Positions 1-64,000 of a stretch of 64,000 nucleotides of DNA are shown piece after piece. Source of the DNA: Candidatus Goldiibacteriota bacterium. Its GTDB lineage: Bacteria > Oederibacteriota > PGYV01. The stretch lies in contig JAFGWA010000017.1 in the NCBI GenBank assembly GCA_016937715.1, positions 3,227-67,226 on the forward strand. The letters are read 5' to 3'. Made by a program: the position numbers and the translations under genes. The notes beneath the pieces are model-generated. The model had not been told where the DNA came from. It searched no databases and saw only the letters and a list, made by a program, of their open reading frames with translations. Each line of letters opens with the position of its first letter. Positions within the stretch are counted from its first letter, which is position 1.

Positions 1-257
1 AGGCCGGCGGTTGGAATGGCAAAAATTAACGCATTTATTTTAAGTTCTTTTTCAGGACCGGTTTTTACAAACCTGTTCATTACCTTGCATACTGCCATGT
101 AAAAAAAAACAAATAATAAAGCTGTCAGAACGCCGGCTATAATTGATTTATAAACACCTTCAGCCCCCATAAACTTCAAAAATGGGGCAATACACATAAA
201 CGTAAGAATTAAACCTGAAACAGCGGGCAGAACATACCACGGCTGATTTTTATTCAT
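1..257 (-). CDS. hypothetical small membrane protein, N-terminal part only (gene runs off the window start)
   Basis: Minus-strand ORF starting at ATG (reverse complement of 255-257), overlapping the stop of the upstream 3D-domain gene by 4 nt (ATGA). Translation MNKNQPWYVLPAVSGLILTFMCIAPF... is hydrophobic. Absent from the ORF track because it is truncated by the window edge. Confidence 0.3.
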   Translation of the reverse strand, partial: MNKNQPWYVLPAVSGLILTFMCIAPFLKFMGAEGVYKSIIAGVLTALLFVFFYMAVCKVMNRFVKTGPEKELKINALIFAIPTAG

Positions 258-952
258 TTTTTCTTTTTATTGGCATAATAACTTTTTGGTTTTGTGCCAA
301 GCACGTATACTTTTACTTTTTTTCTTCCCCATTTAAAAGCTTCTTCGGTGGTATTGTAACAAAGGTCTATTTTTTTGCCTTTAATGGCGCCGCCGACATC
401 CCCGCACCAGGCAAAACCATATCCGTCAACGTAAATAAGCGACCTTAAAGCAATTACTTTGGGGTCCACAGCGGCTATTCCATGTCTTGTACGCCATCCA
501 AGCGATGTTATCCCCGCCCACTTTAATCCGTTGGATTCAGGCGACGGGTCATATGCCGTGGCTTCCACATCATGGACGTAATGCACATAGGTGGTCTCCG
601 GAACGGTTATGGGATGATTTGATTTTGATATGCCCTCTATCTTAAAACCATTTTTTGGTTTTTTTATTATTCCGGTATTATATAAAGCTTTTGAAAAAAC
701 TGTTCTGCCGCCCAAATCAAGATTTTTACTTACAGAATGGCTGTAGCCTTTTTGCCCTTCTTCAAGCCAAACTGTCCATCCGCTTTTAATAAAATTACTT
801 TTTCTTACTTTTATGTCAAAAGGAATATATTCCTTTGCAACGCCTGCGCTTATGCGCGTATTTATGGCAGCGGCGGCAAAAATAACCCACGCGGCAAATA
901 AAATAACTGCGGCTGTTTTAAAACCCGTATTATTAATATTATTCATAATCAA
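254..952 (-). CDS. 3D-domain protein (MltA-like fold; YuiC/YabE-like cell-wall associated)
   Basis: N-terminal signal/TM segment; C-terminal motifs ATAYDP...GWRTRHGIAAVDPKVI...IYVDGYG.AWCGDVGGAIKG are typical of the 3D domain. Confidence 0.55.
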   Translation of the reverse strand: MIMNNINNTGFKTAAVILFAAWVIFAAAAINTRISAGVAKEYIPFDIKVRKSNFIKSGWTVWLEEGQKGYSHSVSKNLDLGGRTVFSKALYNTGIIKKPKNGFKIEGISKSNHPITVPETTYVHYVHDVEATAYDPSPESNGLKWAGITSLGWRTRHGIAAVDPKVIALRSLIYVDGYGFAWCGDVGGAIKGKKIDLCYNTTEEAFKWGRKKVKVYVLGTKPKSYYANKKKK

Positions 953-954
953 AA

Positions 955-2016
955 TTATATCAGCATTTTTCTTGTTTTTACAGAATAAACATTATGAAAA
1001 CCGGCTTTGCCTTTTACTTCCACGGGCGGAAGCGAATCCACTTCCACGATTGTTTCCACCTGCTTATATACTTCTTCTGAAATTATCACCTGACCGTTTA
1101 AGGCTGTGCCGCATATCCTGCTTGCAAAATTTACCGTATCGCCTATTACGGTGTATTCAAGCCGTTCTTCAGAACCCATATTGCCTGTTATTATCTCTCC
1201 CCTTGCAAGCCCTATTCCAAGGCCTATATTAAGGGTTGGGTCTTTTTCCTTCCACTCTTTTAATTTCATGGCAAACTGCACCTGTATATCAAGCGCTGAT
1301 AAAATAGCTTTATCCGCGTCAAGATAATCTATGTACTTGGGAGCTTCTTCAAACACGGCCATTACCGCGTCTCCGATGAATTTATTAACCCTGCCCCTGT
1401 TTTTCTGAATTGCTTTTGTAGCAATTGTGAAATACTCGTTTAACATCATAACCACCTTTTCCGGCTCTGAATTTTCCGTAAAAGACGTAAAGCCCCTTAT
1501 GTCTGAAAAAAATATGGTGGCGGTTTTTTTCTTCCCCCCCACATAATGTTCGTTAATCCCGCGGTTCTCTATTTCATCTTTTAAAGAAGGGTCAAGATAT
1601 TTTCCAAGTGAAGATTTAAACTTATCCTTATCCTGTTTGACGCTGATAAATGAACATACAAAAAGGTCAAATATTTTAAGGATATTTGCGTATGCAGCCG
1701 CATAACCGCCCCTTGTTTTCATCTGAAAACCCGCAGGCAGAATTTCCTTGGTTCTCATCTGGTTTACCATATGCTTTAATATTTTTGAAGCAAAAGAAGA
1801 AAGGTTCATCATTGCAAACAGGTATATCAGCACTCCAAGGTAAAAAGCTCCAAGAATTACGGATGCCAGAATATCTTCCCATGGCGAGACAGCAAATTTT
1901 TTTGAAAGTGTTGCTGACAGCAGTTTAAACAGCGGGTCATAACCAAACGCAATCAGCATGCCTATTAACGCGCTTAAGAACATAATGCTTTTTACGGGCG
2001 CTTTATTTTTTCTCAT
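955..2016 (-). CDS. membrane-anchored class III adenylate/guanylate cyclase
   Basis: Two or three N-terminal TM helices; cyclase core FFSDIRGFTSFTE...FIGDAVMAVF...GLARGEIITGNMGS...YTVIGDTVNFASR. Confidence 0.8.
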   Translation of the reverse strand: MRKNKAPVKSIMFLSALIGMLIAFGYDPLFKLLSATLSKKFAVSPWEDILASVILGAFYLGVLIYLFAMMNLSSFASKILKHMVNQMRTKEILPAGFQMKTRGGYAAAYANILKIFDLFVCSFISVKQDKDKFKSSLGKYLDPSLKDEIENRGINEHYVGGKKKTATIFFSDIRGFTSFTENSEPEKVVMMLNEYFTIATKAIQKNRGRVNKFIGDAVMAVFEEAPKYIDYLDADKAILSALDIQVQFAMKLKEWKEKDPTLNIGLGIGLARGEIITGNMGSEERLEYTVIGDTVNFASRICGTALNGQVIISEEVYKQVETIVEVDSLPPVEVKGKAGFHNVYSVKTRKMLI

Positions 2017-2056
2017 TTTTTTCTCCTGCTTTTAATCCCCCTGAAAATATACGCCT

Positions 2057-2701
2057 TTATTTAAATAACTCCCTGATTTTTTTTACGTTAATTTCTCTCA
2101 TATTTTTTACGTTAAGCTTTGTTTTATTCAGTTTGTGTTCCCTTGTGACGCCTATGCTTATCATGCCCGCCGCGTTGGCTGCGTCAATGCCTATCTGAGC
2201 GTCTTCAAAAACCGCGCATTCAGACGGTTTAACTTTCATTTTTTTTGCCGCCCTTAAAAAAATATCCGGAAACGGCTTTCCCTTTTTCGCAAGCGCCCCT
2301 TCCGCGTCAATATCAAAATATTTAAAAATACCCTCTTGTTTAAGAATAGGCGCGGCATTTTTGCTTGAACTTGCCATAGCCACTTTTATGCCTTCGTTTT
2401 TAAGTTTTATTATAAGGTTTACCGTGCTTTTAAAAATTTTTACCCCGTTTTTTTTAAGGTATATTTCAAAAAATTTCTGTTTTTCAGCGCATATACGCTC
2501 CACTTCTTTGTCATCTGCCAGCGGTAAAAGAGCTTTTACCCCTTTTGCCCGCGGCATACCGTCTATCTTATTTTTAAAATCCGCAAAAGTAAATTTCATA
2601 TTGTAATCCCTTTTTAAAACCGTTTCCCAGGATTTATGGTGAAGGGGGGCTGTGTCAATTATAACCCCATCCACATCAAAAATTACCGCTTTTAATTCCA
2701 T
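2057..2701 (-). CDS. HAD-IA hydrolase (beta-phosphoglucomutase-like)
   Basis: Motif I FDVDGVIIDT at the N-terminus; overall HAD fold motifs (KVAMASSS, FEDAQIGIDAA). Confidence 0.75.
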   Translation of the reverse strand: MELKAVIFDVDGVIIDTAPLHHKSWETVLKRDYNMKFTFADFKNKIDGMPRAKGVKALLPLADDKEVERICAEKQKFFEIYLKKNGVKIFKSTVNLIIKLKNEGIKVAMASSSKNAAPILKQEGIFKYFDIDAEGALAKKGKPFPDIFLRAAKKMKVKPSECAVFEDAQIGIDAANAAGMISIGVTREHKLNKTKLNVKNMREINVKKIRELFK

Positions 2702-2729
2702 TATTTCACCCTGTATTTTTTTAAATTTT

Positions 2730-3392
2730 TTATACGCACAATTCTTTCATTTTTTTAATGTCTTTAATATATATTTTTCTTTTTATTACATTGATAATTT
2801 TTTCTTTTTCCATTAAAAGCAGAGTCCTTGTCGTGGTTTCCCTTGTAAGGCCTGCTAAATCGCCCAGCTCCTGATGCGTAAATTTAACTTTTCCGTCCTC
2901 ATCTTTAAAATCCATAAGCACGCAGGCTATTCTGCTTTTAGCGTTTCCGAGCGCAAGAATTTTTATATCACGGTCCGCTTTTGAAAGCCTTTCAGAAAGG
3001 CTTTTAATTATCTGAAGCGAAATTGAAGGTTCTTTGGATATAATTTCTTCAAAATTTTCACGGGAAATACTGAGCGTCCCGGTGTCTTCAAAAGCTTCCA
3101 CCGTGGCGGACCGCGCTTCTTTTGTAAGCAGGGCCATCTCGCCAAAAGCGTCTTTTCTTTTTAATATGGCAAGGGTCTTTGTCTTGCCGTCTTTTGAATA
3201 CTTCACCACCCTTACCACTCCGGAAATTATGATGTGAAGCGAATCGCCGGCTTCACCTTCGCTGAAAATAGTATCTCCGGCGGCATACATATTTTCTTTC
3301 ATATGCTGCAAAATTATTAAAAGCCCGCTGTCTTTAACTCCGGAAAAAATAAAACTTTCTTTCAGACAAAGAATCAACTCTTTTTTTGTCAT
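2730..3392 (-). CDS. Crp/Fnr-family transcriptional regulator (cNMP-binding domain plus HTH)
   Basis: cNMP-binding beta-roll (FGEMALL...RSATV) followed by a C-terminal HTH ELGDLAGLTRETTTRTL. Confidence 0.85.
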   Translation of the reverse strand: MTKKELILCLKESFIFSGVKDSGLLIILQHMKENMYAAGDTIFSEGEAGDSLHIIISGVVRVVKYSKDGKTKTLAILKRKDAFGEMALLTKEARSATVEAFEDTGTLSISRENFEEIISKEPSISLQIIKSLSERLSKADRDIKILALGNAKSRIACVLMDFKDEDGKVKFTHQELGDLAGLTRETTTRTLLLMEKEKIINVIKRKIYIKDIKKMKELCV

Positions 3393-3420
3393 TTTTTTCT
3401 CCGGCTGTGATTATATCCGC

Positions 3421-6012
<2,592 letters not shown>

Positions 6013-6025
6013 TTATTTCCTCCGT

Positions 6026-6262
6026 TTATTCCGTTATCCGTTTTATAAGGCTTCCCGCATTTATACGGGAAAAATACAGCATTACTTTTCCTTTTTTTTC
6101 AACCAATGCCAGGCTTTTCTGTTTTTCAGATTCATTCCTTACTTTTCTGCCTTCCTTCATTTTTTCAAGCAAGACAGTGTTTAATCCAACCGAAGAAAAA
6201 ATTCCTATTATTTCATCTTCTCCAAAAAAAACACCCTGGCCTATATGAAGCGTTTTCATCAT
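6026..6262 (-). CDS. DUF370 / RemB (YaaB)-like small protein
   Basis: HIGQGVFFGEDEIIGIFSS matches the DUF370 signature (B. subtilis YaaB HLGDDFVVSTRDIVGIFDF). It sits in the conserved position immediately upstream of gyrB. Confidence 0.55.
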   Translation of the reverse strand: MMKTLHIGQGVFFGEDEIIGIFSSVGLNTVLLEKMKEGRKVRNESEKQKSLALVEKKGKVMLYFSRINAGSLIKRITE

Positions 6263-6543
6263 CCTTTTATCCTTATAACCACTTCTTTTACGCCGTCAAT
6301 TCCGGACGCAAGGTTTGCTTTTTTAATTATTTCACGGCGGATGTACCCAAGTTCTGATTTTACCGTACTGTTGTCCGCGTAAACAAAAAGTTTTCCTTCA
6401 TTATATTTAAAAGGCTCTGTCTTTGAACAAAGTTTCTGGCCGGCTATCCTGCTCCAGTTATCGTGAATCTTTTCAATCACCATATCTTCTGAAAAACCGG
6501 TTTTTTTAATAAGCTTTTCAACTATATTTTTAATTTCTTCCAT
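6259..6543 (-). CDS. DUF721 (DciA-like) protein
   Basis: Pattern W..I.G..L...T.P......G.L.V.ADNS.W..EL.Y.........N...G...V.....R is typical of DUF721/COG5512, which is characteristically encoded in recF/gyrB neighbourhoods. It overlaps the downstream gene by 4 nt. Confidence 0.6.
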   Translation of the reverse strand: MEEIKNIVEKLIKKTGFSEDMVIEKIHDNWSRIAGQKLCSKTEPFKYNEGKLFVYADNSTVKSELGYIRREIIKKANLASGIDGVKEVVIRIKG

Positions 6544-6545
6544 TT

Positions 6546-7934
6546 TTATTCGCTTAAAAAAAGCGGAACATCAAATACAACCCCGCCGCTTATATTTAAA
6601 AACGGATATGAAATGTTTTTTCCGTTTTGGGTTAATGTGTAGTTATAACCCGCGTCAGCCTTTATTGAAAACATTTTAAGAATAATAAATTCCACGCCTG
6701 CCGCGGCTTCTGCCGTATAGTCTATTTCGTTCTTTTTTTCTGAATAACCGCCGTCAAACAGATACATGGTGCTGACAAGGGCAACCCCGTTGCCAAGCCT
6801 TAAGTAAGGCATTAAGAACAGGTCTTTTCTGTAGCCCATATACCAGTAAACATTCACAAGCAGATCCGTCATATTAAGCTCATATTTATAAAAATCTTTA
6901 TCATTGGCAAGTGAAACCGTCCTGCCCGCGACTCCAAGCCTGAAAGCGCCGTTAATACTTAACTGAAATTCCGCGTTTAAACCAAGCCCGAATTTTGTGT
7001 CTTCTTTAAGCGAATCCGGCGACAGCGGCATAAAACCGCTTGCGCCAGCGTTTATGGTGACTTTTGGCGTTTCTTCATCCGGGCGTTTTAAAGACAAGTA
7101 ATATTTTACAAGCGACTGAAACTGAACCGGCGGCATCCACGCCGCAAATTTCTGCTGCGCGAAAGGTTTAAAATTAATAGAGCCCACTTTTGGATTATTT
7201 CGTTTATCATACATAAACTTCTGTATTTTGTTGTCTTCCGTATAATCCCAGAAGTTATTTTTACAATCCGCGTCAAGCGCCGAATAATTTGTCACATTAA
7301 CGGTGCTTGATAAAAAATTATTTTTTTCAATGAGCATTTTGGTGTCATCAAAGCGCTGCAGATAAACGGCAAACCTGTTTTTACTGAAAGTATTGCCGGT
7401 TATCGTAAAACTCATTTTCTGGCCTTCGGCATATACGCCGTAAGTATTGTTAAAAAAATAACTGTCTTTAATTACCGCCTTGGCAAAATGAAAGAGCGTA
7501 ATGCCTGTGGCATTTAAAATATAATTGTTGGAAAAAATTAAACTTCCGCCTTCAACTTTAATTGTGCCCCTTATAAAAACCGTAAATTCCATAACACTTT
7601 TATATTTACCTTCATAAACAAGGCCTTCATAAAAAGTTTCACCGTCAAAGGGCAGAAGCCTTACGGGATTTGCCGGCAGCCCTTTACAGTTAAAGACGCC
7701 CTGGACGGTAATTTTGCCTTCTTTTTTAAATTTAATCACCGTGCCCGGCTGGACATTTATTATTGTTTTTTTTCCTATAGTGACATTATCACTAATAATA
7801 TACGGTGAATTTTTAACATTCCACGTTTCACTTTTTTCAAGTGTCCCGTTTACATTTGTTTCTGCGTAGGCGGCTGTAAACATCACTGACAGCAGTAAAA
7901 CTGCAGCAGCGGCGATTTTTTTCAAAAACACCAC
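6546..7934 (-). CDS. secreted protein with beta-helix-like repeats and a C-terminal beta-barrel-like domain (hypothetical)
   Basis: Signal peptide MVFLKKIAAAAVLLLSVMFTAAYA; the N-terminal half has N/G/T-rich repeats resembling a right-handed beta-helix; the C-terminal ~180 aa is alternating amphipathic. No confident family assignment. Confidence 0.45.
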   Translation of the reverse strand: MVFLKKIAAAAVLLLSVMFTAAYAETNVNGTLEKSETWNVKNSPYIISDNVTIGKKTIINVQPGTVIKFKKEGKITVQGVFNCKGLPANPVRLLPFDGETFYEGLVYEGKYKSVMEFTVFIRGTIKVEGGSLIFSNNYILNATGITLFHFAKAVIKDSYFFNNTYGVYAEGQKMSFTITGNTFSKNRFAVYLQRFDDTKMLIEKNNFLSSTVNVTNYSALDADCKNNFWDYTEDNKIQKFMYDKRNNPKVGSINFKPFAQQKFAAWMPPVQFQSLVKYYLSLKRPDEETPKVTINAGASGFMPLSPDSLKEDTKFGLGLNAEFQLSINGAFRLGVAGRTVSLANDKDFYKYELNMTDLLVNVYWYMGYRKDLFLMPYLRLGNGVALVSTMYLFDGGYSEKKNEIDYTAEAAAGVEFIILKMFSIKADAGYNYTLTQNGKNISYPFLNISGGVVFDVPLFLSE

Positions 7935-7939
7935 CCCTT

Positions 7940-10573
7940 TTATATGATATCTGTACCTTTGTCATCTTCAAGGTCCGGAAGCGGCGGCAATTCGCCGTTA
8001 AAAGGCGCAGGCTGCTCTTTTTCAAGAAGTTTATCTGATATCTTTACGTCTTTACCAGGAAGGTCAGGCACAGGCCCGGCCGGTTTTTCCATATCAAGAA
8101 TATCATTTACTTTTATGACTTCCGGCTGTGTTTCCGGGGATTTTGATGCGTCCCAGCCTGCCATAGAATTAGTCTGTATTTTAAAAGACCCCTGCGGTTT
8201 TTCCGCCGGTTTTTCTTTTGGCGGTTCCTGACCGCCGAACATGGACGCAAAAGGATTCATTATTTTAGGTTTCTGAAGTTCAGGCTCCGGTTTAATTTCC
8301 GGAAGTTCCGCAATTTCAGGAAGCGGCGCCGGTTTTTCATCAGCCAAAGGTTTTATTTCCGGCATTGTATTTTTTATTTCCGCTGCAGGTTTCACGGTTT
8401 CCGGTTTAAATGCCGGAACAGCATCAGGTTTAAAGCCGCCTTTTTTATCAAACGGAAGGGAGATAATAAATGCCTTTCCTTTTCCTATTTCTGATTCTAT
8501 CCAGATATCGCCGCCCATCTTTTTAATAACGGCTTTTATGATAGGAAACCTTAAACCCGAATTAATGAATTCCGGGCCGGCCTGCGATTCAGGCCCGTGA
8601 AAATTTGAAAATAATGATTCTGCCTTTGACTTTGGCATACTCATTCCGTAATCCATTATCACTATTTTAACCATCGTGCCTTCCTGTTTTGTTTCTACCG
8701 ATACAGAACCGCCTCTTGGCGATACTTTAATGGACTGTGTCAGTAACTGTGACAGCACAGCGGAAAGCCTTGCGGAATCGCCTGAAGCGGAATTTAAAGT
8801 CTGCATAAATTTAGTTTTAATTTCCACTTTTTTTACGTCAGCCTGCGGCTGCACGGAAAAAATTATATCCTGAATTATTGTATTAACATCCACAGGATTC
8901 TGGTTTAATTTTATTTCGCCTTTTTCAAGCCTTGCAAGTTCTGACAGGTCGTTTATAAGCCTTTCCAGCCTTGCCGACTTATTGATAACCACGCCCAAAA
9001 ACTGCTGCTGCGCGTCGGTAATTTTACCTTCGCCGCCAAGGACAGAAGAAATATAGGTTTTAATAACCGAAAGCACGCCTTTTAATTCGGTGTTCATCAT
9101 TAAAACCGCGTCAGTACGCATGTCTTCCTTATCAGAAACAACAGGCGCGTCTTTTAATTTTTTTGCTTCTTCCTTAAGCTGTATTTTTTCCCTTTCAAGG
9201 GCGTCAATTTTTAACTTTGCTTCATCTGCCGCCGCTTTTAATTTATCTTCAAGTTCTTTTTTAACCCTTGCGGTTTCCGCTTTTAACTTTGACGTTTCTT
9301 CTTCAACATTTATCTTGCTGTTTTCCGCTATTTTTAAAGCATCGCGCAGTTCTGATATTTCCATATCCGCCCTTGACGCTTCTTTTGAAAGTTCTTCTTC
9401 CAGTTCTTTTGACATCTGTGAAAGTTTGGCCGCCTTGTCTTCCGACGCGTTTATCCTTCCCTTTAATATCACAAGAGAATCCGACATTTTTTTATAAGGC
9501 CCGCTTTTAAGTTTGGGCAGCATTGATTCAAAACTTTCTTCGTCTATGTGAGTCATTGCTTTTGTAATTTTAGAAACCGGAGCAAAAGGGGCGCCGCTTG
9601 AACCTATTATTATCAGAAACCCTATTAAAAGCCCCAGCCCAAGTATGCCATAAACAGGCAGTATATATTTGGTGTCATAAATTGAATGAGTGTATTTTTT
9701 TGCATTATCAGACTGCAGTGATTTATAATCCATATAAGGGGTAAAGACGCATGAAATTAATCCTGTTTCCCTGTTTTTCTTGTAAGCTAATAGGCCCCTT
9801 TCATTCACATAAACAGCCTCTTTAATATTTTCATCTTCAACATTATCGGTTAAAATAACCTTTAAATCTTTTGAATCCTGTATGTTTTCGGCGTTTTCCT
9901 TGGATTTATCCGTGCTTAATAGCACTGTCCCCGCCATGTTAACTATAAAATTACGGCCCCTTACAGACTGGGTTTCTTTGCGTATTCTGTCAGATAATCC
10001 TTCTATATTTTCTTTTACATATAAAACAGAAGCAAGGTTGTCCTTAATATCAACAACAGGGATAAAATATTCAGCGATCCCTTCACTGAATTTAATATCG
10101 CTTATTATCTTTTTTGAAGCTTTTGCCTGGATAAATTTGGCATTCTGGGCGAATTTCCCCGAACTTGATGATTCGGCTCCGGCAAGCACATTGCCGTTGG
10201 GATATAATAATGCCGTAACACCTGAAAGCCCTGATACTTTTTTCTGATAAGCGGATTTTATTTTTGATTTTACCTTAAGGTTGCTGTAACTGGAATTGCG
10301 GATAATATAATCCGATGTAACGCCTGAATATTTACTCTGAATTTTCTGTTCGGACAGCATTACAGTGCCGTTATGCACGATGTTAAGTTTTTCTTTCATC
10401 TGTTCGCTTATTATATTTATCTCTTTCTGCTTGTCCGCCCAGGCTATTTTGGAATTAAGTTCATTTAACTGCGCCACTCTGGACGTATCATAAAGATAAA
10501 ATACCGCGGCAGGCACGCCAAACAGAAACACAGCCGCAAGCAGCATATTTCTTATAAGAGAACCTTTACTCAT
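7940..10573 (-). CDS. membrane sensor histidine-kinase-like protein with degenerate catalytic motifs (probable pseudokinase), coiled-coil and a Pro/Glu/Lys-rich C-terminal tail
   Basis: TM helix at residues 9-27, a second TM near residue 300, a long coiled coil, a HisKA-like dimerization region (NTELKGVLSVIKTYISSVL...RLERLINDLSELARLEKGEIKL) in which the phospho-acceptor His position is Thr, and an HATPase_c-like region with N-box Asn->Gln and degenerate G boxes (MDYGMSM, NSGLRF). The C-terminus has PEIKP-type low-complexity repeats. Confidence 0.6.
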   Translation of the reverse strand: MSKGSLIRNMLLAAVFLFGVPAAVFYLYDTSRVAQLNELNSKIAWADKQKEINIISEQMKEKLNIVHNGTVMLSEQKIQSKYSGVTSDYIIRNSSYSNLKVKSKIKSAYQKKVSGLSGVTALLYPNGNVLAGAESSSSGKFAQNAKFIQAKASKKIISDIKFSEGIAEYFIPVVDIKDNLASVLYVKENIEGLSDRIRKETQSVRGRNFIVNMAGTVLLSTDKSKENAENIQDSKDLKVILTDNVEDENIKEAVYVNERGLLAYKKNRETGLISCVFTPYMDYKSLQSDNAKKYTHSIYDTKYILPVYGILGLGLLIGFLIIIGSSGAPFAPVSKITKAMTHIDEESFESMLPKLKSGPYKKMSDSLVILKGRINASEDKAAKLSQMSKELEEELSKEASRADMEISELRDALKIAENSKINVEEETSKLKAETARVKKELEDKLKAAADEAKLKIDALEREKIQLKEEAKKLKDAPVVSDKEDMRTDAVLMMNTELKGVLSVIKTYISSVLGGEGKITDAQQQFLGVVINKSARLERLINDLSELARLEKGEIKLNQNPVDVNTIIQDIIFSVQPQADVKKVEIKTKFMQTLNSASGDSARLSAVLSQLLTQSIKVSPRGGSVSVETKQEGTMVKIVIMDYGMSMPKSKAESLFSNFHGPESQAGPEFINSGLRFPIIKAVIKKMGGDIWIESEIGKGKAFIISLPFDKKGGFKPDAVPAFKPETVKPAAEIKNTMPEIKPLADEKPAPLPEIAELPEIKPEPELQKPKIMNPFASMFGGQEPPKEKPAEKPQGSFKIQTNSMAGWDASKSPETQPEVIKVNDILDMEKPAGPVPDLPGKDVKISDKLLEKEQPAPFNGELPPLPDLEDDKGTDII

Positions 10574-10648
10574 TTACTTCCTCCTTAAAAATGTATTCCA
10601 TGAAAAAATATTTATGGCGTCATACCCTTGTAAATTTAACCGCCGCTG

Positions 10649-13108
10649 TTATTCCTGTACTTCTTCCTCTTCTTCGGCAACCCTTGCCACCGCGCTTACT
10701 TTTTCCGCGTCTTTAAGTTTAATTAACCTGACACCCTGTGTATTTCTGCCTATGGTCTTAATGTCTTTTATTTTTGTCCTGATAAGGGTGCCTTTATTTG
10801 TAATTATCATAAGCTCATTGGCGTCTTCCACAAGCTTAATGGAAACAACTTCGCCTGTCTTATCGGTCACCTTTATGCTTATAAGCCCTTTTCCGCCGCG
10901 GCTTTGTTCCCTGTATTCTGAAATTTTTGTGCGTTTTCCAAAACCTTTTTCAGTGACAGTTAAAAGCGTGGAATCTTTTTTATCAGAGCCAAGTATTGTC
11001 ATGCTTACCACTTTATCTTTTTTATTCAGGTTTATCCCGCGTACGCCCATTCCTGTACGCCCTATTTCCCTGAACTGTTTTACCTTTGTGCGGATAGCCA
11101 TACCGTCCATTGTAGCTATGAAAATTTCATCTTTTTCCGACGCTATTTTTGTATCAATAAGCTTATCGTCATCATTAAGCCCTATGGCTATAATGCCGCC
11201 GCTTCTTGGATTTCCAAACAGCGATAAGTTAGACCTTTTAATAAGCCCGGATTCCGTGGACATTATCAGGTACTTATCTTCTTCAAATGATTTAACTGAA
11301 ACATATGCCGCCACGGTTTCGCCTTCTTCAAGCTTAATAAGATTTACAATCGCTTTGCCCCTGGTCTGCCTTGCGCCTTCGGGTATTTCATATACCTTAA
11401 GCCAGTGGCAGCGCCCTTTGGACGTAAAGAACATTAAGAATTCATGCGTGTTGGAAACAAAAAGGTCTTCTATAAAATCCTCTTCTTTTGTTTCCATGGC
11501 AATTATGCCGCGGCCGCCGCGCTTCTGCGCTTTGTAAGCGGACACAGGAGTCCTTTTAATAAACCCGCGGTGCGTAATGGTAACCACCATATCTTCTTCC
11601 TGGATAAGGTCTTCCATTGTCATTTCTTTTTCTTTGGCAATTATCTGCGTCCTGCGGTCATCCGAATATTTTCTGCGGACTTCAACAAGTTCTTCTTTCA
11701 TCAAATCAAGAATCTTCTTTTCACTTGCAAGAATTGACTTTAATTTTTCAATCAGTTTTAAAAGTTCTTTGTATTCGTTTTCCAGTTTTTCAACTTCAAG
11801 GTTTGTCAGCTGCTGAAGCCTCATGTCCAGAATTGCCTGCGCCTGCATGACAGACAGGTTAAAAGCGGCAATAAGTTTGCCTTTGGCTTCTTCTGTGCTG
11901 GAAGAGCCCCTTATTATTTTTATTACCCTGTCAAGATACTTTAACGCTATTTTTAAACCTTCCAGAATGTGCGCGCGTTTTTCCGCTTTATCAAGTTCAA
12001 ATTTAAGCCTTCTTATTATTACCTGTTTTCTGAACTGTATAAAATTTTCAAGGAATTCTTTAATATTAAGGACACGCGGCCTTCCATCCACAATAGCAAG
12101 CATTATTACGCCAAAGGTGGTTCTCATCTGCGTGTGTTTATAAAGCTGGTTTAAAATTATTTCAGGATTGTCATTTTTTGAAATTTCAATTACAGCCCTG
12201 GTGCCGTCTTTATCCGATTCATCCCTTAAATCAGTAATACCTTCAATTTTTTTATCTTTTACAAGGTTGGCTATGTTTTCAAGCAGATTGGCTTTGTTTA
12301 CCATATAAGGAAGTTCCGTGATTATTATCTGTTTTTTGCCTTTTTTACTTTCTTCAATTTTTATCTTTGACTGCATTACAATAGAGCCCCTGCCCGTACT
12401 GTATGCCGATTTTATTCCTTCTTTTCCTATTATGAAAGCTCCTGTGGGAAAATCCGGGCCTTTTATCACACCCATAATTTCTTCTATTTTTGTATTTTTA
12501 TTATCTATTACCATAATTGTGGCGTCAATAACTTCGCCAAGATTGTGGGGAGGAATATTGGTGGCCATACCTACGGCAATACCGGAAGAACCGTTTACCA
12601 GAAGGTGCGGGAAAGATACCGGCAGCACTGTGGGTTCTTTTGTGGATTCATCATAATTAGGTACAAAATCAACCGTGTTTTTATCAAGGTCTTTTAAAAG
12701 TTCTTCCGCAAATTTGCTTAAACGCGCTTCTGTATAACGCATTGCGGCGGGCGGATCGCCGTCCACCGAACCAAAGTTACCCTGTCCGTCCACAAGCGGC
12801 ATTCTGAATACAAATGGCTGCGCCATTCTGACCATGGTATCGTAAATAGAGGAGTCGCCGTGGGGATGATAATTACCCATTACTTCTCCGACTATTTTAG
12901 CGGATTTTCTATATGATTTATTGCTGTAAAGCCCCATATCGTGCATTCCATACAGGACCCTTCTATGAACGGGTTTTAAACCGTCGCGGATATCAGGAAG
13001 CGCCCTTCCCACAATTACACTCATTGAATAATCAAGATATGATGTTTTTATTTCGTCTTCTATGGCCGCCTGAATTATTCTTCCGCCGGGTTTTATCTCT
13101 TCTTCCAT
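10649..13108 (-). CDS. gyrA: DNA gyrase subunit A
   Basis: Full-length GyrA homology (active-site region [11 protein letters not shown]-terminal beta-pinwheel repeats). It starts 38 bp downstream of dnaN. Confidence 0.95.
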
Positions 13109-13146
13109 TATTCTATTCTCCTTGTTGTGCCTGCGCTATATTCTTA

Positions 13147-14256
13147 TTATTTTCTTATGGGCATTATAACGTAAGTAAGATTTTCTTTTCCTTCTGCTTT
13201 CATAACACCGGGATTCATGGAACTGATTAATTTAATTTCAATATTTTCTGATTCATTGGCTTTTAAAAAATCCATGATATAAACAGCATTGTACGAAACT
13301 TCAATGGGTTCACCGTCGTAAGTAATATCAATTTCTTCAAACGCTTCGCCTTCATCCGCGGTAGAAACATTGATATACAGTTTGTTATTTTCAAATTTAA
13401 AAAGTACTATTTTGGATTTGTCGCTTGAAATTACGGCGGCCCTTCTGATGGATGATGCAAGTTCTTCTTTTTTAATAAGCGCTTTCATATTAAAATCTTT
13501 GGGAATTACCTGCGAGTAATTGGGATAATTTTCATCTATTACCCTGGATACAATTTCCATGTTAGGAAAGATAAATTCAATAACTTTTTCATAAAAATTA
13601 AGAGTAATTTCTGTTTCATCAGAAGGATTTAAAACCCTGGAAATTTCGTTAATGGTTTTAAGGGGTATAATATAATCCAGTTTTCCTTTAACAGGTGATT
13701 TTGTTTCTGCTTTATAATAAGCAAGCCTGTGCGCGTCTGTTGCCACTGCTTCTATTTTATTGCCTTCAAATTTTATAAATACCCCGTTTAAATTTCTCTT
13801 TGACGTGTCCTTTAAAGCGGCATACTGAATATTATCAAGTATTTCTTTTAACAGCGCCTGTGAAATAGTTACGCTTTCAAGTTTTTTTTCATCAAGCTGA
13901 AGCGCCGGAAAATCTTCCGCGGGAAGGCCCGGCATTTTATACGCCGCTTTTTTACATTTTAAACTTATATTGTCGTTTTTATCCGATTCTATTGTAATAT
14001 CCGCGCCGTCTTCAAATTCTTTAATAAGGGTAATTATCTTTCTTGGAATTGTGGTTTTTCCTTCTTCTTTTATATTTTCCACTTTGCATTTTATTTTAGC
14101 GCTTATATCCATATCTGTTGCCGTAAGGTTTAAATAGTCACCGTCAGCTTCAAAAAGGATATTGGAAAGAAGGGGTAACGTGGAACCGGAAGCTATAAAG
14201 TATTGTGCAACCTGCAGCGAATTTAAAATTTCTTCTTTATTTGTCTTTATTTTCAT
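13147..14256 (-). CDS. dnaN: DNA polymerase III beta sliding clamp
   Basis: 369 aa with a three-domain clamp architecture, located immediately downstream of dnaA. Confidence 0.9.
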   Translation of the reverse strand: MKIKTNKEEILNSLQVAQYFIASGSTLPLLSNILFEADGDYLNLTATDMDISAKIKCKVENIKEEGKTTIPRKIITLIKEFEDGADITIESDKNDNISLKCKKAAYKMPGLPAEDFPALQLDEKKLESVTISQALLKEILDNIQYAALKDTSKRNLNGVFIKFEGNKIEAVATDAHRLAYYKAETKSPVKGKLDYIIPLKTINEISRVLNPSDETEITLNFYEKVIEFIFPNMEIVSRVIDENYPNYSQVIPKDFNMKALIKKEELASSIRRAAVISSDKSKIVLFKFENNKLYINVSTADEGEAFEEIDITYDGEPIEVSYNAVYIMDFLKANESENIEIKLISSMNPGVMKAEGKENLTYVIMPIRK

Positions 14257-14676
14257 ATTTCCTCCTGAATAAAATATTTTTAAAAGTTTTCAACATTGTA
14301 AAAACTCATCAATAACAATTATTTAAATATATATAACCTTTGTTGTAGTTGTTGTAGTGTTAATATGACTAATAACCTTAAAAATATTATATTTTAAAAA
14401 GCTTTATAAGTTTTGTTAATGTTAATTGTTATAATATTTTAATACATAACCCGGTATTTATCCACAAAAAAATGACCCTATTTTTATTAACATTTTAATG
14501 AACACGTTATTATGATAGTTGTTAACATAAACCGTATTAATAAATAATATAATAAAGAAAGCAAATTTAAACACACAGAAGGTTAGATGCTTTGAGGCTT
14601 TGAGGCTTGACAAGCAAATAAAGGATGAAAAATATTCAGCTTCTGTGTAATGACGGGGTAACAAAAAAATTAATAT
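14257..14676. other. dnaA-dnaN intergenic spacer: candidate oriC/DNA-unwinding element (AT-rich, one perfect DnaA box)
   Basis: A 420-bp gene-free, extremely AT-rich spacer in the classical oriC position. It has a perfect TTATCCACA box at 14458-14466 and short direct repeats (gttgttgtagt x2; gctttgagg x2). Confidence 0.45.
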
Positions 14677-16020
14677 TTACTTTTTTACTCTCATTACTAT
14701 TTCATTTATTGAGTTTTTAAATTTATCGTCTGATTTTACAAGTTTATCAACTTTATTTATTGCGTGCATAACTGTTGTGTGGTCTTTGCCTCCAAAATAC
14801 TGGCCTATTTGAACAAGCGAATAATCTGTAAGGCTGCGCGTGATATACATTGCCACCTGGCGTGATTTTGCTATGTTTTCATACCTTTTTTTGGACAAAA
14901 GGTCCTGTACTTTTATTCCGAAATAATCGGAAACTATCTGTTGTATCATATCAATACCTATTTTTTTTGCCTGGTCAAACTTTGGATTTCTTATTTTAAT
15001 TGCTTTCTTGGCAAGTTCAATATCAAGTTCTTCGGGGTTTTCCGCCAGTATCAGCAGGTTTTTAAGCGTGCTTTCAAGTTCCCTTATATTATTATCAATG
15101 TGTTCCGCTATATACCCGATAACATTATCAGGAACTTCTTTGTTGGATTCCATGGCTTTCTGTTTTAATATAGCCACCCTTGTTTCAAAGTCCGGAGCAA
15201 GAATATCCGCAATAATTCCGGAAGAGAACCTTGATTTAAGTCGGTCTTCAAGCTTCAAGTCGCCGGGCGGGGAATCTGATGTGGCCACAATCTGTTTGTT
15301 GTGGTTGTATAATTCATTAAAAGTATGAAAGAATTCTTCAATTGTGGCGTCGCCGCGTAAAAACTGAATGTCATCCACTAAAAGCAGGTCAGTGCTTCTG
15401 TAGCGGTTTTTAAATTCATCCATCTTATTTTCGCGGATTCCCTGAGTCACTTCAAAAAGGAATTTTTCCGCTGTGATTATCATTATTTTTTTTGAAGGAT
15501 CCTGTTCATAAATGTATGTTCCGATAGCGTGTAAAAGGTGTGTTTTTCCAAGCCCTACGCCCCCATAGATGAACAAAGGGTTGTATGCCTGTCCCGGTGC
15601 CTCTGCCACTGCTTTACAGGCAGCGTGCGCGAACCTGTTGCTTTGGCCTACTATGAAGTTATCAAATCGGAAACGCGAGTTTAATGAAGGTATAAAAGGG
15701 TGCTGAGGGTCAAGCGGAAGCAATATCTGCTGTTCTTTAATGACAATTTTGGATGACTGGTCTTTTTTGGGTTCTTCAGTTTTAATAACTTCCAATTTAA
15801 GGTCAGATACCTGCCTAAAACCCTTTTCAATTGATTCCATAAGCTCGTTTTTATACTTGGCAAGGGTTTTTTGATGAAGAGAGTCAGGTATGGTGATTAC
15901 AACACAGTCTTTTTCTGTGTTAAAAGACACAGTAGCCTTTTCAAGCCATAAGTTAAGGCCGCTATTTTCTTCTTTAATGGAATTAATAATAACTTCCCAG
16001 TTAAATTCTTTGTTTTTCAA
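14677..16020 (-). CDS. dnaA: chromosomal replication initiator DnaA (start revised to TTG at 16020; the ORF-track ATG at 16092 would read through two DnaA boxes)
   Basis: AAA+ Walker A GGVGLGKTHL and the C-terminal DNA-binding domain. Homology to the DnaA N-terminus begins at ...EFNWEVI. A TTG (minus 16020) is preceded by AAGGGG 8 nt upstream, and perfect TTATCCACA boxes at 16049-16057 and 16071-16079 fall inside the longer ATG-initiated frame. Confidence 0.9.
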   Translation of the reverse strand: MKNKEFNWEVIINSIKEENSGLNLWLEKATVSFNTEKDCVVITIPDSLHQKTLAKYKNELMESIEKGFRQVSDLKLEVIKTEEPKKDQSSKIVIKEQQILLPLDPQHPFIPSLNSRFRFDNFIVGQSNRFAHAACKAVAEAPGQAYNPLFIYGGVGLGKTHLLHAIGTYIYEQDPSKKIMIITAEKFLFEVTQGIRENKMDEFKNRYRSTDLLLVDDIQFLRGDATIEEFFHTFNELYNHNKQIVATSDSPPGDLKLEDRLKSRFSSGIIADILAPDFETRVAILKQKAMESNKEVPDNVIGYIAEHIDNNIRELESTLKNLLILAENPEELDIELAKKAIKIRNPKFDQAKKIGIDMIQQIVSDYFGIKVQDLLSKKRYENIAKSRQVAMYITRSLTDYSLVQIGQYFGGKDHTTVMHAINKVDKLVKSDDKFKNSINEIVMRVKK

Positions 16021-16048
16021 GCTTAAATACCCCTTGTTTTTACACAAC

Positions 16049-16144
16049 TTATCCACAAGTTGAAGTATAGTTATCCACAATATTAATGCCATATAAATAA
16101 GACATTTAATAAGTTATTAAGATTTTCCACAAAACTTATCAACA
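16049..16144. promoter_or_regulatory. DnaA-box cluster upstream of dnaA (autoregulatory region and/or oriC box array)
   Basis: TTATCCACA at 16049-16057 and 16071-16079; TTTTCCACA at 16123-16131; TTATCAACA at 16136-16144. Confidence 0.6.
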
Positions 16145-16256
16145 AAGCAATAATACCACATTATGGAATACAAATATACATAAATAATCAAAGTTCTACA
16201 GGACAGCGTATTATAGGAAGATGCGGTTAAAATGTCAAGCGCTATTTAAGAGAGGT

Positions 16257-16967
16257 CTAGTAATTATATGTCAGCAATACGCCCGGATTGTTATCGTAAT
16301 AGGCAGCCTGAACCTTTACAGGAAAGGCAAGGTGAAGCCATGCAGCGTCAAGAGCCGTATAAATTAAACAGGCGGAAGTTATAGATGTAACAATAATTGC
16401 AGTGGTTAATTTTTCATTGGCTTGTTTTTCCATATTTTTTAGTAAGTTATAATTATCCATAGTAGTGTTGTTAATTTCATCATAAATACTATTATAATCA
16501 GAAATATAATTGGAATATCCCAGCCATGAAAAAGCCGTTGTTGCCGCGCCGAATATATCTGCGGCAATAAGAAGCTTGCCGGGCAGCGGAATTTCATTTT
16601 CCCTGTTTTTGGCGGCTATTTCCGCCTCCCTTGCCGCTTCTGCCGCTGCTTCTGCCTGAGCCTGCGCAGGGTCTTTTTTTATACCAAGAAAATCTCCTAA
16701 ATCATCAAACATGGTCCTTGTTTTTGTGGGAACAGCTGTCGCAGCGGGTGAAGGTGCCGGTGTTGCCGCGGGGGATGCTGTGGTACCGGGAGTAATAACA
16801 GGCGTTGCAGACATATTCTGAAGTGCAGCTGTTATTGCCGTGGCAGTGGCTGCTACCGATGAATAATCTGTCCCTTCGGCTGCCGCAAAAGGTATTAATG
16901 CAATTGTTAATATAAAAGCCATTACTATTTTTTTCATTCTGTTTCCCCTTTTATTAAGTTTGTCCAT
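16257..16967 (-). CDS. secreted hypothetical protein (Ala/Pro/Thr-rich linker)
   Basis: Signal peptide MKKIVMAFILTIALIPFAAA (the real start is probably this internal Met). Low-complexity ATPAPSPAATAVPT region. No recognisable domain. Confidence 0.4.
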   Translation of the reverse strand: MDKLNKRGNRMKKIVMAFILTIALIPFAAAEGTDYSSVAATATAITAALQNMSATPVITPGTTASPAATPAPSPAATAVPTKTRTMFDDLGDFLGIKKDPAQAQAEAAAEAAREAEIAAKNRENEIPLPGKLLIAADIFGAATTAFSWLGYSNYISDYNSIYDEINNTTMDNYNLLKNMEKQANEKLTTAIIVTSITSACLIYTALDAAWLHLAFPVKVQAAYYDNNPGVLLTYNY

Positions 16968-17000
16968 ATACTATAAAACAAAATATAACCTATGTCCATT

Positions 17001-17037
17001 AATAAATAAAAAAACCCGGGGCTGTTAACCCCGGGTT
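17001..17037 (-). terminator. rho-independent terminator of porin-like paralog A
   Basis: 9-bp GC-rich stem AACCCGGGG/CCCCGGGTT with loop CTGTTAA, followed on the minus strand by TTTTTTTATTTATT. Confidence 0.7.
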
Positions 17038-17056
17038 TTGAAAAGTTAAAGAAGTT

Positions 17057-18481
17057 TTATTTCCAGAGATAGCTTACTGCCACTCCTGAATTAAGATTAC
17101 CGGAATTCTGACCGCTTATAAAATTAGGGCCGGAAATCAGGATATAGGGATTAAGGAACATATCAAGCTTTAAATCGCCTATCACTCCGCTTAAACCGAT
17201 GCTGTAAGACAATTCAGGTGAAATTACATTGTCATATTCCGTGGCTAAGTGGGTAATTTTAGGTTCCGGGCTGAACATTGCAGACTGGAAATCGTATTTT
17301 GTGCCGTTTAAACCAACAAGCGTAAAGTTTACGCCTGAATTTACCGACCATGTTTCGTTAAGCTTTCCTTCAACCGCAAGGTGGAAAGGAATTTCAAAAA
17401 CTGAAGAATTTTCATAGTCGTTGCTTATATAGAACTTGCCAAGTCCTGGACCGCTATTTGTAAAGAATTCCATATACATTAAAGGAGCGCTTTCACCGGA
17501 CATTACAAGTCCGGATGAAACTAATACTTTAAATGATTTGCTTAATTCAAATGTTTTTCCTGTTAAAGCCTGTAATGCCAGTTTGCTGTTGTCAAAAACT
17601 ATTCTGTAGTCGTCATTATTGTTGGGATATTTAACATGTGCTGTAAAGTTGGATTTTGTCCAGTCCAGAAGCGCTATTACAAAGAAGCCTTCGCCTAAAT
17701 CTGTCCTTAATGACAGGTTAAGGTTTGTTTTGGAAGAATCCCTTTTGCTCCAGCCGTTATAAGTATAAGCGTTATACCAGTCTTCGCAGGAATCCAGATG
17801 ATTGTACTGCGTTAAGCTGACTGATACATCAACAGGAAGCCCAATCTTAAGCGACGCACCCGCTTTTAAAGCCATATACTGTACGGAATAGTCCTGTATA
17901 TCGGCATTTGAATAATCTATTATCATGGGCATATCATTAAAATTGGCATCAGAGTCTGAATAATTTAAATTTTTGTAATTATTTTTTTCAGTCGCATACT
18001 GGGCGGAAATACCAAAAGGAATATCGCCTATTTTGTTGGCATATGAAAGGCCAAATACATGATAAAGCATATAATCATAATACATCATGGGAGCAACTAT
18101 ATAGAAATTAGCGCCTTCCATTCCGTATAATACGGAAGGTTTTACTGATATTCCGAATGTTCCATAAGTTGTATTAAATACAGCCTGGCCGCTTATGTAA
18201 TTTTCAGTATTATCCATTTCGGGATTATATCTGTAATCATATAAGTATTCAAATATGGCGGAGTTTCCAAGAAGCGATAAATCCTGCACAAATATGTCTG
18301 TGCCGGTTACGCTTCCTTTTACAAGTACGCCCGGATAATCAGCCTGTGAAGCTTCTTCCACAAGGGTTGTAATTTCAACTTCAGCAGGTACTTCTGCTTT
18401 TACGGTTTTAGCCGCTGCTGCAAATAAAGGAAACGCAGAAGCTATTATAAGAATTGAAACTGTTATTAATATTTTTTTCAT
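17057..18481 (-). CDS. outer-membrane beta-barrel (porin-like) protein, paralog A
   Basis: Signal peptide MKKILITVSILIIASAFPLFAAAA, alternating amphipathic strands, aromatic C-terminus ...VSYLWK. It shares blocks with the next gene (YPGVLVKGSVTG; AVEGKLNETW.VNSGV; GDLKLDMFLNPYILISGPNFISG). Confidence 0.6.
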   Translation of the reverse strand: MKKILITVSILIIASAFPLFAAAAKTVKAEVPAEVEITTLVEEASQADYPGVLVKGSVTGTDIFVQDLSLLGNSAIFEYLYDYRYNPEMDNTENYISGQAVFNTTYGTFGISVKPSVLYGMEGANFYIVAPMMYYDYMLYHVFGLSYANKIGDIPFGISAQYATEKNNYKNLNYSDSDANFNDMPMIIDYSNADIQDYSVQYMALKAGASLKIGLPVDVSVSLTQYNHLDSCEDWYNAYTYNGWSKRDSSKTNLNLSLRTDLGEGFFVIALLDWTKSNFTAHVKYPNNNDDYRIVFDNSKLALQALTGKTFELSKSFKVLVSSGLVMSGESAPLMYMEFFTNSGPGLGKFYISNDYENSSVFEIPFHLAVEGKLNETWSVNSGVNFTLVGLNGTKYDFQSAMFSPEPKITHLATEYDNVISPELSYSIGLSGVIGDLKLDMFLNPYILISGPNFISGQNSGNLNSGVAVSYLWK

Positions 18482-18500
18482 TAATATGTCCCCCGAAAAT

Positions 18501-18540
18501 TTTGTTTAAAAAAAACGCCCGGGCTGTTAACCCGGGCGTT
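18501..18540 (-). terminator. rho-independent terminator of porin-like paralog B
   Basis: Stem AACGCCCGGG/CCCGGGCGTT with the same CTGTTAA loop as the paralog A terminator, followed on the minus strand by a T-run. Confidence 0.7.
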
Positions 18541-18564
18541 TTGTAAATTATATTATTGCCTAAA

Positions 18565-19791
18565 TTACTTCCAGCTGTAAACAACTGCTATGTCGGAATT
18601 AAGGTTCATTCCTGTATTTCCTGAAATGAATTCAGGTCCGCTTAAGAGGAAGTACGGGTTAATGTTCAGATCAAGCTGAAGGTCGCCGATTTTTCCTGTT
18701 ACGCCGATTGCATAGCCAACGTTCGGATCAATGTTAAAGTATCCGTCTTTGCGGTCTTCAGTTAATGATTTAGAATCAGCATCTTCAAGGAATTTAACTG
18801 AAGAAGCACGTGATGCAGCGATTTCTGCGCTAACGCCGGAATTTATTGTCCATGTTTCATTAAGTTTTCCTTCAACAGCAAAGTTTAAAGGAATTGAAAC
18901 ATACATATCTGTGTCTGTATCGCCTAAAGCATATGTTGTTGTTACTCCGGTTGTTTTGTATGTGTGCATTCCAACTGTATCAAGTTCAACAATAACACCT
19001 GAAGCCATCTTTACTGTAAGTGATTCGGTTGCCTTTATGTCTTTTCCAACTAAAGCTGCAAGTGTAAGGTAAGAATCTTCATAGATATTTTCGTCTTCAA
19101 TGTTTGTTGCTTCTACTTTTGTCTTATCTGAAGATGAATTCATTTCGAAATTCACTCCAAGAACTGCTGAAAGTCCGTCGCCAAGTCCGGCCCTTGCTGC
19201 TGCGCCGATATTCATATCGGAGTATACGTTTGTTCTTGTTTCGTTAAGGCTCTTGTCCGCGTTAAGGTCTTTTTCAAGATCCTGTCCGCTTCCCATGCCA
19301 AAATTTAATGAAAGGTCAAGTGCAAGGTCGCCCTTTAATGCAAGGCCAAGTGTTAATCCAAGGTACTGGTCATAATAAGATGTAACGTCGTTGTTTCCGT
19401 CAATTTCTGAATTGTCTACTGCTTCATATCCGTTGTTTTCTACGCCATAAAGAATTCCTGCTGCAACGTCCATTCCTTCAAGTCCTGTTGCATACTGAAG
19501 GCCGATCATGTTGTCGCTTCCGCCAAGTGCCGGGCTTGCTGATAATGCGAATGTTCCAAGGTCTGTTTTTAAAACTGTTAAACCATAAGCATCACCAACG
19601 TATTCAAAAAGTGCTACGTTTGACATCAGGGAGATGTCTGTGATGAATGTCTGCGCTCCAGATACGCTGCCCGGTACTAAAACTCCCGGATAGTTTGCCT
19701 GTGACTGGAGCTTTGTTACCGTGGTTACGCCTGCGAAAGCGGAACCGGCAACGAGTGCGAGTAAAGCTACTACTGTGATAAATTTCTTCAT
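18565..19791 (-). CDS. outer-membrane beta-barrel (porin-like) protein, paralog B
   Basis: Signal peptide MKKFITVVALLALVAGSAFA, C-terminus ...VVYSWK. It is clearly paralogous to 17057..18481. A strong AGGAGGG RBS sits 9 nt upstream of the start. Confidence 0.6.
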   Translation of the reverse strand: MKKFITVVALLALVAGSAFAGVTTVTKLQSQANYPGVLVPGSVSGAQTFITDISLMSNVALFEYVGDAYGLTVLKTDLGTFALSASPALGGSDNMIGLQYATGLEGMDVAAGILYGVENNGYEAVDNSEIDGNNDVTSYYDQYLGLTLGLALKGDLALDLSLNFGMGSGQDLEKDLNADKSLNETRTNVYSDMNIGAAARAGLGDGLSAVLGVNFEMNSSSDKTKVEATNIEDENIYEDSYLTLAALVGKDIKATESLTVKMASGVIVELDTVGMHTYKTTGVTTTYALGDTDTDMYVSIPLNFAVEGKLNETWTINSGVSAEIAASRASSVKFLEDADSKSLTEDRKDGYFNIDPNVGYAIGVTGKIGDLQLDLNINPYFLLSGPEFISGNTGMNLNSDIAVVYSWK

Positions 19792-20193
19792 TCGTATTGC
19801 CCTCCTAAAGGATTTTGAACTGCCTGTTTTTTTTAATTACCTTGTTTTTTTGGTTCAAATGCTTAACTTTGCTTAAAAATGGGGTAAAGAGCGTTTTTTT
19901 GAACTCTCTTAATCCACCCCCCTTCCTAAAGGGTATTTTATGCTTCTTTATTGCATAAATATCAAGTTAAATTAAGTTTTGCCTGTTTACTTTAATGAAC
20001 GTTTAATAACCCTGCCCTGTTATAATTGAATAAATTATAGCAGATATGGATTTTTTGTCAAGAAAAAATGTAAGTTTATTACGGTATTTTATATTTGAAG
20101 TAAATATTGCGTTAAGATATCATTAATTGTGCAAATACACTTGTTTTATGCTTTTATCTGTGTTAATATCATCAAAAATCACGGGAGGTATTT

Positions 20194-20607
20194 ATGGAAA
20201 AGATATTCAGGCTTGTTCTGGCGGGGATAGTTGCGGGTTTTGTTCTTTTTTTAGTGGCGGCATTGGCTTATAAATACAATAATCAGCTTACAGACCCTTC
20301 TTTACGTTACCTTTTCAGGGAAAATATATCAATGAAGTGGTTTTACAAGCTTCTATTCCTTAATATAGGAATGGGGATGGTAATGGCCGGGTTTTATTCT
20401 GTAATAAACGGCGGGCTTCCGGGTAAAGGGATGATAAAAGGCATATTTATGGGATTTATGATTTGGTTTTTACTTATTACCCAGCCGTTAATTACCCTTA
20501 TAGCGGCAGGAACGCTTACACAGGGGCTTTTAATCTCGTGGCTGGCACAGGGGCTTATAAGCTATGTGGCGGCCGGAATTTGTATTTCTGTGATTTATAA
20601 GTCTTAA
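20194..20607 (+). CDS. hypothetical small membrane protein
   Basis: 137 aa with four predicted TM helices; RBS GGGAGG upstream. Confidence 0.4.
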   Translation: MEKIFRLVLAGIVAGFVLFLVAALAYKYNNQLTDPSLRYLFRENISMKWFYKLLFLNIGMGMVMAGFYSVINGGLPGKGMIKGIFMGFMIWFLLITQPLITLIAAGTLTQGLLISWLAQGLISYVAAGICISVIYKS

Positions 20608-20618
20608 AAAATAAACAG

Positions 20619-20640
20619 TTAAGCATTAAGCAGAAGCGGA
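20619..20640. repeat. TAAGCA(A)TTAAGCAGAAGCG(A/G)A intergenic motif, copy 1
   Basis: ttaagcattaagcagaagcgga; the other copies are at 56858-56880 and 60815-60837. Confidence 0.5.
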
Positions 20641-20758
20641 ATATATGGTGAATTAAAGCTGGCGCTATGGGTATCTCTCATCACTCTGGCGGAGATGATA
20701 GATTGTGGATTTTAAGGCGGGAATTTTTAGATTTAAACACTTAATTGCTAAAACAACT

Positions 20759-20785
20759 GCCGCGGGCTAAAGACCCGCGTCTACC
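20759..20785. repeat. GCCGCGGGCT(A/G)AAGACCCGCGTCTACC hairpin-containing repeat, copy 1 (the inverted copy is at 45234-45261)
   Basis: gccgcgggctaaagacccgcgtctacc here; ggtagacgcgggtcttcagcccgcggac at 45234-45261 is its reverse complement with one substitution. Confidence 0.5.
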
Positions 20786-20826
20786 AAGGCTTTATTCTTC
20801 AAAGCATCTAAACATTCGGTCTCATT

Positions 20827-20860
20827 TATGGGATATGGGATAAATGGTTATGGGATAATG
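20827..20860. repeat. triplicated TATGGGATA motif
   Basis: tatgggatatgggataaatggttatgggataatg. Single TATGGGATA copies recur at about 45551, 55660, 56902 and 60903. Confidence 0.5.
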
Positions 20861-20870
20861 TTTAAAGTTG

Positions 20871-21416
20871 TTAATTATTCCATTCAAATATAAAAGAAAG
20901 GCCGTTTTTGCAGGGAAGTTCACTGCCTTTTATGTTTTTGCCGCCTGTAAGGGCAATTACCCCTTTTGACCATCCCAGTATCCTTCTTGAAAGGTGCGGA
21001 GAGCATGGAAAATCGTTTAAAGTAAGTTTTACCCTGTTATCTTTTATGAATTCCGCCCGGGCGCTGCCGTTTGAATAATATGTGGAAAATATCATAGGGG
21101 CATTTGTAAAAAGCGTGGCAGGTTTCATTCCGGTAAAAAGTTTGTGTGAGCTTTCAAAAGCTTTTTTTGACGCGTAAAAGCCCATTTCTTCAAGTAATGA
21201 AAGGTCGCAATAACCAAAATAAGAATCTGATTTTTCAAGAACTGAAATTAAAGTTTCTATGGGGTACCAGTCAATGTCGGAACATGAATTAATGGTTTCA
21301 AATTCCTGATATTTGTCCAGGAAAGATAAAAGTTTCTGTTCCCCGAATTTTTCTTTTAAATATTCAAGGGTCTGTTTTAAAGTCCTTCCTTTTACCTGCA
21401 TTGCTGTCTCCTTCAA
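20871..21416 (-). CDS. hypothetical cytoplasmic protein
   Basis: 181-aa ORF with reasonable coding composition. No family recognised by eye. Confidence 0.35.
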   Translation of the reverse strand: MKETAMQVKGRTLKQTLEYLKEKFGEQKLLSFLDKYQEFETINSCSDIDWYPIETLISVLEKSDSYFGYCDLSLLEEMGFYASKKAFESSHKLFTGMKPATLFTNAPMIFSTYYSNGSARAEFIKDNRVKLTLNDFPCSPHLSRRILGWSKGVIALTGGKNIKGSELPCKNGLSFIFEWNN

Positions 21417-21465
21417 GTGTGTATGTTTTGACCGGGTTGTTAAGACAGTACAAGGTAATTATACT

Positions 21466-22776
21466 TTATTTTTTCTTTTTATCTTCAATTGTCTTATTAA
21501 GAAGCGCTGTGTTCATTTCTTTAATGGCGCAAAGTTCGCCGCACATTGTGCATACATCTTCCGCGGAAGGCCTGGAAGATTCGCGCATTTTTTTCGCGCG
21601 CTCCGGGTCAATAGACAGGTTAATCTGCGCTTCCCAGTCAAGATTTTTTCTGGCTTCTGCCATTTTGTTGTCCCATTCAATCGCGCCGGGAACACCTTTA
21701 GCTATATCAGCCGCGTGCGCGGCAATTCTGGAAACTATTACGCCTTCTTTAACTTCTTCGGCGCCGGGAAGTTTTAAATGTTCAGCCGCGGTTACGTAGC
21801 AAAGAAAATCGGCTCCGTTAGCTGCCGCCAATGCGCCGCCTATTGCCGCGGTGATATGATCATAACCCGGGGCGATATCGGTAACCAAAGGTCCCAGGAC
21901 ATAAAAAGGCGCGTTGTTGCAAAGTTTTTTTTGTATCTGCATGTTTGTAACTATCTGGTTTAAAGGCATATGGCCGGGGCCTTCAATCATTACCTGTACG
22001 TTTTTATCATAAGCGCGTTTTGCAAGTTCGCCAAGCACGGACAGTTCGTGTATCTGTGCCCTGTCTGTGGCGTCTGACAGGCAGCCGGGCCTCATTCCGT
22101 CGCCAAGCGAAAGCGTCATGTCGTATTTATATGCAATTTCAAGAAGGCGGTCATACTGTTCATAAAGCGGGTTTTCTTTTTCATTGTTCAGTATCCAGGC
22201 GGCGTGCATTGAACCGCCCCTGCTTACTATATTAAGTTTTCTTCCCTGTGATAAAAGCGACTGCACTGTATTTTTTGTGATACCGCAGTGTACTGTTATA
22301 AAGTCAACGCCCTGTTCGCCGTGTTCTTCTATTGTTTTAAAAAGGTCATCTGCGGTCATTTCTGTTAAACCGCGGCCATCGCGTTTTATATCAACCATTG
22401 TCTGATAAATAGGCACTGTTCCAATGGGGACAACCGAAGCTGCCACTATTTCTTTTCTTATTTCCCTTATATCGCCGCCGGTGGATAAATCCATTACGGC
22501 GTCCGCGCCGTGTTTTACGCAAAGGTCAAGTTTTTCAAGTTCGTTTTTAATATCGCATACATCCTGCGAGCTTCCTATGTTGGCGTTTACTTTGGTGCGC
22601 AGCCCGCTGCCTATACCCGTGGCTTTAACCTTAGAGTGGTTTTTATTTTTGGTAATAACAATTTCGCCGGCTGCCATTTTTGCTATCAAAAATTCAACAG
22701 TTACTTTTTCATCGGCCGCGACACGGCGTATTTCTTCCGTGATAATCCCTTTTTTTGCGTATTCAAGCTGTGTCAT
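21466..22776 (-). CDS. thiC: phosphomethylpyrimidine synthase ThiC
   Basis: Full-length ThiC homology including the C-terminal CTMCGELCA radical-SAM-type cysteine cluster. Its start overlaps the upstream ORF by 4 nt. Confidence 0.9.
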   Translation of the reverse strand: MTQLEYAKKGIITEEIRRVAADEKVTVEFLIAKMAAGEIVITKNKNHSKVKATGIGSGLRTKVNANIGSSQDVCDIKNELEKLDLCVKHGADAVMDLSTGGDIREIRKEIVAASVVPIGTVPIYQTMVDIKRDGRGLTEMTADDLFKTIEEHGEQGVDFITVHCGITKNTVQSLLSQGRKLNIVSRGGSMHAAWILNNEKENPLYEQYDRLLEIAYKYDMTLSLGDGMRPGCLSDATDRAQIHELSVLGELAKRAYDKNVQVMIEGPGHMPLNQIVTNMQIQKKLCNNAPFYVLGPLVTDIAPGYDHITAAIGGALAAANGADFLCYVTAAEHLKLPGAEEVKEGVIVSRIAAHAADIAKGVPGAIEWDNKMAEARKNLDWEAQINLSIDPERAKKMRESSRPSAEDVCTMCGELCAIKEMNTALLNKTIEDKKKK

Positions 22777-23204
22777 TTTAGGTTCCTTTTTTTAAGAATA
22801 TTTTTTTCGGCTGTATACATATTATAACGCGCTTCTTTAAAAGAGGCAGCCGCTTTAATATCAATAAGTTTTGCTGTTTCTTCAAGCACCCTTAAGGATT
22901 CCTGAGCGCGTTTTAAATTTGATATCAGTATTTCTTTAAGGCCGGATTTTTTAAATTCACTTTTTGGGTTTAAAGACCTGCCCGCGTCTTTTTCGCTGTC
23001 ACGCGAAGAAACAATTGCACAATAATCAGGTTCTATAATTTTGGCGGCAGAAGCCGCGGCATGGCGGATCTGTTTTAACAATAAAGTGGATTTTTTATCC
23101 GACAGGGCAAAGCGGGCGATGTCTTCAGATACCCTTATTCCTTCAAGCGCCCTGTTAAGATTGGCGTCAATTATGCGGTAAAGGCTTTTCTTCAGCTGTG
23201 CCAT
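22773..23204 (-). CDS. hypothetical helical protein (co-transcribed with thiC)
   Basis: 143-aa ORF translationally coupled to thiC. No recognisable motif. Confidence 0.35.
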   Translation of the reverse strand: MAQLKKSLYRIIDANLNRALEGIRVSEDIARFALSDKKSTLLLKQIRHAAASAAKIIEPDYCAIVSSRDSEKDAGRSLNPKSEFKKSGLKEILISNLKRAQESLRVLEETAKLIDIKAAASFKEARYNMYTAEKNILKKRNLK

Positions 23205-23425
23205 TTATCCATCCGGAGGACGGAAAGTATTTCCCGGAAGGTTTTTCTGATATCAAAACCGTCATCGTAGAACCTGCCAAGGATAAAACCAAAAATTGTC
23301 AGAAGAAGAATAAATACGGTTTTCCATACTCCGAAGATAACAAGAAAAAGCGCGAGTATAAAACCGGCAAGTACGCCTGTTATACGGCCTATGTTAAGTA
23401 ATATTAATTTCAGAAATTCCGTCAT
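23192..23425 (-). CDS. DUF2273-like small membrane protein (Asp23 module)
   Basis: 77 aa with two TM helices, overlapping both neighbours by 4-13 nt. The Asp23-AmaP-small-membrane-protein trio is a conserved arrangement. Confidence 0.4.
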   Translation of the reverse strand: MTEFLKLILLNIGRITGVLAGFILALFLVIFGVWKTVFILLLTIFGFILGRFYDDGFDIRKTFREILSVLRMDKWHS

Positions 23426-23994
23426 TTTTTTCCTTTTCCGCTTTCCTGAGGGGTTTTATAAACAACTTTTGAAACAATTATGCGCGGTTTAATTTCGGTT
23501 TCAATTCCAAGGGTGTATTTAATGTACTGTATGATAGCTTCCTGAATTTCCTGAGTGGCGTCAGCCACGGAACGGTCTGAATAAAGCGTAGCCCAGGCCG
23601 TGACGTTTAAACCCTTTCTCTTGGAAGTTACCCTGCCGCGTATTTCTTTTATGCCCGCAACCTGATTCTTGATGATTTTTGAAAAATCTTCAATAGCGGA
23701 AAGCGATACCATTATGTCGCCAAGCGGAGACTGCAGCACAACGGTCCTTTCATTAATTTTATTCTGTATGTTTCCTATAATGGTCATAAGGGCTATTAAC
23801 AGTAAAATTGCGCCTGTTATAAAAACCACAAGCCTTGCGGCAAACTGCGTGTTTAAATTGGTAAGAACGGTGTTCATATTATCAACTACAATTTTATTCA
23901 TGCCGGCATTAATGCTTACAGACACAAAAAATATTCCCACCGCTATAAAAAGCAGCGTATTAAGTGCAATAATAATGCGGTTAAAGTATCTCAT
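23422..23994 (-). CDS. alkaline shock response membrane anchor protein AmaP-like
   Basis: An N-terminal TM pair followed by a soluble domain, encoded directly downstream of asp23. Confidence 0.45.
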   Translation of the reverse strand: MRYFNRIIIALNTLLFIAVGIFFVSVSINAGMNKIVVDNMNTVLTNLNTQFAARLVVFITGAILLLIALMTIIGNIQNKINERTVVLQSPLGDIMVSLSAIEDFSKIIKNQVAGIKEIRGRVTSKRKGLNVTAWATLYSDRSVADATQEIQEAIIQYIKYTLGIETEIKPRIIVSKVVYKTPQESGKGKK

Positions 23995-24007
23995 TTTTTT
24001 CCTCCGT

Positions 24008-24370
24008 TCAGATTTTCTTTTTTTCGGAAGCCGGCCTTACTCCGGTTACTGTAAGGTTTATCTTGTCAACTATAAGCCCCGACATCTGTTCAATTGATTC
24101 CCTTATTTTTTCCTGCGCTTCGGCGCTTGTTTCAATTATATCCCTGCCGAAAGCGATAATAATATTTACGTCAACGGAAACAGTATCGCCTTTAAGGTCA
24201 ACTTTTACCCCTTTGTTAAGGTATTTTATCCCAAGAATTTCCGCGATTCCGCCGACGGTACCGCTGTCCATATCAATAACGCCGTCAACGCTGTTTGCCG
24301 CGATAGCAACAATTGCCGCTATTGCTTCATCGGAAATTCTGATATTGCCGGAAAAAGTTTTCTGTTCCAT
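24008..24370 (-). CDS. Asp23/Gls24-family envelope stress protein
   Basis: IRISDEAIAAIVAIAANSVDGV...GVKVDL.GDTVSVDVNIIIAFG matches the Asp23 family. Confidence 0.75.
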   Translation of the reverse strand: MEQKTFSGNIRISDEAIAAIVAIAANSVDGVIDMDSGTVGGIAEILGIKYLNKGVKVDLKGDTVSVDVNIIIAFGRDIIETSAEAQEKIRESIEQMSGLIVDKINLTVTGVRPASEKKKI

Positions 24371-24382
24371 TATTTCACCCCG

Positions 24383-25729
24383 TTACTTTCCCATCTGTTC
24401 AATGAAGGAAGTTGAATAATTATTTGATATAAAATTTTCATTTTCAAGTATAATTTTATGAAGCGGAATTGTGGTTTTTATTCCTTCAATTACAAACTCA
24501 TCAAGCGCCCTTTTCATCCTGCAAATGGCTTCTTTTCTGTCAGAACCGTGCGCGATAATTTTTGCCACCATTGAATCGTAATAAGGCGGAATTGTATATC
24601 CCTGATAGACATGCGTGTCAACCCTTATGCCCGCGCCGCCGGGTACGTTGTATTCTGTTATTTTTCCGGGTGACGGCATAAAATTATTATCAGGGTCTTC
24701 GGCATTTATCCTGCATTCAATTGAATGCCCCCTTAAGGCAATATCTTTGTTGGCAGGAAGGGAGCAGCGTTCGCCCGCGGCAATTTTAATCTGTTCTTTA
24801 ATAAGGTCAAAACCGGTGACTTCTTCTGTTACCGTGTGTTCAACCTGTATTCTTGTGTTCATTTCCATAAAATAAAAATTTTTATTTTTATCCATAAGAA
24901 ATTCTATTGTGCCGGCGCCTTCATATTTAATTGCCCTTATAAGTTTCTGGGCTGTGGCGCACATTTCGCGCCTTATTTTATCTGATATGAAAGGTGAAGG
25001 TGATTCTTCAATAAGTTTCTGGTGCCTGCGCTGAACAGAACAGTCGCGTTCTCCCAGTGTGAAATAATTATTATGTTTGGGGTCGCCAAGCACCTGTACT
25101 TCTATGTGGCGCGGTTCTTCCACGAATTTTTCAAGATAGATGGACGCGTCATTAAAGGAGGTCTGTGCTTCCTGGCTTGCGGTTTTATACGCGCTGCGGA
25201 GCGTCAGTTCGGTGTGAGCCACTCTCATTCCGCGCCCGCCGCCGCCGGCTGATGCTTTAAGCATTATGGGATAGCCTATTTTTTTTGCAACTTCCGCCGC
25301 GTCATCTTCATCGCGAAGAATTCTTCCGCTTCCGGGAGTGGTAGGAACTTTCGCGTTTGTGGCTGTTTCTATGGCTTTGGCTTTTGCGCCCATAAGGCGC
25401 ATGGCTTCGGGCGAAGGGCCTATAAATTTAATGTTGCAGTTGGCGCAAAGTTCCGCGAAATGCGCGTTTTCCGCCAGAAAGCCGTATCCGGGATGAATTG
25501 CTTCCGCGTCAGTAATTTCCGCGGCGGATAAAATTGCCTGAATGTTAAGATAGCTTGATTTTGGCGTGTTTGGCCCTATGCAGATGGCGTGATCCGCGTA
25601 TCGGACGTGAAGCGAATTTTCATCGGCTTCGGAATAAACCGCCACGGTTTCAATTCCCATTTCCCTGCATGCCCTGATTATTCTTAAAGCAATTTCTCCC
25701 CTGTTCGCGATTAGTATTCTTTTAAACAA
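24383..25729 (-). CDS. accC: acetyl-CoA carboxylase biotin carboxylase subunit
   Basis: ATP-grasp biotin carboxylase homology over 448 aa (MFKRILIANRGEIALRIIRACREMGI...). Confidence 0.95.
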   Translation of the reverse strand: MFKRILIANRGEIALRIIRACREMGIETVAVYSEADENSLHVRYADHAICIGPNTPKSSYLNIQAILSAAEITDAEAIHPGYGFLAENAHFAELCANCNIKFIGPSPEAMRLMGAKAKAIETATNAKVPTTPGSGRILRDEDDAAEVAKKIGYPIMLKASAGGGGRGMRVAHTELTLRSAYKTASQEAQTSFNDASIYLEKFVEEPRHIEVQVLGDPKHNNYFTLGERDCSVQRRHQKLIEESPSPFISDKIRREMCATAQKLIRAIKYEGAGTIEFLMDKNKNFYFMEMNTRIQVEHTVTEEVTGFDLIKEQIKIAAGERCSLPANKDIALRGHSIECRINAEDPDNNFMPSPGKITEYNVPGGAGIRVDTHVYQGYTIPPYYDSMVAKIIAHGSDRKEAICRMKRALDEFVIEGIKTTIPLHKIILENENFISNNYSTSFIEQMGK

Positions 25730-25746
25730 GTAAGGGCCCCTTTCAA

Positions 25747-26262
25747 TCAGGATTTTTCAATAATTATTAAAGGCTGGTTATATTCAACAGGCTGAGCGTT
25801 TTCAGCAAGAATTTCTTTTACTTTTCCTTTAACTTCACACTTTATTTCGTTCATTATTTTCATGGCTTCAATTATACACAGTGTTTTTCCCGGTTCAACA
25901 GTGTCGCCCACATTAATAAAAGGCGGAGAATCCGGCGACGGCGACCTGTAGAAGGTTCCTACCATCGGTGATTTTACAGCGTGCGCATTTGGATTTTCTG
26001 CGGCTGCGGCAGGAACAGCAGCCGGCGCGGAAACCGAAACAGCAGCCGGTGCATGCTGCATAGCCGGCATAGAAACACCGGCAGGCGCTGAAGAATAGGA
26101 AATATTAGCAGGAGCAAAAGCTCCCTGCCTTCTGAACTGGATTTTTAAGTCGCCCTGTTCATAAATAAATTCAACAAGGTCCCCTTTTTCCATAATGGTT
26201 AAGGCAAGTGTAAGTGATTCGGCGTCTATTTTTGCTTTGCTGACCGCGGGCTTTTTTGCCAT
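25747..26262 (-). CDS. accB: acetyl-CoA carboxylase biotin carboxyl carrier protein
   Basis: Ala/Pro-rich linker and a C-terminal biotinyl domain with the EAMKIMNEI biotinylation motif. Confidence 0.85.
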
Positions 26263-26283
26263 GTTTTAAGCACCTCTTTTTTC

Positions 26284-26844
26284 TTATTTTGATCTCTCTA
26301 TGTATTCGCCTGTCCTTGTATCAACTTTTATCATTTCCCCTTCTTTAATAAAAAGAGGCACATTGACAATAGCGCCGGTTTCCAAAGTGACAGGTTTTGT
26401 AACTGAACCGCCTGAATCTCCCTTGATTCCCGGGGGTGCTTCCACAACCCTTAAATCCACTTTAAACGGTATCTTTACCCCAAGAACAACGCCTTCAAAC
26501 ATAAGCATGTTGATTATCATTTCTTCCTTAAGGAATTTTATCTGCTCGCCGATCTGTTCCTTTGGAAATTCATACTGTTCAAATGATTCCGTATCCATAA
26601 AGTGATAAACATCGCCGTCAATGTATGAAAACTGAAGGTTTCTCTGTTCAAGCTGTACATCTTCAAATTTATCATCAGGAGAGAAAGTTCTTTCAACCAC
26701 TCCGCCGGCTTTCAAGTTTTTTATTTTTGCCCTTACAAGAGGGGCTAACCTTGGCCTTTGAACGTGCTGAAATGAAACGACTTCATATACAATTCCGTCC
26801 ATTTTAAATGTAACTCCCTGCCTGAAATCATTTGCGCTTACCAT
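26284..26844 (-). CDS. efp: elongation factor P
   Basis: Clear EF-P homology over 186 aa (KAGGVVERTFSPDDKFE, three-domain layout). Confidence 0.95.
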   Translation of the reverse strand: MVSANDFRQGVTFKMDGIVYEVVSFQHVQRPRLAPLVRAKIKNLKAGGVVERTFSPDDKFEDVQLEQRNLQFSYIDGDVYHFMDTESFEQYEFPKEQIGEQIKFLKEEMIINMLMFEGVVLGVKIPFKVDLRVVEAPPGIKGDSGGSVTKPVTLETGAIVNVPLFIKEGEMIKVDTRTGEYIERSK

Positions 26845-26856
26845 TAAAAAATCCTC

Positions 26857-27918
26857 CTAAAGTAAAATAAGTTTATCATCCATTGAGCCAAGCTTAACGG
26901 ACCCGTCTTTTGTTACAAGATAATCATCTTCAATTCTTATTCCGTAATTGCCTTCCAGGTATATACCCGGTTCGCAGGTTATTACCATTCCCTGCTTTAA
27001 TACTGTATCGGCGGTGGAATTCACATATGGTTCTTCGTGTATGTCTATCCCAAGGCCGTGGCCAAGGGAGTGGGTGAAAAATTTATCAAGCTTGTGTTCA
27101 AAAAGCACACGCCTGGCTTCCCTGTCCGCTAAAACCGCTTTATTTCCGTTTTTTACCATTTTTAAAGCTGTTTTTTTGGCTTTTCTTACAATATCATAAC
27201 TGCGCTGTATTTCCCTGAAGCGAGTTCCTATTATACCGAAGCTGATTACCCTTGTCAAGTCTGAACAGTAGCCGTTGCACTTCACCCCGCAGTCAAGCAG
27301 GATAAGCGACCCTTTTTGAAGTTTTCTGTCAGAAGGCATAGCGTGCGGGATTGCGGCATTTTCATCAAACGCAACAATTGTATTAAAACTGACCGAAGAA
27401 GCGCCAAGTTTTTTTGCCCTGTATTCAAATTCAGCGGACAGGTCTTTTTCTGTTATACCGGTTTTAAGTGTTTTAATAACAGCCATTATGGCGTTTTCGT
27501 TTATTTCAATAGAATGTTTTATTGCCTGTATTTCATCACCATCTTTAATAAGCCGCATGGATGATATTAAGGAAGAAATCTGAGGGTTCTTTGTTGTTTT
27601 TTTAAGGTTAATATAATCTGACAGGGGCGTATGTACTGAAATATAAGTTTTTGTTTTGCCTGCAAGTATTTTTTTAAGAGTGTCCTTAAATTTATTTGTT
27701 ATTATTACTTCATAAAAAGAAGCCAGCTTCAGGTTATCCGTAATTCCCTTATAGCGGCTGTCTGTTATGAAAAAAGATTTATCACGGGTGATTATTATTT
27801 TTGCGAAAGTGCCTGAAAAGCCGGAGAGATAAAAGATGTCTGAAGCGCAGGCCGCGTAAAAGCATTCATTATTTTTTAAGGATGATAAAACTTTTTTTAC
27901 GCGCGCTTTAAAGTTCAT
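26857..27918 (-). CDS. Xaa-Pro aminopeptidase (M24 family)
   Basis: M24 metal ligands (DCGVKCNGYCSDLTR, HSLGHGLGIDIHE, ITCEPGIY..IRIED); the classic efp neighbour. Confidence 0.85.
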   Translation of the reverse strand: MNFKARVKKVLSSLKNNECFYAACASDIFYLSGFSGTFAKIIITRDKSFFITDSRYKGITDNLKLASFYEVIITNKFKDTLKKILAGKTKTYISVHTPLSDYINLKKTTKNPQISSLISSMRLIKDGDEIQAIKHSIEINENAIMAVIKTLKTGITEKDLSAEFEYRAKKLGASSVSFNTIVAFDENAAIPHAMPSDRKLQKGSLILLDCGVKCNGYCSDLTRVISFGIIGTRFREIQRSYDIVRKAKKTALKMVKNGNKAVLADREARRVLFEHKLDKFFTHSLGHGLGIDIHEEPYVNSTADTVLKQGMVITCEPGIYLEGNYGIRIEDDYLVTKDGSVKLGSMDDKLILL

Positions 27919-28532
27919 TTTTTTGTGATAACCGCCATGTTGTATTCTATGATGGGGCCGTAAAACGGAATCTTTTCAAGCAGGTCAGACGCGCTGTTTA
28001 CCAGATTTATAAAAAACGGCATATTTATCGGGCTTACCCTGGCTGAAAAATGTTTTATTTCATAAGGCAGGCTGCAGGGTTTAATAGTTTCTTCAAAACG
28101 TTTCTGTGAAAAATGCTGGTGCCCGCCCATTAAAGTAAGGTGAAGGTAAAAAATGGGGTTGTACCTGTTGGCTTCCAGAATAATTACGGTTTTTCTTGAA
28201 ACCCTGCACATTTCTTTTACCGCGTTTACAGGATCGGCCGCGTGATGCAGCATGTCTTTTTCCACAACAGTGTCAAATGAACCGACCGGATAGTTTAACT
28301 TTTCGCAGTTGCCGGTTTTAAATTCAATACCTGACCCGTCAAACTTTTTCCAGTTAACTGATTCTTCCAGGTCTATGGCTTCTGTTTTTTTAAAAAACGG
28401 CGCCATTAAAACAGCGTCTTCGCCGTCGCCGCATCCGGCGTCCAGCAGCGAATCGCCGGAAAAATACGGTTTTATTTTTTCAAGAATTCTTAATCTGTAT
28501 GACTGCGCGTTTTTTGGGGCGTTACTTGTCAT
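27915..28532 (-). CDS. class I SAM-dependent methyltransferase
   Basis: Motif I LLDAGCGDGED; 4-nt overlaps with both neighbours. Confidence 0.7.
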   Translation of the reverse strand: MTSNAPKNAQSYRLRILEKIKPYFSGDSLLDAGCGDGEDAVLMAPFFKKTEAIDLEESVNWKKFDGSGIEFKTGNCEKLNYPVGSFDTVVEKDMLHHAADPVNAVKEMCRVSRKTVIILEANRYNPIFYLHLTLMGGHQHFSQKRFEETIKPCSLPYEIKHFSARVSPINMPFFINLVNSASDLLEKIPFYGPIIEYNMAVITKK

Positions 28533-29550
28533 ATTTTTTAAGCTCCGGTATTATTTTTGAAAGCGCGGGTACGTCAAAAAACTTGGTGCCTGATATTTCA
28601 TTGGTGACAGCCTGATACATCTGCGAAATAAGGTTTTTCATCTGTGACGGAAGCGGAGGCGGCGCGGTTTTTACAAAAGTTTTCCAGTCATTGCCGCGTT
28701 CTTTTTTGGCTTTTTCCACTTCTTCCGCCCACTGCGTGCCGCGGTAATGCCTGCGTGTTATTTCTTTGCTTATGTGAAAACCGTCTATGGTAAACCTGCA
28801 TTCATCCGGAGTTCCAAGCACATCAACCACAATTAATTCGCCGCTGCTGTTCATGCCGAATTCAAATTTGCCGTCAACGTTTTTAATGCCTGCGGCAGCA
28901 CACCTTTCTGTAATAAGAGAGTTAATTTCAAGAATAAGGCTTTTAACTTTTTTTATGCCGTCTGAGCGAAGGCCGGAAATTACACCGGCTTCTGTCCAGT
29001 CAATGTAGCGGTCAGTATGTTCAAGTTTTGTGGAAACGTCAAGTATGGGTGTCTGTAAATCATCGCCGGGAACAGGCATTTTTTCAAGTCCAAGCGCCTG
29101 AAAAGTAACATCTCCATTTTTAATCCTTTTGAATACGGAAGAACCTTCCGGAAGGCTGTTTCTGTATATAACTTCAAGCGGAATAAGGTAATTGCCTGAA
29201 ACATTTTCATACTGCGCGTAATTATATGTGTTCTTTTCCTTATTATAAGCGGGGCGAATTACGCGCAGGACCTGAACTTTCATTTTATTAAATGGTTTAA
29301 AGGCATTTTCATAGGTAATTACTTTATTTCCCTCTGCAAGCCCAAGAAAGTGGGACTTAATTCCTTTTTTTGCCAATAGGTTAAAAAAGTATGAAGAAAG
29401 AGTGCAAAGCGCGGCGCCTTTATGGTCTATATGGTCCGGCATTTCCCCCCAGTCAAAAACAGAGTATCTGTCAGAAAATGTAAAAGTGCCTTCACCTTCT
29501 GAATTGTCCGTAGCGGCTTTTATTATTTCAACCTCTTTTACGCTGCCCAT
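28522..29550 (-). CDS. purC: SAICAR synthetase-like protein (long eukaryote/archaea-type PurC)
   Basis: SAICAR_synt family motifs: EGEGTFTFSDRYSVFDW, LIPLEVIYRN, DVSTKLE.TDRYI. Confidence 0.65.
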   Translation of the reverse strand: MGSVKEVEIIKAATDNSEGEGTFTFSDRYSVFDWGEMPDHIDHKGAALCTLSSYFFNLLAKKGIKSHFLGLAEGNKVITYENAFKPFNKMKVQVLRVIRPAYNKEKNTYNYAQYENVSGNYLIPLEVIYRNSLPEGSSVFKRIKNGDVTFQALGLEKMPVPGDDLQTPILDVSTKLEHTDRYIDWTEAGVISGLRSDGIKKVKSLILEINSLITERCAAAGIKNVDGKFEFGMNSSGELIVVDVLGTPDECRFTIDGFHISKEITRRHYRGTQWAEEVEKAKKERGNDWKTFVKTAPPPLPSQMKNLISQMYQAVTNEISGTKFFDVPALSKIIPELKKYDK

Positions 29551-29658
29551 GATTGCCTCCTGATAACGTTAATTTATACCGAAAGTATTATACAACAAGA
29601 GTGTGAAAACAGATTAGTTTTTTTATGGTGTTTTTAGCCTGGCAGGCGGGGTATTTAA

Positions 29659-29852
29659 TTTTTTATTTACTTCTGACCCTTATATCTTCCATGCATCCGT
29701 CTCTTGGTTTACCGGGGTTTGTTGTATATAGTGGCAGGCGCGCCTTTTAATATCGAGCCTATAATAAAATTGCTCGATATTATGCGCGGCAGTTGATTTG
29801 ATGTTTGTTTTTACTTCCGACCCTCAGACCCTCTGTGCATCTGTCTTTCAGC
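29659..29852. repeat. two direct copies of the GATGCACAGA-type intergenic repeat (29659-29708 and 29808-29852, minus orientation) flanking a 13-bp-stem hairpin (29751-29782)
   Basis: tttacttcTgaccct...tgcatccgtctcttgg versus tttacttcCgaccctcagaccctctgtgcatctgtctttcagc; hairpin AATATCGAGC-loop-GCTCGATATT in between. Confidence 0.6.
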
Positions 29853-29864
29853 TTAACAGCGGTT

Positions 29865-30060
29865 GGGTATAAACCTCGAAACTATCTCGGCAAGGGAGAG
29901 ATACCACTCGCCATAAACTGATGATAATGGCTCGGGTATAAATCATCTCTAAGCCTCGAAACTACCTCGGCAAGAGCGTGATACCACTCGCCATAAACTG
30001 ATGATAATGGCTCGGGTATAAATCATCTCTAAGCCTCGAAACTACCTCGGCAAGAGCTGA
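29865..30060. repeat. tandem direct repeat, unit about 80 bp x 2.6 copies (69-bp, 80-bp and partial 47-bp units)
   Basis: Units begin with GGGTATAAA at 29865, 29934 and 30014. Units 2 and 3 are identical over the region inspected; unit 1 lacks the 11-bp TCATCTCTAAG insert. Confidence 0.85.
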
Positions 30061-30061
30061 T

Positions 30062-31261
30062 TTACCAGCCGGCTCCTGTAGATTTATTAGGGACAGCGCG
30101 GATTGGGGTTGCAACGGTTTCAGGTGACGAAGAAACCGGTGTAGGTGTTGGTTGTACTATATTGGCGGAAACTTTGCCACCTTTTTTTACAGTGGCTTTT
30201 ATTGGTGCCGCTGTGGTTTGTAATGTTTTAACGGCAACAGGCTGTGAAACTGTTTTATTGCCGGGAACTACAGCAGGTAAAGTTTTATCCGCGGACGCGG
30301 GTGTCGGCGTGTATGTAGGCAGAGGCGCGTCAAGAATTCTGTGCAGCCAATAAGGCGAGACGCCGCCGCTTTCATCAGAAATTTTCATCCTGTTGGTGCC
30401 ATCGGGCCTCATTATCCATATTTCAGGAATATATTTATTATTTATGAAATTTACAAAAACAATATCTTTGCCGTCATAAGAATACACCGGGGAATGGCTT
30501 TTTCCGTCAAGGGTGATATTTTCTGTTTTTCCGGAAGCGATATCATGTACGGCAATGTTTGATGTTTCGCCTTCAAAAAGCGTAAAGACAATTTTTTTGC
30601 CGTCCGGCGAAAAAGAAGGTGAAGCGGCCTTTTTATTGGTATAGTTTGTAAGGCGTGTTTCGTTTATAAAATCTTTTTCCCTTGAATATATATTGGAAGT
30701 ATTTTCATTTTCTATTTTTATGTAAATAAGTTTGTTGTCTTTTGACAGCGAGGGGGAAACGCAATCGTGCGTATCTGTCAGCGCCACGGGGTTATACCCG
30801 TCCCTGTTTATCTTCCAGATATTTTTGCGGCGCGAATAAATTATTTCTGACGAATCGGCTGTCCAGCCGCCGGGATTGCTCATTTTTAAATTTGTGGTGT
30901 CGCCTTCAAGGGAATCCCGGTCAAAAGTAATCTGCGTTGCCCTGTTATTTTTTAAATTACCGGTCCAAAGGTTAAAGTACCCGTTTTGATGCACCCAATA
31001 CGCGATTGTCCAGCCGTCCGGAGAAACACTTGGAAACCATTTGCTTTTTCCGTCAGGAAAAAGTTCCTGTTTTGAATTTCCGTCGCGGTCAATCCAGTAA
31101 AGCGAACCGTTTGATGTATATATTATTTTATCAAGCGCCGGCACCGCTGTAGGTACAGGCGTGGGTACGGCTTTAATCTCTGTCTTTTTTTTCTTACAGC
31201 CGCTGAAAGGAATAATTACGCACAGCAAGAGAATGAAGATTATGAAAATTTTATTTTTCAT
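30062..31261 (-). CDS. TolB-like beta-propeller lipoprotein with a Pro/Thr-rich C-terminal tail
   Basis: Lipobox signal MKNKIFIIFILLLCVIIPFSGC; PD40/WD40-like repeats (DG..IAYW, PSFSPDGKKIVF); C-terminal TPTPASADKTLPAVVP... low-complexity tail. Confidence 0.6.
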   Translation of the reverse strand: MKNKIFIIFILLLCVIIPFSGCKKKKTEIKAVPTPVPTAVPALDKIIYTSNGSLYWIDRDGNSKQELFPDGKSKWFPSVSPDGWTIAYWVHQNGYFNLWTGNLKNNRATQITFDRDSLEGDTTNLKMSNPGGWTADSSEIIYSRRKNIWKINRDGYNPVALTDTHDCVSPSLSKDNKLIYIKIENENTSNIYSREKDFINETRLTNYTNKKAASPSFSPDGKKIVFTLFEGETSNIAVHDIASGKTENITLDGKSHSPVYSYDGKDIVFVNFINNKYIPEIWIMRPDGTNRMKISDESGGVSPYWLHRILDAPLPTYTPTPASADKTLPAVVPGNKTVSQPVAVKTLQTTAAPIKATVKKGGKVSANIVQPTPTPVSSSPETVATPIRAVPNKSTGAGW

Positions 31262-32340
31262 TTAAAACTGCCTTTCGCCGGTGTGGTATCGGCTATTTCT
31301 GAAGGTGCCGGAAAAAACGCATTAAAGAAAGAAGTAAGTTTTTTCTTTTTGCCGGTTTCATATTCAAGGCTGTATATATCGTTGTTTTCAACATAAAAAA
31401 TAAATTTACCGTCTTTTGAAAAAACAGCGCAGCAGCCGGGCTTGTCTGTTACTTTAAGGTCTGCTTTGGGGTCTTTCTGCTGTTTTGCCTCTGTTTTATT
31501 AATATAAATAACCGGTATGTTTTTTTCTGTATTTTTAATGTAGGAAAAAACCTGTTGTTTGGCTTCAAGTTTTGCCCTGTTGAATGAAACTTCATTTTTA
31601 AGATAATTTGTGGAAAACAGTGTTTTTATACCAAGCCCCGATGCGTTTATTGTTTTTATTCCGGCATTGTCGGAATAAATAATTGAATCGTCGCCGGACC
31701 AGTCAAATGAAGGAAATATTATTTCACTTTTAGCCAGTTGTATTTCGTTTGTAAGGTCTGCGTTCATCACAAAAATTCCGCTGTTATTTTTTGTTTTTTC
31801 CCTGAAGAAAACAAATTTTGCGTAATTTGGAGACAGTTTAAAAGAAGTGACATCGTGGTGCTGTGTCAATGCGGACTGCGAAATGCCGATTTTATCAACT
31901 GACCAGATATTTCCATGCATTAAGTAATAAATATTTTTGCCTTCTTTGTCCCACTGTATAAGCCCTCTGTTGTAAAGGTCGGGGATTACTTTGTTTGAAG
32001 TATATTTTGTAAGGGCTTCCTGCCTGGTACCGTCAGTATTCATTATATATAAATTTACAGAGCCGCTGCGGTCGGAAAACATTGCTATTTTGTTTCCTGT
32101 GGGGTCAACGCAGGGAGACCAGTTATTTCCGGAGGATGTAAGTATTTCTTTTTTTGAACCGTCTTCATTCATAATACCAATCTGGTATTTACCCTTGCTG
32201 TCCTGCATAACAAAATAGAGGGCTTTTTTAAAAACGGGCTTGGCATCTTCTTCTATAAGGGCAGAAACAGGCATAGTAAAAATAAAGGATATTATTAATA
32301 AGGAAAGTACTGCAAATAAATTGCCTTTTTTTACGCCCAT
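31258..32340 (-). CDS. TolB-like beta-propeller periplasmic protein
   Basis: Signal peptide; PD40-like repeats (SPCVDPTGNKIAMFSDRSG, SVNLYIM); translationally coupled to the downstream paralog. Confidence 0.55.
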   Translation of the reverse strand: MGVKKGNLFAVLSLLIISFIFTMPVSALIEEDAKPVFKKALYFVMQDSKGKYQIGIMNEDGSKKEILTSSGNNWSPCVDPTGNKIAMFSDRSGSVNLYIMNTDGTRQEALTKYTSNKVIPDLYNRGLIQWDKEGKNIYYLMHGNIWSVDKIGISQSALTQHHDVTSFKLSPNYAKFVFFREKTKNNSGIFVMNADLTNEIQLAKSEIIFPSFDWSGDDSIIYSDNAGIKTINASGLGIKTLFSTNYLKNEVSFNRAKLEAKQQVFSYIKNTEKNIPVIYINKTEAKQQKDPKADLKVTDKPGCCAVFSKDGKFIFYVENNDIYSLEYETGKKKKLTSFFNAFFPAPSEIADTTPAKGSFK

Positions 32341-32415
32341 TTTTACCTCATAAGGTATATTTTCCTTTATAATATATGCTTTTTATGGAAGTGTCAACAG
32401 TAAATAAGGGTTTTA

Positions 32416-33444
32416 TTACTTAATAAACATGGCATCGCCGTATGAAAAAAACCTGTATTTATTTTCAATGGCCGATTTATAGGCCTTTTTAGCGTTTTTT
32501 TCTCCGGCAAACGCGTAAACAAGAGCAAGAAGCGTTGTTTTTGGAAGGTGAAAATTGGTTATAAGGCAGTCTACGGCCTTAAACTGATAACCGGGGTATA
32601 TATATATGGAAGTATTGCTTTTGCCGCTTTTTATTTTATTTTGGCTGTACGCGCTTTCAAGAGCTCTTAAAGAAGTGGTGCCTACGGCTATAATTCTGCC
32701 GCCTGATTCTTTCGCGGTATTTATGGCTGCCGACGTTTCAGGTGAAATTTCATATTCTTCATTATGTATTTTATGTTCCCTTATATCAGGTTCTGTTACC
32801 GGCGCGAAAGTTCCAAGCCCGGTATGCAGGGTTATATATTCAACATACACTCCGGATGTTTTTATCCTGTTCAACAGGGCGGGGGTAAAATGTAATCCTG
32901 CTGTTGGCGCGGCTGTAGCGCCGTCTTTTCTGGCATATACGGTCTGATACCTTTCCCTGTGAAAAGCGCTGTCATCTTCTTTAATATAAGGCGGAAGAGG
33001 AATTTTTCCGTGTTTTTCAAATGCTTTTAATATTTCTTCCCTGCCTGCGGAAAAATAAACTGCAACTGTTTTGCCGAATTTTTTTTTGATTAAAGCTGAA
33101 ATATTTCCGTCAAGCAAAACCGTATCGCCTTCTTTTACCCTGCGTGAATTTCCCATTATGGCTTCCCAGTAATTTTCTTTAAATGAAAGCAAAAGCAGTT
33201 CTATGGCGGCGCCTGATTTTGTCCTGCCGTAAATGCGCGCGGGTATAACGCGGGTATCGTTTAAAACAAGGCAGTCGCCGGGCTTTAAATATTCCGTAAT
33301 GTTTTCAAACAGCCTGTGTTCAATCACGCCGGTTTTTTTATCTGTTACAAGAAGGCGCGATTTGTCCCTTTCCGGGCTTGGAACCTGCGCGATTAATTCC
33401 TGCGGAAGTTCATAATCATAGTTTTCAAGTTTGAATTTGTCCAT
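32416..33444 (-). CDS. queA: S-adenosylmethionine:tRNA ribosyltransferase-isomerase
   Basis: N-terminus MDKFKLENYDYELPQELIAQVPSPERDKSRLLV plus full-length QueA homology. Confidence 0.9.
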   Translation of the reverse strand: MDKFKLENYDYELPQELIAQVPSPERDKSRLLVTDKKTGVIEHRLFENITEYLKPGDCLVLNDTRVIPARIYGRTKSGAAIELLLLSFKENYWEAIMGNSRRVKEGDTVLLDGNISALIKKKFGKTVAVYFSAGREEILKAFEKHGKIPLPPYIKEDDSAFHRERYQTVYARKDGATAAPTAGLHFTPALLNRIKTSGVYVEYITLHTGLGTFAPVTEPDIREHKIHNEEYEISPETSAAINTAKESGGRIIAVGTTSLRALESAYSQNKIKSGKSNTSIYIYPGYQFKAVDCLITNFHLPKTTLLALVYAFAGEKNAKKAYKSAIENKYRFFSYGDAMFIK

Positions 33445-33633
33445 GCGTGAAATTATAGCATATAAGATTGTTTTTTAACCTCCCGTTTAATACATGTTTA
33501 AGGTGAAATATAGTCGTTGAAACATTAAATCTATAAAGCTGCGGTAAAAACTGATAAATCTTTTTTAAGAAAAGCAGGCAGGGCGGCTGTTTATTTTTAA
33601 GGTTTTTTCAGATGAGAGGGTATAAAAATTTTA

Positions 33634-34746
33634 TTAAACCGGCAGGCCTTCATCGTTATATTTTTTTGTGTCCGTAAGTTCGCCGTTTTCATAGCGCCCT
33701 TCAAGTTTCACTTTTCCGTTTTCAAAATAACTTGTATAATTGCCCGCGGGTATGCCTTCTTCAAAATACTGTTCCACCTGAACCTGACCGGAAGGGTAGT
33801 ACATTTTATAAAGCCCCTGCTGCTTGCCGTTATTATACGCGCCGGCCACTTTAAGTTTTCCTGATTTATAGTACAGTTTATAAAATCCGTGTTCCTGCCC
33901 GTTTAGGTATTCGCCTTCAACTTTAAGTTCTCCGGTTTCATAAAAAAGTTTATAGGGCCCTTCTTCAAGCCCTTCTTTATATATACCCTGCAGTTTAATA
34001 CCGCCGTTTTCATAATATAAAGTAAAGTTTCCGTTTTCTTTTCCGTTTACATATTCACCTGTCATTTTTGGCATGCCGTTTTCGTAATATTTCTGCACAG
34101 GCCCGTTTTTAACCCCGGCAGCATAAGCCTCTTTTACCATTATATTTCCATTTTCATAATAAAGTTTGTGAACCCCGTTTTCTTTGCCCTGAATATAAAT
34201 GCCTTCAAGCTTGACGGCGCCGGAAGGGTAGAACAGTTTAAACACACCTTCTTCTTTTCCGTATTTGTAAGACCCGTCTAACTTTTTATTTCCGTTCTCA
34301 TAAAAAGTTATAAAGCTTCCGTGTTTAATTCCGTCCCTGTAGGTTTCGTTAAGTTTAAGGATACCGCCTTCATAATAAGTGCGGTTAACGGCTTCGCCTG
34401 TAAGTTCGTTTATGGCGCGTTCATTTTTTAGGCTGCCGTCCGCGAACCAGCTTTGATAAGGCCAGGTAATTTCGCCGTCCTGATAGGTTTCCTGTTCGGC
34501 CGGTTTGCCGTTGTCATAATACCAGGTAACAGTTCCGTCTTTTATGGAATTATTTTCATAGGTTATTTTAGCCGCCGTCTTTATGCCGGACTGGTCTATT
34601 TTTACGCATGCGGTTTCACCCGATATTGTTTCGCCTTCTTTTAAAACACTGCCGTCCGGGTTAAAAGTCCAGACAGCCGCAAGGACGGTGGTATCCTTAA
34701 AAAATTTCTGCTGCTGTCCCTGACGGATGCTTTTAAAAGTTATCAT
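33634..34746 (-). CDS. MORN-repeat protein (YwqK/COG2849-like)
   Basis: At least 12 tandem repeats of about 23 aa with the pattern G.(Y/W).YYENG.(L/K)..G.Y.NG...G. Confidence 0.7.
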   Translation of the reverse strand: MITFKSIRQGQQQKFFKDTTVLAAVWTFNPDGSVLKEGETISGETACVKIDQSGIKTAAKITYENNSIKDGTVTWYYDNGKPAEQETYQDGEITWPYQSWFADGSLKNERAINELTGEAVNRTYYEGGILKLNETYRDGIKHGSFITFYENGNKKLDGSYKYGKEEGVFKLFYPSGAVKLEGIYIQGKENGVHKLYYENGNIMVKEAYAAGVKNGPVQKYYENGMPKMTGEYVNGKENGNFTLYYENGGIKLQGIYKEGLEEGPYKLFYETGELKVEGEYLNGQEHGFYKLYYKSGKLKVAGAYNNGKQQGLYKMYYPSGQVQVEQYFEEGIPAGNYTSYFENGKVKLEGRYENGELTDTKKYNDEGLPV

Positions 34747-34856
34747 TTTTCACCGTGTTATTTTTTTTCATAATTCATAATATCATACAGCGTGTTATTT
34801 TCAATTAAGAAAAAAAAGAGTTTTCCGCGGACGCCTCCTTATGCAATAATGTTTTT

Positions 34857-35579
34857 ATGAACTTACAAGCCGCTTTAAAAAAGCATCTAGAGGGCAGTCC
34901 TGCCGTTATAAACGGAGAGATGTTTAATAATATACTCATTTACTCAAATGAGTTAATTGAAAAAAACAGGCAGTTTAATCTTACCGCAATTACCGCCCCC
35001 GAAGAAGTTGCAGTAAAACATGTCCTTGATTCCGTACACCTGTTTGGGGCGATGTCAGGCGATGTTCCGGTTTCGCTTGCGGATGCCGGAACCGGCGCGG
35101 GTTTTCCTGGTATCATAGCCGCCATATTAAATGAAAAAATTAAAGTTACCCTTGTTGAATCAAACGGGAAAAAAGCAAATTTTTTAAACGGTGTAATTAA
35201 TAAACTAAAACTTAATAACGCAGTTGTAATTCAAAGCCGCAGTGAAGAATGTTCCCGCGATAAAAAAATGCGTCAAAAATTTTCAGCAGTGACGATGAGA
35301 GCGTTTGCGGAATTTAAAACAGCAATGGAACTGACATCTGCGCTGTGCGCGCTTAAAGGAAAAATTTATTACTTTGCAAGCGCGGATCAAGTTAAAGAAA
35401 TTAAACGCGAAGGAAATATTTATAACGAACTGAAATTAAAATTTGAAAAAATCTATGATTACACTTTACCGCTTGATCTTGGAAAAAGGCACATTGTAAT
35501 TTTAAGCAGGACAGGGGACACGCCTAATTGTTATCCAAGAACATTTCAAAAGATAAAAATTAAACCTATCAGCTTCTAA
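34857..35579 (+). CDS. rsmG: 16S rRNA (guanine527-N7)-methyltransferase RsmG (GidB)
   Basis: GidB family: HVLDS, the SAM-binding motif DAGTGAGFPGI, and a length of about 240 aa. Confidence 0.85.
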   Translation: MNLQAALKKHLEGSPAVINGEMFNNILIYSNELIEKNRQFNLTAITAPEEVAVKHVLDSVHLFGAMSGDVPVSLADAGTGAGFPGIIAAILNEKIKVTLVESNGKKANFLNGVINKLKLNNAVVIQSRSEECSRDKKMRQKFSAVTMRAFAEFKTAMELTSALCALKGKIYYFASADQVKEIKREGNIYNELKLKFEKIYDYTLPLDLGKRHIVILSRTGDTPNCYPRTFQKIKIKPISF

Positions 35580-35597
35580 TTGTTCCACGTGGAACAA
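35580..35597. promoter_or_regulatory. parS site 1 (perfect TTGTTCCACGTGGAACAA)
   Basis: An 18-bp perfect palindrome whose 16-bp core TGTTCCACGTGGAACA fits the ParB-binding consensus tGTTnCACGTGnAACa. It lies immediately after the rsmG stop. Confidence 0.8.
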
Positions 35598-35921
35598 TTT
35601 AGATTATTACAAATCATTTTGTTAAAACTTTAATTTTTTCATAAACTTTCCGGAATATTTTCTTCTGATATATTTATATAATTTATCCGTTTAAGTCTCG
35701 TTAAAATATACTATTCTAAATAAAAATTATTAAGCAGATTGTATTTTTTAATAGAATAGATATTTATAGTCAGCAATACAGATTTCTTAATAATTAATTG
35801 AATCTGAATAAATTTATTACCTTATAGTCTGACTTAATAATATTTAAATATAGATATTTTGTTTTATCACGCTGATATATGTATTAATAAAATTTAATTT
35901 TCAAAGTTTTCAATTCAATCA

Positions 35922-35939
35922 TTGTTCTACGTGGAACAA
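35922..35939. promoter_or_regulatory. parS site 2 (one mismatch: TTGTTCTACGTGGAACAA)
   Basis: Single C>T change in the left half-site; the exact mirror image of site 3. Confidence 0.65.
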
Positions 35940-36062
35940 TGAGAAGTTAAATAAGAGAATACTATCCTTAAGAAATATATATAAGCAATGCCTGCTTATG
36001 GTAATAGTACCGCATATATAGCCGCGTAACTTAATTAAACATAAGCTGCTTAAACACACCTA

Positions 36063-36080
36063 TTGTTCCACGTAGAACAA
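36063..36080. promoter_or_regulatory. parS site 3 (one mismatch: TTGTTCCACGTAGAACAA)
   Basis: Reverse complement of site 2. Confidence 0.65.
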
Positions 36081-36348
36081 TCTTTTAAGTATGGCAATAA
36101 TCATATTTATACTATAAAAATATAAGATAATGAATCAATACCGGAGGATAAAAACACATGCTTAAGCGCCTTTTTTGGTATCTATTAAAATGTAAAATTA
36201 ACTGATATGTATTAAATAATTACAGCGTTACAAATTTATGGTTGTGAATGTTAATTACAATAACAAGCATAAATAAATGTTTTGATGCATAACAATATTA
36301 TCAGAGAAAATATAAAGTCAAAGCAATCAAACATTATAAATACGCAAA

Positions 36349-36366
36349 TTGTTCCACGTGGAACAA
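36349..36366. promoter_or_regulatory. parS site 4 (perfect TTGTTCCACGTGGAACAA)
   Basis: Perfect 18-bp palindrome, 88 bp upstream of the recF start. Confidence 0.8.
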
Positions 36367-36453
36367 CTGAAAATTCTATAAAAATATATGTCTTGAAAAA
36401 GATATTCTATTGGTGTATCTTTGTCTCAATAGAAATATATTTCCGGAGGCAGG

Positions 36454-37551
36454 ATGTATATAAAAAAAATTGAACTTTCAAACCTTAGAAACTATTCATC
36501 ACTTAATTTAGAACTTGTTCAGGGTATAAATGTTTTTCACGGGGATAATGGTTCCGGGAAAACAAATATAATTGAAGCAATCCACTGGATGTCTTTGGGA
36601 AAATCTTTCAGAGCATCTGATGATAAAGAAATTGTTAAAGAGAATTGTGATTCGTGCAGAGTATACGCGGAAGCAGAAATAAGCGGGTTGGATAAATTGT
36701 TTTCTCTTGATTACTCATCTGCTTCCAGAAAGAAAAGCATCAGAATAAATAATACAAAGATAAAAAGGATGGGTGACATCATAGGAGAAATTCCTGTAGT
36801 GCTTTTTTCTCCGGAAGACATTCAGATAATAAAAGGCGAGCCGGTCTTAAGAAGAAAATATCTTGATCAGATGCTGTGCCAGGTAAGCAAAGAATATTTT
36901 GAGACGCTGGCAAAATATACAAAAGAGGTAAGTCACAGAAATTATCTGCTGAAGGGAATTAAAGACAAGAAAATAAAAATTTCCAATCTTGATATATGGA
37001 ACGAGCAGATTAAAAACAATGGAACATTATTAGTCATGAAAAGATTTGAAGCTATAGAAGAATTAAATTCAATTCTTGTTTCAAAATTTTCATCAGAAAA
37101 AAATGATGTCTCTATAACATATCTTTCCAAAAATTTTATGTCGGTAAAACCCGAAGACATAAAAGCCGAATATGAAAATCATTTTAAAACAAAAATTGAT
37201 GAAGAAATTTTAAGAGGCGTGACGCTGATTGGCCCTCATCGGGATGATTTAGAAATTTTTTATACCGGCAAAAAAGCAAAAGCTTTTGCGTCCGAAGGGC
37301 AGCAGAGAGTATCCGCTATTTTATTAAAACTTGCAGAGGGGCTTTTTATAAAAGAAAGAAAAAATATTTACCCTGTAATTATGCTTGATGATTTTTCTTC
37401 TGAACTTGATAACCCAAACCGCGGGTTTATAGGCAGGACACTTGAACAGTTTAAACAGATTATTATCACCACCACCTATCCGGAAAATTTAAAAGAGCTA
37501 ATTCCCGCAAAAATGTTCCACGTGGAACAAGGCAAAGTTAGACAAGGCTAA
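36454..37551 (+). CDS. recF: DNA replication and repair protein RecF
   Basis: Walker A GDNGSGKTN and ABC-type signature/D-loop regions over 365 aa; GGAGG RBS. Confidence 0.9.
   Translation: MYIKKIELSNLRNYSSLNLELVQGINVFHGDNGSGKTNIIEAIHWMSLGKSFRASDDKEIVKENCDSCRVYAEAEISGLDKLFSLDYSSASRKKSIRINNTKIKRMGDIIGEIPVVLFSPEDIQIIKGEPVLRRKYLDQMLCQVSKEYFETLAKYTKEVSHRNYLLKGIKDKKIKISNLDIWNEQIKNNGTLLVMKRFEAIEELNSILVSKFSSEKNDVSITYLSKNFMSVKPEDIKAEYENHFKTKIDEEILRGVTLIGPHRDDLEIFYTGKKAKAFASEGQQRVSAILLKLAEGLFIKERKNIYPVIMLDDFSSELDNPNRGFIGRTLEQFKQIIITTTYPENLKELIPAKMFHVEQGKVRQG
37513..37530. promoter_or_regulatory. parS site 5 (core TGTTCCACGTGGAACA perfect) embedded in the recF 3' coding sequence
   Basis: aTGTTCCACGTGGAACAa encodes ...MFHVEQG... 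near the recF C-terminus. parS sites inside genes are common for the origin-proximal parS set. Confidence 0.75.
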
Positions 37552-37680
37552 CAAAATAGTTTTTATTACCGCAAAATTCCAAATTAACGCTTTGCGGAAA
37601 TTTTAAATAAGCCATAACAGTCATAAAAATCTTTAATTTATACGGCTCTTTCCCTTTTCCCCCCAAAAAAACTGCTGTTG

Positions 37681-37709
37681 TTGACCTTAATATACCGTTG
37701 TGATAATAT
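37681..37709 (+). promoter_or_regulatory. sigma70-type promoter of the HD-GYP/cyclase operon
   Basis: TTGACC (37681-37686), 17-bp spacer, TAATAT (37704-37709). The ORF-track GTG start at 37700 lies inside the -10 element, so the TTG at 37739 is the more plausible start. Confidence 0.55.
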
Positions 37710-37738
37710 ATATTTACGGTGTTTTAGCGGAGGTATTT

Positions 37739-39019
37739 TTGAAAATAAGAAGCCAGTTAATATTAGGTATAGTTGCTATCGTCATCCTTTCTGTAACTGC
37801 AACCACTGTTGTGCTTGTAAGGGATGCCGCGGAAATAATGCAGGGGCAGATAAACGAAAAAGCGTTACTTATGATAAATTATTTTAAGGGCGTCAGCGCG
37901 GAACCGCTTTTAAAAGATGATGAAGTGACGCTTAATACATATCTTAATGAAATTATTTCAACCGAAGGGCTTGTTTACCTTATTATTACCGGCAGAGACG
38001 GGTATGTGAAAGCCGCTGACGATTCTTCACTGCTTGGCGCGGTTTTAAAAAACAGGCTGCCTGAGATTGCAGCGGGTGAAAAAAATATTTTTTTGAAATA
38101 TAAAGGCAGTGATTATTCAGTGATTGCCTTTTCGGGCACCGTGGACGTAAAAGCCGGACGAATTAAAACTGAAGCGGGAAAAATCTACGCCGGTTTTGAC
38201 AGTGAATACGTAAAGGAAAAACTTGTAAGGGTTTATGTTAAAAGCGCGGCAATTGCCGCGGGTATAATTATTATATCTGTTATTTTTATTGTGGCATTAA
38301 TGCACAGGATGATGAGCCCCTTAAACAAACTTGTAAAAGGGACAAATAAAATTGCAGACGGCGATTTAAGTTATAAAATAAAAATAACCGCGGGCAATGA
38401 ATTTCAGGAGCTTGCAAACAGTTTTAACGGCATGACGGATAAACTTAAGGATTATTATGACGGAATATTAAACGCGTTTACGGTGGCGGTGGATACGCAG
38501 GATAAATATATTCCCGCGCACGCAAAAAGAGTTTCAAAGATGGCGGTTAAAACAGCGCAGGCAGCCGGGCTTTCGCCCAAAAGGGCGGAAAATTTAAGGG
38601 TGGCTGCTATATTAAAGGATGTTGGCAATATCGGAGTAAAAAGAAAAATACTTGATAAGACCGACCCGCTTACGGCTGATGATTTTCTTGAAATACAGAA
38701 ACACCCGGAAATTGGAGCTAAGATTATTAAAAATATTGATGCTTTAAAAGATGTTGTCCCTATTATAGTGGCTCATCATGAAAGGTTTGACGGCAACGGT
38801 TATCCTGACGGCAAAAAAGGCGAGGAAATTCCTGTTGAGGCAAGGATTCTTGCGGTGGCGGACGCTTATGACGCCATGACAACCGAAAGGGAGCACAGAA
38901 AAGCGCTTGATAAAGAAGAGGCGGTTTATGAACTTAGGCTTAACAAAGGAAAACAGTTTGACCCTGTTATAACAGAAAGGTTTATTGAGGTAATAAATAA
39001 GGAAGGAGGAAAAACTTAA
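37739..39019 (+). CDS. membrane HAMP-HD-GYP phosphodiesterase (start revised to TTG at 37739)
   Basis: TM - periplasmic sensor region - TM - HAMP (LVKGTNKIADGDLSYKIKI) - HD domain with HHERFDGNGYPDG (HD-GYP). GGAGG lies 5 nt upstream of the TTG. The stop overlaps the next start (TAATG). Confidence 0.8.
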   Translation: MKIRSQLILGIVAIVILSVTATTVVLVRDAAEIMQGQINEKALLMINYFKGVSAEPLLKDDEVTLNTYLNEIISTEGLVYLIITGRDGYVKAADDSSLLGAVLKNRLPEIAAGEKNIFLKYKGSDYSVIAFSGTVDVKAGRIKTEAGKIYAGFDSEYVKEKLVRVYVKSAAIAAGIIIISVIFIVALMHRMMSPLNKLVKGTNKIADGDLSYKIKITAGNEFQELANSFNGMTDKLKDYYDGILNAFTVAVDTQDKYIPAHAKRVSKMAVKTAQAAGLSPKRAENLRVAAILKDVGNIGVKRKILDKTDPLTADDFLEIQKHPEIGAKIIKNIDALKDVVPIIVAHHERFDGNGYPDGKKGEEIPVEARILAVADAYDAMTTEREHRKALDKEEAVYELRLNKGKQFDPVITERFIEVINKEGGKT

Positions 39020-40581
39020 TGGCAGAAAAAAAGACGGTGAAGAAAAAAAATAAAGGATTAAAAATTTCACTGGGGGCTAAGTTTAGTTTTTTAGTGGGGC
39101 TGTTGTTTGCCGGAATAATGACGGTTGTCACCGTATTTATATATAATCACGAAAGCGATGTTCTTTCAAACCAAATAAAGCAGCGAGGTACTGCAATTGC
39201 GGTAAATCTTGCCAATAACGCATCCGAAGCGCTTACCAATGATGATGAACTTACGCTTTCCAAGCTTGCCAGGGAAGCTGTACAGGAAACAAAGTTTGAT
39301 GAAACACAAATGGAATTATATGACCGTGTAATTAAGATATTAAAGGAAGATATAATTGAACAGAAGAAGAAAGAAATTATTAAAAACGAAGGCATTATGG
39401 AAGCTGTTGTTGTAAAAAAAGACGGAAATATTGCGTCCGCGGATGAAGTAAGGAGGATAGATGAAAGATATATCCTTCCGGCGGGTTTAAAACCCGTTCA
39501 AAAAGAAAATGATGTGCTTATTCAGGAATATAAAAAAAATGGAAAAAGTTATTTTGATATCGCGGTACCTTTAAAAGCGAAGCTTGGTATGGATGAACAC
39601 ATGATAGGAGAGGTTCATCTTACGGTTTCAACGCAGATAATAACCGAGAGCGTGGCCGTGGCTTCTGTTAAAGTCGCCCTTATTACTATAATAGGGCTTA
39701 TAGCAGGGATACTTTTTACGGTACTGCTGGTAAACTTTATGGTAAAACCAATAAAGCAGCTTGTAAAAGGCGTTAATAAAATAGGGGAAGGAAATTATGA
39801 TGTGGTAATTCCCACCAGGTCGCATGATGAAATAGGCGATTTGACGAAAGCTTTTAATTCCACAGCCAAAAGCCTTAAGGAAAAAGAACTTTTAAAAGGC
39901 GCGTTTTCCACTTATGTGTCGGACAAAGTCATGCAGCAGGTTTTAAAAGACCCTAACAAACTGCAGCTTCACGGAATTAAGGTAAAAGCCACAATGATGT
40001 TTACCGATATCAGGGGATTTACATCAATGTCTGAAAATCTTCAGCCGGAAGAGGTTGTAAGCGTAATAAATGAGTATCTGACACTGCAGACTGATAAAGT
40101 TTTTAAATTTGAAGGGCTTCTTGATAAGTTTGTGGGAGACTGTGTAATGGCTGTATATGGCGTGCCTTTTCCCAAGCCGGATGACGCATACCGCGCCGTA
40201 AGGACAGCAATGGCTATAAGGGAAGGCGTGGAAAAACTTAATGTGATAAGAAAAAGAAGAAACATGATAGTGGTTCAGATAGGTATTGGGGTTAATACCG
40301 GCGATGTGGTTTCCGGAAACATGGGTTCGCCGCAGAAAATGGATTATACCGTAATAGGCGACAATGTAAACCTTGCCGCAAGGCTTGAAGCAAACGCTCC
40401 CGGCGGGCAGGTATGGGTAAGCGAAAGCACATATCTTGAGACAAAAGATTATATTGAATATGAAGAACTGGCGCCTATAATGGTTAAAGGAAAAAAGGAG
40501 CCGGTAAAAGTTTACAGCCCAAAAACTGTTATAATGGAATATCCAAAAGAACTGCTGGAAAAGGATAATAATGGAGCTTAA
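39019..40581 (+). CDS. membrane HAMP-class III adenylate/guanylate cyclase
   Basis: TM - sensor - TM - HAMP (LVKGVNKIGEGNYDVVIPT) - cyclase core MFTDIRGFTSMSE...FVGDCVMAVYG...GVNTGDVVSGNMGS...YTVIGDNVNLAARLE. Confidence 0.85.
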   Translation: MAEKKTVKKKNKGLKISLGAKFSFLVGLLFAGIMTVVTVFIYNHESDVLSNQIKQRGTAIAVNLANNASEALTNDDELTLSKLAREAVQETKFDETQMELYDRVIKILKEDIIEQKKKEIIKNEGIMEAVVVKKDGNIASADEVRRIDERYILPAGLKPVQKENDVLIQEYKKNGKSYFDIAVPLKAKLGMDEHMIGEVHLTVSTQIITESVAVASVKVALITIIGLIAGILFTVLLVNFMVKPIKQLVKGVNKIGEGNYDVVIPTRSHDEIGDLTKAFNSTAKSLKEKELLKGAFSTYVSDKVMQQVLKDPNKLQLHGIKVKATMMFTDIRGFTSMSENLQPEEVVSVINEYLTLQTDKVFKFEGLLDKFVGDCVMAVYGVPFPKPDDAYRAVRTAMAIREGVEKLNVIRKRRNMIVVQIGIGVNTGDVVSGNMGSPQKMDYTVIGDNVNLAARLEANAPGGQVWVSESTYLETKDYIEYEELAPIMVKGKKEPVKVYSPKTVIMEYPKELLEKDNNGA

Positions 40582-41821
40582 AAAAGACATATTAAAAACA
40601 GTTACCAGATACGCCCAGGCAGGCGAATGGGCTAAGGTTATAGCAGAGTATGAAAAACTGCTTCAAATTGAACCGGATGACATTAATGTCCATAATTCAA
40701 TAGGTGATGCTTTTTCCAAAATGGGCGAAGACAGAAAAGCGTTTGAACATTATCTGCGCGTGTTAAATGACCCGCAGACAAAGGCAAACCCCACAAAAAT
40801 GGCGTTTTTAAACAAGAAAATATCAAAACTTGACCCAAAAAAGTTTGACCTTGACGGCAAAGCGCTTCACGAAACCATTTCCAAATCGGTTAAAGCAAAG
40901 GATATGTTTGAAAAACAGGAAGGCGGGGATGCTTCTGCCCTGCCGGCGCTTAAAGAGGCGCTTGCAAACGATAAAATGAACCCTGAACTGTTCATGATGT
41001 TAGGCGAGGTTTATGAAAAGCAGACAGACATTGGAAACGCCATAGAATCTTATGTTAAGGCGTTAAGGATATATGTGGAAAAAAATAACAGCGGTAAAGG
41101 GCTGGAGCTTGCGAAAAAAATAATGAACCTGCAGAAAGAAAACACCGATGCTCTGGCAATGATTGCGGAAGATATGGTAAAAAACGGCAAAAAAGAAGAA
41201 GCTGAAGAGATGTTTAAGGATGTACTTATAAATTTAGCGGAAAAAAACCTTGTGGCAGAAGGTAAGGGTGTTTCAAAAAGGGCCATGGAGCTTGGGATAA
41301 CATACGGCGAGCAGTTTTTTTCCTATTTTCTTTTTAAAGACGGAAAATATGAAGAAGCCAGAAAAATTCTGGAAAAAAAATATTCACTTACGCTTGAAGA
41401 AAAACTTCTGCTTGGAAAAATATGCTACAAGATGAACGATTTTGAAAAAGCAAAATCTGTTTTTCTTTCGATGGACCCTGCAATAATAAATGAAAGCGAA
41501 GAACTGCTTGATCAGATAGGCGATGTTTTTCTTAAACTAAGGGAGTTAAAGACCTCTTCGGAATATTATATGAAAGTGGTGCGTATGCTTAAAAGCCAGG
41601 GAGACCTGGATCATGCCATGCTTGCCGCCAATAAAGTATTAAATGTGGACGGCGATAATATAGAAGTACACGAAATTCTGACAGATATATATACAAAAAA
41701 ACAGATGAAAAACAAGCTTATAGATTCCCTTACAAAACTGGCGTCGCTTTATGACGCCGCGCACAGGACGCAGGACAGCATGAGCGCCAAAAATATGCTT
41801 AATAAGCTGAAAATGCTTTAG
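40571..41821 (+). CDS. TPR-repeat protein
   Basis: Multiple 34-aa TPR-like helical repeats (AW...Y..AL, NPEL..MLGEVYEK...). It overlaps the cyclase gene by 11 nt. Confidence 0.6.
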   Translation: MELKKDILKTVTRYAQAGEWAKVIAEYEKLLQIEPDDINVHNSIGDAFSKMGEDRKAFEHYLRVLNDPQTKANPTKMAFLNKKISKLDPKKFDLDGKALHETISKSVKAKDMFEKQEGGDASALPALKEALANDKMNPELFMMLGEVYEKQTDIGNAIESYVKALRIYVEKNNSGKGLELAKKIMNLQKENTDALAMIAEDMVKNGKKEEAEEMFKDVLINLAEKNLVAEGKGVSKRAMELGITYGEQFFSYFLFKDGKYEEARKILEKKYSLTLEEKLLLGKICYKMNDFEKAKSVFLSMDPAIINESEELLDQIGDVFLKLRELKTSSEYYMKVVRMLKSQGDLDHAMLAANKVLNVDGDNIEVHEILTDIYTKKQMKNKLIDSLTKLASLYDAAHRTQDSMSAKNMLNKLKML

Positions 41822-41824
41822 CGC

Positions 41825-42175
41825 ATGAAGCCGTTTGACTGTGAAACCTGCGGTTTAAAGATTAAAGATAATCAGGCCGTTGTCAGGTGGCATTATGATA
41901 AAGAAAAAAAATCCGCGGATACTTTTCAGATAGTCCATCCAAATACGGTATGTTCAGATTCCAAAGAAGGTTTTTTTAACCGGTCGCTTGAACTGATGTA
42001 TGTTTTTGGAAAGATGCCGGAGTTTATAAAGTACATTTCAAGGTTAAAACACGATAAAAAAGAGCTTAAAAGGTTTGTGGACCGTATTGAAAAAGGGCGC
42101 AGTTACATAAGGCGGCACAACGCGGATAAAAACGAAATTAAAAAGCTGATAATAAGGCTTGAAGGGCTGGAATGA
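41825..42175 (+). CDS. hypothetical small protein with an N-terminal CxxC motif
   Basis: 116 aa, CETCG near the N-terminus, Lys/Arg-rich; tightly packed in the operon. Confidence 0.35.
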   Translation: MKPFDCETCGLKIKDNQAVVRWHYDKEKKSADTFQIVHPNTVCSDSKEGFFNRSLELMYVFGKMPEFIKYISRLKHDKKELKRFVDRIEKGRSYIRRHNADKNEIKKLIIRLEGLE

Positions 42176-42645
42176 TAATGGAATGCAAAGAGGCAAGAAA
42201 AAAACTTAATGATTATTCAAAAGGATATATTACAGATACCGCGGAAAAAGACAGCCTGGAGTCGCATATTAAAAAGTGCGAACTGTGCAGGCGGGAGCTT
42301 GCCATGTGGCAGGATGTAAACGACAGGCAGCACGGCCTGGAAGGCGGGCGCGTGTCATCGCGCCTTGCGGAAAAAGCCCATCAAATAAGCGGTGAAATGG
42401 AAAAAGACGTAAATATGGCTCCGGCCGCCAAAAGAATGGGTTATGTGGCCAATACTTTAAAATCTCCCGCGGCAATGATAATAGGAATAATTACGTGCGT
42501 GTTTTTAGGGCTGGCAATTCTGCTTATGTTTGTTAAAGAAGAAGTAAGCATATGGTTTCACATATTTATGATAGCGGGAGGAATTGCCATGATATTTGTG
42601 GCGGTTAAAACGTCCGTCTTCAACAGGAAGAAAAGTAAAAAGTAA
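42172..42645 (+). CDS. zf-HC2 (anti-sigma-factor-type zinc finger) membrane protein
   Basis: N-terminal C-x23-H-x3-C-x2-C (CKEARKKLNDY...HIKKCELC) typical of the anti-sigma zf-HC2 domain, then a C-terminal TM segment. No sigma factor gene is adjacent. Confidence 0.5.
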   Translation: MIMECKEARKKLNDYSKGYITDTAEKDSLESHIKKCELCRRELAMWQDVNDRQHGLEGGRVSSRLAEKAHQISGEMEKDVNMAPAAKRMGYVANTLKSPAAMIIGIITCVFLGLAILLMFVKEEVSIWFHIFMIAGGIAMIFVAVKTSVFNRKKSKK

Positions 42646-42647
42646 TA

Positions 42648-42676
42648 TTGACAAAATAACTGACAAAATATATAAT
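42648..42676 (+). promoter_or_regulatory. consensus sigma70 promoter (TTGACA-17-TATAAT) upstream of the cNMP-binding protein gene
   Basis: Perfect -35 TTGACA (42648-42653), exactly 17-bp spacer, perfect -10 TATAAT (42671-42676). Confidence 0.7.
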
Positions 42677-42711
42677 ACATAAGGATTAAAAAAAAGACGG
42701 GGGAAAATGAG

Positions 42712-43140
42712 ATGGCAGATGACATTACCAGGTTAAGAGAAACGCTTAAGAAGGTTGATTTTTTCTATTCTTTAAACTTTGCTCAGCTTGACGAACTTAT
42801 TAAAGCAATGAAAAAACAGAAATTCAGAAAAGGTGAAGTAATAATTCAGCAGGGTGAAACCGGAGATGCTTTCTACATGATATCGGTAGGTTCTGTATCC
42901 ATACATATAAAGAAAGGAATGTCAGAAAAGAAAGTGGCAGGGCTGTCAGAAGGTGATTTTTTTGGAGAAACAGCACTTGTAACAGATTCGCCAAGAAACG
43001 CCACTGTTATAGCAGAGGCACCTACAGAGCTGTTTGTATTGCATAAGGCCTCTTTTAAGAAAATACTTCTTGCCAACCCTAAGATATCTGCTATAATCAA
43101 AGAAGAACTGGCCAAAAGAAAGTCAAAAAACGCATTATAA
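42712..43140 (+). CDS. stand-alone cyclic-nucleotide-binding (CAP effector) domain protein
   Basis: 142 aa. The cNMP-binding beta-roll has FGETALV...PRNATVIA and a C-terminal helix, with no DNA-binding or other output domain. Confidence 0.8.
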   Translation: MADDITRLRETLKKVDFFYSLNFAQLDELIKAMKKQKFRKGEVIIQQGETGDAFYMISVGSVSIHIKKGMSEKKVAGLSEGDFFGETALVTDSPRNATVIAEAPTELFVLHKASFKKILLANPKISAIIKEELAKRKSKNAL

Positions 43141-43251
43141 TACCGTATTAAGCGATTAAACAGGGAATATTTTCCGCTGTTTACATAATAGAAAGCTGTT
43201 TCATATGGCAGAAACGGCTTTAATTTATATTTTTGAAGGAGGAAGTCGGGT

Positions 43252-45036
43252 ATGTCTGAAACAGCAATCAAAGAAGGTGAAGCAATTAATTACGTGCTTG
43301 AAGGTATTGACCAGTCGGTTAAAGACGGGGTTATGACAGCCCTTGAATTTTTTGGAAAAGAAAAATCTGACAACGGCAATAAAATAGAGGATGTTGTTAA
43401 GGTAAACAAATTAAGGACCGCTTACAATACATTAATAACAGCCCTTGTAACAACAAGGTTAAATGACCTTAATAAACAGCAGAGGCTTTTTCTTGCCACC
43501 GGCGCCATAGGCGATTTTGTGGAAATAGGCGATAACAGAATTAATCTGCTTGATCCGGAACTATACAAACAGCTGCTTGAAGCTTTTGAAACAAAAGATT
43601 CTTTAAGCGCGCTTTCGCTTTCAGTGTTCAGCGTACCGGATAAAATGAGGGCGCTTGCAGAGGGCAATATTGAACTTATAGACACTTCGGGCAAAAAGAA
43701 AAGAAAAAAGGAAGATACGCGCGACCCCAAGAAAGTAAAAGCGGAACTTGAATGGAAAAAGAATGACGCGTTAAAAGCCGGCGCTAACCTTGTAAGGACG
43801 CTTGGAACAAATATAGACAAGATGCTTCAGCTGGACGCGACAAAGTTAAAGACTTTAAAACTTAATTTTGACGCGCTGGATAAATACATGGCAATACTTG
43901 CAAAGGGAGAAAGGATAACACCCGAGGAAAAAAAGCTTAAGTCCGCCCTTGCAATGAGAAGCGACGGCATGGCAAAAGTGCTTGCTGATTTTACAAAGAT
44001 GTACGCAGAAACTTTTACAAGGTCGGCTGAAAATGTTGATGCCATAAAAGAAAAAGTTGACGTAATAAAAGAACTTGAAAATGACCTGTCAAAAGTATCA
44101 GATGTGGTTGCTGACCAGTCCGCAAGGGCATTTGATTCTTTCAGGCCCGAACACGTTGAAATTATTAAAAAAGATATAAGCATACTTAACAGTTTTATAG
44201 TAACGGCCGCGGAAAAAGCCGGCAACAGGATGCCGTATTCCGGCGCCAGGATACTTTTAAACAGCCAGATAATAGATATGCCGACAGCAATGACAAACTA
44301 TCTGTGCACGCCGCATAACGTCATAGAATCACTTAAAAAAATACTTTCAATTCACATAAACGCTTTTCCGATTGATGAAGACGGCAATTATAAAATCCCC
44401 CCCATTCTTATTGAACCTTTAAGAAATTATGTGGATTTTTTGGAAGACAGGTTTGTGATGGGTTTTGTAAGCGGCGAATCAGGCAAGAAAGGCGCGTATG
44501 TTTCATTTACCCCCATTGATTTTCAGGTTATGAAAGCTATTGGAATGTATCTTGCGAAAGATCCTGTATATGACTATCGCGGTGAAATAAACGAAGGTAC
44601 GTTTATGGGAGACTATACAGGAAAAATAGAAAAGACGGCTCAGGTGAAATGGACCGGCGCGGATAAGAAAATGAATATGGTTATGAGCGCGGAACTTGTG
44701 GACGCCGCATCCCGCGATGACGCGGTTCAGGATTATATAGATTTTATGTTCAACGCTTTAAACGGGCTTGGGCCTCCGCCTAAAATGTCAAAACGTAAAA
44801 TTAACGTACTTTTAAGATATGCCACGGTAAAGAGCATAGAAAATAATGTTAAACTGCTTTTAACTTATGTGGCTCAGTCCGAACCCACGGAAGTGCGTGA
44901 TACTATTCTTAAATACACAAACAGAAATTACGAACAGTCCAAAGAAATGGTAAGGGCATGCGTAAAAGAAGACGCAATGGTTCAGAGGATACTTGGCAAC
45001 AACCCGGAAATGGTAATAGCTAAGATATTTGTTTAA
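43252..45036 (+). CDS. hypothetical 594-aa soluble protein (no recognisable domain)
   Basis: Long ORF with a GGAGG RBS 9 nt upstream and coding-like composition, no TM segments, and no nucleotide-binding or catalytic motif identified by eye. Confidence 0.5.
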   Translation: MSETAIKEGEAINYVLEGIDQSVKDGVMTALEFFGKEKSDNGNKIEDVVKVNKLRTAYNTLITALVTTRLNDLNKQQRLFLATGAIGDFVEIGDNRINLLDPELYKQLLEAFETKDSLSALSLSVFSVPDKMRALAEGNIELIDTSGKKKRKKEDTRDPKKVKAELEWKKNDALKAGANLVRTLGTNIDKMLQLDATKLKTLKLNFDALDKYMAILAKGERITPEEKKLKSALAMRSDGMAKVLADFTKMYAETFTRSAENVDAIKEKVDVIKELENDLSKVSDVVADQSARAFDSFRPEHVEIIKKDISILNSFIVTAAEKAGNRMPYSGARILLNSQIIDMPTAMTNYLCTPHNVIESLKKILSIHINAFPIDEDGNYKIPPILIEPLRNYVDFLEDRFVMGFVSGESGKKGAYVSFTPIDFQVMKAIGMYLAKDPVYDYRGEINEGTFMGDYTGKIEKTAQVKWTGADKKMNMVMSAELVDAASRDDAVQDYIDFMFNALNGLGPPPKMSKRKINVLLRYATVKSIENNVKLLLTYVAQSEPTEVRDTILKYTNRNYEQSKEMVRACVKEDAMVQRILGNNPEMVIAKIFV

Positions 45037-45164
45037 AACGCAATCAAAGATTGCGTTTTAAATCCCCGTGCCATTATAATAAGTATATGGCACAGCGGGA
45101 TAAATAAAAGATTGTGTTTATAATCCCCGTGTTTATGGAGAAGCGTGATAAATAAGTAAAAAAT

Positions 45165-45198
45165 GCCGCAGGTGAAAACCTGCGGCTTTTTTATTTTT
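45165..45198 (+). terminator. rho-independent terminator
   Basis: GCCGCAGGT-GAAA-ACCTGCGGC followed by TTTTTTATTTTT. A weaker hairpin (AACGCAATC-AAAG-GATTGCGTT) sits at 45037-45062, directly after the stop. Confidence 0.7.
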
Positions 45199-45288
45199 AA
45201 TCCAAACCCTGTTTATTTTTGGATTTAAGAAGTGGTAGACGCGGGTCTTCAGCCCGCGGACGTTGTATTTGTTGTATATCTTTTCTTC

Positions 45289-45321
45289 CATCCCTCTGAC
45301 CTTTTGTGCATCCGTCCCTTC
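45289..45321. repeat. copy of the GATGCACAGA-type intergenic repeat (minus orientation)
   Basis: ccatccctctgaccttttgtgcatccgtccctt is the reverse complement of aagggacggatgcacaaaaggtcagagggatgg. Compare 55582, 60751, 60850 and 29659/29808. Confidence 0.55.
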
Positions 45322-45702
45322 ATATTACATTGGTTGGGCATGTTTTTTCAGCACGCGCCGCAAATCGGTATTCTTGCGCCCAAATCAGTTTGAAATCACA
45401 GGTTTGTTAACGTCATTTGCGGCCGGGAGCTAGCGTCACATACGTATATGTCACCGATGCATTAAACAGATCCTGCCGGATACACACTATGTTAGGGCGG
45501 CGCGCACTGAAAAAACACACCCACCTTATGTTTGTTTTGAAGGTTTTATTTATGGGATAATTCAGGGGGGTTACGATATTAATTTCGTCCTGATGAATAT
45601 AAATTATTTTTGCGCGGCGTTTTTATAAAGAACACGTACAGTTTTTTTTGTATTTGATTTTATAAAAGTGAATTAATATTAAAAGAAGTATTTACTAAAA
45701 AA

Positions 45703-47466
45703 TTATGGTTTAATTTTTGTTTCTTCCATCATCATTATTATCTGATCGGTGCCTTTGCCAAGTGAATTGGGGTCATATTTGGAGGCAAGGTAAAGTTCCA
45801 ATGAAGCAAGATTTTCCCTGCCGGTTTTCATATAAAGCGTTGCCATTGCCGTATGCGCCATTCCAAAATAGGGGTTAAGTTCAAGCGCTTTTTTCAGGTA
45901 CGATTCCGCTTCATAATTTTCATTGTCAGACAGGTGCATTGCTCCAAGATTATAGAGCATATCAGCCGAATAAGGGTATATTTTTAAAGCTTCCTGATAT
46001 TCTATGTAGGCTTTTTTCCTGTCATTATTCAGAAGCGAATAACCCCTGTAATAGCGGGTGAAAAAATTATGCGGTTCAAGCATAAGTGCTTTGTCAAAAT
46101 ACACCATTTCCATATTGGTTTTTTTTAAAAGCGCGTTAAAACCTTTTTTAATATGAAGGTTTGCCGCCGCGGGCAGTAAAGATATAAAAATGTAAATAAA
46201 TATCGGAACCGTTAATACCGGCAGAAGCCGCGAAGGTATTTGAATTACATTTTTTCCCGCACCCGGCAGGGAATAAAGGTATCCGCAGAAAAGCCAGAAA
46301 ATAAAAGCGGAAGGCATTATGAACAGCGGAAAGTTATATAGCGATTCACAAAGGAAAAAAATGACAGAAGCTAAAAGCGCGTAAGCCAGAGGTTTGTCCT
46401 GCCGTAAGATTAAAGCTTTGCCCCTGTCAAAAGAAATAAGCAGCGCGGATACAAACAATAAAAAAAGCAAAAGTCCTGCCGCGCCCGTTTCCACAAACAG
46501 CTGAAGATAATCGTTATGGGCGTAAGAAGTGCTTATAAAATAAGGTTTCTCCGGTGTTATAACCGAAGCCTGATACTTTTGAAAATAATACCTGAATCCG
46601 CCTGCGCCGAAGCCAAAAACAGGTTTTTCTGCGGACATTTTAAGCCCTGTTTTTAAAATGACCGCCCTGTTAGAAAGGGAAGCGCCGCCGCCGCCGGCAA
46701 TTTCAAGCGCCCTGTTAATATTATAGGAGATTGCGGGTTTAAAACGCGGGAGAAATGTTATTGCCGTGAAAAGAACCAAAACAATAAGCATAATTACTGC
46801 CGTCTTTTTTTTAGCGGCTGCCGGAAAAGGTTTATCGGTAAAAAACAGGTATAAAAAAATTAAAAGGGAGACAAAAAGCGACAGTACAGCGCCCCTTGAA
46901 GAAGCAAGAGCAAGTACAAGAAGGGATAAACAAAGATTAACCGAGGTAAAAGGCTTGTATTTTTCGTAAGCCAGAAGTGATACAAGTATCAAAGGAAAAA
47001 GGCAGGCGGTAAATTCTGCAAGAAAGACAGGGTTTCCAAAAAAAGATAAGGGCCGTTCGCCGGTATTTATATACTGAGAAAGCGCGTATATAGAAGAAAC
47101 AAATGAAATAATATTGATGAAAATAAGAAAATTACCGCTTTTAAGTTTTGTTATTAACGGCATAAAAAAAGCCGCAGGTATCAATAAAGTAAGCAGATAA
47201 TAAACAGGCGGAAAATTATACAGCGATAACAAAGCGCGCGCCATAATATAAAAAAGAAACACGGATGCGGCTATTGCGGCTGATCCAAAATAAATTTTTT
47301 TACTGAAAAAAGAAAAGACAGCTATATATACGGCACATCCCGCTGTCAGTAACAGGGCTTTAGGCAGCTGATACATGTCATAAAACAGGGATGAAAAAGC
47401 AAGGACGCACAGAAAGATACCATAAAAAAAATAGTTCTGGAGAGAATTATTGCGTTTTTCTTGCAT
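45703..47466 (-). CDS. O-antigen ligase (Wzy_C)-family polytopic membrane protein with C-terminal TPR repeats; candidate pilin O-oligosaccharyltransferase (PglL/TfpO-like)
   Basis: About 12 TM helices with the Wzy_C signature region (LALASSRGAVLSLFVSLL); the C-terminal ~150 aa are TPR-like. It is the last gene of the prepilin operon, separated by 2 nt from the upstream gene. Confidence 0.65.
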   Translation of the reverse strand: MQEKRNNSLQNYFFYGIFLCVLAFSSLFYDMYQLPKALLLTAGCAVYIAVFSFFSKKIYFGSAAIAASVFLFYIMARALLSLYNFPPVYYLLTLLIPAAFFMPLITKLKSGNFLIFINIISFVSSIYALSQYINTGERPLSFFGNPVFLAEFTACLFPLILVSLLAYEKYKPFTSVNLCLSLLVLALASSRGAVLSLFVSLLIFLYLFFTDKPFPAAAKKKTAVIMLIVLVLFTAITFLPRFKPAISYNINRALEIAGGGGASLSNRAVILKTGLKMSAEKPVFGFGAGGFRYYFQKYQASVITPEKPYFISTSYAHNDYLQLFVETGAAGLLLFLLFVSALLISFDRGKALILRQDKPLAYALLASVIFFLCESLYNFPLFIMPSAFIFWLFCGYLYSLPGAGKNVIQIPSRLLPVLTVPIFIYIFISLLPAAANLHIKKGFNALLKKTNMEMVYFDKALMLEPHNFFTRYYRGYSLLNNDRKKAYIEYQEALKIYPYSADMLYNLGAMHLSDNENYEAESYLKKALELNPYFGMAHTAMATLYMKTGRENLASLELYLASKYDPNSLGKGTDQIIMMMEETKIKP

Positions 47467-47468
47467 TG

Positions 47469-49343
47469 TCAGAACGGGTATTCCGGTACCGGCGTCGGAA
47501 TCAGGTATGTAAGCTCCCTGAATGAAAGCAGGGAGACGCTGTTCTGCAGGTAAGAGAAAGCGTTGGCATTCATGTTAAAATATACAGCAAGCCTTGGAGT
47601 GTCGTTAACAGTATCTATGGAAAGGGAGCCGTGTTCGCCGATATATAAAGTGCCAAATATCAGAATGTCTGAAACTGTTGTTTTACCGTCGCAGTCAGCA
47701 GGCGGTGTTGGTGTGCCAAGTACAACTCCCACGGTTGCAGTGGGTGGAACAGGCACCGTTGGTGTTTCAGTAGGCCCGCCGGGTGTGTTTGTAGCAACGG
47801 GTGTATTTGTTACCAGCGGTGTTAAGGTGGCAACTGCCGTAAGTGTTTTAATTGCCACAGCGGTTGCAGTGGCGTCATCTTTCCAGTTTGCATAAACCGC
47901 AGGCGGTTCCATCAGTTTGGCTGCCGCTGCTTTAATTTTTGAAAAAATAGAAGGTTTGGCTGAAGCAAAGGCGTTTGTTTTTTCTACTGTGTTATTATCA
48001 CAAGTGCTTGTCTTACAGCGCACGCCGCCGATTTTTAATTCGCCGTCAATGTACATAAAGCCCGCGTGTTTAATGTTATTAAGGGCGGAGCCAAGAAAGC
48101 CTTTGGTATCAAATTCCAGATGGTTTGTGGTATCTTCCTGCGGGTAATAGTAATTTGAAGGTATATCTATTCCTAATAGAGTAGGCCAAAAAGGCAATAG
48201 AGGATCTTTCTCATTGTTAGGAGGTTCAGGGCCTGGGTCTGCTCCTTTTAAAATAAGCGGCCCCTGTATTATCATTGAACCCACTGTATAAAGCTGTGAA
48301 TAAGCGTTGTAATATACGGCAACCGTATTTGCTGATACATAAGTGGTACCGCAGTAAGTATTTGTAGGGTTGGAAGGCGATGCGGGAACTCTTAAAGGCA
48401 GCGCGTCCGTGGTATCTACAAATAATACATCTGATGTGGATTTTAGCGCGTTATGAATTGCCACGCTGTTTAAATCTGCCAGGTCGTGCAGGCCGTCGTT
48501 AATGTAAAAAGGATTGGCTGTGCCTGACCCTCCCACTGTGGCCGGCCCGTAATATCCGCCTTTTTCATATGCAAGCTGTTTATACGCCTGAAGTGAAATC
48601 TGCGGCGCTATAGCCATTGGCGAATAAGGGTGTGATTTTGCCGTGGGGCTCATGTCCTCTCCCACGTATCCAAACTGATAATTGCCGCCGCTTTTGCCGT
48701 AAGCCGTGTAAATATTTGAAGCGGAATAAACTGCAGGCCCCCACGCTTTGGGAGTTGTGCTTCCCATACCCACGGGTATGTATGGAAAATGAAAAGTATC
48801 ATCGTCCCTGTTGGCATGATAGACATCGCCCCAGAAAAAGCCGTACATGGGTATACCATTGGCGTCAATTGAATTGTTATTGCAGGGAAGGTTAATTTTA
48901 CCTTTTGAAATAAGCGGGCCGCCATAACCAAGTTTTTTTATTACTCCGTAAAACTGATGAAGTTCGCCTGAAGGGTAAACTTTTACCTTAACGCCTATAG
49001 TCCTGTATTCTTCATGGCCCTGACGCACGCTGTCTGTCATAAATAAATTGCCTTTTTCAATTGTTACCGCGTATGAACCAAGTCCCGGGATATTGTATTC
49101 TTCGTCATATTGAAATCCCGTCATTGGAATGTTGTACCAGTTGTTTTGAAGCTGCATTCTGTACCGCGCATGTTCCATGCCTATGGAAGCAAGCTCCTGT
49201 TTACGGGTTATATCCATGGTTTTTACAAGCATCTTTGATTCCTGCTGAAAAAGAAAAAGAAGGGTGTAAGCAAGGATGGCGATGACGGCGCCCACTATAA
49301 GGGCTGTAGCAAGTATCTGCCCGCCTGAATTTTTTATCTGCAT
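47469..49343 (-). CDS. PilX-N-domain pilus assembly / minor pilin-like protein with a Thr/Pro-rich region
   Basis: The N-terminus GGQILATALIVGAVIAILAYTLLFLFQQES...RKQELASIGMEHARYRM matches the PilX_N architecture; C-terminal TPxTxTP repeats. Confidence 0.55.
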   Translation of the reverse strand: MQIKNSGGQILATALIVGAVIAILAYTLLFLFQQESKMLVKTMDITRKQELASIGMEHARYRMQLQNNWYNIPMTGFQYDEEYNIPGLGSYAVTIEKGNLFMTDSVRQGHEEYRTIGVKVKVYPSGELHQFYGVIKKLGYGGPLISKGKINLPCNNNSIDANGIPMYGFFWGDVYHANRDDDTFHFPYIPVGMGSTTPKAWGPAVYSASNIYTAYGKSGGNYQFGYVGEDMSPTAKSHPYSPMAIAPQISLQAYKQLAYEKGGYYGPATVGGSGTANPFYINDGLHDLADLNSVAIHNALKSTSDVLFVDTTDALPLRVPASPSNPTNTYCGTTYVSANTVAVYYNAYSQLYTVGSMIIQGPLILKGADPGPEPPNNEKDPLLPFWPTLLGIDIPSNYYYPQEDTTNHLEFDTKGFLGSALNNIKHAGFMYIDGELKIGGVRCKTSTCDNNTVEKTNAFASAKPSIFSKIKAAAAKLMEPPAVYANWKDDATATAVAIKTLTAVATLTPLVTNTPVATNTPGGPTETPTVPVPPTATVGVVLGTPTPPADCDGKTTVSDILIFGTLYIGEHGSLSIDTVNDTPRLAVYFNMNANAFSYLQNSVSLLSFRELTYLIPTPVPEYPF

Positions 49344-49358
49344 GATAAGTCCTCCTTT

Positions 49359-50015
49359 TTAATTCCCGTAGAATCCGGCAGAAGTGCTGTGTTTTAAAAC
49401 AATCTGCTGTTTTAAAAGTACGCGTATGGGCGGCCTGTTTTTATAAACCATTTTTGACAGCCTGACCGCGACAGAGACAGATTTTTCTTTTTTTGAATCG
49501 TTAAAAGTCACCATAAAAGAATCCAGGTGGGAAGTCACTGTCATATATGTATAAGTATAGTTAATGGTGGAAGGGCTGGAAATGGAAGAACCGGCGGCAA
49601 GTTTGGGTATGCGCGCGTAAAGTTTTCTGCCATACTGAAACATTTCAACTTCCGCGCCGGCGCCGCCCACCATATCTGATGTTGATGTGGTAAATCCGCA
49701 GCTGCCCGGGCTTGATGTGGTGACGTAAACAGTTTCGGCAAGCTTTCCTGATATATAACTGTTGGCGGGCTGATTTGTGTCCACTCTGGAAATTTTTATA
49801 GTGGGTGACTGCGCGTACTGCATAAATTTAGAAAGCGCGGTTATGGCGTTGCGGCCTTCCATGTTAATGGCAATATTTGACGAACCAAAATTCCAGGCGT
49901 AAATTGCCGTATTAAGCATCTGGCCCAAGCCCGATGTTACTATACCCATTATGGCAATTACTATCAAAGCTTCTATCAGGGTAAAACCGCCTGTGTGGTT
50001 TTTTTGCCTTTTCAT
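49359..50015 (-). CDS. type IV pilin / pseudopilin (prepilin-type N-terminal methylation domain)
   Basis: Class III signal peptide KNHTGG^FTLIEALIVIAIMGIV (G-F-T-L-I-E), followed by a Ser/Thr-rich globular domain. Confidence 0.7.
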   Translation of the reverse strand: MKRQKNHTGGFTLIEALIVIAIMGIVTSGLGQMLNTAIYAWNFGSSNIAINMEGRNAITALSKFMQYAQSPTIKISRVDTNQPANSYISGKLAETVYVTTSSPGSCGFTTSTSDMVGGAGAEVEMFQYGRKLYARIPKLAAGSSISSPSTINYTYTYMTVTSHLDSFMVTFNDSKKEKSVSVAVRLSKMVYKNRPPIRVLLKQQIVLKHSTSAGFYGN

Positions 50016-50037
50016 TTTTATCAGCCCTTCTTTTTAT

Positions 50038-52116
50038 TTAATAAGTGATCCAAGCGCCGGAAAAATCCTGGTCAGAAGAAGGCGGGGTCACTCCGGTAAT
50101 TTTTTTATAATACTTTAAAATGGTTGAAGCCGGATATGATACGTAAGAATAATAAGCATACAAATCATAGTCTGTATTTGCCGGCAGCATTATTTTATAT
50201 GCTCCGGTCCTTTCGGATACCATACCGTAAAACTGAATCTTTTTTCTTTTTAATGAAGTCTGAATTTTTTCATCGGCATTTACGCTGTCCAGGGAATAAA
50301 TATGGGGCGGAGTTGTAATGCTTGAAGGCTGCGCTATAATCATCGCGCCGTCCATTATATCATTTCCCACTCCGGGCGCGCTTATCTGAAGTTTGCCGGA
50401 AACTTCTTTTGCGTTAACCTGTACTGTAAAATTCTGATTTGGGGTAACATTGCCCTGTGTTACAAGAATTGAATAAATTGATTCTGCGCTTTCGTCCGGA
50501 TACGCCGCGTATGAAGAGGCTTCAGGAAATATGCGTACCACATTGTTGGTGCCGGCCCATACGCCGTCAAACTGATACTGGCCTGTTATGGTGTCAGAAG
50601 ACGCGCTTCCTACAAGCCTGCTGTATTCGCTGTAAGCCTGAAGGTTAATGGGGCCTGCGGGCGGCAGATTGGTGTCAAAGTCTATTAGCTGCCCGCTTAT
50701 ACTGCCGCTTGGATAAAAATAAAGTTTTACAACAGGCGGTGCCGCAGCCACTGATATAAATCTTGTGGGTTCTTCGGGCACGTAGTAATTGCCTGCGCCG
50801 GTTATTTTATAATTACCCACATCAACAAGAATTGTTGCAATTCCGGACACGGGCGCGGTGGTTGCAGTGTACATAACCGCGTCAGTGACAACGTTTTTTA
50901 AAACAATATTAATGTTGCCTATAGGAGTGGATTTATCCCTGGCATCCAGCGCCTGCACCATAAGGACCGCTGTATTGCCCGCCACAGGTTGTAAGGTGAT
51001 ATTGACGTTTGTGATATTTGAATTGTTATTTACGGCCACACGTGCGGGGTAAGCGCCGTAATAGGTCACGCCTGTGTCTTTGTGCGTAAATATGGCGGTT
51101 ATAGAGACAGAACCCACATCCGGATTGATGCCTGTAATAGAATAATCCCCGTGCGTGTCCGCGGTGGTGGTAAAAGATGTTCCGTCATCAGCGCGTATTT
51201 CACGCGATTCTTTTTTATAATCATTGACGTTTATTGGGTTGCCGGAAGAGTCCAGTATTGTACCTGATATTGATGCGTCCTGAATGTCCGGCGCGAAAAA
51301 ATTAACGCCGTTTACGTTATTTGTGGTTACTTCTATTATAACGGGATTATTTTCGTATTCTGCCCTTTCATAACCTTCGCCCTGTGTGTATAGTTTATAA
51401 GTTCCCGGCAGTACGTTATAAATTGTGTAGTATCCGCGTTCCTGTGGTGTGGTGGCTTCTGTCCCCACTTTAACGGAATACTGTGGAAAGCCTTCAACGT
51501 GGACATAACTTTTTGTGGCGTGGCCGGGAGGCGCCGGATTACAGTTTCCACAGTTACGTTCTTTTCTTAAAACTCTTCCTCTTATGGTGGCGCCTGACAT
51601 CTGACTTTCGGGATTTGAAACAAATGTTTCCAGTTCTGTAGTCCTGTCCATAAATCCGCCCGAAGCGCTTTTCACCTGATAGGCGATTATAACTCTAATT
51701 TTTTTCAGGTTTGATAACGGAAGGTCTGCCTGTGTGCGGCCCACAATATTGCCTTCGTCGTCTTCTTCCGCGTTCTGAACTATTTTATAAACTTTCATTT
51801 GTATTCCGCCTACCGGAAGAATATTGGACGGGTCAGCCGGGTTTCCCCAGGGGTTGGAATCACTTTCCAGTTTTGTAAGAGGGTAAGGAAGTAAATTATC
51901 CGGTGTAAGTTTAAGCGAACCGAAATTGTAACTTTTTATATTTTCAATATTTTCTGCCGCAATGTTAAAAGCATAGGTTTTTACGCGGGAGGCAAAAATA
52001 TCATTGTAAACCCTTGTGATAAGGTTTAAAGAACCCATTACTAAAAAGACAATTACAAAGGAAGCAATAATTACTTCTATAAATGTGAGGCCTTTAGAAT
52101 CTCTAAAAAGCTTCAT
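50038..52116 (-). CDS. giant prepilin-type protein (692 aa) with Ig-like/carboxypeptidase-regulatory-like domains (tip adhesin-like minor pilin)
   Basis: N-terminal SKG^LTFIEVIIASFVIVFLV prepilin motif; downstream Ig-like/CarboxypepD_reg-like segments (ASISGTILDSSGNPI...). Confidence 0.6.
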   Translation of the reverse strand: MKLFRDSKGLTFIEVIIASFVIVFLVMGSLNLITRVYNDIFASRVKTYAFNIAAENIENIKSYNFGSLKLTPDNLLPYPLTKLESDSNPWGNPADPSNILPVGGIQMKVYKIVQNAEEDDEGNIVGRTQADLPLSNLKKIRVIIAYQVKSASGGFMDRTTELETFVSNPESQMSGATIRGRVLRKERNCGNCNPAPPGHATKSYVHVEGFPQYSVKVGTEATTPQERGYYTIYNVLPGTYKLYTQGEGYERAEYENNPVIIEVTTNNVNGVNFFAPDIQDASISGTILDSSGNPINVNDYKKESREIRADDGTSFTTTADTHGDYSITGINPDVGSVSITAIFTHKDTGVTYYGAYPARVAVNNNSNITNVNITLQPVAGNTAVLMVQALDARDKSTPIGNINIVLKNVVTDAVMYTATTAPVSGIATILVDVGNYKITGAGNYYVPEEPTRFISVAAAPPVVKLYFYPSGSISGQLIDFDTNLPPAGPINLQAYSEYSRLVGSASSDTITGQYQFDGVWAGTNNVVRIFPEASSYAAYPDESAESIYSILVTQGNVTPNQNFTVQVNAKEVSGKLQISAPGVGNDIMDGAMIIAQPSSITTPPHIYSLDSVNADEKIQTSLKRKKIQFYGMVSERTGAYKIMLPANTDYDLYAYYSYVSYPASTILKYYKKITGVTPPSSDQDFSGAWITY

Positions 52117-52188
52117 ATAACCACTTCCTTTGCGGAGTTAAATCCATAGTAATTATATATATAAATAGAACTTATGTCAAGTATTTAG

Positions 52189-52899
52189 TCAGATTTTTGG
52201 TTTTAAATGCTTTCCTATTATAAGCATTATAACGGCTGAAAGGCAGGTTATTAAATTTAAAGTTAAAAAAAGCCACAGTTCCGCGCCGGAAACAGGCCTG
52301 GTGAATAAAATAAGCGAGTTTAAAACGCAGGACAATATCAGAAAAACCGCTGTTTTGTAATATGGTATTGTTTTAGTAAATTTAATAAGGACAATAAATA
52401 TAATAAAAAATGCCAGTGACTGGTATATTTGGGAGGGTAAAAGGGGGGCGCCGGAAAATTTTTCAAAAGCCGCTGATGTTTGGGGATAGAAAATTGTAAA
52501 GGTTTTCTGCGGGTCAGCCGGAATGCCGTAACAGCACCCTTTAAAAAGGCAACCTATTTTGGCAATTGAAAGCCCAAGCGCGGCTGCTGCCACAGAACTG
52601 TCAGAAGCGTGAAATAAATCCGTGCTGTATTTTTTAACTGCAGGTATTGAAACAAGAACGGCCAGAAAAATACCGGCGGAAAAAGAGGCGCCATGAATGC
52701 CGAAAATTTTTGGAATAAAAACCGCGCCTGTTATAAAAGCGGCGGCAAAAAAAAGCACATAAGCGTGTGTAATGTTTTTTTCTTTTTTTGTTTCGGTCAG
52801 CCCTGAAAAATAAAACACAAAACCTGACATAGATGCAATGATAATAAACAAAAGATATGAATCAAACTGTAAGTTTCCTATAGTTATTGTAGGTATCAT
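52189..52899 (-). CDS. lgt: prolipoprotein diacylglyceryl transferase
   Basis: Lgt blocks: N-terminal ITIGNLQFDSYLL (like IGP..IHWYGL), GIHGASFSAGIF (like GGMSFHGGLIG), AKIGCLFKGCCYG (like GRLGNFINGELWG), and LPSQIYQSL (like HPSQLYE). Confidence 0.65.
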   Translation of the reverse strand: MIPTITIGNLQFDSYLLFIIIASMSGFVFYFSGLTETKKEKNITHAYVLFFAAAFITGAVFIPKIFGIHGASFSAGIFLAVLVSIPAVKKYSTDLFHASDSSVAAAALGLSIAKIGCLFKGCCYGIPADPQKTFTIFYPQTSAAFEKFSGAPLLPSQIYQSLAFFIIFIVLIKFTKTIPYYKTAVFLILSCVLNSLILFTRPVSGAELWLFLTLNLITCLSAVIMLIIGKHLKPKI

Positions 52900-52995
52900 G
52901 AATAAAGTATAGCAGAAATAATATGTATTGAAAATAGCGATTACATGGCATATAATTTAAAATATATCAATAAACCTGCATTCAGGGAGACGAAG

Positions 52996-55581
52996 ATGAA
53001 AAAAGCATTATTAACTTCTGTTCTTTCATTATTATTATCACTTCCATTATCCGCCGCAATTACCGGGATTGATATTACAATGACACCCGCAAATCCGGCG
53101 CCGGGCGATCCGGTTGTGGTTACGCTTTATTATTGCGCCAACGCTTATGAAGCGGCTAATTTTATTCTTGCCTTTACTAACACAAGCACTTTGCGCCCGG
53201 ATGATTCACCCGGTCAGGTTTATCTTGTAAGCAGCGCAGGTATTAATAATCCTTCAAATGCGACAGGCGGCGGATATCAGGTTGCGCAGCAGTCAGCCGC
53301 TTATTGCCAGACTTTAACATGGAATCTTACAGTCCCAGGCAGCCTTGAACCGGGGGATACAATTTATGTTATAGCCGCAGGAAGGGCATACGATGTAAGG
53401 TATGACAGCATGGACAGTTCGGATTCAGTAAGTTTTACGGTTCCGCTTCCGCCCGCATCCGCTTCTTTGACAAAAACTGCGGAAGCAACAACTGTAATTC
53501 CGGGGGGAAATGTTTTATACACGCTTAATTACAGTTATGTAAATTCAAACAGCCTTGTAATTACCGATATGGTTCCTCCAAACTGCACTCTTTTGCAGAT
53601 AAGCCCGGGAGGCACAAACAGCGGAACTGCCGCAGGTTCATCATTATCATGGACTCTTCCTGCTACGGGAAAAAGAAAATCAGATATTGTATGGTTTCTT
53701 GTAAATGTGGACGCGGCTTTGGCTCCCGGCGCGACAATCAACAATTCCGCTGAATGGGCGCTGACAGACACTTTTAGTGCGGTTACAAACGGTATAAGCA
53801 ACGACACAACTGTGACGGTTATAAGGCCTTTTGCTTTTATAAAAAGCCAGCAACCCGTTACAGCACAGATGGGAGATACTGTAACTTATACCCTTAGCGT
53901 TTCTTTAACAGGTTACAGTCTTAATTTTTATGATTCTTTTGACACAAATCCTATAACCGGATATCATAATATCGGCGGGTCATGGAGCTGGATGAGTGAC
54001 GGCGCAGGAAGCGGATATTTGTATTCTCCATTGCAGTCTTCTTATCCGCAGTATTTAAGGGACACTCCTGTGGATTTTTGCGATGGTATTGTACAGGGCG
54101 ATATTTATGTGGGACCAGGAGGAAATGAAGACGGATTAATATCATTCAGGCACAGCAATACAAATCCGGCTCTTGCGTACGGTATCGGAGTTTCCGGAGA
54201 CCATCTTCCGGGAGACCTTTATCTTCAGAAAACAAATCCGGGAGTTGCGTTGCCATATTGCCCTGTCACATGGTGCAGCAACGCGCTGTCAGTAAGCGAC
54301 AGCAGGTGGTACACGGTTAAAGTTCAGGTAAACAGCCTGTCAGGCTATTCAACAGGGATTTGGGCAAAAGCATGGGCTAAGGGAGAACCCGAACCTGCGG
54401 CATGGATGATTGCCGTTACTGATACCGCAAACGCTACTTACACACAGATACCTGCGTGCGGATATGTGGGTTTTCAGGGGCATCCGGACAATTACAATTA
54501 TTATGATAATTTAAAAGTGATAAACGGAAATCCGATAGCATCCGGCGCTGTTATATTTGATACCGTGCCGGCGGAAATTACATATATTGATGGAACAGGC
54601 GCGCTTGCAGGCGTTCACGACGCGGCGGTTTATGATCCGGTTTCAGGTGTTGTAAGCTGGTTATACCCGGGGCTTCAGACGGATAAAGCAGACATCCTAA
54701 TATGGAGCGGGGTTATTAATTCATGCGGCCAGATAACAAATACAGGCGCGATAAAAGCGAATGATTTTAATCCTATAGTAAATTCAAACAGCGTTATGTA
54801 TGACATACCGTGCGGTACGCCTTCAATTACGCCGACTATTACCCCCACTTCCACAATTACAATTACAGTTACGCCCACAATTACAGTTACGGCAACGCCC
54901 ACAATGACTCCCACGCCAATTCTTCCGGTTCTTGTAATGTCCAAATCAGTCGCGCCGTCAAGCGCGGCCACAGGCGATACAATAACCTATACAATAAGGG
55001 CTTCCAATGTTACAGGGCTTATTGCCGCTGATAATGTAATTATCTGGGATACTCTGCCGCCAAAACACACTTATATAGCGGGCGGTACTTATGACGCGGT
55101 AAACAGGGTTGTGTCTTTCAGCACGGGAACCATACCTATGGGCAGTTATATTGATTATTCGTTCACTGCGATGCTTGATGATTCAATTAATAAAAATGAA
55201 AAATTTTATAATACCGCGCTTTCCAACTGCGACGCCGCGTCTTCCGCTTTTGTTTCAAACCAGACAACGCTTTCGGCAATTGTGCCCGACCTTGAACTTA
55301 AAAAAGACGTAACATATCCAAATCCGACCGATGGAGAGGCAATAATTGTTTTTCATCTGTCAGTGCGCGCGGATGTCACAATTAAAATTTTTACAATATC
55401 CGGTGAGACGATAAGAAAGATAGACGGTATAAACGGTGTCAAGGGAGTAAATAAAACATTGTGGGACGGCTTAAATGACGCGGGTGAACGTGTGTCATCC
55501 GGAGTTTATATTTATAAGATAGATGCCGTTAACGGGGACGAGAAAAAATACGTCTTTGGCAAAATGGCGGTTATGAAGTAA
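52996..55581 (+). CDS. large secreted surface protein with DUF11-like repeat domains, a Thr/Pro-rich linker and a T9SS-type C-terminal sorting domain (start chosen at the internal Met with RBS)
   Basis: Signal peptide MKKALLTSVLSLLLSLPLSAA (GGGAG RBS 6 nt upstream). The linker is PSITPTITPTSTITITVTPTITVTATPTMTPTP. The C-terminal about 90 aa (YPNPTDGEAIIVFHL...IKIFTISGE.IRKI....G.N...WDG.ND.GE.VSSGVYIYKI) matches the Por_Secre_tail / FlgD-Ig-like CTD. Confidence 0.7.
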   Translation: MKKALLTSVLSLLLSLPLSAAITGIDITMTPANPAPGDPVVVTLYYCANAYEAANFILAFTNTSTLRPDDSPGQVYLVSSAGINNPSNATGGGYQVAQQSAAYCQTLTWNLTVPGSLEPGDTIYVIAAGRAYDVRYDSMDSSDSVSFTVPLPPASASLTKTAEATTVIPGGNVLYTLNYSYVNSNSLVITDMVPPNCTLLQISPGGTNSGTAAGSSLSWTLPATGKRKSDIVWFLVNVDAALAPGATINNSAEWALTDTFSAVTNGISNDTTVTVIRPFAFIKSQQPVTAQMGDTVTYTLSVSLTGYSLNFYDSFDTNPITGYHNIGGSWSWMSDGAGSGYLYSPLQSSYPQYLRDTPVDFCDGIVQGDIYVGPGGNEDGLISFRHSNTNPALAYGIGVSGDHLPGDLYLQKTNPGVALPYCPVTWCSNALSVSDSRWYTVKVQVNSLSGYSTGIWAKAWAKGEPEPAAWMIAVTDTANATYTQIPACGYVGFQGHPDNYNYYDNLKVINGNPIASGAVIFDTVPAEITYIDGTGALAGVHDAAVYDPVSGVVSWLYPGLQTDKADILIWSGVINSCGQITNTGAIKANDFNPIVNSNSVMYDIPCGTPSITPTITPTSTITITVTPTITVTATPTMTPTPILPVLVMSKSVAPSSAATGDTITYTIRASNVTGLIAADNVIIWDTLPPKHTYIAGGTYDAVNRVVSFSTGTIPMGSYIDYSFTAMLDDSINKNEKFYNTALSNCDAASSAFVSNQTTLSAIVPDLELKKDVTYPNPTDGEAIIVFHLSVRADVTIKIFTISGETIRKIDGINGVKGVNKTLWDGLNDAGERVSSGVYIYKIDAVNGDEKKYVFGKMAVMK

Positions 55582-55610
55582 AGAGGGACGGATGCACAGA
55601 TGGTCGGATG
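55582..55610. repeat. copy of the GATGCACAGA-type intergenic repeat (plus orientation)
   Basis: agagggacggatgcacagatggtcggatg begins immediately after the stop codon. Confidence 0.55.
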
Positions 55611-55777
55611 CTAGGCTGAAGATAAATACACAAATACCCCTAAGTTCTATTTATGGTTTATGGGATATCAAGCTATTCGCTGATTATAAGCCATAGCCTA
55701 TAAATACAGATTAGATAAAAAAGTAATAATCAAAATATAAAACCGAAAAAACCATTTGTATCAAAAAGGAAAATCTG

Positions 55778-56782
55778 ATGAAAGAAAAAACATGTATCGC
55801 GCTTTTTTCGGGCGGTCTTGACAGCATGATTGCCGTAAAACTGCTTGAAAAACAGGGGATAAAAGTCATACCCGTTAATTTCAATATAGGCGTATTTTTT
55901 AAAAAATATATCAGGGAAAACGGGGAATTAAAATATAATAAGCCGCTTCCCGCGGGAATGAAAGTTTTGGTTGTTGATATTACAAAAGATTTTCTTAACA
56001 TGGTTAAAAATCCCCCTCACGGCTACGGCAAAAATATGAACCCGTGCATAGATTGCAAAATAATAATGATGCGTAAAGCAAAAGAGATGATGCAGGAACT
56101 TGGAGCCGGGTTTGTAATAACTGGAGAAGTGCTGGGGCAGCGCCCTATGACACAGAATTCACATTCAATTAATATGATAAAAAACGAATCCGGGCTTGAA
56201 GGGTATTTACTGCGTCCGCTGTCCGCAAAATTAATGGAACCCACAGAACCGGAAAAACTTGGCTGGGTGGACAGGGAACAGCTTTTAGATATAGAAGGAA
56301 GAAACAGGCAGCAGCAGATTAAGCTTGCTGTTGAGTTTGGAATTACGGATGTTATGGAAACGCCGGGCGGCGGATGCCTTTTAACCGATGAACATTACGC
56401 GGCAAGATTAAATGACCTTATACAGCACAATAAAGAAAAAGAGATAACGGAGCGGGATATGTTTCTGCTATCCGCCGGAAGGCATTTCAGAAAAAACGGC
56501 ATAAAGTTTATTATAGGAAGGCACAACGCGGATAATGAAAAATTGGAACAGGTAAAAGAAGGGGCAATGGTATTTGAAGTAATGGATATTCCCGGCCCGC
56601 TTGTCCTTACTTTTGACAGCCCTGATGAAGAGACAATAAGAGATATAGCCGCGTTTTCCGCCGGTTATACAAAGTTAATGGATAAAGACGAAGTAGCTGT
56701 CAAAATTATTAAGGATAATAATGAAAGGGTTATAAAAGTAAAACCGATAAACAGGGAAGAAGCGGAGAAATATAAAGTATAG
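55778..56782 (+). CDS. PP-loop ATP-pyrophosphatase of the ThiI/MnmA tRNA-thiolation type, lacking a THUMP domain
   Basis: PP-loop SGGLDS at residues 11-16; NPCIDCK; VITGEVLGQRPMTQ (like ThiI VTGEALGQVSSQT); RPLSAK...; catalytic-Cys-like PGGGCLL. A C-terminal extension of about 140 aa has unknown function. Confidence 0.6.
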   Translation: MKEKTCIALFSGGLDSMIAVKLLEKQGIKVIPVNFNIGVFFKKYIRENGELKYNKPLPAGMKVLVVDITKDFLNMVKNPPHGYGKNMNPCIDCKIIMMRKAKEMMQELGAGFVITGEVLGQRPMTQNSHSINMIKNESGLEGYLLRPLSAKLMEPTEPEKLGWVDREQLLDIEGRNRQQQIKLAVEFGITDVMETPGGGCLLTDEHYAARLNDLIQHNKEKEITERDMFLLSAGRHFRKNGIKFIIGRHNADNEKLEQVKEGAMVFEVMDIPGPLVLTFDSPDEETIRDIAAFSAGYTKLMDKDEVAVKIIKDNNERVIKVKPINREEAEKYKV

Positions 56783-56857
56783 CGGCTCGTTAGTTTGGTT
56801 TAGGTTTGGTAGGCGCACCCTTTCAGGGTGCGGCAGTTGATTTTAAATAAAATTCAA

Positions 56858-56880
56858 TTAAGCAATTAAGCAGAAGCGAA
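56858..56880. repeat. TAAGCAATTAAGCAGAAGCGAA intergenic motif, copy 2
   Basis: Exact 23-nt match to the copy at 60815-60837; followed 20 bp later by a TATGGGATA motif and then the NYN gene start. Confidence 0.5.
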
Positions 56881-56949
56881 ACAGATCTCGGTTTTTTGTA
56901 TATGGGATAGAGGGATACGGGTTAATTTTTATTAAAAAGGCAGGGATAC

Positions 56950-57333
56950 ATGAAAATTATTATTGACGGGTACAATTTAATGTACAGGGTGCGGTTCAAG
57001 GGGGTTACCCTTGAACAGAAACGTGAAGAGATGATGGATATGATAAAGGAATTTCTTGCGTTAAATCCAAATGAAGTGACGGTTGTGTTTGACGCGTCGC
57101 GTTCAATTTCCAACCACCGCGGGCATCAAAGATTCGGCGATATAAAAGCTGTTTTTTCCGGGCCCGGGGAATCTGCCGATGATATAATAGAAGAGATGAT
57201 AAGAAACAGGACAGGCAAGGCAAAAGACCATATGGTTATTTCCAGCGACAACAGGCTTATTAAGTACGCCATAGACAATCACTTCAAATCAATGACTTCG
57301 GATGAATTTGCGGAATACCTTGAACAGGATTAA
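56950..57333 (+). CDS. NYN-domain (YacP/Rae1-like) predicted ribonuclease
   Basis: MKIIIDGYNLMY...VTVVFDA....ADD.I....SDN motif arrangement typical of the YacP-like NYN domain. Confidence 0.55.
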   Translation: MKIIIDGYNLMYRVRFKGVTLEQKREEMMDMIKEFLALNPNEVTVVFDASRSISNHRGHQRFGDIKAVFSGPGESADDIIEEMIRNRTGKAKDHMVISSDNRLIKYAIDNHFKSMTSDEFAEYLEQD

Positions 57334-57354
57334 AACAATAAGCAGGAGGGTGTT

Positions 57355-58419
57355 ATGAAAAAATTTTTAATTATTGTGGTTATGCTTATAACAGCGTCTT
57401 TTGTTTTTGCCGCGGAGGACGACACTAAAAAATACGAAGATTCCTGGCTTATTCTTCCGCTGCCTTTATACTCCGAAGAAACAAGTTTAAAAGGGATAAT
57501 AACAGGGGCGTATTTTTACAATAAAAAACCGGATACTTTCTCGTCCAACATACAGTTGTACCTTTCGTACAGCTTAAAAAATCAGGTATCTGTTGAAGAA
57601 GAAGGGTGGCATTACTGGGATAATAATGAATACAAGCTGTACCACAACTCTTTTTATAAGAAATACCCTGATACTTTTTACGGGACAGGAAACAGCACAG
57701 GCGATGAAGACGCGGAGAAAGTTACATTTCAGATGTTAAAGTTTAAGGGTGAGTTTCATAAAAAAATCGCCGGAGTTCTTTACGGCGGGGTAAGGCTGGC
57801 ATTTGACAGTTTTGTCCTTCTTGAAGCGGAAAAAGGAGGCTTTATAGATAATAATATTTTTTACGGCAGCAGGGGCGGGTCATTTTTTTCGCAGGGTGTT
57901 GTTCTCTCTTATGATTCCAGGGATAATTCGCTGTATGCCATGGACGGGATTTATTCTTCTTTATACTGTGACTATTACGGGTTTGGCGCCGAGGAAGAAA
58001 ACAGGTTTTTAAAAATGGATTTTGATTACAGGCAGTATTTTAAAATTGCGGATAATCAGTCAATTGCCGCGGAATTTTTTACTGGAATAATATCGGGAAA
58101 TCCGCCTTTTCAGCTTATGGAGCAGTTTGGCGGCGATCATAAAATGCGCGGGTATTTTTACGGCAGGTACCGCGATAAATGCATGAGCTTTGTGCAGGCC
58201 GAATACAGGATAATGCCGTGGGAGCGTGTGGGTTTTGCCGTGTTTGCCGGAGCAGGAGATGTGTATCGGGATTCTCCCGCTGATATGAACGTTAAGTTCG
58301 CGGGCGGCGCGGGTGTAAGGATAGGCCTTGTGCCGGAAGAACGCGCCAATTTAAGGATTGACTTAGGCTACGGCCGCGACGGCCTTGCGTTTATCTTCTA
58401 CGCGTTTGAGGCGTTTTAG
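57355..58419 (+). CDS. outer-membrane beta-barrel protein (hypothetical)
   Basis: Signal peptide MKKFLIIVVMLITASFVFAA; alternating aromatic/hydrophobic strands; the C-terminus ends in ...YAFEAF (terminal Phe). Confidence 0.5.
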   Translation: MKKFLIIVVMLITASFVFAAEDDTKKYEDSWLILPLPLYSEETSLKGIITGAYFYNKKPDTFSSNIQLYLSYSLKNQVSVEEEGWHYWDNNEYKLYHNSFYKKYPDTFYGTGNSTGDEDAEKVTFQMLKFKGEFHKKIAGVLYGGVRLAFDSFVLLEAEKGGFIDNNIFYGSRGGSFFSQGVVLSYDSRDNSLYAMDGIYSSLYCDYYGFGAEEENRFLKMDFDYRQYFKIADNQSIAAEFFTGIISGNPPFQLMEQFGGDHKMRGYFYGRYRDKCMSFVQAEYRIMPWERVGFAVFAGAGDVYRDSPADMNVKFAGGAGVRIGLVPEERANLRIDLGYGRDGLAFIFYAFEAF

Positions 58420-58479
58420 AAATATATTTTAACTGTTGTATATAAGGGTTTTTAATAGTTTGATTCAAAAGAGGAATTA

Positions 58480-59289
58480 ATGAAAAAAGTTTTAATAGTA
58501 AGTTTTTTTACGTTTTTTAGTATCTGTGTTTTTGCGACGAATACAGAAGTTAAATATAAGTCAACTTGTGTCAAAGAAACATCATATCATTCATCAAATA
58601 ATAAAATTAATTTTAATGCAAAATCCGGTTATAAAGAAGAATATTTTGATTCAAACGGGATAAAAAGAATTGAAATCGTAAATTTTTCTCCGGATTTCTG
58701 GTATGAAAAATATTTTGATGCTGACGGTAATATATACAAATCAAAGGACAGGGAAGGTACTTTTTATTATGAAATGACAGAGGAAAAAGACAGTTTAATG
58801 AAAACAACCATCAAAAAAGATGAAGCCGGAGAGGTTATTGAGACCCTTATAACTATATATGACAAAAAAGGAAAAATAAAAGAACAATCCCGTGCTGATA
58901 ATCAAGGCAATACGATAAAAAGCTTTTTTTCGGAGTATAAAGAAGAGGAATATACAATTGACAGTAATGGGAATTCTGTTTTGTCAGAGTATTGTACAAT
59001 AGAAAAATTTAAAAAAGATAATTTTGTCTACATTGAAAAAAATTTAATACATGACAGGATGAGTGTTCGCGACGTGGAAAAGTATGATGGTAACAGACTG
59101 ATAAATTCAATTAGTGTGTTTTTTGGAATGTTGAAAGACATTTCATGTCAAACTAATTATTATTATGATACAGAAGGGCGTTTAGAACGTTCGGAACAAC
59201 TTGATTTAAACGGTGATTTAGATATTGCCAGTATTTTTGAGTATTCATTCTGGGATGATTCCACATTAAAAGAAGATAAGAAGTATTGA
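58480..59289 (+). CDS. secreted YD/MORN-like repeat protein, very AT-rich (hypothetical)
   Basis: Signal peptide MKKVLIVSFFTFFSICVFA; repeated motifs of the (F/Y)D.(N/D)G..... type (FDSNGIKRIE, FDADGNIYKS, IYDKKGKIKE, NYYYDTEGRLE). Composition is noticeably more AT-rich than its neighbours. Confidence 0.4.
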   Translation: MKKVLIVSFFTFFSICVFATNTEVKYKSTCVKETSYHSSNNKINFNAKSGYKEEYFDSNGIKRIEIVNFSPDFWYEKYFDADGNIYKSKDREGTFYYEMTEEKDSLMKTTIKKDEAGEVIETLITIYDKKGKIKEQSRADNQGNTIKSFFSEYKEEEYTIDSNGNSVLSEYCTIEKFKKDNFVYIEKNLIHDRMSVRDVEKYDGNRLINSISVFFGMLKDISCQTNYYYDTEGRLERSEQLDLNGDLDIASIFEYSFWDDSTLKEDKKY

Positions 59290-59409
59290 AATAAAATTTC
59301 AATCCGCCTGCAAGAAATTATGTTGTTATCTGTTGACTTTTTATACTTTGATATATATACTTAGGTCTGCCTAAATATTAGGCAGACCTAAATAATTTAT
59401 GGAGATGCC

Positions 59410-59847
59410 GTGAACAAAGACGCGCAAAAGGCTTTTGATATGCTTGTGGATATAAGCGACAGGATAAGAAAAAGCCGTAAAATAAGCATATTTAAAGGGG
59501 AAATTAAACAGTTAAACCTTGGGCAGACTTTTACCCTTCAGCTGCTGTTTGATTCCGGCAGAAAAACAATGGGGGAGCTTGCGAAAGCCGCGGGTATAAA
59601 AATGCCAAGCATGACAGAAAGTATAGCCCGCCTGGAAAAACTTGGGTATGTTGAAAAGAAAAGGGACAAGAAGGACAAAAGAAAAGTTTTTGTGGAGTTA
59701 TCCGAACGAGGAAAAAAAATAATGAAAAAAACAAGAGATATAAATCTTGGGTATCTTGGGATGTTTTTTTCAATGATAAGCGGCCGTGAAAGGCAAAATG
59801 CCATGGAGCTGCTTAAAAAAATTCAGGGGTTGCTGAAAAAATTATAG
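59410..59847 (+). CDS. MarR-family transcriptional regulator
   Basis: A winged HTH (MGELAKAAGIKMPSMTESIARLEKLGYVEKKRDKKDKR) in a 145-aa protein, directly upstream of the efflux genes. Confidence 0.8.
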   Translation: MNKDAQKAFDMLVDISDRIRKSRKISIFKGEIKQLNLGQTFTLQLLFDSGRKTMGELAKAAGIKMPSMTESIARLEKLGYVEKKRDKKDKRKVFVELSERGKKIMKKTRDINLGYLGMFFSMISGRERQNAMELLKKIQGLLKKL

Positions 59848-59858
59848 GCGGAGGAAAT

Positions 59859-60752
59859 ATGCATTCAAAAGCAAAAAGATGGGCGTTGATAATAATAGCC
59901 GTGCTTGGCGCGATAATACTTTTTCAGATAATTAAAAAAGTAACCCGCGCGGGTGAAAAACTGTCAGAAACGGTTTATGACGTAAAGGCGGTTAAAGCGG
60001 TAAGGACTGATATTAGGGAAAGTATAAGCATAAGCGGCATTGCCGAAGGCAACCCGCAGATAAAAGTATATTCTCAGGTACCGGGAAAGTTTGAACGTAA
60101 TGCAGTGTCAGAGGGCAGCTTTGTAAACAAAGATGATACGATAATTTACATAAACAGGGATATTGTGGGCATGGACTATCAGCTTGCTAATGTAATGGCG
60201 CCGGCAGCGGGGATAGTGACAAAAATATATGTCACGGATAAAGGCGCGTTTGTGACGCCGCAGTACCCTGTGGCAGAGATTGCAAATCCGGACAAAATAA
60301 AAGTGGTATTAAGCATTGGGGAAGAAGATATGATAAAAGTAAAAGCCGGGCAGACAGCGGAAATTTCCGCAGCTTACGGAGAGAAGAAAATATTACAAGG
60401 CAGTGTATCATCTGTCACCCCGTTTATAGATAAGGACACAATGGCAGGGACAATAATTATAAGAGCGGATAATCCTGAAAGGCAGATAAAGCCCGGTATG
60501 TCCGTTAATGTGACAATTTACGGGCAGCACAGGCAGGGGATAATGCTTCCGGAAAACGCGGTGCTGCTTGGGGAAAGCCGGTCATACATTTATATCAATG
60601 ACAACGGCCGCGCGAAAATGGCGGATGTAAAAACAGGATACATTGAAGGTGATAATATTGAAATAACGGAAGGCATTAAGGAAGGCGATATTGTGATAAC
60701 CGAAGGCAATTTTAAATTAAATGAAGGAAATCTTATAAAGATAAAAGAATGA
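59859..60752 (+). CDS. efflux RND periplasmic adaptor (membrane fusion protein, HlyD family)
   Basis: N-terminal TM anchor and biotinyl/lipoyl-like hairpin and beta-barrel regions; the gene order MarR-MFP-RND. Confidence 0.8.
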   Translation: MHSKAKRWALIIIAVLGAIILFQIIKKVTRAGEKLSETVYDVKAVKAVRTDIRESISISGIAEGNPQIKVYSQVPGKFERNAVSEGSFVNKDDTIIYINRDIVGMDYQLANVMAPAAGIVTKIYVTDKGAFVTPQYPVAEIANPDKIKVVLSIGEEDMIKVKAGQTAEISAAYGEKKILQGSVSSVTPFIDKDTMAGTIIIRADNPERQIKPGMSVNVTIYGQHRQGIMLPENAVLLGESRSYIYINDNGRAKMADVKTGYIEGDNIEITEGIKEGDIVITEGNFKLNEGNLIKIKE

Positions 60753-60883
60753 GGGACAGAGGGACAGATGCACGGAAGGTTGGAAGGATAAAAAAGTCAG
60801 CACAGATTAAGCTATAAGCAATTAAGCAGAAGCGAAATAAAAGTTTTTGCCGACCATCCGAACATCTGTGCATCTAACCATCC
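60751..60883. repeat. MITE-like element: imperfect inverted copies of the GATGCACAGA-type repeat (60751-60790 and 60850-60883) flanking the TAAGCAATTAAGCAGAAGCGAAA motif (60815-60837)
   Basis: Left arm gagggacagagggacagatgcacggaaggttggaagg. Right arm ccgaccatccgaacatctgtgcatctaaccatcc is the reverse complement of ggatggttagatgcacagatgttcggatggtcgg. The left arm starts at the MFP stop codon. Confidence 0.55.
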
Positions 60884-60948
60884 TGTTTTATAATTTATGT
60901 GATATGGGATAAAAGTTTATTGGTTTATTTTTTAAAACTGGAGAATAA

Positions 60949-63900
60949 ATGAACATAGCAGAACTTGCAATAAAAAGGCCGATATTTGTCATAATGATAG
61001 TAGTATCTATACTTGTACTTGGCGCGCTGGGATATACTTCCATGGGCGTGGATATGCTTCCCGATGTGGAATACCCGACGCTGTCTGTGGTTACGGTTTA
61101 TGAAGGCGCGTCAGCCGAAGAAATTGAAAATCTTGTAAGCAGGCCTATAGAAGATGCCATTGCCGTGGTTGAAGGGTTGGAATCGCTTTCTTCCGGTTCA
61201 AGTGAAAACGTATCTTCTGTCACAGCGCGTTTTTCCCTTGGAACTGACATTAAATACGCGGAAACAAAAGTCCGCGATGCTGTTAACAAGGCAAAGTGGG
61301 AACTTCCGGATGACGCGGACGAACCGTCGGTTGTAAGGTTTTCTTCCGCTGAATGGATTCCCGTGCTTGTAATGTCAGTAAAAGGAAAAAAGGACCTTGC
61401 CTCTCTGAAAGAAATAATTGATGACGATATAAAACCTGAAATTGAAAAATCAAAAGGCGTCGGAAAAATTGACCTGTGGGGCGGCCGCGACAGGGCGGTA
61501 AACGTGACGGTAAATAAAAGCGCGCTGGCCGCGCGCATGGTGTCTTTCGCGCAGGTTATGGAAGCTATTGGAAAAGAAAATTTAAATTATCCGGCGGGTA
61601 ATATAGAAAAACCCGGAAGAATTACAGCCGTAAGGGTTAAGGGAAAATTCGAATCAATAAGCGACATTGAAAATGTGCCGATAAAAATTTTTTCAGGCGA
61701 AACCATAAGGTTAAAAGACGTTGCTAAGGTTAATTTTGGGCTTGAAAAAGAAACCGCAAGGTCCCGTGTTAACGGGGAAAACGCCATAATTTTTGGTGTT
61801 TATAAACAAAGCGGCGAAAACACCGTGGCCATATCAAAAGCCGTAAAGAAAAAGATGAAAGCAATACAGAAAAAACTTCCGCAGGGAGTAACCTTAAGTA
61901 TTTTCAGAGACCCCACGCTGCACATTGAAGAAAGCATAAAAGGGCTTCAGGAAGACATAGGCCTTGGCGCGCTGTGCGCGATTATAATAGTCTGGCTTTT
62001 TCTTGGCAGTTTCCGCTCCACCATGATTACCGCAATCGCCCTTCCTAATTCGCTTTTGGGAGCTTTCTTTTTTATAAACGCGTCAGGCTTCACGATAAAC
62101 ATGATGGTGCTTCTGGCTTTATCGCTTTCAATAGGGCTTCTGATAGACGATTCAATAGTTGTGCGAGAAAATATTTTCAGGTATCTGGAAAAAGGGCTGT
62201 CGCCAAAAGAGGCGGCTGTTAAAGGCACCAACGAAGTGGCGCTTGCTGTCATTGCCACCACAGCTTCCATACTTGCCGTGTTCATTCCCATTTCATTTCT
62301 TGAAGGCATAGTGGGGCAGTTTTTCAAGCAGTTCGGCCTTACCATAACTTTCGCGCTGGCAATATCGCTGGTGGATGCTTTTACCACGGCCCCCATGCTT
62401 TCAGCGTACTGGTGGAAAAAAGAAGACCCGGATAAAAAGAAAAATATTTTTAATAAAATGCATCAGAAATTCAATTTTTATTATGACAGTTTTAAGGAAG
62501 TTTATAAAGACGTGCTGGAATGGTGCCTTGACCATAAAAAAACAGTTATTATTTCCGTAACCGGCCTTATCGGCGCGAGCATAGGAGCCGCGATGTTTAT
62601 AGGAATGAGTTTTCTTCCGAATTCTGATTACAGGGAAATGGAATTAACAATGGAAATGCAGCCCGGCACCACAATTGATGTGGTGGACAAAAAACTGCTT
62701 CAGATAGAGGCGTATTTAAAAACAATAAAGGATATAGAACATTATTATACAGTGGCCGGATATGGTGAAAATAACAGGGGCAGGATTTTCTGCGGGTTTA
62801 ATAAAAAAGGAAGGCCTACAACAGTGGTAACCGCTGAAGTAATGAAATACATAAATGATAATTTCGGCCCCGGCCTTACTCTTACAAATGAAGACAGCGG
62901 CGCGGCTACGGTGGTATCGGGAGGCGGCGACACTTTTCCGATAACTATAAACATCACGGGTGAAGAGTCAAAAATACTTGAACAGATAGCAATGGAAATT
63001 AAAAAAGCGGCTTTGGAAACACCGGGTGCGTCCGGACCCAATACTTCTTCCAGGCCCGGAATGCCGGAAATAAGTATTATGATAGACAGGGTTAAGGCGG
63101 CAAAACTTGGTTTTTCCACTTATGAAACAGGGATGCTTTTAAATATCCTGATAAACGGCAAAGAAGTTTCGCGCTACAGGAAAGGAGACAAAGAATACGG
63201 AATAATAATGCAGATGGCGCAGGAAGATAAGACAGATTTAAATTCGCTGAAAGACATAATGCTGACCAATTCAAAAGGCGATAAGATTCCTTTATCCGCG
63301 ATAGCGCGTTTTGAATCCGGGTCCGGCCCTGTTGAAATAAAAAGGGAAGATAAAAAAAGGATAATTAAAGTGACAGCCGGAATCGCGGAAGGGTTTGCCC
63401 TTGGCGACGTTGTAAGGGACTTAAATGAAAGAATAAAAAAAGAAGTGCATATCCCCGAAGGGTACGATTATTCTTTTGGCGGACAGGCCACGCAGATGAC
63501 AGACACAGTAACGCAGATGGCAAAGGCAATGCTGCTTGCGCTTCTGTTTATGTATATGATACTTGCGTCACTTTATAATTCGCTTACGCAGCCTTTAATA
63601 CTTATGCTTTCCGTGCCGCTTGCCATAATTGGTTCTTTCCTGGCGCTGCTTATCACCGGGCAGCAGCTGGACATAATGGCTATGATAGGTTTCTTAATGG
63701 TGCTTGGGCTTGTGGCAAAGAACGGGATATTGCTTATAGATTTCACTAACAAGATGCGCGAAGAAGGAATGTCCGCGCGCGAGGCTTTATTACATGCCGG
63801 CCCGATAAGGCTGCGCCCTATTTTAATGACCACGTTTGCCATGATATTCGGAATGCTTCCGCTTGCGCTTGGATTCGGCGAAAGCGTGCTTAGGACACAG

Positions 63901-64000
63901 TCCATGCCCATTGCTGTAATCGGCGGGCTTATCACCTCCACTTTTCTGACCCTTGTTGTAATACCGGTAGTGTACGAATGGGCGGAAGGAAAAAAAGGCT
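60949..64000 (+). CDS. RND multidrug efflux transporter (AcrB/HAE1 family), 3' end beyond the window
   Basis: ATG at 60949 with GGAG 5 nt upstream. Translation MNIAELAIKRPIFVIMIVVSILVLGALGYTSMGVDMLPDVEYPTLSVVTVYEGASAEE... remains open to the window end (over 1015 aa) with typical RND TM/porter topology. It is missing from the ORF track only because no stop occurs within the window. Confidence 0.9.
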   Translation, partial: MNIAELAIKRPIFVIMIVVSILVLGALGYTSMGVDMLPDVEYPTLSVVTVYEGASAEEIENLVSRPIEDAIAVVEGLESLSSGSSENVSSVTARFSLGTDIKYAETKVRDAVNKAKWELPDDADEPSVVRFSSAEWIPVLVMSVKGKKDLASLKEIIDDDIKPEIEKSKGVGKIDLWGGRDRAVNVTVNKSALAARMVSFAQVMEAIGKENLNYPAGNIEKPGRITAVRVKGKFESISDIENVPIKIFSGETIRLKDVAKVNFGLEKETARSRVNGENAIIFGVYKQSGENTVAISKAVKKKMKAIQKKLPQGVTLSIFRDPTLHIEESIKGLQEDIGLGALCAIIIVWLFLGSFRSTMITAIALPNSLLGAFFFINASGFTINMMVLLALSLSIGLLIDDSIVVRENIFRYLEKGLSPKEAAVKGTNEVALAVIATTASILAVFIPISFLEGIVGQFFKQFGLTITFALAISLVDAFTTAPMLSAYWWKKEDPDKKKNIFNKMHQKFNFYYDSFKEVYKDVLEWCLDHKKTVIISVTGLIGASIGAAMFIGMSFLPNSDYREMELTMEMQPGTTIDVVDKKLLQIEAYLKTIKDIEHYYTVAGYGENNRGRIFCGFNKKGRPTTVVTAEVMKYINDNFGPGLTLTNEDSGAATVVSGGGDTFPITINITGEESKILEQIAMEIKKAALETPGASGPNTSSRPGMPEISIMIDRVKAAKLGFSTYETGMLLNILINGKEVSRYRKGDKEYGIIMQMAQEDKTDLNSLKDIMLTNSKGDKIPLSAIARFESGSGPVEIKREDKKRIIKVTAGIAEGFALGDVVRDLNERIKKEVHIPEGYDYSFGGQATQMTDTVTQMAKAMLLALLFMYMILASLYNSLTQPLILMLSVPLAIIGSFLALLITGQQLDIMAMIGFLMVLGLVAKNGILLIDFTNKMREEGMSAREALLHAGPIRLRPILMTTFAMIFGMLPLALGFGESVLRTQSMPIAVIGGLITSTFLTLVVIPVVYEWAEGKKG

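Follow-up and report, generated by a model that had tools for sequence, protein, structure and literature searches.

Only few cases of bacterial histidine pseudokinases are known, for example DivL and PsmA, and each of them is found within one lineage. The membrane sensor RetS of Pseudomonas aeruginosa binds the dimerisation (DHp) domain of another kinase instead of signalling by its own phosphorylation. DivL of Caulobacter crescentus exhibits neither kinase nor phosphatase activity; its DHp domain binds DivK~P and the flow of information is reversed (PMC4211667). PsmA is a kinase-like protein without the H-box histidine, the D/ExxT/N phosphatase motif and the ATP-binding motifs, and it is conserved in this form throughout its lineage. 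It acts via protein interaction with DivIVA (PMC12963549).

Here we describe a histidine-kinase-like membrane protein encoded in a stretch of 64,000 nucleotides from a Candidatus Goldiibacteriota bacterium, which is called the window in the following. The gene is a complete open reading frame:

7940–10573, minus strand: histidine-kinase-like membrane protein without the phospho-acceptor histidine (877 amino acids plus stop codon, ATG start)

The protein consists of a first transmembrane segment (TM1), a periplasmic dCache-like domain, a second transmembrane segment (TM2), a HAMP-like linker, a long helix, a DHp domain, a CA domain and a disordered tail, in this order. We consider it rather probable that it is a non-phosphorylating transmembrane receptor or scaffold on a class-I (HisKA-type) chassis which signals by protein binding.

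Comparison with Described Kinases and Pseudokinases

The closest protein by sequence was the kinase HK853 from Thermotoga maritima, which aligned with residues 482–712 in a phmmer search against the PDB (E = 2e-26, versus E = 9e-15 for DivL). The NCBIfam models PnpS (2.7e-37), WalK (6.9e-36) and PhoR (5e-31) also matched, all far below their cut-offs. Kinases of the WalK, PhoR and PnpS type show the same order of transmembrane segment, extracytoplasmic sensor, transmembrane segment, linker, DHp and CA domain. These enzymes and HK853 are active and carry the motifs SHELRTP, NxxxN, DxGxG and GxGxG. In contrast, the protein described here has the fixed replacements xELKG, QxxxQ, DxGMS and NxGLRF and is without an adjacent response regulator.

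Structure prediction, which had been proposed as a check, was carried out with AF2. A Foldseek search with the model gave matches to HK853, YycG, CusS, GacS, RetS and DivL, with a full-length model of WalK as the top match. Thus, the histidine kinase fold is retained in the model. DivL (PDB 4Q20; Foldseek E of about 5e-12) shares the DHp-CA fold without an acceptor histidine. It carries a tyrosine at the acceptor position, where the proteins of the Goldbacteria group have threonine, asparagine or serine. DivL also controls CckA, and its ligand DivK~P is a phosphorylated single-domain response regulator. Moreover, DivL is an alphaproteobacterial protein with several cytoplasmic PAS domains and no periplasmic Cache sensor, whereas the protein described here has no PAS domain, possesses a long disordered tail with conserved motifs and is linked to gyrA. 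Judged from its sequence, it is an analogue of DivL and not an orthologue or relative. The initial annotation had called it a scaffold in the style of DivL; both terms hold as functional analogies, and the missing tyrosine and PAS domains speak against kinship. PsmA from Streptomyces venezuelae, compared here by description, is a cytoplasmic hybrid histidine pseudokinase with PAS and receiver domains and is restricted to Streptomycetaceae. RetS (PDB 6DK7, 6DK8 and 7N0E; Foldseek E of about 4e-12) is likewise a membrane sensor with a kinase-like core. It has, however, kept its histidine, carries receiver domains and differs from the protein described here in its periplasmic domain.

Gene Order and Linkage to gyrA

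The open reading frame lies between gyrA and gyrB, as originally noted. The surrounding features are:

10649–13108, minus strand: gyrA, the upstream neighbour
10580–10586, minus strand: ribosome-binding site AAGGAGG, 6 nt before the ATG, within the 75-nt spacer between gyrA and the open reading frame
6546–7934, minus strand: beta-helix/outer-membrane gene (462 amino acids), separated from the open reading frame by 5 nt
6259–6543, minus strand: dciA (DUF721; Pfam DciA, E = 6.8e-14), 2 nt past the beta-helix gene
3421–6012: gyrB, following dciA

A scan of the 75-nt spacer found no terminator-like site and a weak promoter-like site at 10634–10607 on the minus strand. The product of the downstream gene consists of a signal peptide, a right-handed beta-helix and a C-terminal outer-membrane beta-barrel (Pfam NosD, Beta_helix and OMP_b-brl). 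This gene was found only in Goldbacteria-type genomes, and there in every locus that reached far enough downstream. No response regulator or kinase gene was detected within 10 kb of the open reading frame in the window. According to Pfam, the Response_reg domain was also absent from the neighbouring genes in the window and from the Goldbacteria loci, which is weak evidence, as orphan kinases without an adjacent response regulator exist.

The protein belongs to an undescribed family that spans Goldbacteria (including the window), FCPU426, Firestonebacteria and several further lineages, among them one high-GC group from soil and three more groups that are divergent. Orthologues are 46–97% identical over the full length, and the databases label the family members as "sensor histidine kinase" or "ATP-binding protein". 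A homology search with an alignment of the distant groups retrieved one group, and the low-complexity, proline-rich tails probably dominated the matching. With an alignment of the DHp and CA domains mainly short fragments and generic kinases were obtained.

gyrA was located directly upstream of the gene in each of the 24 Goldbacteria-type loci, which came from species genomes and assemblies. Across all lineages, the gene directly followed gyrA in 41 of 42 informative metagenome and assembly loci; the sole exception carried a 2.3-kb insertion between the two. The wider context varies, with the order dnaA-dnaN-gyrA-X in some lineages and recF-dciA-gyrB-gyrA-X in others, where X denotes the gene described here. 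The position between gyrA and gyrB is specific to Goldbacteria, and the constant feature of the family is the slot directly downstream of gyrA. Our literature search on a kinase downstream of gyrA and on kinases of Goldbacteria yielded nothing relevant.

The adjacency to gyrA might be a historical accident or a convenience of expression from an origin-proximal, supercoiling-sensitive operon. The protein would then be a scaffold or envelope sensor of a generic kind, unconnected with gyrase or replication. The lineages of the family are related, with Goldbacteria, Firestonebacteria and Elusimicrobia as nearest neighbours (PMC7031533); they may form one larger clade, and therefore part of the synteny may be inherited. 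In Goldbacteria, the tight packing with the outer-membrane beta-helix gene points to an envelope role, and Pfam detected no gyrase-related domain in the protein. The linkage could also result from selection for co-expression or for origin-proximal dosage and not from a functional or physical link to gyrase. Nevertheless, the pair survives where the identity of GyrA to that of the window drops to 54–64% and where gyrB, dciA and dnaA/dnaN have moved relative to it. Moreover, in several lineages the stop of gyrA and the start of the gene share 4 to 11 nt, which suggests coupled translation. We regard such an adjacency without a link to gyrase as possible, albeit doubtful.

On a more far-reaching reading, the protein would be anchored in the membrane as a hitherto overlooked partner or regulator, either of DNA gyrase or of the machinery for replication and segregation near the origin. 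It would be made together with GyrA, and the invariant DHp domain and tail motifs would bind GyrA or another protein of the origin region. In this way an extracytoplasmic signal would be coupled to supercoiling or chromosome organisation without phosphorylation. This specific role appears unlikely to us at present.

Membrane Segments and Sensor Domain

The N-terminal part of the protein comprises the following features:

10484–10561, minus strand: TM1, residues approximately 5–30 (Kyte-Doolittle 19-residue mean 2.14; within AF2 helix 3–71)
9671–10483, minus strand: periplasmic double-Cache-like sensor domain, residues approximately 31–301 (AF2, and Pfam in relatives)
9596–9670, minus strand: TM2, residues approximately 302–326 (hydropathy 2.52; AF2 helix from residue 307)
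9458–9595, minus strand: juxtamembrane HAMP-like linker, residues 327–372 (family alignment)
9125–9457, minus strand: long helical segment rich in Glu, Lys, Ala and Leu, residues 373–483 (AF2 helices 359–395 and 403–473; composition)

Hydropathy showed two hydrophobic stretches at residues approximately 5–30 and 302–334, in agreement with the two transmembrane segments of the initial annotation. The sensor domain between them was modelled with a pLDDT of about 85–90 as a long helix and, behind it, two alpha/beta modules, a topology consistent with dCache_1. The Pfam family dCache_1 (PF02743) matched 16 of 45 family members, with a best E-value of 5.6e-7, and gave only a weak match to the protein itself (E = 0.18). 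The amino-acid-binding dCache signature RxWY...D was not visible in residues 96–175. Since the sensor domain is kept, well folded in the model and conserved, the protein may still be a signalling receptor, albeit a non-phosphorylating one.

Pfam detected no HAMP domain in this protein. One relative carries the NCBI name of a HAMP-domain kinase. The long coiled coil that had been noted corresponds to the helical segment of residues 373–483, and coiled-coil families matched weakly in several family members; this segment probably forms a dimeric coiled coil.

DHp Domain without a Phospho-Acceptor

The DHp domain and the codon in question were located as follows:

8906–9124, minus strand: DHp domain without phospho-acceptor, residues 484–556 (residues 491–546 nearly invariant family-wide)
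9089–9091, minus strand: codon of Thr495 at the position of the phospho-acceptor histidine (HK853 alignment; codon checked)

In the phmmer alignment ISHELRTPL of HK853 pairs with MNTELKGVL, and His260 of HK853 is placed opposite Thr495, which bears out the initial assignment. The comparison with the Pfam profile HisKA gave 23.2 bits, below the threshold of 26.9, and the match starts just past the histidine position. The whole protein contains four histidines (67, 296, 342 and 659), and none was found between residues 343 and 658, including the DHp domain. His342 in the juxtamembrane linker was rejected as an alternative acceptor, as it is replaced by Arg or Lys in some relatives. His659 is invariant, yet it belongs to the CA domain, where it lies in the F-box, and not to a phosphotransfer helix.

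The replacement extends to the whole family. Among 45 Goldbacteria-type members the acceptor position is occupied by Thr (37), Asn (7) or Ser (1). In 122 distinct family cores it is Thr, Ser, Glu, Asn, Ala, Gly, Asp, Met or Val, and neither His nor Tyr occurred in any of the 122. The adjacent sequence of the protein, E496-L-K-G499, deviates from the E/DxxT/N phosphatase motif (PMC12963549). Since the H+4 position is Gly or Ala in 107 of the 122 cores, this motif is mostly missing across the family. The threonine found there in 10 of the 122 cores is confined to a single divergent group with ExxT, which may possess a phosphatase-like activity.

Residues 491–546 are essentially invariant among 45 proteins whose overall identity is about 50%. 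When the best 56-residue windows from the same genomes were compared, 89% of the columns were invariant in the DHp domain, versus 75% in GyrB, 71% in GyrA and 61% in DnaA. The third codon positions of the DHp region are merely 44% identical, compared with 95% for first and second positions, and synonymous sites are saturated. Therefore, the constraint acts on the protein, and a DNA or RNA element was rejected as the cause of the invariance. Purifying selection on the DHp protein sequence is thus stronger than on gyrase.

Such an invariant DHp domain suggests a conserved protein interface. It might belong to an anti-kinase or co-receptor of the RetS kind, whose DHp domain heterodimerises with or docks onto a true kinase, and for which the gyrA neighbourhood would be irrelevant. 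The fold-level likeness to the kinase region of RetS and to the RetS-GacS DHp complex in the Foldseek search and the retained sensor domain are in line with this role. However, no partner kinase was conserved nearby in any lineage, and the attachment of the gene to gyrA would be left unexplained while all downstream genes change. We therefore judge a RetS-like role to be quite improbable.

CA Domain and Nucleotide-Binding Motifs

The CA domain contains altered versions of the motifs for nucleotide binding:

8444–8905, minus strand: CA domain of the HATPase_c fold, residues 557–710 (Pfam E = 1.5e-16)
8735–8749, minus strand: N-box QLLTQ, in which Gln609 and Gln613 replace two conserved Asn (codons checked)
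8543–8653, minus strand: G1 (DYGMSM), F-box (LFSNFHG), G2 (NSGLRFP) and the equivalent of the ATP lid (codons checked)

HATPase_c passed its Pfam threshold clearly (61.2 versus 26.4 bits), and the lid residues 644–672 were modelled with a pLDDT below 50. Receiver, HPt and PAS domains were not detected in the protein by Pfam, and no family of the PAS type matched at E-values up to 1. In the alignment to HK853 the N-box LLNLLNNGVKYS pairs with LSQLLTQSIKVS, and both Asn are opposite Gln609 and Gln613. The claimed exchange of Asn for Gln thus applies to both positions. At position 613, which corresponds to the Mg-coordinating Asn, the 122 cores have Gln (113), His (8) or Thr (1) and never Asn.

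DNGIGI of HK853 pairs with DYGMSM and GTGLGL with NSGLRF. In G1, Asp641 and Gly643 are kept and the second Gly is changed to Ser; in G2, the third Gly is changed to Arg. Asp641 is present in all 122 cores, the third Gly of G2 is replaced by Arg (106) or Lys (14), and the F-box Arg by Gly (107) or Asp (11). Two of three G2 glycines and the F-box Arg are replaced across the family. The term degenerate that had been used for G1 and G2 does not fit the retained Asp641 and Gly643, and the altered motifs are invariant in relatives and are therefore fixed alternatives and not the result of erosion. Because Asp641, Gly643, Lys616 of the N-box and the conserved lid FHGPES-AGPEF are retained, the CA domain could still bind some nucleotide or other ligand, with Gln partly substituting for Asn.

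The protein might even still be an enzyme, namely a GHKL-fold kinase for Ser, Thr or Tyr, with its own Thr495 or, for example, GyrA as the target. SpoIIAB/RsbW-type and PDK/BCK-type kinases and the kinase-like domains of plant phytochromes and ethylene receptors are precedents. In the Goldbacteria group most acceptor positions carry Thr, Asp641, Gly643 and Lys616 are invariant, the lid is strongly conserved and the gene is co-located with gyrA. Against this stand the many relatives with Asn, Glu, Asp, Ala, Gly, Met or Val, by which no hydroxyl group is conserved at the acceptor position, and the replaced F-box Arg and G2 glycines. Furthermore, the Mg-coordinating Asn, to our knowledge universal in active GHKL enzymes, is absent from every core. 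An enzymatic function is consequently very improbable.

The loss of the acceptor His, the Mg-binding Asn, the F-box Arg and G2 glycines was observed in every relative examined. With the fold kept, the catalytic residues gone and this loss conserved in orthologues, the protein has the features of a histidine pseudokinase. Some relatives from long-read metagenome-assembled genomes are split into two open reading frames, but a decaying pseudogene or a sequencing or alignment artefact can be dismissed, as the frame is intact behind a strong ribosome-binding site, no His occurs anywhere in the helix, more than 120 distinct intact relatives share the fixed substitutions, and the codon positions reveal extreme purifying selection.

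Disordered C-Terminal Tail

The CA domain is followed by the last feature of the protein:

7943–8443, minus strand: disordered tail rich in Pro, Lys and Glu, residues 711–877 (AF2 pLDDT below 50)

Disorder and composition (29 Pro, 22 Lys and 19 Glu) agree with the PEIKP/E/K-rich tail of the initial annotation; its length is 167 and not 200 residues. Four short motifs are conserved: FKIQTN (family consensus FKIQRN), VNDILDM (TVNDLLSFD), LPGKDV and ELPPLPDLEDDKG. Ile799, Pro839, Gly840, Leu862, Pro863, Pro864 and Leu868 are invariant, and conservation of Gln800 and Asn802 reaches 90% or more. With dnaN nearby, a beta-clamp-binding motif was considered, but the second motif does not fit the clamp-binding motif QL[SD]LF.

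Proposed Mode of Action

Since the acceptor His is missing from the DHp domain and the CA domain has neither Mg-binding Asn nor F-box Arg nor a glycine-rich G2 lid, the output would not be autophosphorylation with transfer to a response regulator. The designation as a catalytically dead pseudokinase is upheld as far as residues absent family-wide on a retained kinase fold permit. We infer that the protein is probably catalytically inert and, by analogy to the pseudokinase DivL, may work by protein-protein interaction.

As a non-phosphorylating receptor or scaffold, it would sense something outside the cytoplasm with its periplasmic double-Cache-like domain. The signal would pass via TM2, the HAMP-like linker and the long helix, which is probably dimeric, and would reach the four-helix bundle of the DHp domain and the CA domain attached to it. 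The output would most likely be a conformational change that controls the binding of partners at the near-invariant DHp surface, which in kinases is the normal docking site of response regulators. The putative partners would be one or more highly conserved cytoplasmic proteins, and the four conserved tail motifs probably bind further ones. The weakest step, taken from gene linkage, is that the cellular target may be tied to DNA gyrase or to origin-proximal chromosome functions.

Significance of the Family

In contrast to the single-lineage cases DivL and PsmA, this family spans several candidate phyla. Its members are annotated as kinases or ATP-binding proteins, although a different, fixed motif stands in place of each catalytic one. 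For the repair of such annotations a clean sequence signature can be given: DHp helix 2 carries INxSARLE, the position of the Mg-coordinating Asn is occupied by Gln or His, and G2 reads GL[RK]F. It can also serve to tell dead from live kinases in metagenomes. Of all protein segments encoded in the origin-proximal gene cluster, the DHp domain is the most conserved, before gyrase and DnaA, and the gene has stayed with gyrA while its neighbours were reshuffled. Together, these family-wide features point to an important, conserved and undescribed protein-protein interaction, and possibly to a path by which the cell envelope acts directly on DNA topology or replication.

Catalytic Residues and Fold

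The catalytic residues of the 877-residue kinase-like protein were read from a phmmer comparison with the PDB, in which residues 482-712 aligned with HK853 (E = 2e-26). The codons at the altered positions were re-read in the DNA of the window. The acceptor His of HK853 corresponds to Thr495 (MNTELKGVL versus ISHELRTPL), and none of the four His residues of the protein (67, 296, 342 and 659) lies in the dimerisation domain (DHp). In the N-box (LSQLLTQSIKVS versus LLNLLNNGVKYS in HK853) both Asn are replaced, by Gln609 and Gln613. G1 reads DYGMSM (DNGIGI in HK853), G2 reads NSGLRF (GTGLGL) and the F-box reads FHGPES (FYRVDS), with Gly in place of Arg. HisKA kinases carry the phosphatase motif E/DxxT/N (PMC12963549), which is missing here because the H+4 position is Gly499. 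Thus, the His-to-Thr replacement claimed in the initial annotation is borne out. The reported Asn-to-Gln exchange in the N-box affects both Asn, and the boxes G1 and G2, described as degenerate, are indeed altered, but G1 retains its Asp and first Gly. Neither a second, conserved His in the helix nor intact N- and G-boxes were found, and the observation is therefore confirmed.

Hydropathy peaks at residues of about 5-30 and 302-334 agree with the two membrane segments proposed initially. An AlphaFold2 model based on 45 relatives (mean pLDDT 67.5) exhibited a confident periplasmic domain (pLDDT about 85-90) in which a long helix is followed by two alpha/beta modules. Further predicted elements are helices 359-395 and 403-473, the DHp hairpin (481-512 and 520-550), the alpha/beta HATPase_c-fold (CA) domain (559-708), a lid of low confidence (644-672) and a disordered tail (711-877), which comprises 167 instead of the previously suggested 200 residues. 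Pfam detected HATPase_c with an E-value of 1.5e-16, and a sub-threshold HisKA match begins just past the His position. The dCache_1 match was weak in this protein and significant in 16 of 45 orthologues; PAS, receiver and HPt domains were not found in the protein by Pfam. Foldseek matches of the model in the PDB were a full-length WalK model, HK853, GacS, YycG, RetS and DivL.

Conservation of the Altered Residues

A search of 5.8 billion proteins yielded about 50 full-length relatives with identities of 46-97%, below which generic kinases appeared at E 1e-20. The close relatives were named Candidatus Goldbacteria or Goldiibacteriota at their source, and GTDB species genomes added candidate division FCPU426 and MAGs labelled 'Spirochaetia' or 'Methylomirabilis'. 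Mislabelling is suspected for MAGs named 'uncultured Spirochaetia' or 'Candidatus Methylomirabilis' which carry a locus of the Goldbacteria type, the group of closest relatives (loci L006, L007, L010, L014-L017, L019 and L023). MAG SKW142 contains two different complete dnaA-dnaN-gyrA loci with the kinase-like gene (L020 and L025) and is probably a mixed bin. Two long-read MAGs (L001/L018 and L004/L022) each have one split gene, gyrA (370 and 434 aa) in one MAG and the kinase-like gene (245 and 572 aa) in the other; probably these are assembly frameshift errors and not real pseudogenes.

Among 45 members position 495 is occupied by Thr (37), Asn (7) or Ser (1). Invariant residues are Gln613, Lys616, Asp641, Gly643, Met644 and Ser645 in the N-box and G1, Phe655, Phe658, His659 and Gly660 in the F-box region, and Asn671, Gly673, Leu674, Arg675, Phe676, Pro677 and Ile678 in the G2 region. 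Residues 491-546, which form the loop and most of both DHp helices, are essentially identical, compared to about 50% identity elsewhere. In the best 56-aa window 89% of the columns are invariant, versus 75% for GyrB, 71% for GyrA, 61% for DnaA and 41% for DnaN of the same genomes. In 35 distinct nucleotide versions of residues 491-546 codon identity was 95% at the first and second positions and 44% at the third, so it is the protein that is constrained, rather than the DNA or RNA.

Wider relatives were collected by searching 1.84 billion cluster representatives with a profile. The family signature was found in a high-GC (64-67%) soil group whose proteins have 900-1200 aa, in a group with lengths of 750-840 aa and one protein named Candidatus Firestonebacteria, and in at least three further, more divergent groups. 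In all groups DHp helix 2 contains INxSARLE, the acceptor position is not His, the Mg-binding Asn is replaced by Gln or His and G2 contains GL[RK]F; in contrast, canonical kinases among the matches retain SHELRTP and NAIKF. The tails of all these further groups are Pro-rich and end in an acidic-hydrophobic peptide. Because the 122 distinct cores compared at the catalytic positions were picked by INxSARLE, their counts describe the family and are no independent test of it.

Residues at catalytic positions in 122 cores
Acceptor His: Thr 54, Ser 25, Glu 18, Asn 11, Ala 4, Gly 4, Asp 3, Met 1, Val 1; His 0
Mg-binding Asn: Gln 113, His 8, Thr 1
G1 Asp: Asp 122
Third G2 Gly: Arg 106, Lys 14
F-box Arg: Gly 107, Asp 11, others 3

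Linkage to gyrA

The ATG of the kinase-like gene lies 6 nt behind a consensus ribosome-binding site (AAGGAGG), and the gene follows gyrA in a minus-strand series.

Genes from dnaA to gyrB
14677-16092, minus: dnaA (ORF as listed)
13147-14256, minus: dnaN
10649-13108, minus: gyrA
7940-10573, minus: His-less kinase-like protein, 877 aa (ORF call)
6546-7934, minus: beta-helix and outer-membrane-barrel protein, 462 aa
6259-6543, minus: dciA
3421-6012, minus: gyrB

The gaps between gyrA, the kinase-like gene, the beta-helix gene and dciA are 75, 5 and 2 nt. Terminator-like sites in the region were not above chance in number, and none lies inside these three gaps. The 462-aa protein resembles a signal peptide at its N-terminus, contains a right-handed beta-helix of the NosD-like kind and ends in an outer-membrane beta-barrel. 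Its gene is kept in all Goldbacteria-type loci reaching far enough downstream and is missing from the other lineages.

As far as contigs reach, all 24 Goldbacteria-type loci show the order dnaA-dnaN-gyrA, kinase-like gene, beta-helix gene, dciA-gyrB-crp. The order dnaA-dnaN-gyrA followed by the kinase-like gene recurs in the high-GC group (4-nt overlap with gyrA; thiamine and type-II-secretion-ATPase genes downstream), in the Firestonebacteria-type group (unrelated downstream genes) and in another divergent group. A further divergent group has an 11-nt overlap of the pair, and another has recF-dciA-gyrB-gyrA and the kinase-like gene with a 4-nt overlap. In one complete genome four opposite-strand genes separate the pair. 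A metagenome scan added 38 loci. Altogether 46 loci were inspected, 4 of which begin inside the kinase-like gene and are uninformative; gyrA lies directly upstream on the same strand in 41 of the 42 others, and the remaining one is the locus with the inserted genes, which span 2.3 kb. GyrA identity to the protein of the window falls to 54-64% in distant groups. Since the genes downstream vary from group to group, the conserved unit is the pair with gyrA; the beta-helix gene and the position between gyrA and gyrB are specific to Goldbacteria.

Downstream of the kinase-like gene, the high-GC loci (L027, 14331-19872; L028, 13853-18937) carry a thiamine-phosphate synthase-like gene and then two genes for type II secretion/type IV pilus ATPases with MshEN domains. 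Beyond these, both contigs contain an HD_5 phosphohydrolase and one a response regulator. The order of thiamine and ATPase genes in a third, divergent group resembles that of the high-GC lineage.

Other Features of the Window

An 875-bp AT-rich intergenic region (35579-36453, GC 20-27%) was observed, at which gene orientation and AT/GC skew both switch exactly. The palindrome ATTGTTCCACGTGGAACAAT, which matches the ParB-binding parS consensus TGTTNCACGTGAAACA, occurs in it four times (35579-98, 35921-40, 36062-81 and 36348-66). Situated about 20 kb from dnaA, the region is a candidate for a centromere or origin. Perfect DnaA boxes (TTATCCACA) are found at 14458 (14458-14466), 16049 and 16071, and boxes with one mismatch at 16123, 16136 and 16453. 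The upstream cluster (16049-16461) overlaps roughly the first 15 codons of dnaA as listed. Because of this overlap the true start is probably downstream of the listed one; DnaA has 471 aa as listed versus 447-450 aa in relatives. At its N-terminus GyrB is extended by a Lys/Glu-rich stretch of about 45 residues ahead of the usual start of the ATPase domain, and tblastn matches in the gyrB genes of relatives likewise start about 50 residues in. The block downstream of gyrB (254-3392, minus) is also conserved in Goldbacteria-type genomes. Two neighbouring membrane signalling genes, each with HAMP (37700-40581, plus), share one base of their stop and start codons.

Further genes
2730-3392, minus: Crp-like cNMP-binding regulator
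2057-2701, minus: HAD hydrolase
955-2016, minus: class III nucleotidyl cyclase
254-952, minus: 3D-domain protein
36454-37551, plus: recF, first gene right of the AT-rich region
37700-39019, plus: HAMP and HD_5 (HD-GYP-like) phosphohydrolase
39019-40581, plus: HAMP and nucleotidyl cyclase

Discussion

Judged by its sequence, the protein has the chassis of a WalK/PhoR-like sensor kinase in which all residues needed for autophosphorylation are replaced by residues that are themselves conserved; the phosphatase motif is likewise replaced in most members. It retains the fold of histidine kinases without their defining catalytic features. The sequence therefore supports the initial assignment as a pseudokinase, while the proposed DivL-style scaffold is an analogy. 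Given the conserved loss of the autophosphorylation residues, the protein may be read as a transmembrane receptor whose output would be binding and not phosphoryl transfer, as was demonstrated experimentally for DivL (PMC4211667) and PsmA (PMC12963549). The likeness to DivL would lie in this mode of action. In contrast to DivL, the protein lacks both the Tyr at the acceptor position and the PAS array, stems from another lineage and is closer to HK853.

The DHp domain is the usual docking surface of response regulators, and for this reason the near-invariant DHp would be the obvious interaction site. Four conserved motifs, found in the tail by alignment, are candidate sites for further partners. 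The CA domain may still bind some ligand, since Asp641, Gly643, Lys616 and a conserved lid are retained.

The strict linkage to gyrA, in several lineages with codons of the two genes overlapping, speaks for co-expression, and a functional tie to gyrase or the origin region could plausibly be inferred from it. An envelope role in Goldbacteria is equally compatible with the data, because the gene is packed there against that of the outer-membrane beta-helix protein. A literature search found no published description of the family. By its sequence the protein fits a new family of the functional class of histidine pseudokinases with an unusual genomic association. For these uncultured hosts, the weight of the finding lies in how broad the family is, in a DHp that lacks His and is extremely conserved, and in the fixed linkage to gyrA.

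Follow-up and report, generated by a model that had tools for sequence, protein, structure and literature searches.

Evidence for a probable bipartite replication origin at dnaA, with a separate parS array, in a Goldbacteria-like genome

The bipartite oriC of Bacillus subtilis consists of boxes upstream of dnaA (incA/B) and of the dnaA-dnaN spacer (incC), which carries the DnaA-trios. In Escherichia coli, oriC is found between gidA (mnmG) and mioC, near gidB (rsmG) and away from dnaA. The unwinding region of B. subtilis is the dnaA-dnaN spacer, and the distal boxes of incC are functional in either orientation (PMC6669920). The basal unwinding system has been defined as a DnaA box with up to two mismatches, a spacer of up to 16 bp, and, after it, three or more DnaA-trios whose middle base is adenine (PMC8287927). 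Centromeric parS sites usually lie near the origin (PMC7333895), and Pseudomonas aeruginosa has four parS sites near oriC (PMC4368675).

The window analyzed here is a 64-kb stretch of a Goldbacteria-like genome, which was compared with 21-kb pieces of relatives whose DnaA proteins share 60–70% identity at the dnaA loci; the skew analysis is local. As an assembly check, 16.1 kb around dnaA was compared with an independent Logan contig, and 0 mismatches were found. The initial annotation of this DNA had offered two positions for oriC: the dnaA locus, with a B. subtilis-like bipartite layout and an 18-kb gene block transcribed head-on, or a site at 34.8–36.4 kb, split from dnaA in the manner of E. 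coli. The skew switch, the DnaA boxes, and the conservation pattern support the former. As in most bacteria, the origin most likely lies next to dnaA, and it is probable that the dnaA locus (~14.26–16.25 kb) forms a bipartite chromosomal origin, with the parS array as the centromere and the gene-strand switch as a lineage rearrangement. To our knowledge, no B. subtilis-like bipartite oriC has been described before in this phylum.

DnaA boxes and conserved elements at the dnaA locus

The features of the dnaA locus are as follows.
13147–14256, minus strand: dnaN, DNA polymerase III beta clamp (NCBIfam TIGR00663, E = 7e-88)
14257–14676, unstranded: dnaA-dnaN spacer, 420 bp, 23% GC, proposed oriC unwinding module, comparable to B. 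subtilis incC
14287–14295, minus strand: dnaN-proximal DnaA box TGTTGAAAA, two mismatches (sequence match)
14339–14356, minus strand: DnaA-trio-like trinucleotide repeat TAC AAC AAC TAC AAC AAA on the dnaA-coding strand (TRF: period 9, 2.1 copies, 100% match)
14358–14366, minus strand: box-like ATATTAACA immediately 5′ of the repeat, with ATTAACA as its conserved core (alignment)
14384–14444, unstranded: AT-rich core, candidate DNA unwinding element (nearest-neighbor dG −58.4, z = 3.27, 90% AT)
14416–14449, minus strand: conserved blocks TTATGTATTAAAATA and AATTAACATTAA (invariant or near-invariant columns, alignment A2)
14458–14466, plus strand: perfect DnaA box, TGTGGATAA on the dnaA-coding strand, identical in 6/7 aligned loci
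14484–14492, plus strand: partner DnaA box TTATTAACA with two mismatches, its start 26 bp from that of the perfect box
14677–16020, minus strand: dnaA, 447 aa from TTG at 16020 (TIGR00362, E = 1.5e-141)
16049–16144, plus strand: four-box DnaA cluster in the dnaA leader, two perfect and two one-mismatch boxes
16210–16238, minus strand: dnaA promoter TTGACA-17-TATAAT, 12/12 match, upstream of the box cluster

Recognizable DnaA boxes had been reported only around dnaA and, in agreement with this, all three perfect TTATCCACA sites of the 64 kb lie there, at 14458, 16049, and 16071. These three sites and the one-mismatch boxes at 16123 and 16136 share one orientation. The cluster upstream of dnaA comprises four sites with at most one mismatch versus 0.12 expected, a density matched in 0/300 shuffles, and comparable clusters are present upstream of dnaA in 6/6 relatives. 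In the window, as in each of the six relatives, box clusters flank dnaA on both sides. The box count of the dnaA-dnaN spacer alone is not significant (four sites with at most two mismatches versus 2.1 expected, P = 0.15). The leader boxes lie upstream of dnaA only if the gene starts at TTG 16020, a start assigned from the AAGGGG ribosome-binding site ahead of it and from homologue lengths of 446–450 aa; with the longest open reading frame (start 16092), two boxes would fall within coding sequence. The DNA-binding signature of DnaA, GGKDHTTVMHA, is invariant. Located between the consensus promoter and the dnaA start, the leader cluster probably mediates autoregulation of dnaA and increases the concentration of DnaA nearby; its proposed role is autoregulation, service as the second half of a bipartite origin, or both.

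An alignment of seven Goldbacteria loci shows the spacer elements in a conserved order and at conserved spacing. At the dnaN-proximal position, a one-mismatch box (TGTGGACAA, TGTGTATAA, TGTGCATAA, or TGTGGAAAA) is present in the relatives L085, L086, L171, and L172, and the partner box, which is perfect in L086, has a spacing of 28–30 bp in relatives. No 60-mer in the whole 64 kb is less stable than the one at the AT-rich core, and the length of this core (~48 bp), not its sequence, is kept in relatives. The trinucleotide repeat, six (T/A)AC units following the ATTAACA motif, is aligned in 7/7 loci and has a middle-position adenine in five to six of the six units in five loci by scripted count; for L171 and L173, where the script had scored the wrong motif, the units were counted by eye in the alignment. 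In L172, the repeat reads GTA CTA CTA CTA CTG CTA, a canonical trio complement, and the adjoining box-like site is TTATTAACA, two mismatches from TTATCCACA.

This locus resembles that of B. subtilis in having boxes on both sides of dnaA, an AT-rich spacer with distal boxes in which a box-like motif is followed by a trinucleotide repeat, AT-rich DNA, and the dnaN ribosome-binding site, and, in L172, a (CTA)n repeat. It differs in that the strong boxes are oriented outward from the repeat, the proximal box is a degenerate ATTAACA, no GC-rich clamp separates box and repeat, and most repeats are (T/A)AC, which is CAA in the canonical frame, without the middle adenine of the 3′-GAT-5′ trios. In addition, the genes upstream of dnaA converge on the proposed origin, whereas B. 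subtilis rpmH diverges from its origin.

The rsmG-recF spacer, parS sites, and gene orientation

The features on the far side of the gene block upstream of dnaA, and the block itself, are as follows.
16257–34746, minus strand: head-on block of OMP-like genes, thiC/thiE, accBC, efp, pepQ, purC, two TolB-like genes, queA, and a MORN-repeat protein (annotation)
34747–34856, unstranded: divergent junction between the MORN-repeat gene and rsmG, 110 bp, same gene pair divergent in L174 and L089
34857–35579, plus strand: rsmG (TIGR00138, E = 3.7e-41)
35580–36453, unstranded: rsmG-recF spacer with four parS sites (35581, 35923, 36064, and 36350; palindrome matches), putative chromosomal centromere
36393–36421, plus strand: recF promoter-like site TTGAAA-17-TATCTT, in a region nearly identical in L089
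36454–37551, plus strand: recF, with a fifth parS site at 37514–37529 inside its 3′ end (TIGR00611, E = 7.7e-96)

Gene orientation, taken alone, points to 35 kb. The description of all genes from 1 to 34746 as minus-strand holds for the annotated genes from 254 to 34746 with one plus-strand exception (20194–20607), a 137-aa membrane protein with 55% identity to the syntenic gene of a relative, and the opposite run from 34857 to 45036 consists of nine genes, all plus. A head-on block upstream of dnaA is indeed unusual, as the initial annotation remarked; the arrangement recurs in 4/6 relatives sampled and is thus no accident of this genome. The position of the strand switch varies: it falls between the MORN-repeat gene and rsmG in the window and between purC and queA in L174, and it is absent from L088, where rsmG, recF, purC, efp, accBC, thiC, dnaA, dnaN, and gyrA all lie on the same strand and recF is 14 kb upstream of dnaA. 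Several rearrangements have taken place in this neighborhood. Gene order across thiC-dnaA-gyrB is conserved, so a recent breakpoint at dnaA is absent. The divergent switch beside the parS array would be a product of rearrangements in this lineage.

The gene-free AT-rich spacer next to rsmG, previously put at 870 bp, measures 874 bp with 25% GC and a longest open reading frame of at most 63 aa. The parS array noted beside rsmG was also recovered: its four palindromes are TGTTCCACGTGGAACA or one-mismatch variants, and the window as a whole has five matches versus 0.2 expected. Sites are also present at rsmG-recF in L088, L089, L090, and L174, the site inside recF has an equivalent in L089 and L174, and parS and dnaA are 14–41 kb apart in four lineages. 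Between rsmG and recF, 20 kb from dnaA, the array would serve as a ParB centromere and not as an origin. The 16-bp palindrome is identical to that of P. aeruginosa parS2/3 and, as in that species, several copies occur within a few kb and within ~20 kb of the proposed origin (PMC4368675). Unlike in P. aeruginosa, four sites crowd one non-coding spacer instead of lying within genes, and the annotation contains no parA or parB, either adjacent to parS or elsewhere in the 64-kb window. In L171, a gene for a ParB_N-TPR protein adjoins dnaA.

GC skew across the window

At four-fold degenerate sites, the plus-strand GC skew is −0.03 from 1 to 14.3 kb and +0.23 from 16 to 35 kb, where the genes are on the minus strand. 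Further to the right it is +0.13 in the plus-strand genes of 35–45 kb, +0.13 in the minus-strand genes of 45.7–52.9 kb, and +0.17 from 53 to 60.7 kb. The sign at 16257–34746 is therefore that of the right-hand blocks, their minus-strand genes included, and from the values across the blocks, the skew sign tracks the DNA strand, whichever strand the genes are on. A change-point fit to GC3 skew (7,223 third-position G/C sites of the window) has its optimum at 12.5 kb, inside gyrA and not in the spacer; a switch placed at 14.5 kb is 2.6 log units below the best, and the sign change falls at 12–15 kb. On the left side, this lineage has a weak skew (−0.03 to −0.08), with a value of ~0 over the 3.5 kb past the window edge.

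The skew also flips at the dnaA locus in relatives, from −0.375 to +0.236 in L172, −0.18 to +0.15 in L173, and −0.16 to +0.03 in L085. When seven Goldbacteria dnaA loci were pooled in a local test, the optimum lay 300 bp before the dnaA stop codon, placing the switch within ~0.5 kb of the dnaA-dnaN spacer; the penalty was 6 log units in the spacer, 21 upstream of dnaA, and 40–46 at 3 kb to either side. Because orthologous loci were pooled, gene-specific codon habits could contribute to this signal. The same DNA-strand skew sign is found in upstream genes of both strands and in non-orthologous upstream genes.

Position of the origin and the candidate unwinding module

An oriC in the AT-rich rsmG-recF spacer (35.6–36.4 kb) by the strand switch, with dnaA detached from it as in E. 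coli, is scarcely credible and already fails every test applied. The locus does resemble E. coli oriC in placing rsmG by an AT-rich intergenic region and a divergent junction (gene orientation diverges around 34.8 kb) away from dnaA, parS sites are usually origin-proximal (PMC7333895), and, at lengths of 100 and 200 bp, the stretches of lowest stability in the window are found there. An AT-rich, easily melted region does not separate the two loci, because the rsmG-recF spacer is nearly as unstable as the AT-rich core between dnaA and dnaN. A GC3-skew switch at 35–36.5 kb is ~28 log-likelihood units worse than the best and at most equal to the no-switch model, the 16–35 kb block shows the skew of lagging-strand genes, and the skew sign is unchanged across rsmG-recF in three relatives (L088, L089, and L174). 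The spacer has no DnaA box with up to one mismatch and three with up to two versus 4.1 expected, and the junction at 34747–34856 has none even allowing two mismatches. Unlike E. coli oriC, the rsmG-recF spacer has no box enrichment, no skew switch, and no mnmG neighbor, and contains parS sites instead. Its length is not conserved: the spacer measures 95 bp in L174, and an IS-like gene has been inserted into it in L088. Relative to L089, conservation is confined to parS and the recF promoter, and the strand switch is displaced or absent in relatives.

It is also unlikely that oriC is limited to the box cluster upstream of dnaA and the AT-rich DNA adjoining it (16.0–16.25 kb), with the conserved elements of the dnaA-dnaN spacer acting as a DnaA-regulated dnaN promoter (TTAACA as −35) and leader, in which the CAA-rich repeat would be an unstructured translational leader. 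The sole statistically enriched box cluster lies upstream, the trio geometry is non-canonical, the repeat is 70–82 nt ahead of the dnaN start in 5/7 loci, and the minus-strand TTAACA-17-TAAAAT of the spacer is promoter-like (10/12); the conserved TTAACA motifs may just as well act as −35 elements of dnaN promoters. Yet the pooled skew prefers the dnaA 3′ end and the spacer to the region upstream of dnaA by ~15 log units, and the dnaA promoter (16238–16210, minus) comes immediately past the last box (16136–16144), an interval of ~65 bp that leaves little room for an unwinding element upstream of dnaA. The location of the least stable 60-mer, the canonical (CTA)n array beside TTATTAACA in L172, and the position of the B. 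subtilis unwinding region (PMC6669920) all favor the dnaA-dnaN spacer as well. A reading in which the origin is at neither locus, and either the skew step at 12–17 kb is an old rearrangement scar or the origin lies outside the window, would accord with the weak left-side skew, with several past rearrangements nearby, and with an analysis that rests on local sequence; it is made very unlikely by the negative-to-positive flip at dnaA in at least five relatives with differing flanking genes, by the conserved thiC-dnaA-gyrB synteny, and by the coincidence of the flip with the only DnaA-box clusters.

With the origin at dnaA, DnaA on the TGTGGATAA box, its partner, and the third box near dnaN would bracket the AT-rich core and the (T/A)AC repeat, and would oligomerize on the repeat beside ATTAACA as on the B. 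subtilis DnaA-trios. In the window, the repeat departs from the basal-unwinding geometry as published: in the canonical frame, only two of the six trios have the conserved adenine and the adjacent box has three mismatches. In the alternative frame all six trios (6/6) agree with the pattern, but the box lies at a distance of 45 bp, and the nearest correctly oriented box in this frame is 35–46 bp off versus a limit of 16 bp (PMC8287927). Tentatively, Goldbacteria may have a variant basal unwinding module, with drifted (T/A)AC trios, a degenerate ATTAACA box, and outward-facing strong boxes 35–100 bp away, in an origin with a permanent flanking block of housekeeping genes, 10–25 kb or longer, whose transcription runs into the origin. 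If so, DnaA would load onto single-stranded DNA with a geometry unlike the box-to-trio hand-off of at most 16 bp in B. subtilis. The box and repeat of L172 agree with the basal unwinding system as defined.

From an origin at dnaA, the leftward fork would be co-directional with dnaN, gyrA, and gyrB, and the rightward fork would run head-on to dnaA and to the genes of the 18 kb beyond it. Inward-transcribed gene blocks beside the proposed origin are seen in several lineages of the phylum.

Position of the replication origin

The initial annotation left two options for oriC, one at dnaA with a bipartite layout and the other at 34.8-36.4 kb, beside rsmG. The first is upheld by skew and by comparison with relatives, and the second is discarded, as neither a skew switch nor an enrichment of DnaA boxes is found there. 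The origin most likely lies at dnaA and is bipartite, a fresh instance of a well-known origin type. The minus-strand gene run reported earlier holds with one exception, a gene that encodes a conserved multi-pass membrane protein of 137 aa without a family match and is the sole plus-strand gene within the run. Its opposite orientation is kept in six relatives, where it often adjoins a UbiA gene. Beyond 45036, genes are of mixed orientation.

Genes of the window
3D-domain protein, cyclase, HAD phosphatase and Crp, minus (annotation)
3421-6012, minus, gyrB (annotation)
6259-6543, minus, dciA, small, PF05258, helicase-loading factor
between dciA and gyrA, minus, NosD-like protein and histidine kinase (annotation)
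10649-13108, minus, gyrA (annotation)
13147-14256, minus, dnaN (annotation)
14677-16020, minus, dnaA (annotation)
three OMP-like proteins, thiC/thiE, accC, accB, efp, pepQ, methyltransferase and purC, minus (annotation)
20194-20607, plus, 137-aa membrane protein
two TolB-like proteins, queA and MORN-repeat protein, to 34746, minus (annotation)
34857-35579, plus, rsmG
36454-37551, plus, recF
after recF and up to 45036, plus, signalling genes

The raw GC skew is strongly negative at 1-13 kb, near zero at 14-35 kb and positive beyond 35 kb. Third-codon and four-fold degenerate sites were used to tell the effect of replication from that of coding.

Plus-strand skew at degenerate sites
1-14.3 kb, minus-strand genes, -0.03
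16-35 kb, minus-strand genes, +0.23
35-45 kb, plus-strand genes, +0.13
45.7-52.9 kb, minus-strand genes, +0.13
53-60.7 kb, plus-strand genes, +0.17

The minus-strand genes at 45.7-52.9 kb match the sign of their plus-strand neighbors, and the skew therefore tracks the DNA strand rather than the gene strand. Judged in this way, the genes of the 16-35 kb block resemble those on a lagging strand. When a binomial change-point model is fitted to 7,223 sites, the switch comes out at 12-15 kb; the optimum is 12.5 kb, and 14.5 kb falls behind it by 2.6 log units. Placing the switch at 35-36.5 kb costs 28 log units and gives no improvement over zero switches. In the relatives' dnaA loci, GC3 skew changes sign at dnaA, with the same polarity as in the window. 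With the seven loci combined by summing their likelihood profiles, the switch maps to 300 bp ahead of the dnaA stop codon, and the alternatives are worse by 6 log units (dnaA-dnaN spacer), 21 (upstream of dnaA) and 40-46 (positions 3 kb off). This origin call carries the caveats that the skew analysis is local in scale, that left-arm skew is weak in this lineage and that the trio geometry described below is non-canonical. AT-richness and helix stability were dropped as discriminators between the dnaA-dnaN and rsmG-recF spacers, both of which are about equally unstable. Synonymous-site skew combined with a comparison of relatives settles the origin question even from a 64-kb fragment.

The best named relatives of DnaA and RecF belong to Candidatus Goldbacteria (Goldiibacteriota) metagenome-assembled genomes. 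Contigs of the same organism are limited to short Logan assemblies, one of which agrees with the window with 0 mismatches over 16.1 kb around dnaA. A DnaA scan of genome contigs and a scan of metagenome contigs with the Goldbacteria DnaA alignment, both relying on universal DnaA motifs, returned only matches of ≤45% identity and no close relatives. Gene order is common to the six Goldbacteria dnaA loci (60-70% DnaA identity): dnaA, dnaN, gyrA, histidine kinase, NosD-like, dciA, gyrB. In this string gyrA precedes gyrB, a small ORF lies between dciA and gyrB, and recF is absent from the usual dnaA-dnaN-recF-gyrB cluster. The dciA gene is present in five of the six; the contig of the remaining locus, L172, stops short of its position.

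dciA in the relatives' dnaA loci
L085, 19187-19468
L086, 19403-19687
L087, 13291-13569
L171, 19926-20210
L173, 19326-19622

The 18-kb block of genes head-on to replication that had been pointed out upstream of dnaA is real and recurs in related lineages: in four of the six relatives, thiC and its neighbors are found upstream of dnaA and share its strand, and the block is therefore no accident of the window genome. The idea that the 16-35 kb block owes its skew to a recent inversion is rejected, because the block is also co-oriented with dnaA in L085, L086, L087 and L173 and the skew fits the present replication direction. This recurrent housekeeping block (efp, accBC, thiC and, in some lineages, recF and purC) beside oriC represents a modest exception to the expected co-orientation with replication. 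In the same block, no TPP riboswitch accompanies the thiC and thiE-like genes at 21466-23421 (Rfam, gathering thresholds, whole window).

DnaA boxes and the dnaA-dnaN spacer

The DnaA boxes described earlier around dnaA are confirmed, with the perfect TTATCCACA at 14458, 16049 and 16071 accounting for all three in the window. One-mismatch boxes are located at 16123 and 16136, and the orientation is common to all five. An AAGGGG ribosome-binding site and homologues of 446-450 aa point to the TTG at 16020 as the most likely true start of dnaA. With this start, all four upstream boxes fall within the dnaA leader, and a perfect TTGACA-17-TATAAT promoter (16238-16210) lies upstream of them. A trio candidate to the right of this upstream cluster (after 16144) was rejected: no more than two NTN triplets follow one another there, and the stretch is taken up by the dnaA promoter.

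Unwinding most probably occurs within the dnaA-dnaN spacer, the layout of which was derived from an alignment of the seven spacers.

Elements of the dnaA-dnaN spacer, in dnaA-coding orientation
1, one or two degenerate TGTTaATAA boxes
2, TGTGGATAA box, window 14458-14466, identical in six of seven loci
3, TTATGTATTAAAATA, conserved block
4, (T)TATTAACATTAA, conserved block
5, AT-rich stretch of ~48 bp, length kept, sequence not
6, ATTAACA, then six trinucleotide units, window TAC AAC AAC TAC AAC AAA, 14339-14356
7, further AT-rich DNA
8, third box TGTGGAnAA, window 14287-14295
9, dnaN ribosome-binding site

Of all 60-mers in the window, the least stable is the AT-rich core at 14384-14444. Both the window and most relatives have (T/A)AC as the trinucleotide unit, which makes these loci no more than possible members of the published basal unwinding system. 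L172 has the repeat GTA CTA CTA CTA CTG CTA, adjoining TTATTAACA; the arrangement is that of the B. subtilis incC, where (CTA)n, complementary to the 3'-GAT-5' DnaA-trios that serve in origin unwinding, comes after a box. From its position, its periodicity and its alignment with this canonical array, the (T/A)AC repeat is best read as having a trio-like role (DnaA-trio consensus and search criteria from PMC8287927). Alternatively, TTAACA and the repeat could be parts of the dnaN promoter and leader. The conserved (T/A)AC repeat offers a testable variant for work on DnaA-trio recognition. A different unwinding candidate starts at the perfect box (14458-14466) and points rightward in the direction of dnaA, with a 12-bp spacer ending in GACC and then CTA TTT TTA TTA at 14479-14490. 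This candidate was rejected because the equivalent L085 boxes lie only 35-73 bp past the dnaA stop, which leaves no room, and because the segment is unconserved. The dnaA-side part of the spacer (~150 bp), missing in five of the six aligned relatives, holds a perfect tandem GCTTTGAG repeat of 2.5 copies at 14589-14608.

Strand switch and parS array beside rsmG

In L085/L088, which share a 1.2-Mb contig, queA, the TolB-like genes, rsmG, recF, purC, efp, accBC, thiC, dnaA, dnaN and gyrA lie on one strand, and no divergent junction is found in this run. In the paired loci L173/L174, the queA-to-recF segment is inverted relative to L085/L088, and the switch falls between purC and queA. Relative to L174, the window shows one more inversion, of queA and the two TolB-like genes, and the switch has thereby come to lie between the MORN-repeat gene and rsmG. 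Because its junction differs or is absent among these genomes, the strand switch is a movable rearrangement product and not a fixed origin mark. Where a region has undergone local inversions, gene-orientation switches can lead to wrong origin calls. No convincing inverted repeats are present at the breakpoints of the queA-tolB inversion. One of these breakpoints relative to L174, the 511-bp gap between purC and a TolB-like gene, contains an 80-nt tandem repeat (29870-30054, 2.3 copies, 92-94% identity) with no Rfam match.

The parS array noted earlier is borne out as four palindromes in the rsmG-recF gap (874 bp, 25% GC, ORF-free). A fifth parS at 37514-37529 lies within the recF 3' end, in the last codons, at a position conserved in two relatives (L089 11061; L174 11061). 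Given this placement and its conservation, the recF C-terminus would be doubly constrained, by coding and by predicted ParB binding. Compared with L089, the closest relative (82% RecF identity), the spacer has in common only its parS sites and the promoter and ribosome-binding site of recF; a further ~340 bp, one parS among them, are present in the window but not in L089. The L174 spacer is 95 bp with one parS, and that of L088 carries an IS-like HTH gene (HTH_38/HTH_23, 8922-9887), probably IS30-like, between two perfect parS sites. The spacer thus appears tolerant of insertions. It shows no DnaA-box enrichment, and no skew change is observed across rsmG-recF in L088, L089 and L174. In sequence, parS exactly matches the perfect parS2/3 palindrome of P. 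aeruginosa, where it is part of a four-site cluster near oriC (PMC4368675), and parS sites are generally near the origin (PMC7333895). Judged from its sequence, the array is an ordinary origin-proximal centromere with predicted ParB binding, because boxes are not enriched, parS is conserved, the skew is unchanged and parS usually lies near the origin. The locus is 14-41 kb from dnaA, depending on the lineage. A replication origin and a centromere are hereby assigned in Goldbacteria, a candidate phylum with no cultured member; the Goldbacteria genome paper examined makes no mention of dnaA, GC skew or origin of replication, and no origin analysis of the phylum was found in the literature consulted.

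Several further features were noted. The window has no tRNA genes, and an Rfam scan of its whole length gave no RNA family, so that neither spacer holds a known structured RNA. At 52945-55581 on the plus strand, an 878-aa protein with a DUF11 repeat has a C-terminal end resembling a type IX secretion sorting domain, which suggests T9SS-type secretion in this Goldbacteria-like organism. Despite the five parS sites, no ParA or ParB genes are located within the window. In L171, a 606-aa fusion of a ParB_N domain and TPR repeats (5959-7779) is encoded ~2 kb upstream of dnaA.

Follow-up and report, generated by a model that had tools for sequence, protein, structure and literature searches.

Short repeats recur in the spacers of the window, i.e., the whole stretch of 64,000 nucleotides analysed here, and raise the question of whether they are dispersed mobile DNA, host-selected signals or locally grown repeats. 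A sequence-only reading had listed six sites and spoken of at least seven copies. All six exist as arrays of a single module, designated A, and a seventh is reached only if the additional GGGACAGA unit that opens the array at 60753 is counted as a copy of its own. Their recurrence is beyond chance: the 27-mer of that reading, allowing up to three mismatches, gives 3 matches against 0.00 expected from 100 shuffles, and in wider DNA 107 matches in 328 kb against 0 in shuffles.

The octamer array and its companion modules

Module A is built as an array in which 8-nt units of the form DGGWCRGA (g) keep a locked phase, accompanied by one special, nearly invariant unit, TGCACRGA (T). Its commonest layout is a GA leader followed by GGGACGGA, TGCACAGA, GGGTCGGA, GGGTCGGA and AGTAAAAAC, and its 5' edge reads (C)NGA before GGGAC, with the GA leader present in 58–60 of 62 arrays. 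A census of 328 kb of related DNA, in which modules were located by blastn-short and two loci (L010 and L042) were left out on account of high-GC chance matches, recovered 103 arrays with at least three in-phase units, 66 of them distinct, as compared with none in shuffles. The layouts gTgg (27), gTg (14) and ggTg (6) were counted in these loci. Arrays contain 3 to 23 units in strict 8-nt phase, with 19–23 at one locus and pure g-arrays of 11–12 units at others; these differences in unit count, like those in copy number, were read from short-read assemblies, which may have introduced them artificially. Several contigs end inside arrays, and A arrays thus break short-read assemblies; they also give rise to spurious ORFs. 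The hexamer GATGCA is unchanged across all window copies, and five of the six occurrences of the anchor GATGCAC in the 64 kb fall inside A copies. A G-quadruplex as a selected feature was rejected, as the four G3 runs are not conserved because GGG and AGG units interchange freely.

The six window arrays are located within four spacers and none is found in a gene, as had been claimed from the sequence; non-coding DNA makes up 10% of the window and holds all four A-bearing spacers, the flanking genes of which are supported by Pfam. The possibility that the copies are parts of a conserved coding frame, raised in the same reading, was discarded, since no copy falls within an ORF that Pfam supports and orthologous spacers lack them. 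Both orientations occur (-,-,-,+,+,- along the window). As every window copy is situated to the same side of the dnaA/oriC region, these mixed orientations led to the rejection of a replication-strand bias.

Across these spacers A co-occurs with modules B and C, with a GTAG-tagged REP-like hairpin, D, and with an approximately 200-nt hairpin element, E. Near 29.7 kb, a decayed A on the minus strand (29666..29705), consisting of the units ..GACGGA, TGCATGGA, AGATATAA and GGGTCAGA and then an AGTAAA tail, and a second minus-strand A (29807..29849; g-T-g-g at 29816-29847, along with a GA leader and a AGTAAAAAC tail) form the previously noted direct pair flanking a hairpin. The hairpin is a D-type REP-like structure on the plus strand (29733..29799; GGCAGGCGCGCC...GCGCGGCAGTTGATTT), the loop of which encloses another palindrome, and the same A-D-A order is found in two related loci (L013 and L037). 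The second spacer contains a GTAG-tagged D hairpin (45234..45265, plus strand; GGTAGACGCGGGTCTTCAGCCCGCGGACGTTG), an A array on the minus strand (45280..45321; g-T-g-g at 45287-45318) and, on the same strand, an E element of about 200 nt with a 31-bp closing stem (45328..45529), to which A lies just 3'. In the related loci, an A array follows nearly every E copy at a distance of about 11 nt. The helices of E show canonical pairing at 94.9% on one strand as against 81.3% on the other, with 100 versus 12 G.T cells.

The two remaining spacers illustrate the stop-codon contacts that had been pointed out earlier. A single plus-strand A (55582..55611; g-T-g at 55585-55608) has its first unit 3 nt past the TAA (55579-55581) of an 878-aa DUF11/CLIPPER protein. 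At 60.8 kb, the left arm of an inverted pair (60751..60796, plus strand; g-g-T-g at 60753-60784) takes its GA leader from the GA of the TGA stop codon of the MFP gene (60750-60752), and the right arm (60843..60883, minus strand; g-T-g-g at 60849-60880) directs its 5' end towards the RND gene. A plus-strand B module (60807..60837; TTAAGCTATAAGCAATTAAGCAGAAGCGAAA) is situated within the pair, and the composite A-B-A' element (60751..60883) spans from the MFP stop towards the RND start as one long hairpin, with a plus-strand C module of 7-nt period (60893..60915; ATTTATGTGATATGGGATAAAAG) between it and the RND ribosome-binding site. The minus-strand ORFs to the right of 60949 are spurious, and because the RND pump gene begins at 60949 on the plus strand, the inverted pair lies inside a MarR-MFP-RND operon. 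The same kit of modules forms a neighbouring plus-strand D-B-C mosaic (56808..56921) in the spacer from the ThiI-like to the NYN gene, where close relatives carry A in the place of D, and an A-less mosaic of B(+), D(-) and C(+) at 20619..20858.

Polarity, folding and orientation of the arrays

The related DNA reveals a strict polarity of pairing: an inverted partner is found on the 3' side of 29 of the 66 distinct arrays and on the 5' side of none. Paired arrays point their GGGACGGATGCAC ends outward, and the 37–225 nt separating the arms are devoid of an ORF; complete elements consist of inverted A pairs at a spacing of 100–300 nt. Further, in 23 cases a gene is found no more than 40 nt from the A 5' end, as against a single case for the 3' end. 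With respect to stop codons, 16 of the 66 distinct arrays in the 328 kb begin 0–15 nt past one, and the elements span from typically 0–15 nt past the stop to about 20–35 nt ahead of the next start. Paired arrays carry 0.17 core mismatches versus 0.44 in unpaired ones, a comparison biased by locus sampling. Internal A copies also occur where [A-F-E] is tandemly repeated every 290 nt, and these fit a strict terminal-repeat role less well.

Independent microsatellites, arising by in-place slippage without dispersal, would account for the variation in unit number at the locus with 19–23 units and in the pure arrays of 11–12. However, an outward polarity of 29 to 0 is unexpected from slippage, and different loci and genomes share the same non-repetitive T unit along with the GA leader and tails; we regard such an origin as extremely improbable. 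The same holds for a simple intrinsic terminator, a reading that had already been doubted on the basis of the sequence: no GC-rich hairpin with a T-run overlaps the A arrays or the pair hairpin in the scanned stretches. Genuine terminators are found elsewhere, e.g., at 45165-45186, and four window spacers and one [A-F-E] array gave no terminator or promoter consensus signal in A, E or F.

Folding of the RNA separates single from paired copies. Single A copies are unstructured (z +1.8, -1.8 and -0.2) and fold no better than shuffles, which bears out the non-palindromic nature of the unit noted in the sequence-only reading. In contrast, A pairs fold into long hairpins, with z-scores of -5.8, -9.1 and -7.3 for three pairs against shuffles, the first being that of the 60751..60883 pair at -42.4 kcal/mol. 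Mismatches between the arms that remain wobble-compatible number 32 on the mRNA-sense strand versus 16 on the antisense strand, a count that includes noisy flanks.

Among unpaired arrays lying well inside spacers with co-directional flanking genes, 20 are antisense to these genes and 4 sense, with tandem units non-independent in this count, and a universal sense orientation relative to transcription was rejected. Of the six unpaired arrays that abut a gene, five are sense and adjoin a stop codon. The latter orientation, along with a single-array complement that is C-rich, G-poor, unstructured and rut-like, would suit an orientation-specific loading site for Rho, at which arrays after stop codons halt antisense transcripts entering gene 3' ends. 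Such an anti-antisense role appears very unlikely, as the argument is one of composition, many arrays are oppositely oriented, pairing ties up the C-rich arm in the hairpin, and convergent genes are served by ordinary intrinsic terminators such as that at 45165-45186.

A comparably poor prospect is offered by translational re-initiation. Here GAGGGACGGAUG would supply a putative Shine-Dalgarno sequence and AUG, the consensus would encode the peptide MHRGSEGRK followed by a stop, and restarting ribosomes would keep translation coupled across the insertion; such coupling has been proposed for MIRUs. An in-frame stop after 7–9 codons is indeed present in the window at 29841 (minus strand) and 60770 (plus strand) and in both arm types of the metagenome-assembled genome (MAG) JAKQNO01. 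Nevertheless, neither the peptide nor its stop is conserved across unit numbers, because each added 8-nt unit shifts the frame, the pure g-arrays have no AUG and the start-proximal arm is antisense.

Insertion at gene junctions and the nature of the elements

Comparison of orthologous junctions is informative regarding the origin of the elements. Relatives 80–92% identical in DNA carry differing modules at the same junction: the A at 55582 is absent from the same spacer of L044 and L045, and L046 has a B-like module instead, while the window D at 56808 corresponds to an A array in all three (e.g., at 4149 in L044 and 4031 in L046), such that A and D take the same stop-proximal slot in sister genomes. 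Likewise, the 92% identical L025 shows A-F-E-A at the position occupied in the window by an 80-nt tandem repeat and then A-D-A. In syntenic outgroups (about 70% identical) the MFP-RND spacer measures 3 nt (L050) and 21 nt (L052) and the ThiI-NYN spacer -4 nt, where the genes overlap, and 9 nt, respectively, and no modules were detected in 68 kb of the distant relatives L047-L052. The differing modules in close relatives, taken together with the short, module-free outgroup spacers, therefore indicate insertions at operon gene junctions. By tblastn, the window has no genes in common with the remaining loci that bear A.

On these grounds, the patchwork elements with A ends are probably mobile DNA residing between genes. 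We consider it reasonably likely that A serves as the TIR-like boundary module in a mosaic family of MITE/BIME-like elements that is non-autonomous, specific to the lineage and also expands by slippage. In this role A may be likened to a MITE's terminal inverted repeat and also to the extra-palindromic motifs of BIMEs, its 5' end marking the outer edge of the element and its 3' end facing the cargo of B, C, D and E. New copies would arise by transposition in trans, via a putative enzyme, or by recombination between dispersed copies, and the unit number would change locally by slippage. REP/BIME hairpins are known as barriers to 3' exonucleases or as processing sites. An A-bounded element inside an operon would, assuming from the operon context that it is transcribed, allow its arms to pair as a long intercistronic hairpin, which could similarly block 3' exonucleases or be processed, as a side effect and not the reason for the elements.

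The alternative is that the RNA is itself the object of host selection, with the array, especially the invariant GGAUGCAC unit, acting as a putative docking or processing site for an RNA-binding protein or RNase peculiar to the lineage that sets mRNA stability or cistron ratio (e.g., MFP to RND), and with dispersal being secondary. Several of the above observations are congenial to such a cis element, namely the start of arrays 0–15 nt past stops with the next ribosome-binding site left intact, the strong hairpins of paired arms within operons, the invariance of GATGCA across window copies, the stop-proximal slot shared by A and D, and the wobble-compatible mismatches favouring the mRNA-sense strand even with the noisy flanks included. 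However, presence is unconserved at orthologous junctions even at 80–92% identity, the syntenic outgroups do without the elements, and most unpaired arrays well inside spacers run antisense (again with tandem units non-independent). Additionally, Rfam 15 gave nothing at the gathering threshold in the window, and permissive scans of two regions returned sub-threshold matches only. This alternative is accordingly rather unlikely. A more elaborate version, in which the octamer arrays are platforms for a putative lineage-specific ssRNA- or ssDNA-binding protein, E, with its strand-biased pairing, is a new multi-copy structured RNA or the folded ssDNA intermediate of a novel HUH-like mobilisation, and the whole is more than selfish DNA, namely a system inserted precisely at stop codons that tunes cistron ratios in operons, must be deemed more doubtful still.

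As to the machinery behind the favoured mobile mosaic, the cognate RAYT or transposase that had been proposed as a search target did not emerge: a crude motif test of 336 ORFs (about 330 kb) found none with both HUH and YxxNP motifs, and the related loci, covering a small part of their genomes, contain no outward-facing A pair enclosing a transposase. Among ten proteins beside large mosaics, Pfam recognised a single transposase, which is encoded in L032, belongs to the IS110 family and has unrelated ends. At the flanks of L003, L006 and the window element at 60751/60883, where edges are too loose to exclude a duplication of 2–3 nt, no direct repeat can be seen, the right-hand edges of the insertions being not sharply defined. 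Integron attC sites were rejected, as they need an imperfect palindrome that follows a cassette ORF and has the inverse core RYYYAAC and the core GTTRRRY as its ends, whereas the ends here are GGGAC...GTCCC and the flanks are housekeeping genes in conserved synteny. Another genome, MAG JAKQNO01, bears the same kit, with 8 matches, as do sludge and digester metagenomes; phage and plasmid BLAST searches and scans of viral contigs with the A and D patterns gave no match, and a literature string search with the core returned only unrelated primer or aptamer matches.

This well-delimited family, whose uncultured lineage inhabits sludge and digesters, adds to the REP/BIME/MITE class a member of unusual design, with ends made of a phase-locked octamer microsatellite, strict outward polarity and insertion exactly at operon gene junctions. 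Its variable unit number is a potential strain marker and, if the elements alter cistron stability or ratio (e.g., MFP to RND), close strains could thereby come to differ rapidly in regulation.

Comparison with known repeat families

The REP/BIME- or Correia-like resemblance suggested by the sequence-only reading was right in kind but missed the octamer phase, the outward polarity, the co-occurring D and the insertion status. REP units bear on one of their ends a GTAG or CGTC tag that stays unpaired (PMC3733652), and inverted doublets, or REPINs, form long hairpins and are conserved better than singlets (PMC3116915). Like REP/BIME/REPIN-RAYT systems, the present elements are high-copy extragenic mosaics with inverted doublets as long hairpins and fast turnover among relatives (Bertels & Rainey 2011, PMC3116915; Di Nocera et al. 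2013, PMC3733652). They likewise lie mostly between co-directional or convergent genes, downstream of coding regions; 29 of 66 A arrays are paired in one geometry (z -5.8 to -9), as in REPIN doublets; and module D, beginning GGTAG, has the GTAG tag and palindrome of a REP and clusters in alternating orientation. Whereas a REP unit is an imperfect palindrome of 20–40 nt, which D fits, A is non-palindromic, lacks a GTAG or CGTC tag and is a phase-locked octamer array of variable unit number. The RAYT of a REP system is a Y1/HUH transposase whose gene has the repeats on its flanks, and none appeared among the 336 ORFs.

In MITEs, terminal inverted repeats enclose a non-coding unit of 100–400 nt. 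The Correia/NEMIS elements of Neisseria are bacterial MITEs, intergenic and often co-transcribed, that form hairpins in mRNA. The A-bounded elements resemble them in their size of 100–300 nt, inverted ends, intergenic location, hairpin formation and presence/absence polymorphism at orthologous sites, but differ in showing no visible TA-type target-site duplication and no known parent IS, in ends built of tandem 8-mers, and in the frequency of single ends and internal tandem [A-F-E]n. Pneumococcal BOX elements have a modular A-B(n)-C architecture with a variable number of internal 45-nt boxB subunits; they share with the present family modularity, intergenic location, variable subunit number and predicted stable secondary structure, but are unrelated in sequence, have a 45-nt rather than an 8-nt unit and vary internally, whereas here the terminal module varies. 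MIRUs are direct tandem units of 40–100 nt whose small ORFs keep the reading frame of their neighbours. They too occupy intercistronic operon junctions in variable copy number, touching or overlapping stop and start codons, but their frame logic has no counterpart in A arrays.

STRR/TAACTGA heptamers are uniform direct repeats in spacers, mostly just upstream of start codons (MacGregor 2015, PMC4679880). Like A, they are tandem 7–8-nt words confined to spacers, in few to tens of units, abutting gene boundaries, but A differs from the described heptamers in sequence and period (PMC4679880). Unlike them, A abuts stop codons, embeds a unique unit, pairs as inverted ends and travels with other modules. 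In sum, the A-bounded elements are a variant within a familiar class of bacterial repeats and not a new kind of system.

Organization of the A repeat

All six sites at which the sequence-only reading placed the short repeat, here termed A, are present in the window. Three matched its 27-mer with up to 3 mismatches, as against 0.00 expected from 100 shuffles, and the remaining three were recovered by looser searches and alignment; the site at 29666-29705 is a decayed copy. The suggested restriction of A to intergenic DNA also holds, as all copies lie within four spacers of the 10% of this ~40% G+C window that is non-coding by simple, Pfam-supported ORF calling, and a coding identity was rejected. 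An RND pump gene begins on the plus strand at 60949, which makes the minus-strand ORFs listed there spurious.

Aligned in one orientation, the window copies read GA, GGGACGGA, TGCACAGA, GGGTCGGA, GGGTCGGA, AGTAAAAAC, i.e., 8-nt units repeated in strict phase: a generic one (g), DGGWCRGA, and a special one (T), TGCACRGA, which occurs once per copy at position 2 or 3. Every window copy has GATGCA unchanged. Searching 328 kb (the window and related loci) for runs of three or more in-phase units yielded 103 arrays, 66 of them distinct, as against none in shuffled sequence. Besides pure g-arrays of 3-23 units, the layouts include gTgg (n=27), gTg (n=14) and ggTg (n=6). The first unit follows GA in 58-60 of 62 arrays; where a T stands ahead of this GA, a TGA stop codon results, as in the overlap noted earlier at 60750. 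Taken singly, arrays are unstructured (z +1.8, -1.8 and -0.2), in keeping with the initial remark that the unit is not an obvious palindrome.

Pure octamer arrays reach 11-23 units (L034 1406-1589, L038 1225-1392, L040 5184-5343, L043 700-851, L016 1-88 and L014 9790-9885), and several contigs terminate within arrays. At one locus, four short-read assemblies show an apparent variation of 23, 21, 20 and 19 units; such length differences could reflect either a genuine VNTR or an artefact of assembly. With no stop codon in any frame, the sense strand of these arrays gives rise to spurious ORFs.

The window copies run -,-,-,+,+,-, bearing out the claim of both orientations, and this order, in copies that all lie on one side of the dnaA/dnaN region, led us to reject a replication-strand bias. 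The window probably spans the replication origin, given dnaN (13147-14256, minus strand), dnaA (14677-16092, minus strand), perfect DnaA boxes at 14458, 16049 and 16071 with near-perfect ones at 16123 and 16136, and a shift in GC skew, at 13147-16256, from negative values to values near zero or above it. Separately, an 18-nt perfect palindrome, TTGTTCCACGTGGAACAA, occurs five times (35580, 35922, 36063, 36349 and 37513; 0.04 expected), four times in the 874-nt AT-rich spacer from gidB to a RecF/SMC-like gene and once at the 3' end of that gene; it is probably the operator of a putative dimeric regulator.

Polar insertion of A at gene junctions

Among distinct arrays, the 5' (GGGAC) end of A faces outward in every case. 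An inverted partner within 300 nt lies on the 3' side of 29 arrays and on the 5' side of none, and a gene boundary falls within 40 nt of the 5' end in 23 cases and of the 3' end in one. Sixteen arrays begin 0-15 nt (median 6) beyond a co-oriented gene's stop codon, and, in pairs between co-directional genes with a cleanly called start, the second arm stops 19-32 nt ahead of the next start codon, leaving room for a ribosome-binding site. The inverted pair recognized at 60751-60883 is indeed one, located between the membrane-fusion (MFP) and pump (RND) genes of a MarR-MFP-RND operon. Such pairs fold as long hairpins, with energies of -42 to -69 kcal/mol and z of -5.8 to -9.1. As the first reading had supposed, A is not a simple terminator: in the stretches scanned no hairpin with a T-run overlaps any A array, and ordinary terminators occur elsewhere in the organism (e.g., 45165-45186). 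Gene-abutting single arrays are sense in 5 of 6 cases. Arrays deeper in spacers, mainly in A-F-E units (see below), are antisense to co-directional neighbours in 20 cases against 4 sense, counts that are not independent, and the possibility that A is always sense to transcription was thus rejected. Identities as a described RNA family or an attC site were likewise rejected, the latter on account of the wrong end sequences and of neighbours that are housekeeping genes in conserved order.

Comparison of orthologous syntenic loci, fetched via a flanking ThiI-like protein or, for L025, from the metagenome scan, shows that A copies are insertions at gene junctions, with rapid module turnover between close relatives. 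At 80-87% DNA identity to the window, the spacer past the DUF11 protein contains no A in L044 and L045 and a B-like module in L046; in the next spacer all three have an A array 1 nt after the TAG where the window has D, with B and C common to both. Past the PD40 protein, the 92% identical L025 carries A-F-E-A, whereas in the window an 80-nt tandem repeat precedes A-D'-A. The more distant syntenic genomes L050 (GCA_964417645.1) and L052, at ~70% DNA identity, have minimal spacers: 3 or 21 nt separate MFP from RND, versus 196 nt in the window, and the ThiI-NYN junction is a 4-nt overlap or 9-nt gap, where the window has 167 nt and L044 has 214 nt. No modules were found in 68 kb of the more distant relatives L047-L052. 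As the MFP C-terminus and stop position are conserved, the extra DNA begins exactly at the stop codon. This fit need not mean targeting, since ancestral spacers measure 0-20 nt and gene-sparing insertions must fall there. When window 60935-60948 is compared with L050 13990-14003, the RND ribosome-binding site of L050 lies within the last MFP codons (CAGGAATAA AAA ATG); the corresponding window codons (AAAGAATGA) have lost it, and a new GGAG stands at the right edge of the insert.

Partner modules and the E element

The recurrent modules B (TTAAGCTATAAGCAATTAAGCAGAAGCGAAA), C (ATTTATGGGATATGGGATAA, 7-nt period), D (GGTAGACGCGGGTCTTYAGCCCGCGGCAGTTG), E and F (ATTCGAN repeats) sit between or beside A arms, and all but F occur in the window. 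Its mosaics are B-D-C (20.7 kb), A-D'-A (29.7 kb, D' being a D-type hairpin), D-A-E-C (45.3 kb), A..C (55.6 kb), D-B-C (56.8 kb) and A-B-A'-C (60.8 kb, A' being inverted A). Elsewhere, A-F-E is repeated in tandem every 290 nt (L008 and L031), with an apparent copy-number variation in short-read assemblies (one in L004, two in L031). B forms tandem arrays of five copies with a ~45-nt period and alternating-orientation arrays (L009 5946-6204; L014 2156-2410 and 12874-13308), upstream of a 526-aa gene and after a 961-aa gene. The 80-nt tandem repeat (29870-30061; 2.4 copies, 94% identity) directly follows the stop of the PD40-repeat protein, and part of its unit resembles the 3' stem of E; only the first ~32 nt of the repeat occur, once, in L025.

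E is a ~200-nt element present in multiple copies (45328-45529, minus strand; L008 1995-2193 and 2288-2486; L004, L011, L025, L027, L032, L034 and L035). It has a conserved interior closed by a 31-bp stem, and almost all copies are followed after ~11 nt by an A array. Across 12 distinct copies, canonical pair cells reach 94.9% on the A-co-oriented strand versus 81.3% on the other, and G.T cells number 100 versus 12; this asymmetry indicates that it is a single strand of E that folds, as RNA or as a single-stranded DNA intermediate. Pairs altered on both sides number 8 versus 4.3 in shuffles, of which 1 in 500 reached 8, and none of the 500 shuffles attains the covariation score; this modest covariation is only suggestive because the copies are related. 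No sigma-70-like promoter was found ahead of E and no match in Rfam. E may represent either a novel structured RNA or a transposition intermediate of folded single-stranded DNA.

D, a GTAG-tagged hairpin, hardly varies between copies (20754-20785, minus strand; 45234-45265 and 56808-56843, plus strand; 29733-29799; also L012, L013 and L032). Two copies (window 29733; L032 7914-7987) contain a second palindrome in the loop. In L032 a split D module adjoins an IS110-family transposase gene (8258-9292, minus strand; region 8013-9410) lying between 22-nt inverted sequences (TTTAAACGCCCTGTCTGGGGTC). IS110-family elements are known to target REP sequences in other bacteria. D belongs to the REP type set out by Di Nocera et al. 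(PMC3733652) and clusters in alternating orientation, as in BIMEs (L012, L032).

Distribution and relationship to known systems

Scanned for the exact pattern, a set with one genome per species returned 8 hits, all in the unclassified MAG JAKQNO01 barring one high-GC chance hit, and a metagenome scan added 32 stretches, nearly all from activated-sludge and digester assemblies. The 60.8-kb spacer has an identical copy in two Logan contigs. No A was found in viral contigs, phages or plasmids.

We observe modular, polar elements bounded by A, whose pairs have hairpin potential. A probably serves as the end, TIR-like recognition module of non-autonomous elements, which would spread in trans by an enzyme or via recombination between copies and would lengthen and shorten by slippage; within operons, the arms would pair in mRNA and may act like REP/BIME hairpins. 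Neither a RAYT, including one cognate to D, nor a matching IS was found in the small readable fraction of these genomes.

MITEs such as Correia elements, pneumococcal BOX elements and MIRUs are among the closest analogues. Of those MITE features that were open to test, A shows TIRs, size and insertion polymorphism. REP/BIME/REPIN systems (PMC3116915, PMC3733652) and intergenic heptamer arrays (PMC4679880) also belong among these analogues. The original likening of A to REP/BIME-type or Correia-like elements stands as analogy; however, A lacks both the palindromic unit and the GTAG tag that define REPs. There is a minority chance that A arrays and E together form something functionally new, and it is the phase-locked octamer build of the array that sets A apart from these systems.

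What the first reader, a model, noticed from the sequence alone, without database searches (positions are those of the whole stretch)
35572..37531. Cluster of five canonical ParB-binding parS palindromes around an 870-bp gene-free spacer between rsmG and recF
The 16-mer TGTTCCACGTGGAACA occurs perfectly three times: within 35580-35597, within 36349-36366, and at 37514-37529 inside recF codons FHVEQ. It also occurs twice with one mismatch, as exact mirror images of each other (35922-35939 and 36063-36080). This is the fully symmetric form of the near-universal ParB/Spo0J parS consensus tGTTnCACGTGnAACa. Five sites within 2 kb is an unusually dense array and marks this locus as the ParB loading and centromere region. 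No parA or parB gene is present in the window, and the classical rsmG-parA-parB linkage is replaced here by non-coding DNA of much lower GC than the coding regions.
Basis: partly seen in the sequence, partly recalled or inferred. Interest (0 to 1): 0.6.

Follow-up and report, generated by a model that had tools for sequence, protein, structure and literature searches.

The report
Origin-proximal parS centromere cluster
Five copies of the near-universal bacterial centromere sequence (parS) lie in and beside an AT-rich gap between rsmG and recF, about 20 kb from the replication origin of an uncultured FCPU426-related bacterium; this is a clear but ordinary example of a well-known feature.

Summary
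TGTTCCACGTGGAACA occurs perfectly at 35581, 36350 and 37514 (in the recF codons for FHVEQ). It occurs with one mismatch at 35923 and 36064, which are reverse complements of each other. Shuffles expect none, and no other site with 3 or fewer mismatches exists in the 64 kb. The rsmG-recF spacer is 874 bp and 24.6% GC. It has no credible ORF, no Rfam match and no ParA/ParB remnant.

DnaA boxes flank dnaA at 14.4-16.1 kb, and the third-codon-position GC skew flips there. So oriC lies beside dnaA, and the parS cluster sits about 19.5 kb to its right.

Four related genomes (RecF 82%, 57%, 53% and 30% identical) also have rsmG-parS-recF, with spacers of about 90 to 1440 bp. Against the closest relative, the DNA between the sites is at chance similarity, while the 16-mers are identical. 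That argues for selection and therefore a cognate ParB. No ParB gene could be located, because only this window was available.

The array is not unusually dense. An unrelated locus has five sites in 431 bp. parS inside recF is already known in Pseudomonas aeruginosa.

Verdict: a chromosomal ParB-loading centromere, a new member of a known kind, of low interest.

The parts
35581..35596 (.). parS site 1. A perfect TGTTCCACGTGGAACA that starts 2 nt after the rsmG stop codon. It sits inside an extended 12-bp hairpin-forming palindrome.
   Evidence: The orthologous site directly follows the rsmG stop in L001 (6425) and L024 (708), and lies 31 nt after it in L011 (9628). The RNA hairpin is -12 kcal/mol, z -4.6.
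35923..35938 (.). parS site 2, with one mismatch (TGTTCTACGTGGAACA). It is the reverse complement of site 3 and probably arose by local inverted duplication.
   Evidence: Inverted repeats I1 and I2 extend into the flanks (26-27 nt, 89-92% complementary). Its upstream flank resembles the flank of the L001 site at 6854 (83% over 53 nt).
36064..36079 (.). parS site 3, with one mismatch (TGTTCCACGTAGAACA).
   Evidence: The identical variant is conserved in L001 at 6555.
36350..36365 (.). parS site 4, perfect. It ends 27 nt before the -35 hexamer of the conserved putative recF promoter.
   Evidence: The ortholog in L001 is at 6854.
37514..37529 (.). parS site 5, perfect. It lies inside the recF coding sequence (codons MFHVEQ), 11 codons before the stop.
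   Evidence: It is conserved in L001 (8010; peptide MFHVEH). It is absent from L002 and L024 recF.
35580..36453 (.). An 874-bp gene-free, AT-rich (24.6% GC) rsmG-recF spacer that carries sites 1-4.
   Evidence: GC and length; largest ORF is 63 aa and looks spurious; no Rfam or tRNA match; no ParA/ParB remnant; chance-level similarity to L001 outside the parS sites; no other copy in the window.
36393..36453 (+). Putative recF promoter (TTGAAA, 17 nt, TATCTT) and leader with GGAGG. This is the only other conserved block in the spacer.
   Evidence: consensus match at 36393-36421. (81% identity to L001, z 12.3).
34857..35579 (+). rsmG (gidB), the left partner of the conserved rsmG-parS-recF module.
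   Evidence: PF02527, 9e-40. The adjacency is also seen in L001, L002, L011 and L024.
36454..37551 (+). recF, the right partner of the module. It is detached from dnaA-dnaN in this genome.
14257..16144 (.). Context: the probable bipartite oriC around dnaA. The 420-bp dnaA-dnaN spacer is 23% GC and holds a perfect DnaA box at 14458. Four boxes (two perfect) lie at 16049-16144 upstream of dnaA.
   Evidence: The third-codon-position GC skew changes sign here.

Best explanation
The five palindromes are chromosomal parS sites, and together they form the centromere of this bacterium's chromosome. The organism is an uncultured relative of candidate division FCPU426.

Inferred mechanism, from established ParABS biology: dimers of a ParB/Spo0J protein encoded elsewhere in the genome recognise each 16-bp palindrome. 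They bind CTP, close into clamps and slide onto flanking DNA, building one large nucleoprotein complex about 20 kb from oriC. That complex is the handle for ParA-driven segregation of the origin region and the loading site for SMC condensin.

Four sites sit in a non-coding, fast-evolving AT-rich spacer, and the fifth is written into the RecF C-terminal motif MFHVEQ. The first site may also serve as the rsmG terminator hairpin. The fourth site lies just upstream of the recF promoter, so ParB may modulate recF transcription.

What is shown: sequence identity to the consensus, restriction to this locus, an origin-proximal position, and conservation across relatives. What is inferred: ParB binding and all downstream functions.
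For: - Consensus match: three exact and two 1-mismatch matches to the fully symmetric parS, with 0 expected by chance and no other site in 64 kb.
- Origin proximity: dnaN and dnaA lie at 13.1-16.1 kb. Perfect DnaA boxes are at 14458, 16049 and 16071, with two 1-mismatch boxes at 16123 and 16136. Plus-strand third-codon-position GC skew is -0.06 left of 14.3 kb and +0.15 to +0.25 from 16 to 53 kb.
- Shared locus in L001 (RecF 82% identical): four sites at equivalent places, including the same G11A variant and the recF C-terminal site.
- Shared locus in L002 (57%): two perfect sites between rsmG and recF.
- Shared locus in L024 (53%): two sites in a spacer of about 90 bp.
- Shared locus in L011 (30%, FCPU426): a 1-mismatch site just after rsmG and an identical one between mnmE and mnmG.
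- Selection on the sites: between the window and L001, the DNA between sites is at chance similarity (z <= 1.0), while the coding flanks are 78-79% identical and the 16-mers are 100% identical.
- Module integrity: the rsmG-parS-recF unit stays intact while its surroundings are rearranged. The purC-methyltransferase-pepP genes follow recF in L002 but lie at 26.8-29.5 kb on the other strand here.
- Precedent: parS inside recF and ParB effects on nearby promoters are documented in P. aeruginosa (PMC5521831).
Against: No ParB or ParA gene is present in the window or in the fetched flanks of the four relatives, so the cognate protein is not demonstrated. Genome-wide specificity of the motif could be tested only on this 64-kb window and 8-21 kb of each relative. 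No binding data exist. Two of the five sites carry a mismatch, at position 6 in one and at its mirror position 11 in the other, and its effect on affinity is unknown.
Confidence: 0.85

Rival explanations
1. The AT-rich spacer is itself the replication origin (oriC) with parS sites embedded in it. This would resemble E. coli, where oriC lies next to gidA/gidB.
For: The spacer is the longest and nearly the most AT-rich intergenic region in the window. Gene orientation switches from minus to plus at 34.75-34.86 kb, next to it. Raw AT skew changes sign near 35 kb.
Against: No DnaA box with 1 or fewer mismatches lies between 31.6 and 41 kb, while five cluster around dnaA. Third-codon-position GC skew flips at about 14-16 kb, not at 35 kb: the 16.2-34.8 kb block already shows +0.20. 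The AT-skew switch simply follows gene strand, as it does again at 48-52 kb. The spacer is not conserved in sequence or length: about 90 bp in L024, 403 bp in L011 and 527 bp in L001. In L002 genes are co-oriented on both sides of the locus.
Confidence: 0.04
2. The palindromes are not ParB sites. They would instead be generic hairpin elements (terminators or REP-like repeats) or operators of another CACGTG-binding regulator.
For: Site 1 with its flanks forms a 12-13-bp hairpin right after the rsmG stop, at -12 to -13.6 kcal/mol. In L024 and L011 the equivalent site is followed by a T run. The terminator scan flags the 37514 site on the minus strand.
Against: All five match the 16-bp parS consensus at 15-16 of 16 positions, far beyond what a hairpin requires. 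One site lies inside a coding region. No copies occur after any other gene in the 64 kb. Sites 2-4 have no T tract, and only one terminator-like site was found, which equals the shuffle expectation. The same 16-mer marks origin regions in unrelated phyla among the fetched loci.
Confidence: 0.04
3. The sites are relics. The lineage lost parAB, the spacer is the decayed remnant of those genes, and the parS sites no longer function.
For: In the classical arrangement parA-parB follow rsmG. Here nothing coding follows rsmG for 874 bp, and no parAB is seen in any fetched flank.
Against: tblastn with 13 ParB and 14 ParA proteins gives only 25-27-aa matches at E >= 0.057 against an 874-bp database. 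The adjacency without parAB is shared down to 30% RecF identity, and the spacer is only about 90 bp in L024, so the long spacer is derived rather than ancestral. Non-functional 16-mers would not stay identical while the surrounding DNA randomised.
Confidence: 0.05

Closest known systems
Chromosomal parS / ParB (Spo0J) centromere sites, consensus tGTTNCACGTGNAACa, as in Bacillus subtilis, Caulobacter crescentus and Pseudomonas aeruginosa. The consensus and its wide distribution rest on my own knowledge of Lin & Grossman 1998 and Livny et al. 2007.
   Same: The 16-bp palindrome is identical. There are several copies clustered close to oriC, in both intergenic and intragenic positions.
   Different: parAB are not adjacent. 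Four sites lie in one gene-free, AT-rich spacer. The organism belongs to an uncultured candidate phylum in which parS has not, to my knowledge, been described.
Pseudomonas aeruginosa parS1-4 cluster (PMC5521831, read).
   Same: parS1 and parS2 lie inside recF, and intergenic parS3 and parS4 lie next to promoters that ParB represses. The cluster is next to oriC and is necessary and sufficient for segregation. Gammaproteobacterial loci L013-L020 fetched here show the same two recF positions, one at the MFHVEQ C-terminus.
   Different: In Pseudomonas recF is still in the dnaA-dnaN-recF-gyrB operon and parAB follow gidB on the other side of oriC. Here recF is paired with rsmG about 20 kb from dnaA. 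The loci with the C-terminal site were fetched with the peptide pattern AKMFHVEQ, so their frequency is biased.
Caulobacter crescentus parS cluster (PMC5815017, read).
   Same: The strongest sites are tightly clustered (five within 5 kb) at some distance from oriC. That paper argues clustering aids ParB spreading.
   Different: The Caulobacter cluster lies around parAB (my own knowledge, not checked here). Here it is unlinked from them and is denser: 5 sites in 1.95 kb.
   Same: These are gene-free spacers beside origin-region housekeeping genes (recF-gyrB-gyrA) that carry 3-5 parS sites with no parAB adjacent. L096 has 5 sites in 431 bp of a spacer of about 600 bp. L077 has 3 sites at 37-bp spacing.
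   Different: They use the TGTTTCACGTGAAACA variant, have shorter spacers with regular short periods, and lie downstream of gyrA rather than between rsmG and recF.

Membership tests
Chromosomal parS (ParB/Spo0J binding site) | 16-bp inverted repeat matching TGTTNCACGTGNAACA | tested here: met
   Three sites match 16 of 16 positions and two match 15 of 16. Zero are expected in shuffles.
Chromosomal parS (ParB/Spo0J binding site) | Location in the origin-proximal domain | tested here: met
   dnaA, dnaN and the DnaA-box clusters lie at 14.4-16.1 kb, and the third-codon-position GC skew flips there. The cluster begins 19.4 kb to the right.
Chromosomal parS (ParB/Spo0J binding site) | Rare and locus-restricted, not a dispersed repeat | tested here: inconclusive
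   This is met within the 64-kb window (no other site with 3 or fewer mismatches) and within the 8-21 kb flanks of the four FCPU426-type relatives (L001, L002, L024, L011), where every hit within the mismatch limit searched lies in the rsmG-recF locus except an identical second copy 2.7 kb upstream in L011, between mnmE and mnmG. The rest of the genome was not available.
Chromosomal parS (ParB/Spo0J binding site) | Conserved in related genomes under purifying selection | tested here: met
   Orthologous sites are present in L001, L002, L024 and L011. Against L001, the DNA between sites is at chance similarity (z <= 1) while the 16-mers are identical.
Chromosomal parS (ParB/Spo0J binding site) | A cognate ParB (ParBc N-terminal CTPase domain plus HTH) encoded in the same genome | not testable with these tools
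   ParB is absent from the window and from the relatives' flanks.
Chromosomal parS (ParB/Spo0J binding site) | Specific ParB binding or spreading (ChIP-seq, EMSA) | not testable with these tools
   This is experimental.
Bacterial oriC | Cluster of DnaA boxes (TTATCCACA-like) | tested here: not met
   No box with 1 or fewer mismatches lies between 31.6 and 41.0 kb. Five lie around dnaA.
Bacterial oriC | Replication-associated strand-composition switch at the site | tested here: not met
   Plus-strand third-codon-position GC skew is already +0.20 across 16.2-34.8 kb and +0.15 across 34.8-45.1 kb. It changes sign at about 14-16 kb.
Bacterial oriC | AT-rich unwinding region | tested here: inconclusive
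   The spacer is 24.6% GC. However, it is unconserved in sequence and length among relatives.
Intrinsic terminator / REP-like extragenic palindrome | GC-rich hairpin followed by a T tract, or many dispersed extragenic copies | tested here: not met
   Only one terminator-like call was made in 35.4-37.8 kb, which equals the shuffle expectation. There are no copies elsewhere in the window. Site 1 may still act as a weak rsmG terminator hairpin.

The most novel reading that the evidence does not exclude
In the FCPU426 lineage the centromere may be a free-standing rsmG-parS-recF module that is permanently uncoupled from parAB and from dnaA-dnaN. It travels as a unit through genome rearrangements. 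It grows by local (inverted) duplication into a gene-free AT-rich island. In this genome and in L001 it, rather than oriC, marks the point from which gene orientation diverges. That would fit selection for co-orientation with ParB-loaded SMC translocation, since the 19 kb between oriC and parS is transcribed head-on to replication but away from parS.
Probability: 0.12. Interest if true: 0.45.

Novelty: new member of a known kind. Interest (0 to 1): 0.18.

Why it matters
The finding places the ParB loading site of an uncultured candidate-phylum bacterium about 20 kb from its dnaA-linked origin. This is useful for annotation and for interpreting Hi-C or marker-frequency data from such MAGs. It also adds an example of parS written into the RecF C-terminal motif and of a parS array that is unlinked from parAB. 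It does not change any concept: the sequence, the clustering, the origin proximity and the intragenic recF sites all have direct precedents.

Tried and rejected
- Spacer as oriC: rejected on DnaA boxes and third-codon-position GC skew.
- Non-coding RNA in the spacer: no Rfam hit at gathering threshold in the window, none at E<=1 in 35400-36600, and no tRNA or tmRNA.
- Hidden gene in the spacer: only 20-63-aa ORFs that look like AT-rich noise.
I replaced it with tblastn using 13 ParB and 14 ParA sequences taken from fetched loci. That gave only sub-significant 25-27-aa matches (best E 0.057) and nothing in the whole window.
- Spacer as a mobile-element remnant: blastn found no other copy in the window or the loci apart from parS itself and the L001 ortholog.
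- Locating ParB of this organism: exact-protein look-ups returned only Logan contigs of 10 kb or less from SRR13394436 and SRR13394437, reaching about 3 kb beyond the left end with no par genes.
- Metagenome scan: an alignment query produced patterns that were too general, and it yielded only one additional close relative, L024.
- Literature: full-text searches found no paper describing chromosome segregation in FCPU426.
Full report
**Observation.**
- One search finds the fully symmetric 16-mer TGTTCCACGTGGAACA perfectly at 35581, 36350 and 37514.
- It finds one-mismatch copies at 35923 (TGTTCTACGTGGAACA) and 36064 (TGTTCCACGTAGAACA), which are reverse complements of each other.
- One hundred dinucleotide-preserving shuffles gave none. 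A scan allowing up to four mismatches shows nothing else in the 64 kb closer than four mismatches.
- Pfam confirms rsmG (34857-35579) and recF (36454-37551).
- The spacer between them is 874 bp and 24.6% GC, against 39.9% for the window. It is the longest intergenic region present.
- The 37514 site is read as M-F-H-V-E-Q, eleven codons before the recF stop.

**What the window is.** Pfam annotation of essentially all ORFs of 100 aa or more gives this order on the minus strand: gyrB (3421-6012), a histidine kinase, gyrA (10649-13108), dnaN (13147-14256) and dnaA (14677-16092). A 19-kb block of minus-strand housekeeping genes follows (thiC, accBC, efp, pepP, purC, queA and others). A MORN-repeat gene ends at 34746. 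From 34857 the genes run on the plus strand: rsmG, recF, then an HD-GYP, adenylate-cyclase, TPR and cNMP-binding cluster. No ORF hits ParA or ParB, and tblastn with 13 ParB and 14 ParA proteins taken from other fetched loci finds nothing at E<=1e-3. RecF relatives identify the organism as an uncultured bacterium related to candidate division FCPU426. RecF identity is 82% for L001, 57% for L002 (FCPU426, 1.2-Mb contig), 53% for L024 and 30% for L011 (FCPU426).

**Where the origin is.**
- Perfect DnaA boxes occur at 14458, in the 420-bp, 23% GC dnaA-dnaN spacer.
- Two more perfect boxes are at 16049 and 16071, with one-mismatch boxes at 16123 and 16136 just upstream of dnaA.
- No box with one or fewer mismatches lies between 31.6 and 41 kb.
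- Raw skews are confounded by gene strand, so I computed third-codon-position GC skew on the plus strand. It is -0.06 for 1-14.3 kb, +0.20 for 16.2-34.8 kb, +0.15 for 34.8-45.1 kb and +0.15 for the minus-strand genes at 45.7-52.9 kb.

The replication-associated switch is therefore at dnaA and not at the rsmG-recF spacer. This rejects the rival reading that the AT-rich spacer is oriC. The parS cluster lies about 19.5 kb into the right replichore.

**What is in the spacer.** Nothing recognisable apart from the parS sites and a recF promoter.
- There is no Rfam family at gathering threshold in the window, none at E<=1 in 35400-36600, and no tRNA.
- The longest ORF is 63 aa, has a TTG start and looks like AT-rich noise.
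- ParA/ParB tblastn gives only 25-27-residue matches with E of 0.057 or worse against this tiny database.
- Nothing in the spacer recurs elsewhere in the window.
- The block 36393-36453 (TTGAAA, 17 nt, TATCTT, then GGAGG and ATG) is 81% identical to L001 (z 12.3). It is most simply the recF promoter and leader. parS site 4 ends 27 nt upstream of its -35 hexamer.

**Comparative evidence.**
- L001 has the same MORN(-)/rsmG(+)/spacer/recF layout. It has sites at 6425 (directly after the rsmG stop, as here), at 6555 (the same G11A variant as window site 3), at 6854, and at 8010 in the RecF C-terminus.
- L002 has rsmG, a perfect parS, an IS30-family transposase gene, a second perfect parS, then recF.
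- L024 has rsmG, two sites 50 bp apart in a spacer of about 90 bp, then recF with the same downstream genes as the window.
- The distant L011 reads yidC-jag-mnmE-[site]-mnmG-rsmG-[site]-recF-gyrB-gyrA, with two identical one-mismatch sites, TGTTCCACATGGAACA.

So rsmG-parS-recF, without parAB, is a conserved module across this lineage. Its neighbours differ: purC, a methyltransferase gene and pepP follow recF in L002, but lie at 26.8-29.5 kb on the opposite strand here.

Between the window and L001, the DNA between sites aligns no better than shuffled sequence (z from -0.2 to 1.0). The adjacent coding DNA is 78-79% identical (z 34-36), and the 16-mers are identical. Conserved islands in a randomised spacer indicate purifying selection, which implies that a binding protein exists.

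The spacer length varies: about 90, 403, 527 and 874 bp, and about 1440 bp including the IS. The flank-extended inverted repeats around sites 1-3 show that the array turns over by local duplication. They also show that the long AT-rich spacer is derived and is not a decayed parAB operon.

**Mechanism.** What is shown is a set of exact parS sequences, restricted to this locus, near the origin and under selection. The rest follows from established ParABS biology. ParB dimers nucleate at each palindrome, bind CTP, close into sliding clamps and spread over neighbouring DNA. The complex is moved by ParA and loads SMC.

Two local side-effects are plausible but only inferred. First, site 1 together with the rsmG stop codon forms a 12-13-bp hairpin (-12 to -13.6 kcal/mol in the window and L001; in L024 and L011 the site is followed by a T run). 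It may therefore double as the rsmG terminator. Second, site 4 next to the recF promoter may make recF ParB-sensitive, as shown for promoters beside parS3 and parS4 in P. aeruginosa (PMC5521831).

**Comparison with the known.**
- The 16-mer is the canonical chromosomal parS.
- parS1 and parS2 of P. aeruginosa lie within recF (PMC5521831). The gammaproteobacterial loci L013-L020 fetched here carry sites at the same two recF positions, one encoding the same MFHVEQ C-terminus. Those loci were retrieved with that very peptide pattern, so their frequency is biased.
- None of the 80 metagenome loci, which were chosen through N-terminal patterns, has the C-terminal site.
- The RecF C-terminal motif F-x-V-E-x-G is evidently pre-adapted to encode parS.
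- The density is not exceptional. L096 has five sites in 431 bp of a gene-free spacer after gyrA. L077 has three at 37-bp spacing and L093 three at 55-bp spacing. The five strongest Caulobacter sites lie within 5 kb (PMC5815017).

**What could not be done.** The cognate ParB was not found. Exact-protein look-ups returned only contigs of 10 kb or less. Genome-wide specificity is therefore tested only on the 64-kb window and on 8-21 kb in each of four relatives.

**Verdict.** The claims of unusual density and of replacement of parAB by non-coding DNA do not hold. This is a new member of a known kind and deserves low interest. The only mildly unusual aspects are the conserved stand-alone rsmG-parS-recF module, the derived AT-rich expansion, and the coincidence of the gene-orientation switch with the parS cluster rather than with oriC.

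Noticed in passing
window 14257-14676 and 16040-16145: This is a probable bipartite oriC around dnaA. The dnaA-dnaN spacer is 420 bp and 23% GC, with a perfect DnaA box at 14458. Four same-orientation boxes (two perfect) lie at 16049-16144 upstream of dnaA. Third-codon-position GC skew changes sign here.
   Followed up: partly
window 16257-34746: About 19 kb of genes immediately right of the inferred origin are nearly all on the minus strand, so they are transcribed head-on to replication (one 137-aa plus-strand ORF at 20194-20607 is the exception). Their third-codon-position GC skew is nevertheless fully 'right-replichore' (+0.20). Orientation flips at 34.75-34.86 kb, beside the parS cluster. 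Relative to L002 this block is inverted with respect to rsmG-recF. L001 shares the divergent arrangement and L002 does not.
   Followed up: partly
window 3421-16092; L011 2143-16767: The origin-region gene order is non-classical. Here it is dnaA-dnaN-gyrA-histidine kinase-...-gyrB, with recF detached and paired with rsmG. In L011 it is yidC-jag-mnmE-mnmG-rsmG-recF-gyrB-gyrA, with no dnaA-dnaN or parAB in between.
   Followed up: partly
L002 8850-9890: An IS30-family transposase gene (HTH_38; 321 aa) with terminal inverted repeats (AAGTGCAACAC / GTGTTGCACTT) is inserted between the two parS sites of the rsmG-recF spacer.
   Followed up: partly
L013-L018, L020 (about 10340-10440 and 10950-11055); L003-L010 (11079): Gammaproteobacterial recF genes carry parS at two conserved intragenic positions (mid-gene and the MFHVEQG C-terminus), matching P. 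aeruginosa parS1 and parS2. Psychrobacillus and Bacillus recF carry a one-mismatch variant, TGTTTCATGTGGAACA, at the C-terminal position. These loci were selected through the AKMFHVEQ peptide pattern, so their frequency is biased.
   Followed up: partly
L096 15492-15922; L077 5651-5740; L093 5707-5832: These are very dense, regularly spaced intergenic parS arrays directly downstream of recF-gyrB-gyrA in unrelated metagenomic bacteria, with no parAB adjacent. L096 has five sites in 431 bp, L077 has three at 37-bp spacing and L093 has three at 55-bp spacing.
   Followed up: partly
L011 6887-6902 and 9628-9643: Both parS-like sites of this distant FCPU426 genome carry the same central substitution (CACGTG to CACATG). 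That may indicate a lineage-specific ParB preference, or weak sites.
   Followed up: no
L001 5681-6422: rsmG is split into two overlapping ORFs (5681-6127 and 6069-6422) in this MAG. This is either a frameshift or an assembly error.
   Followed up: no
window 37700-43140, 955-3392: This region is rich in cyclic-nucleotide signalling genes. Downstream of recF lie HAMP-HD-GYP, HAMP-adenylate/guanylate cyclase, TPR and cNMP-binding genes, and the first part of this cluster (HD-GYP where present, cyclase, TPR and the two small ORFs that follow) is conserved in L001 and L024. A second cyclase and a Crp-family regulator lie at the left end of the window.
   Followed up: no
window 58480-59289: A 269-aa ORF of only 29% GC, with no Pfam match, sits among genes of about 40% GC. 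It may be foreign or fast-evolving.
   Followed up: no
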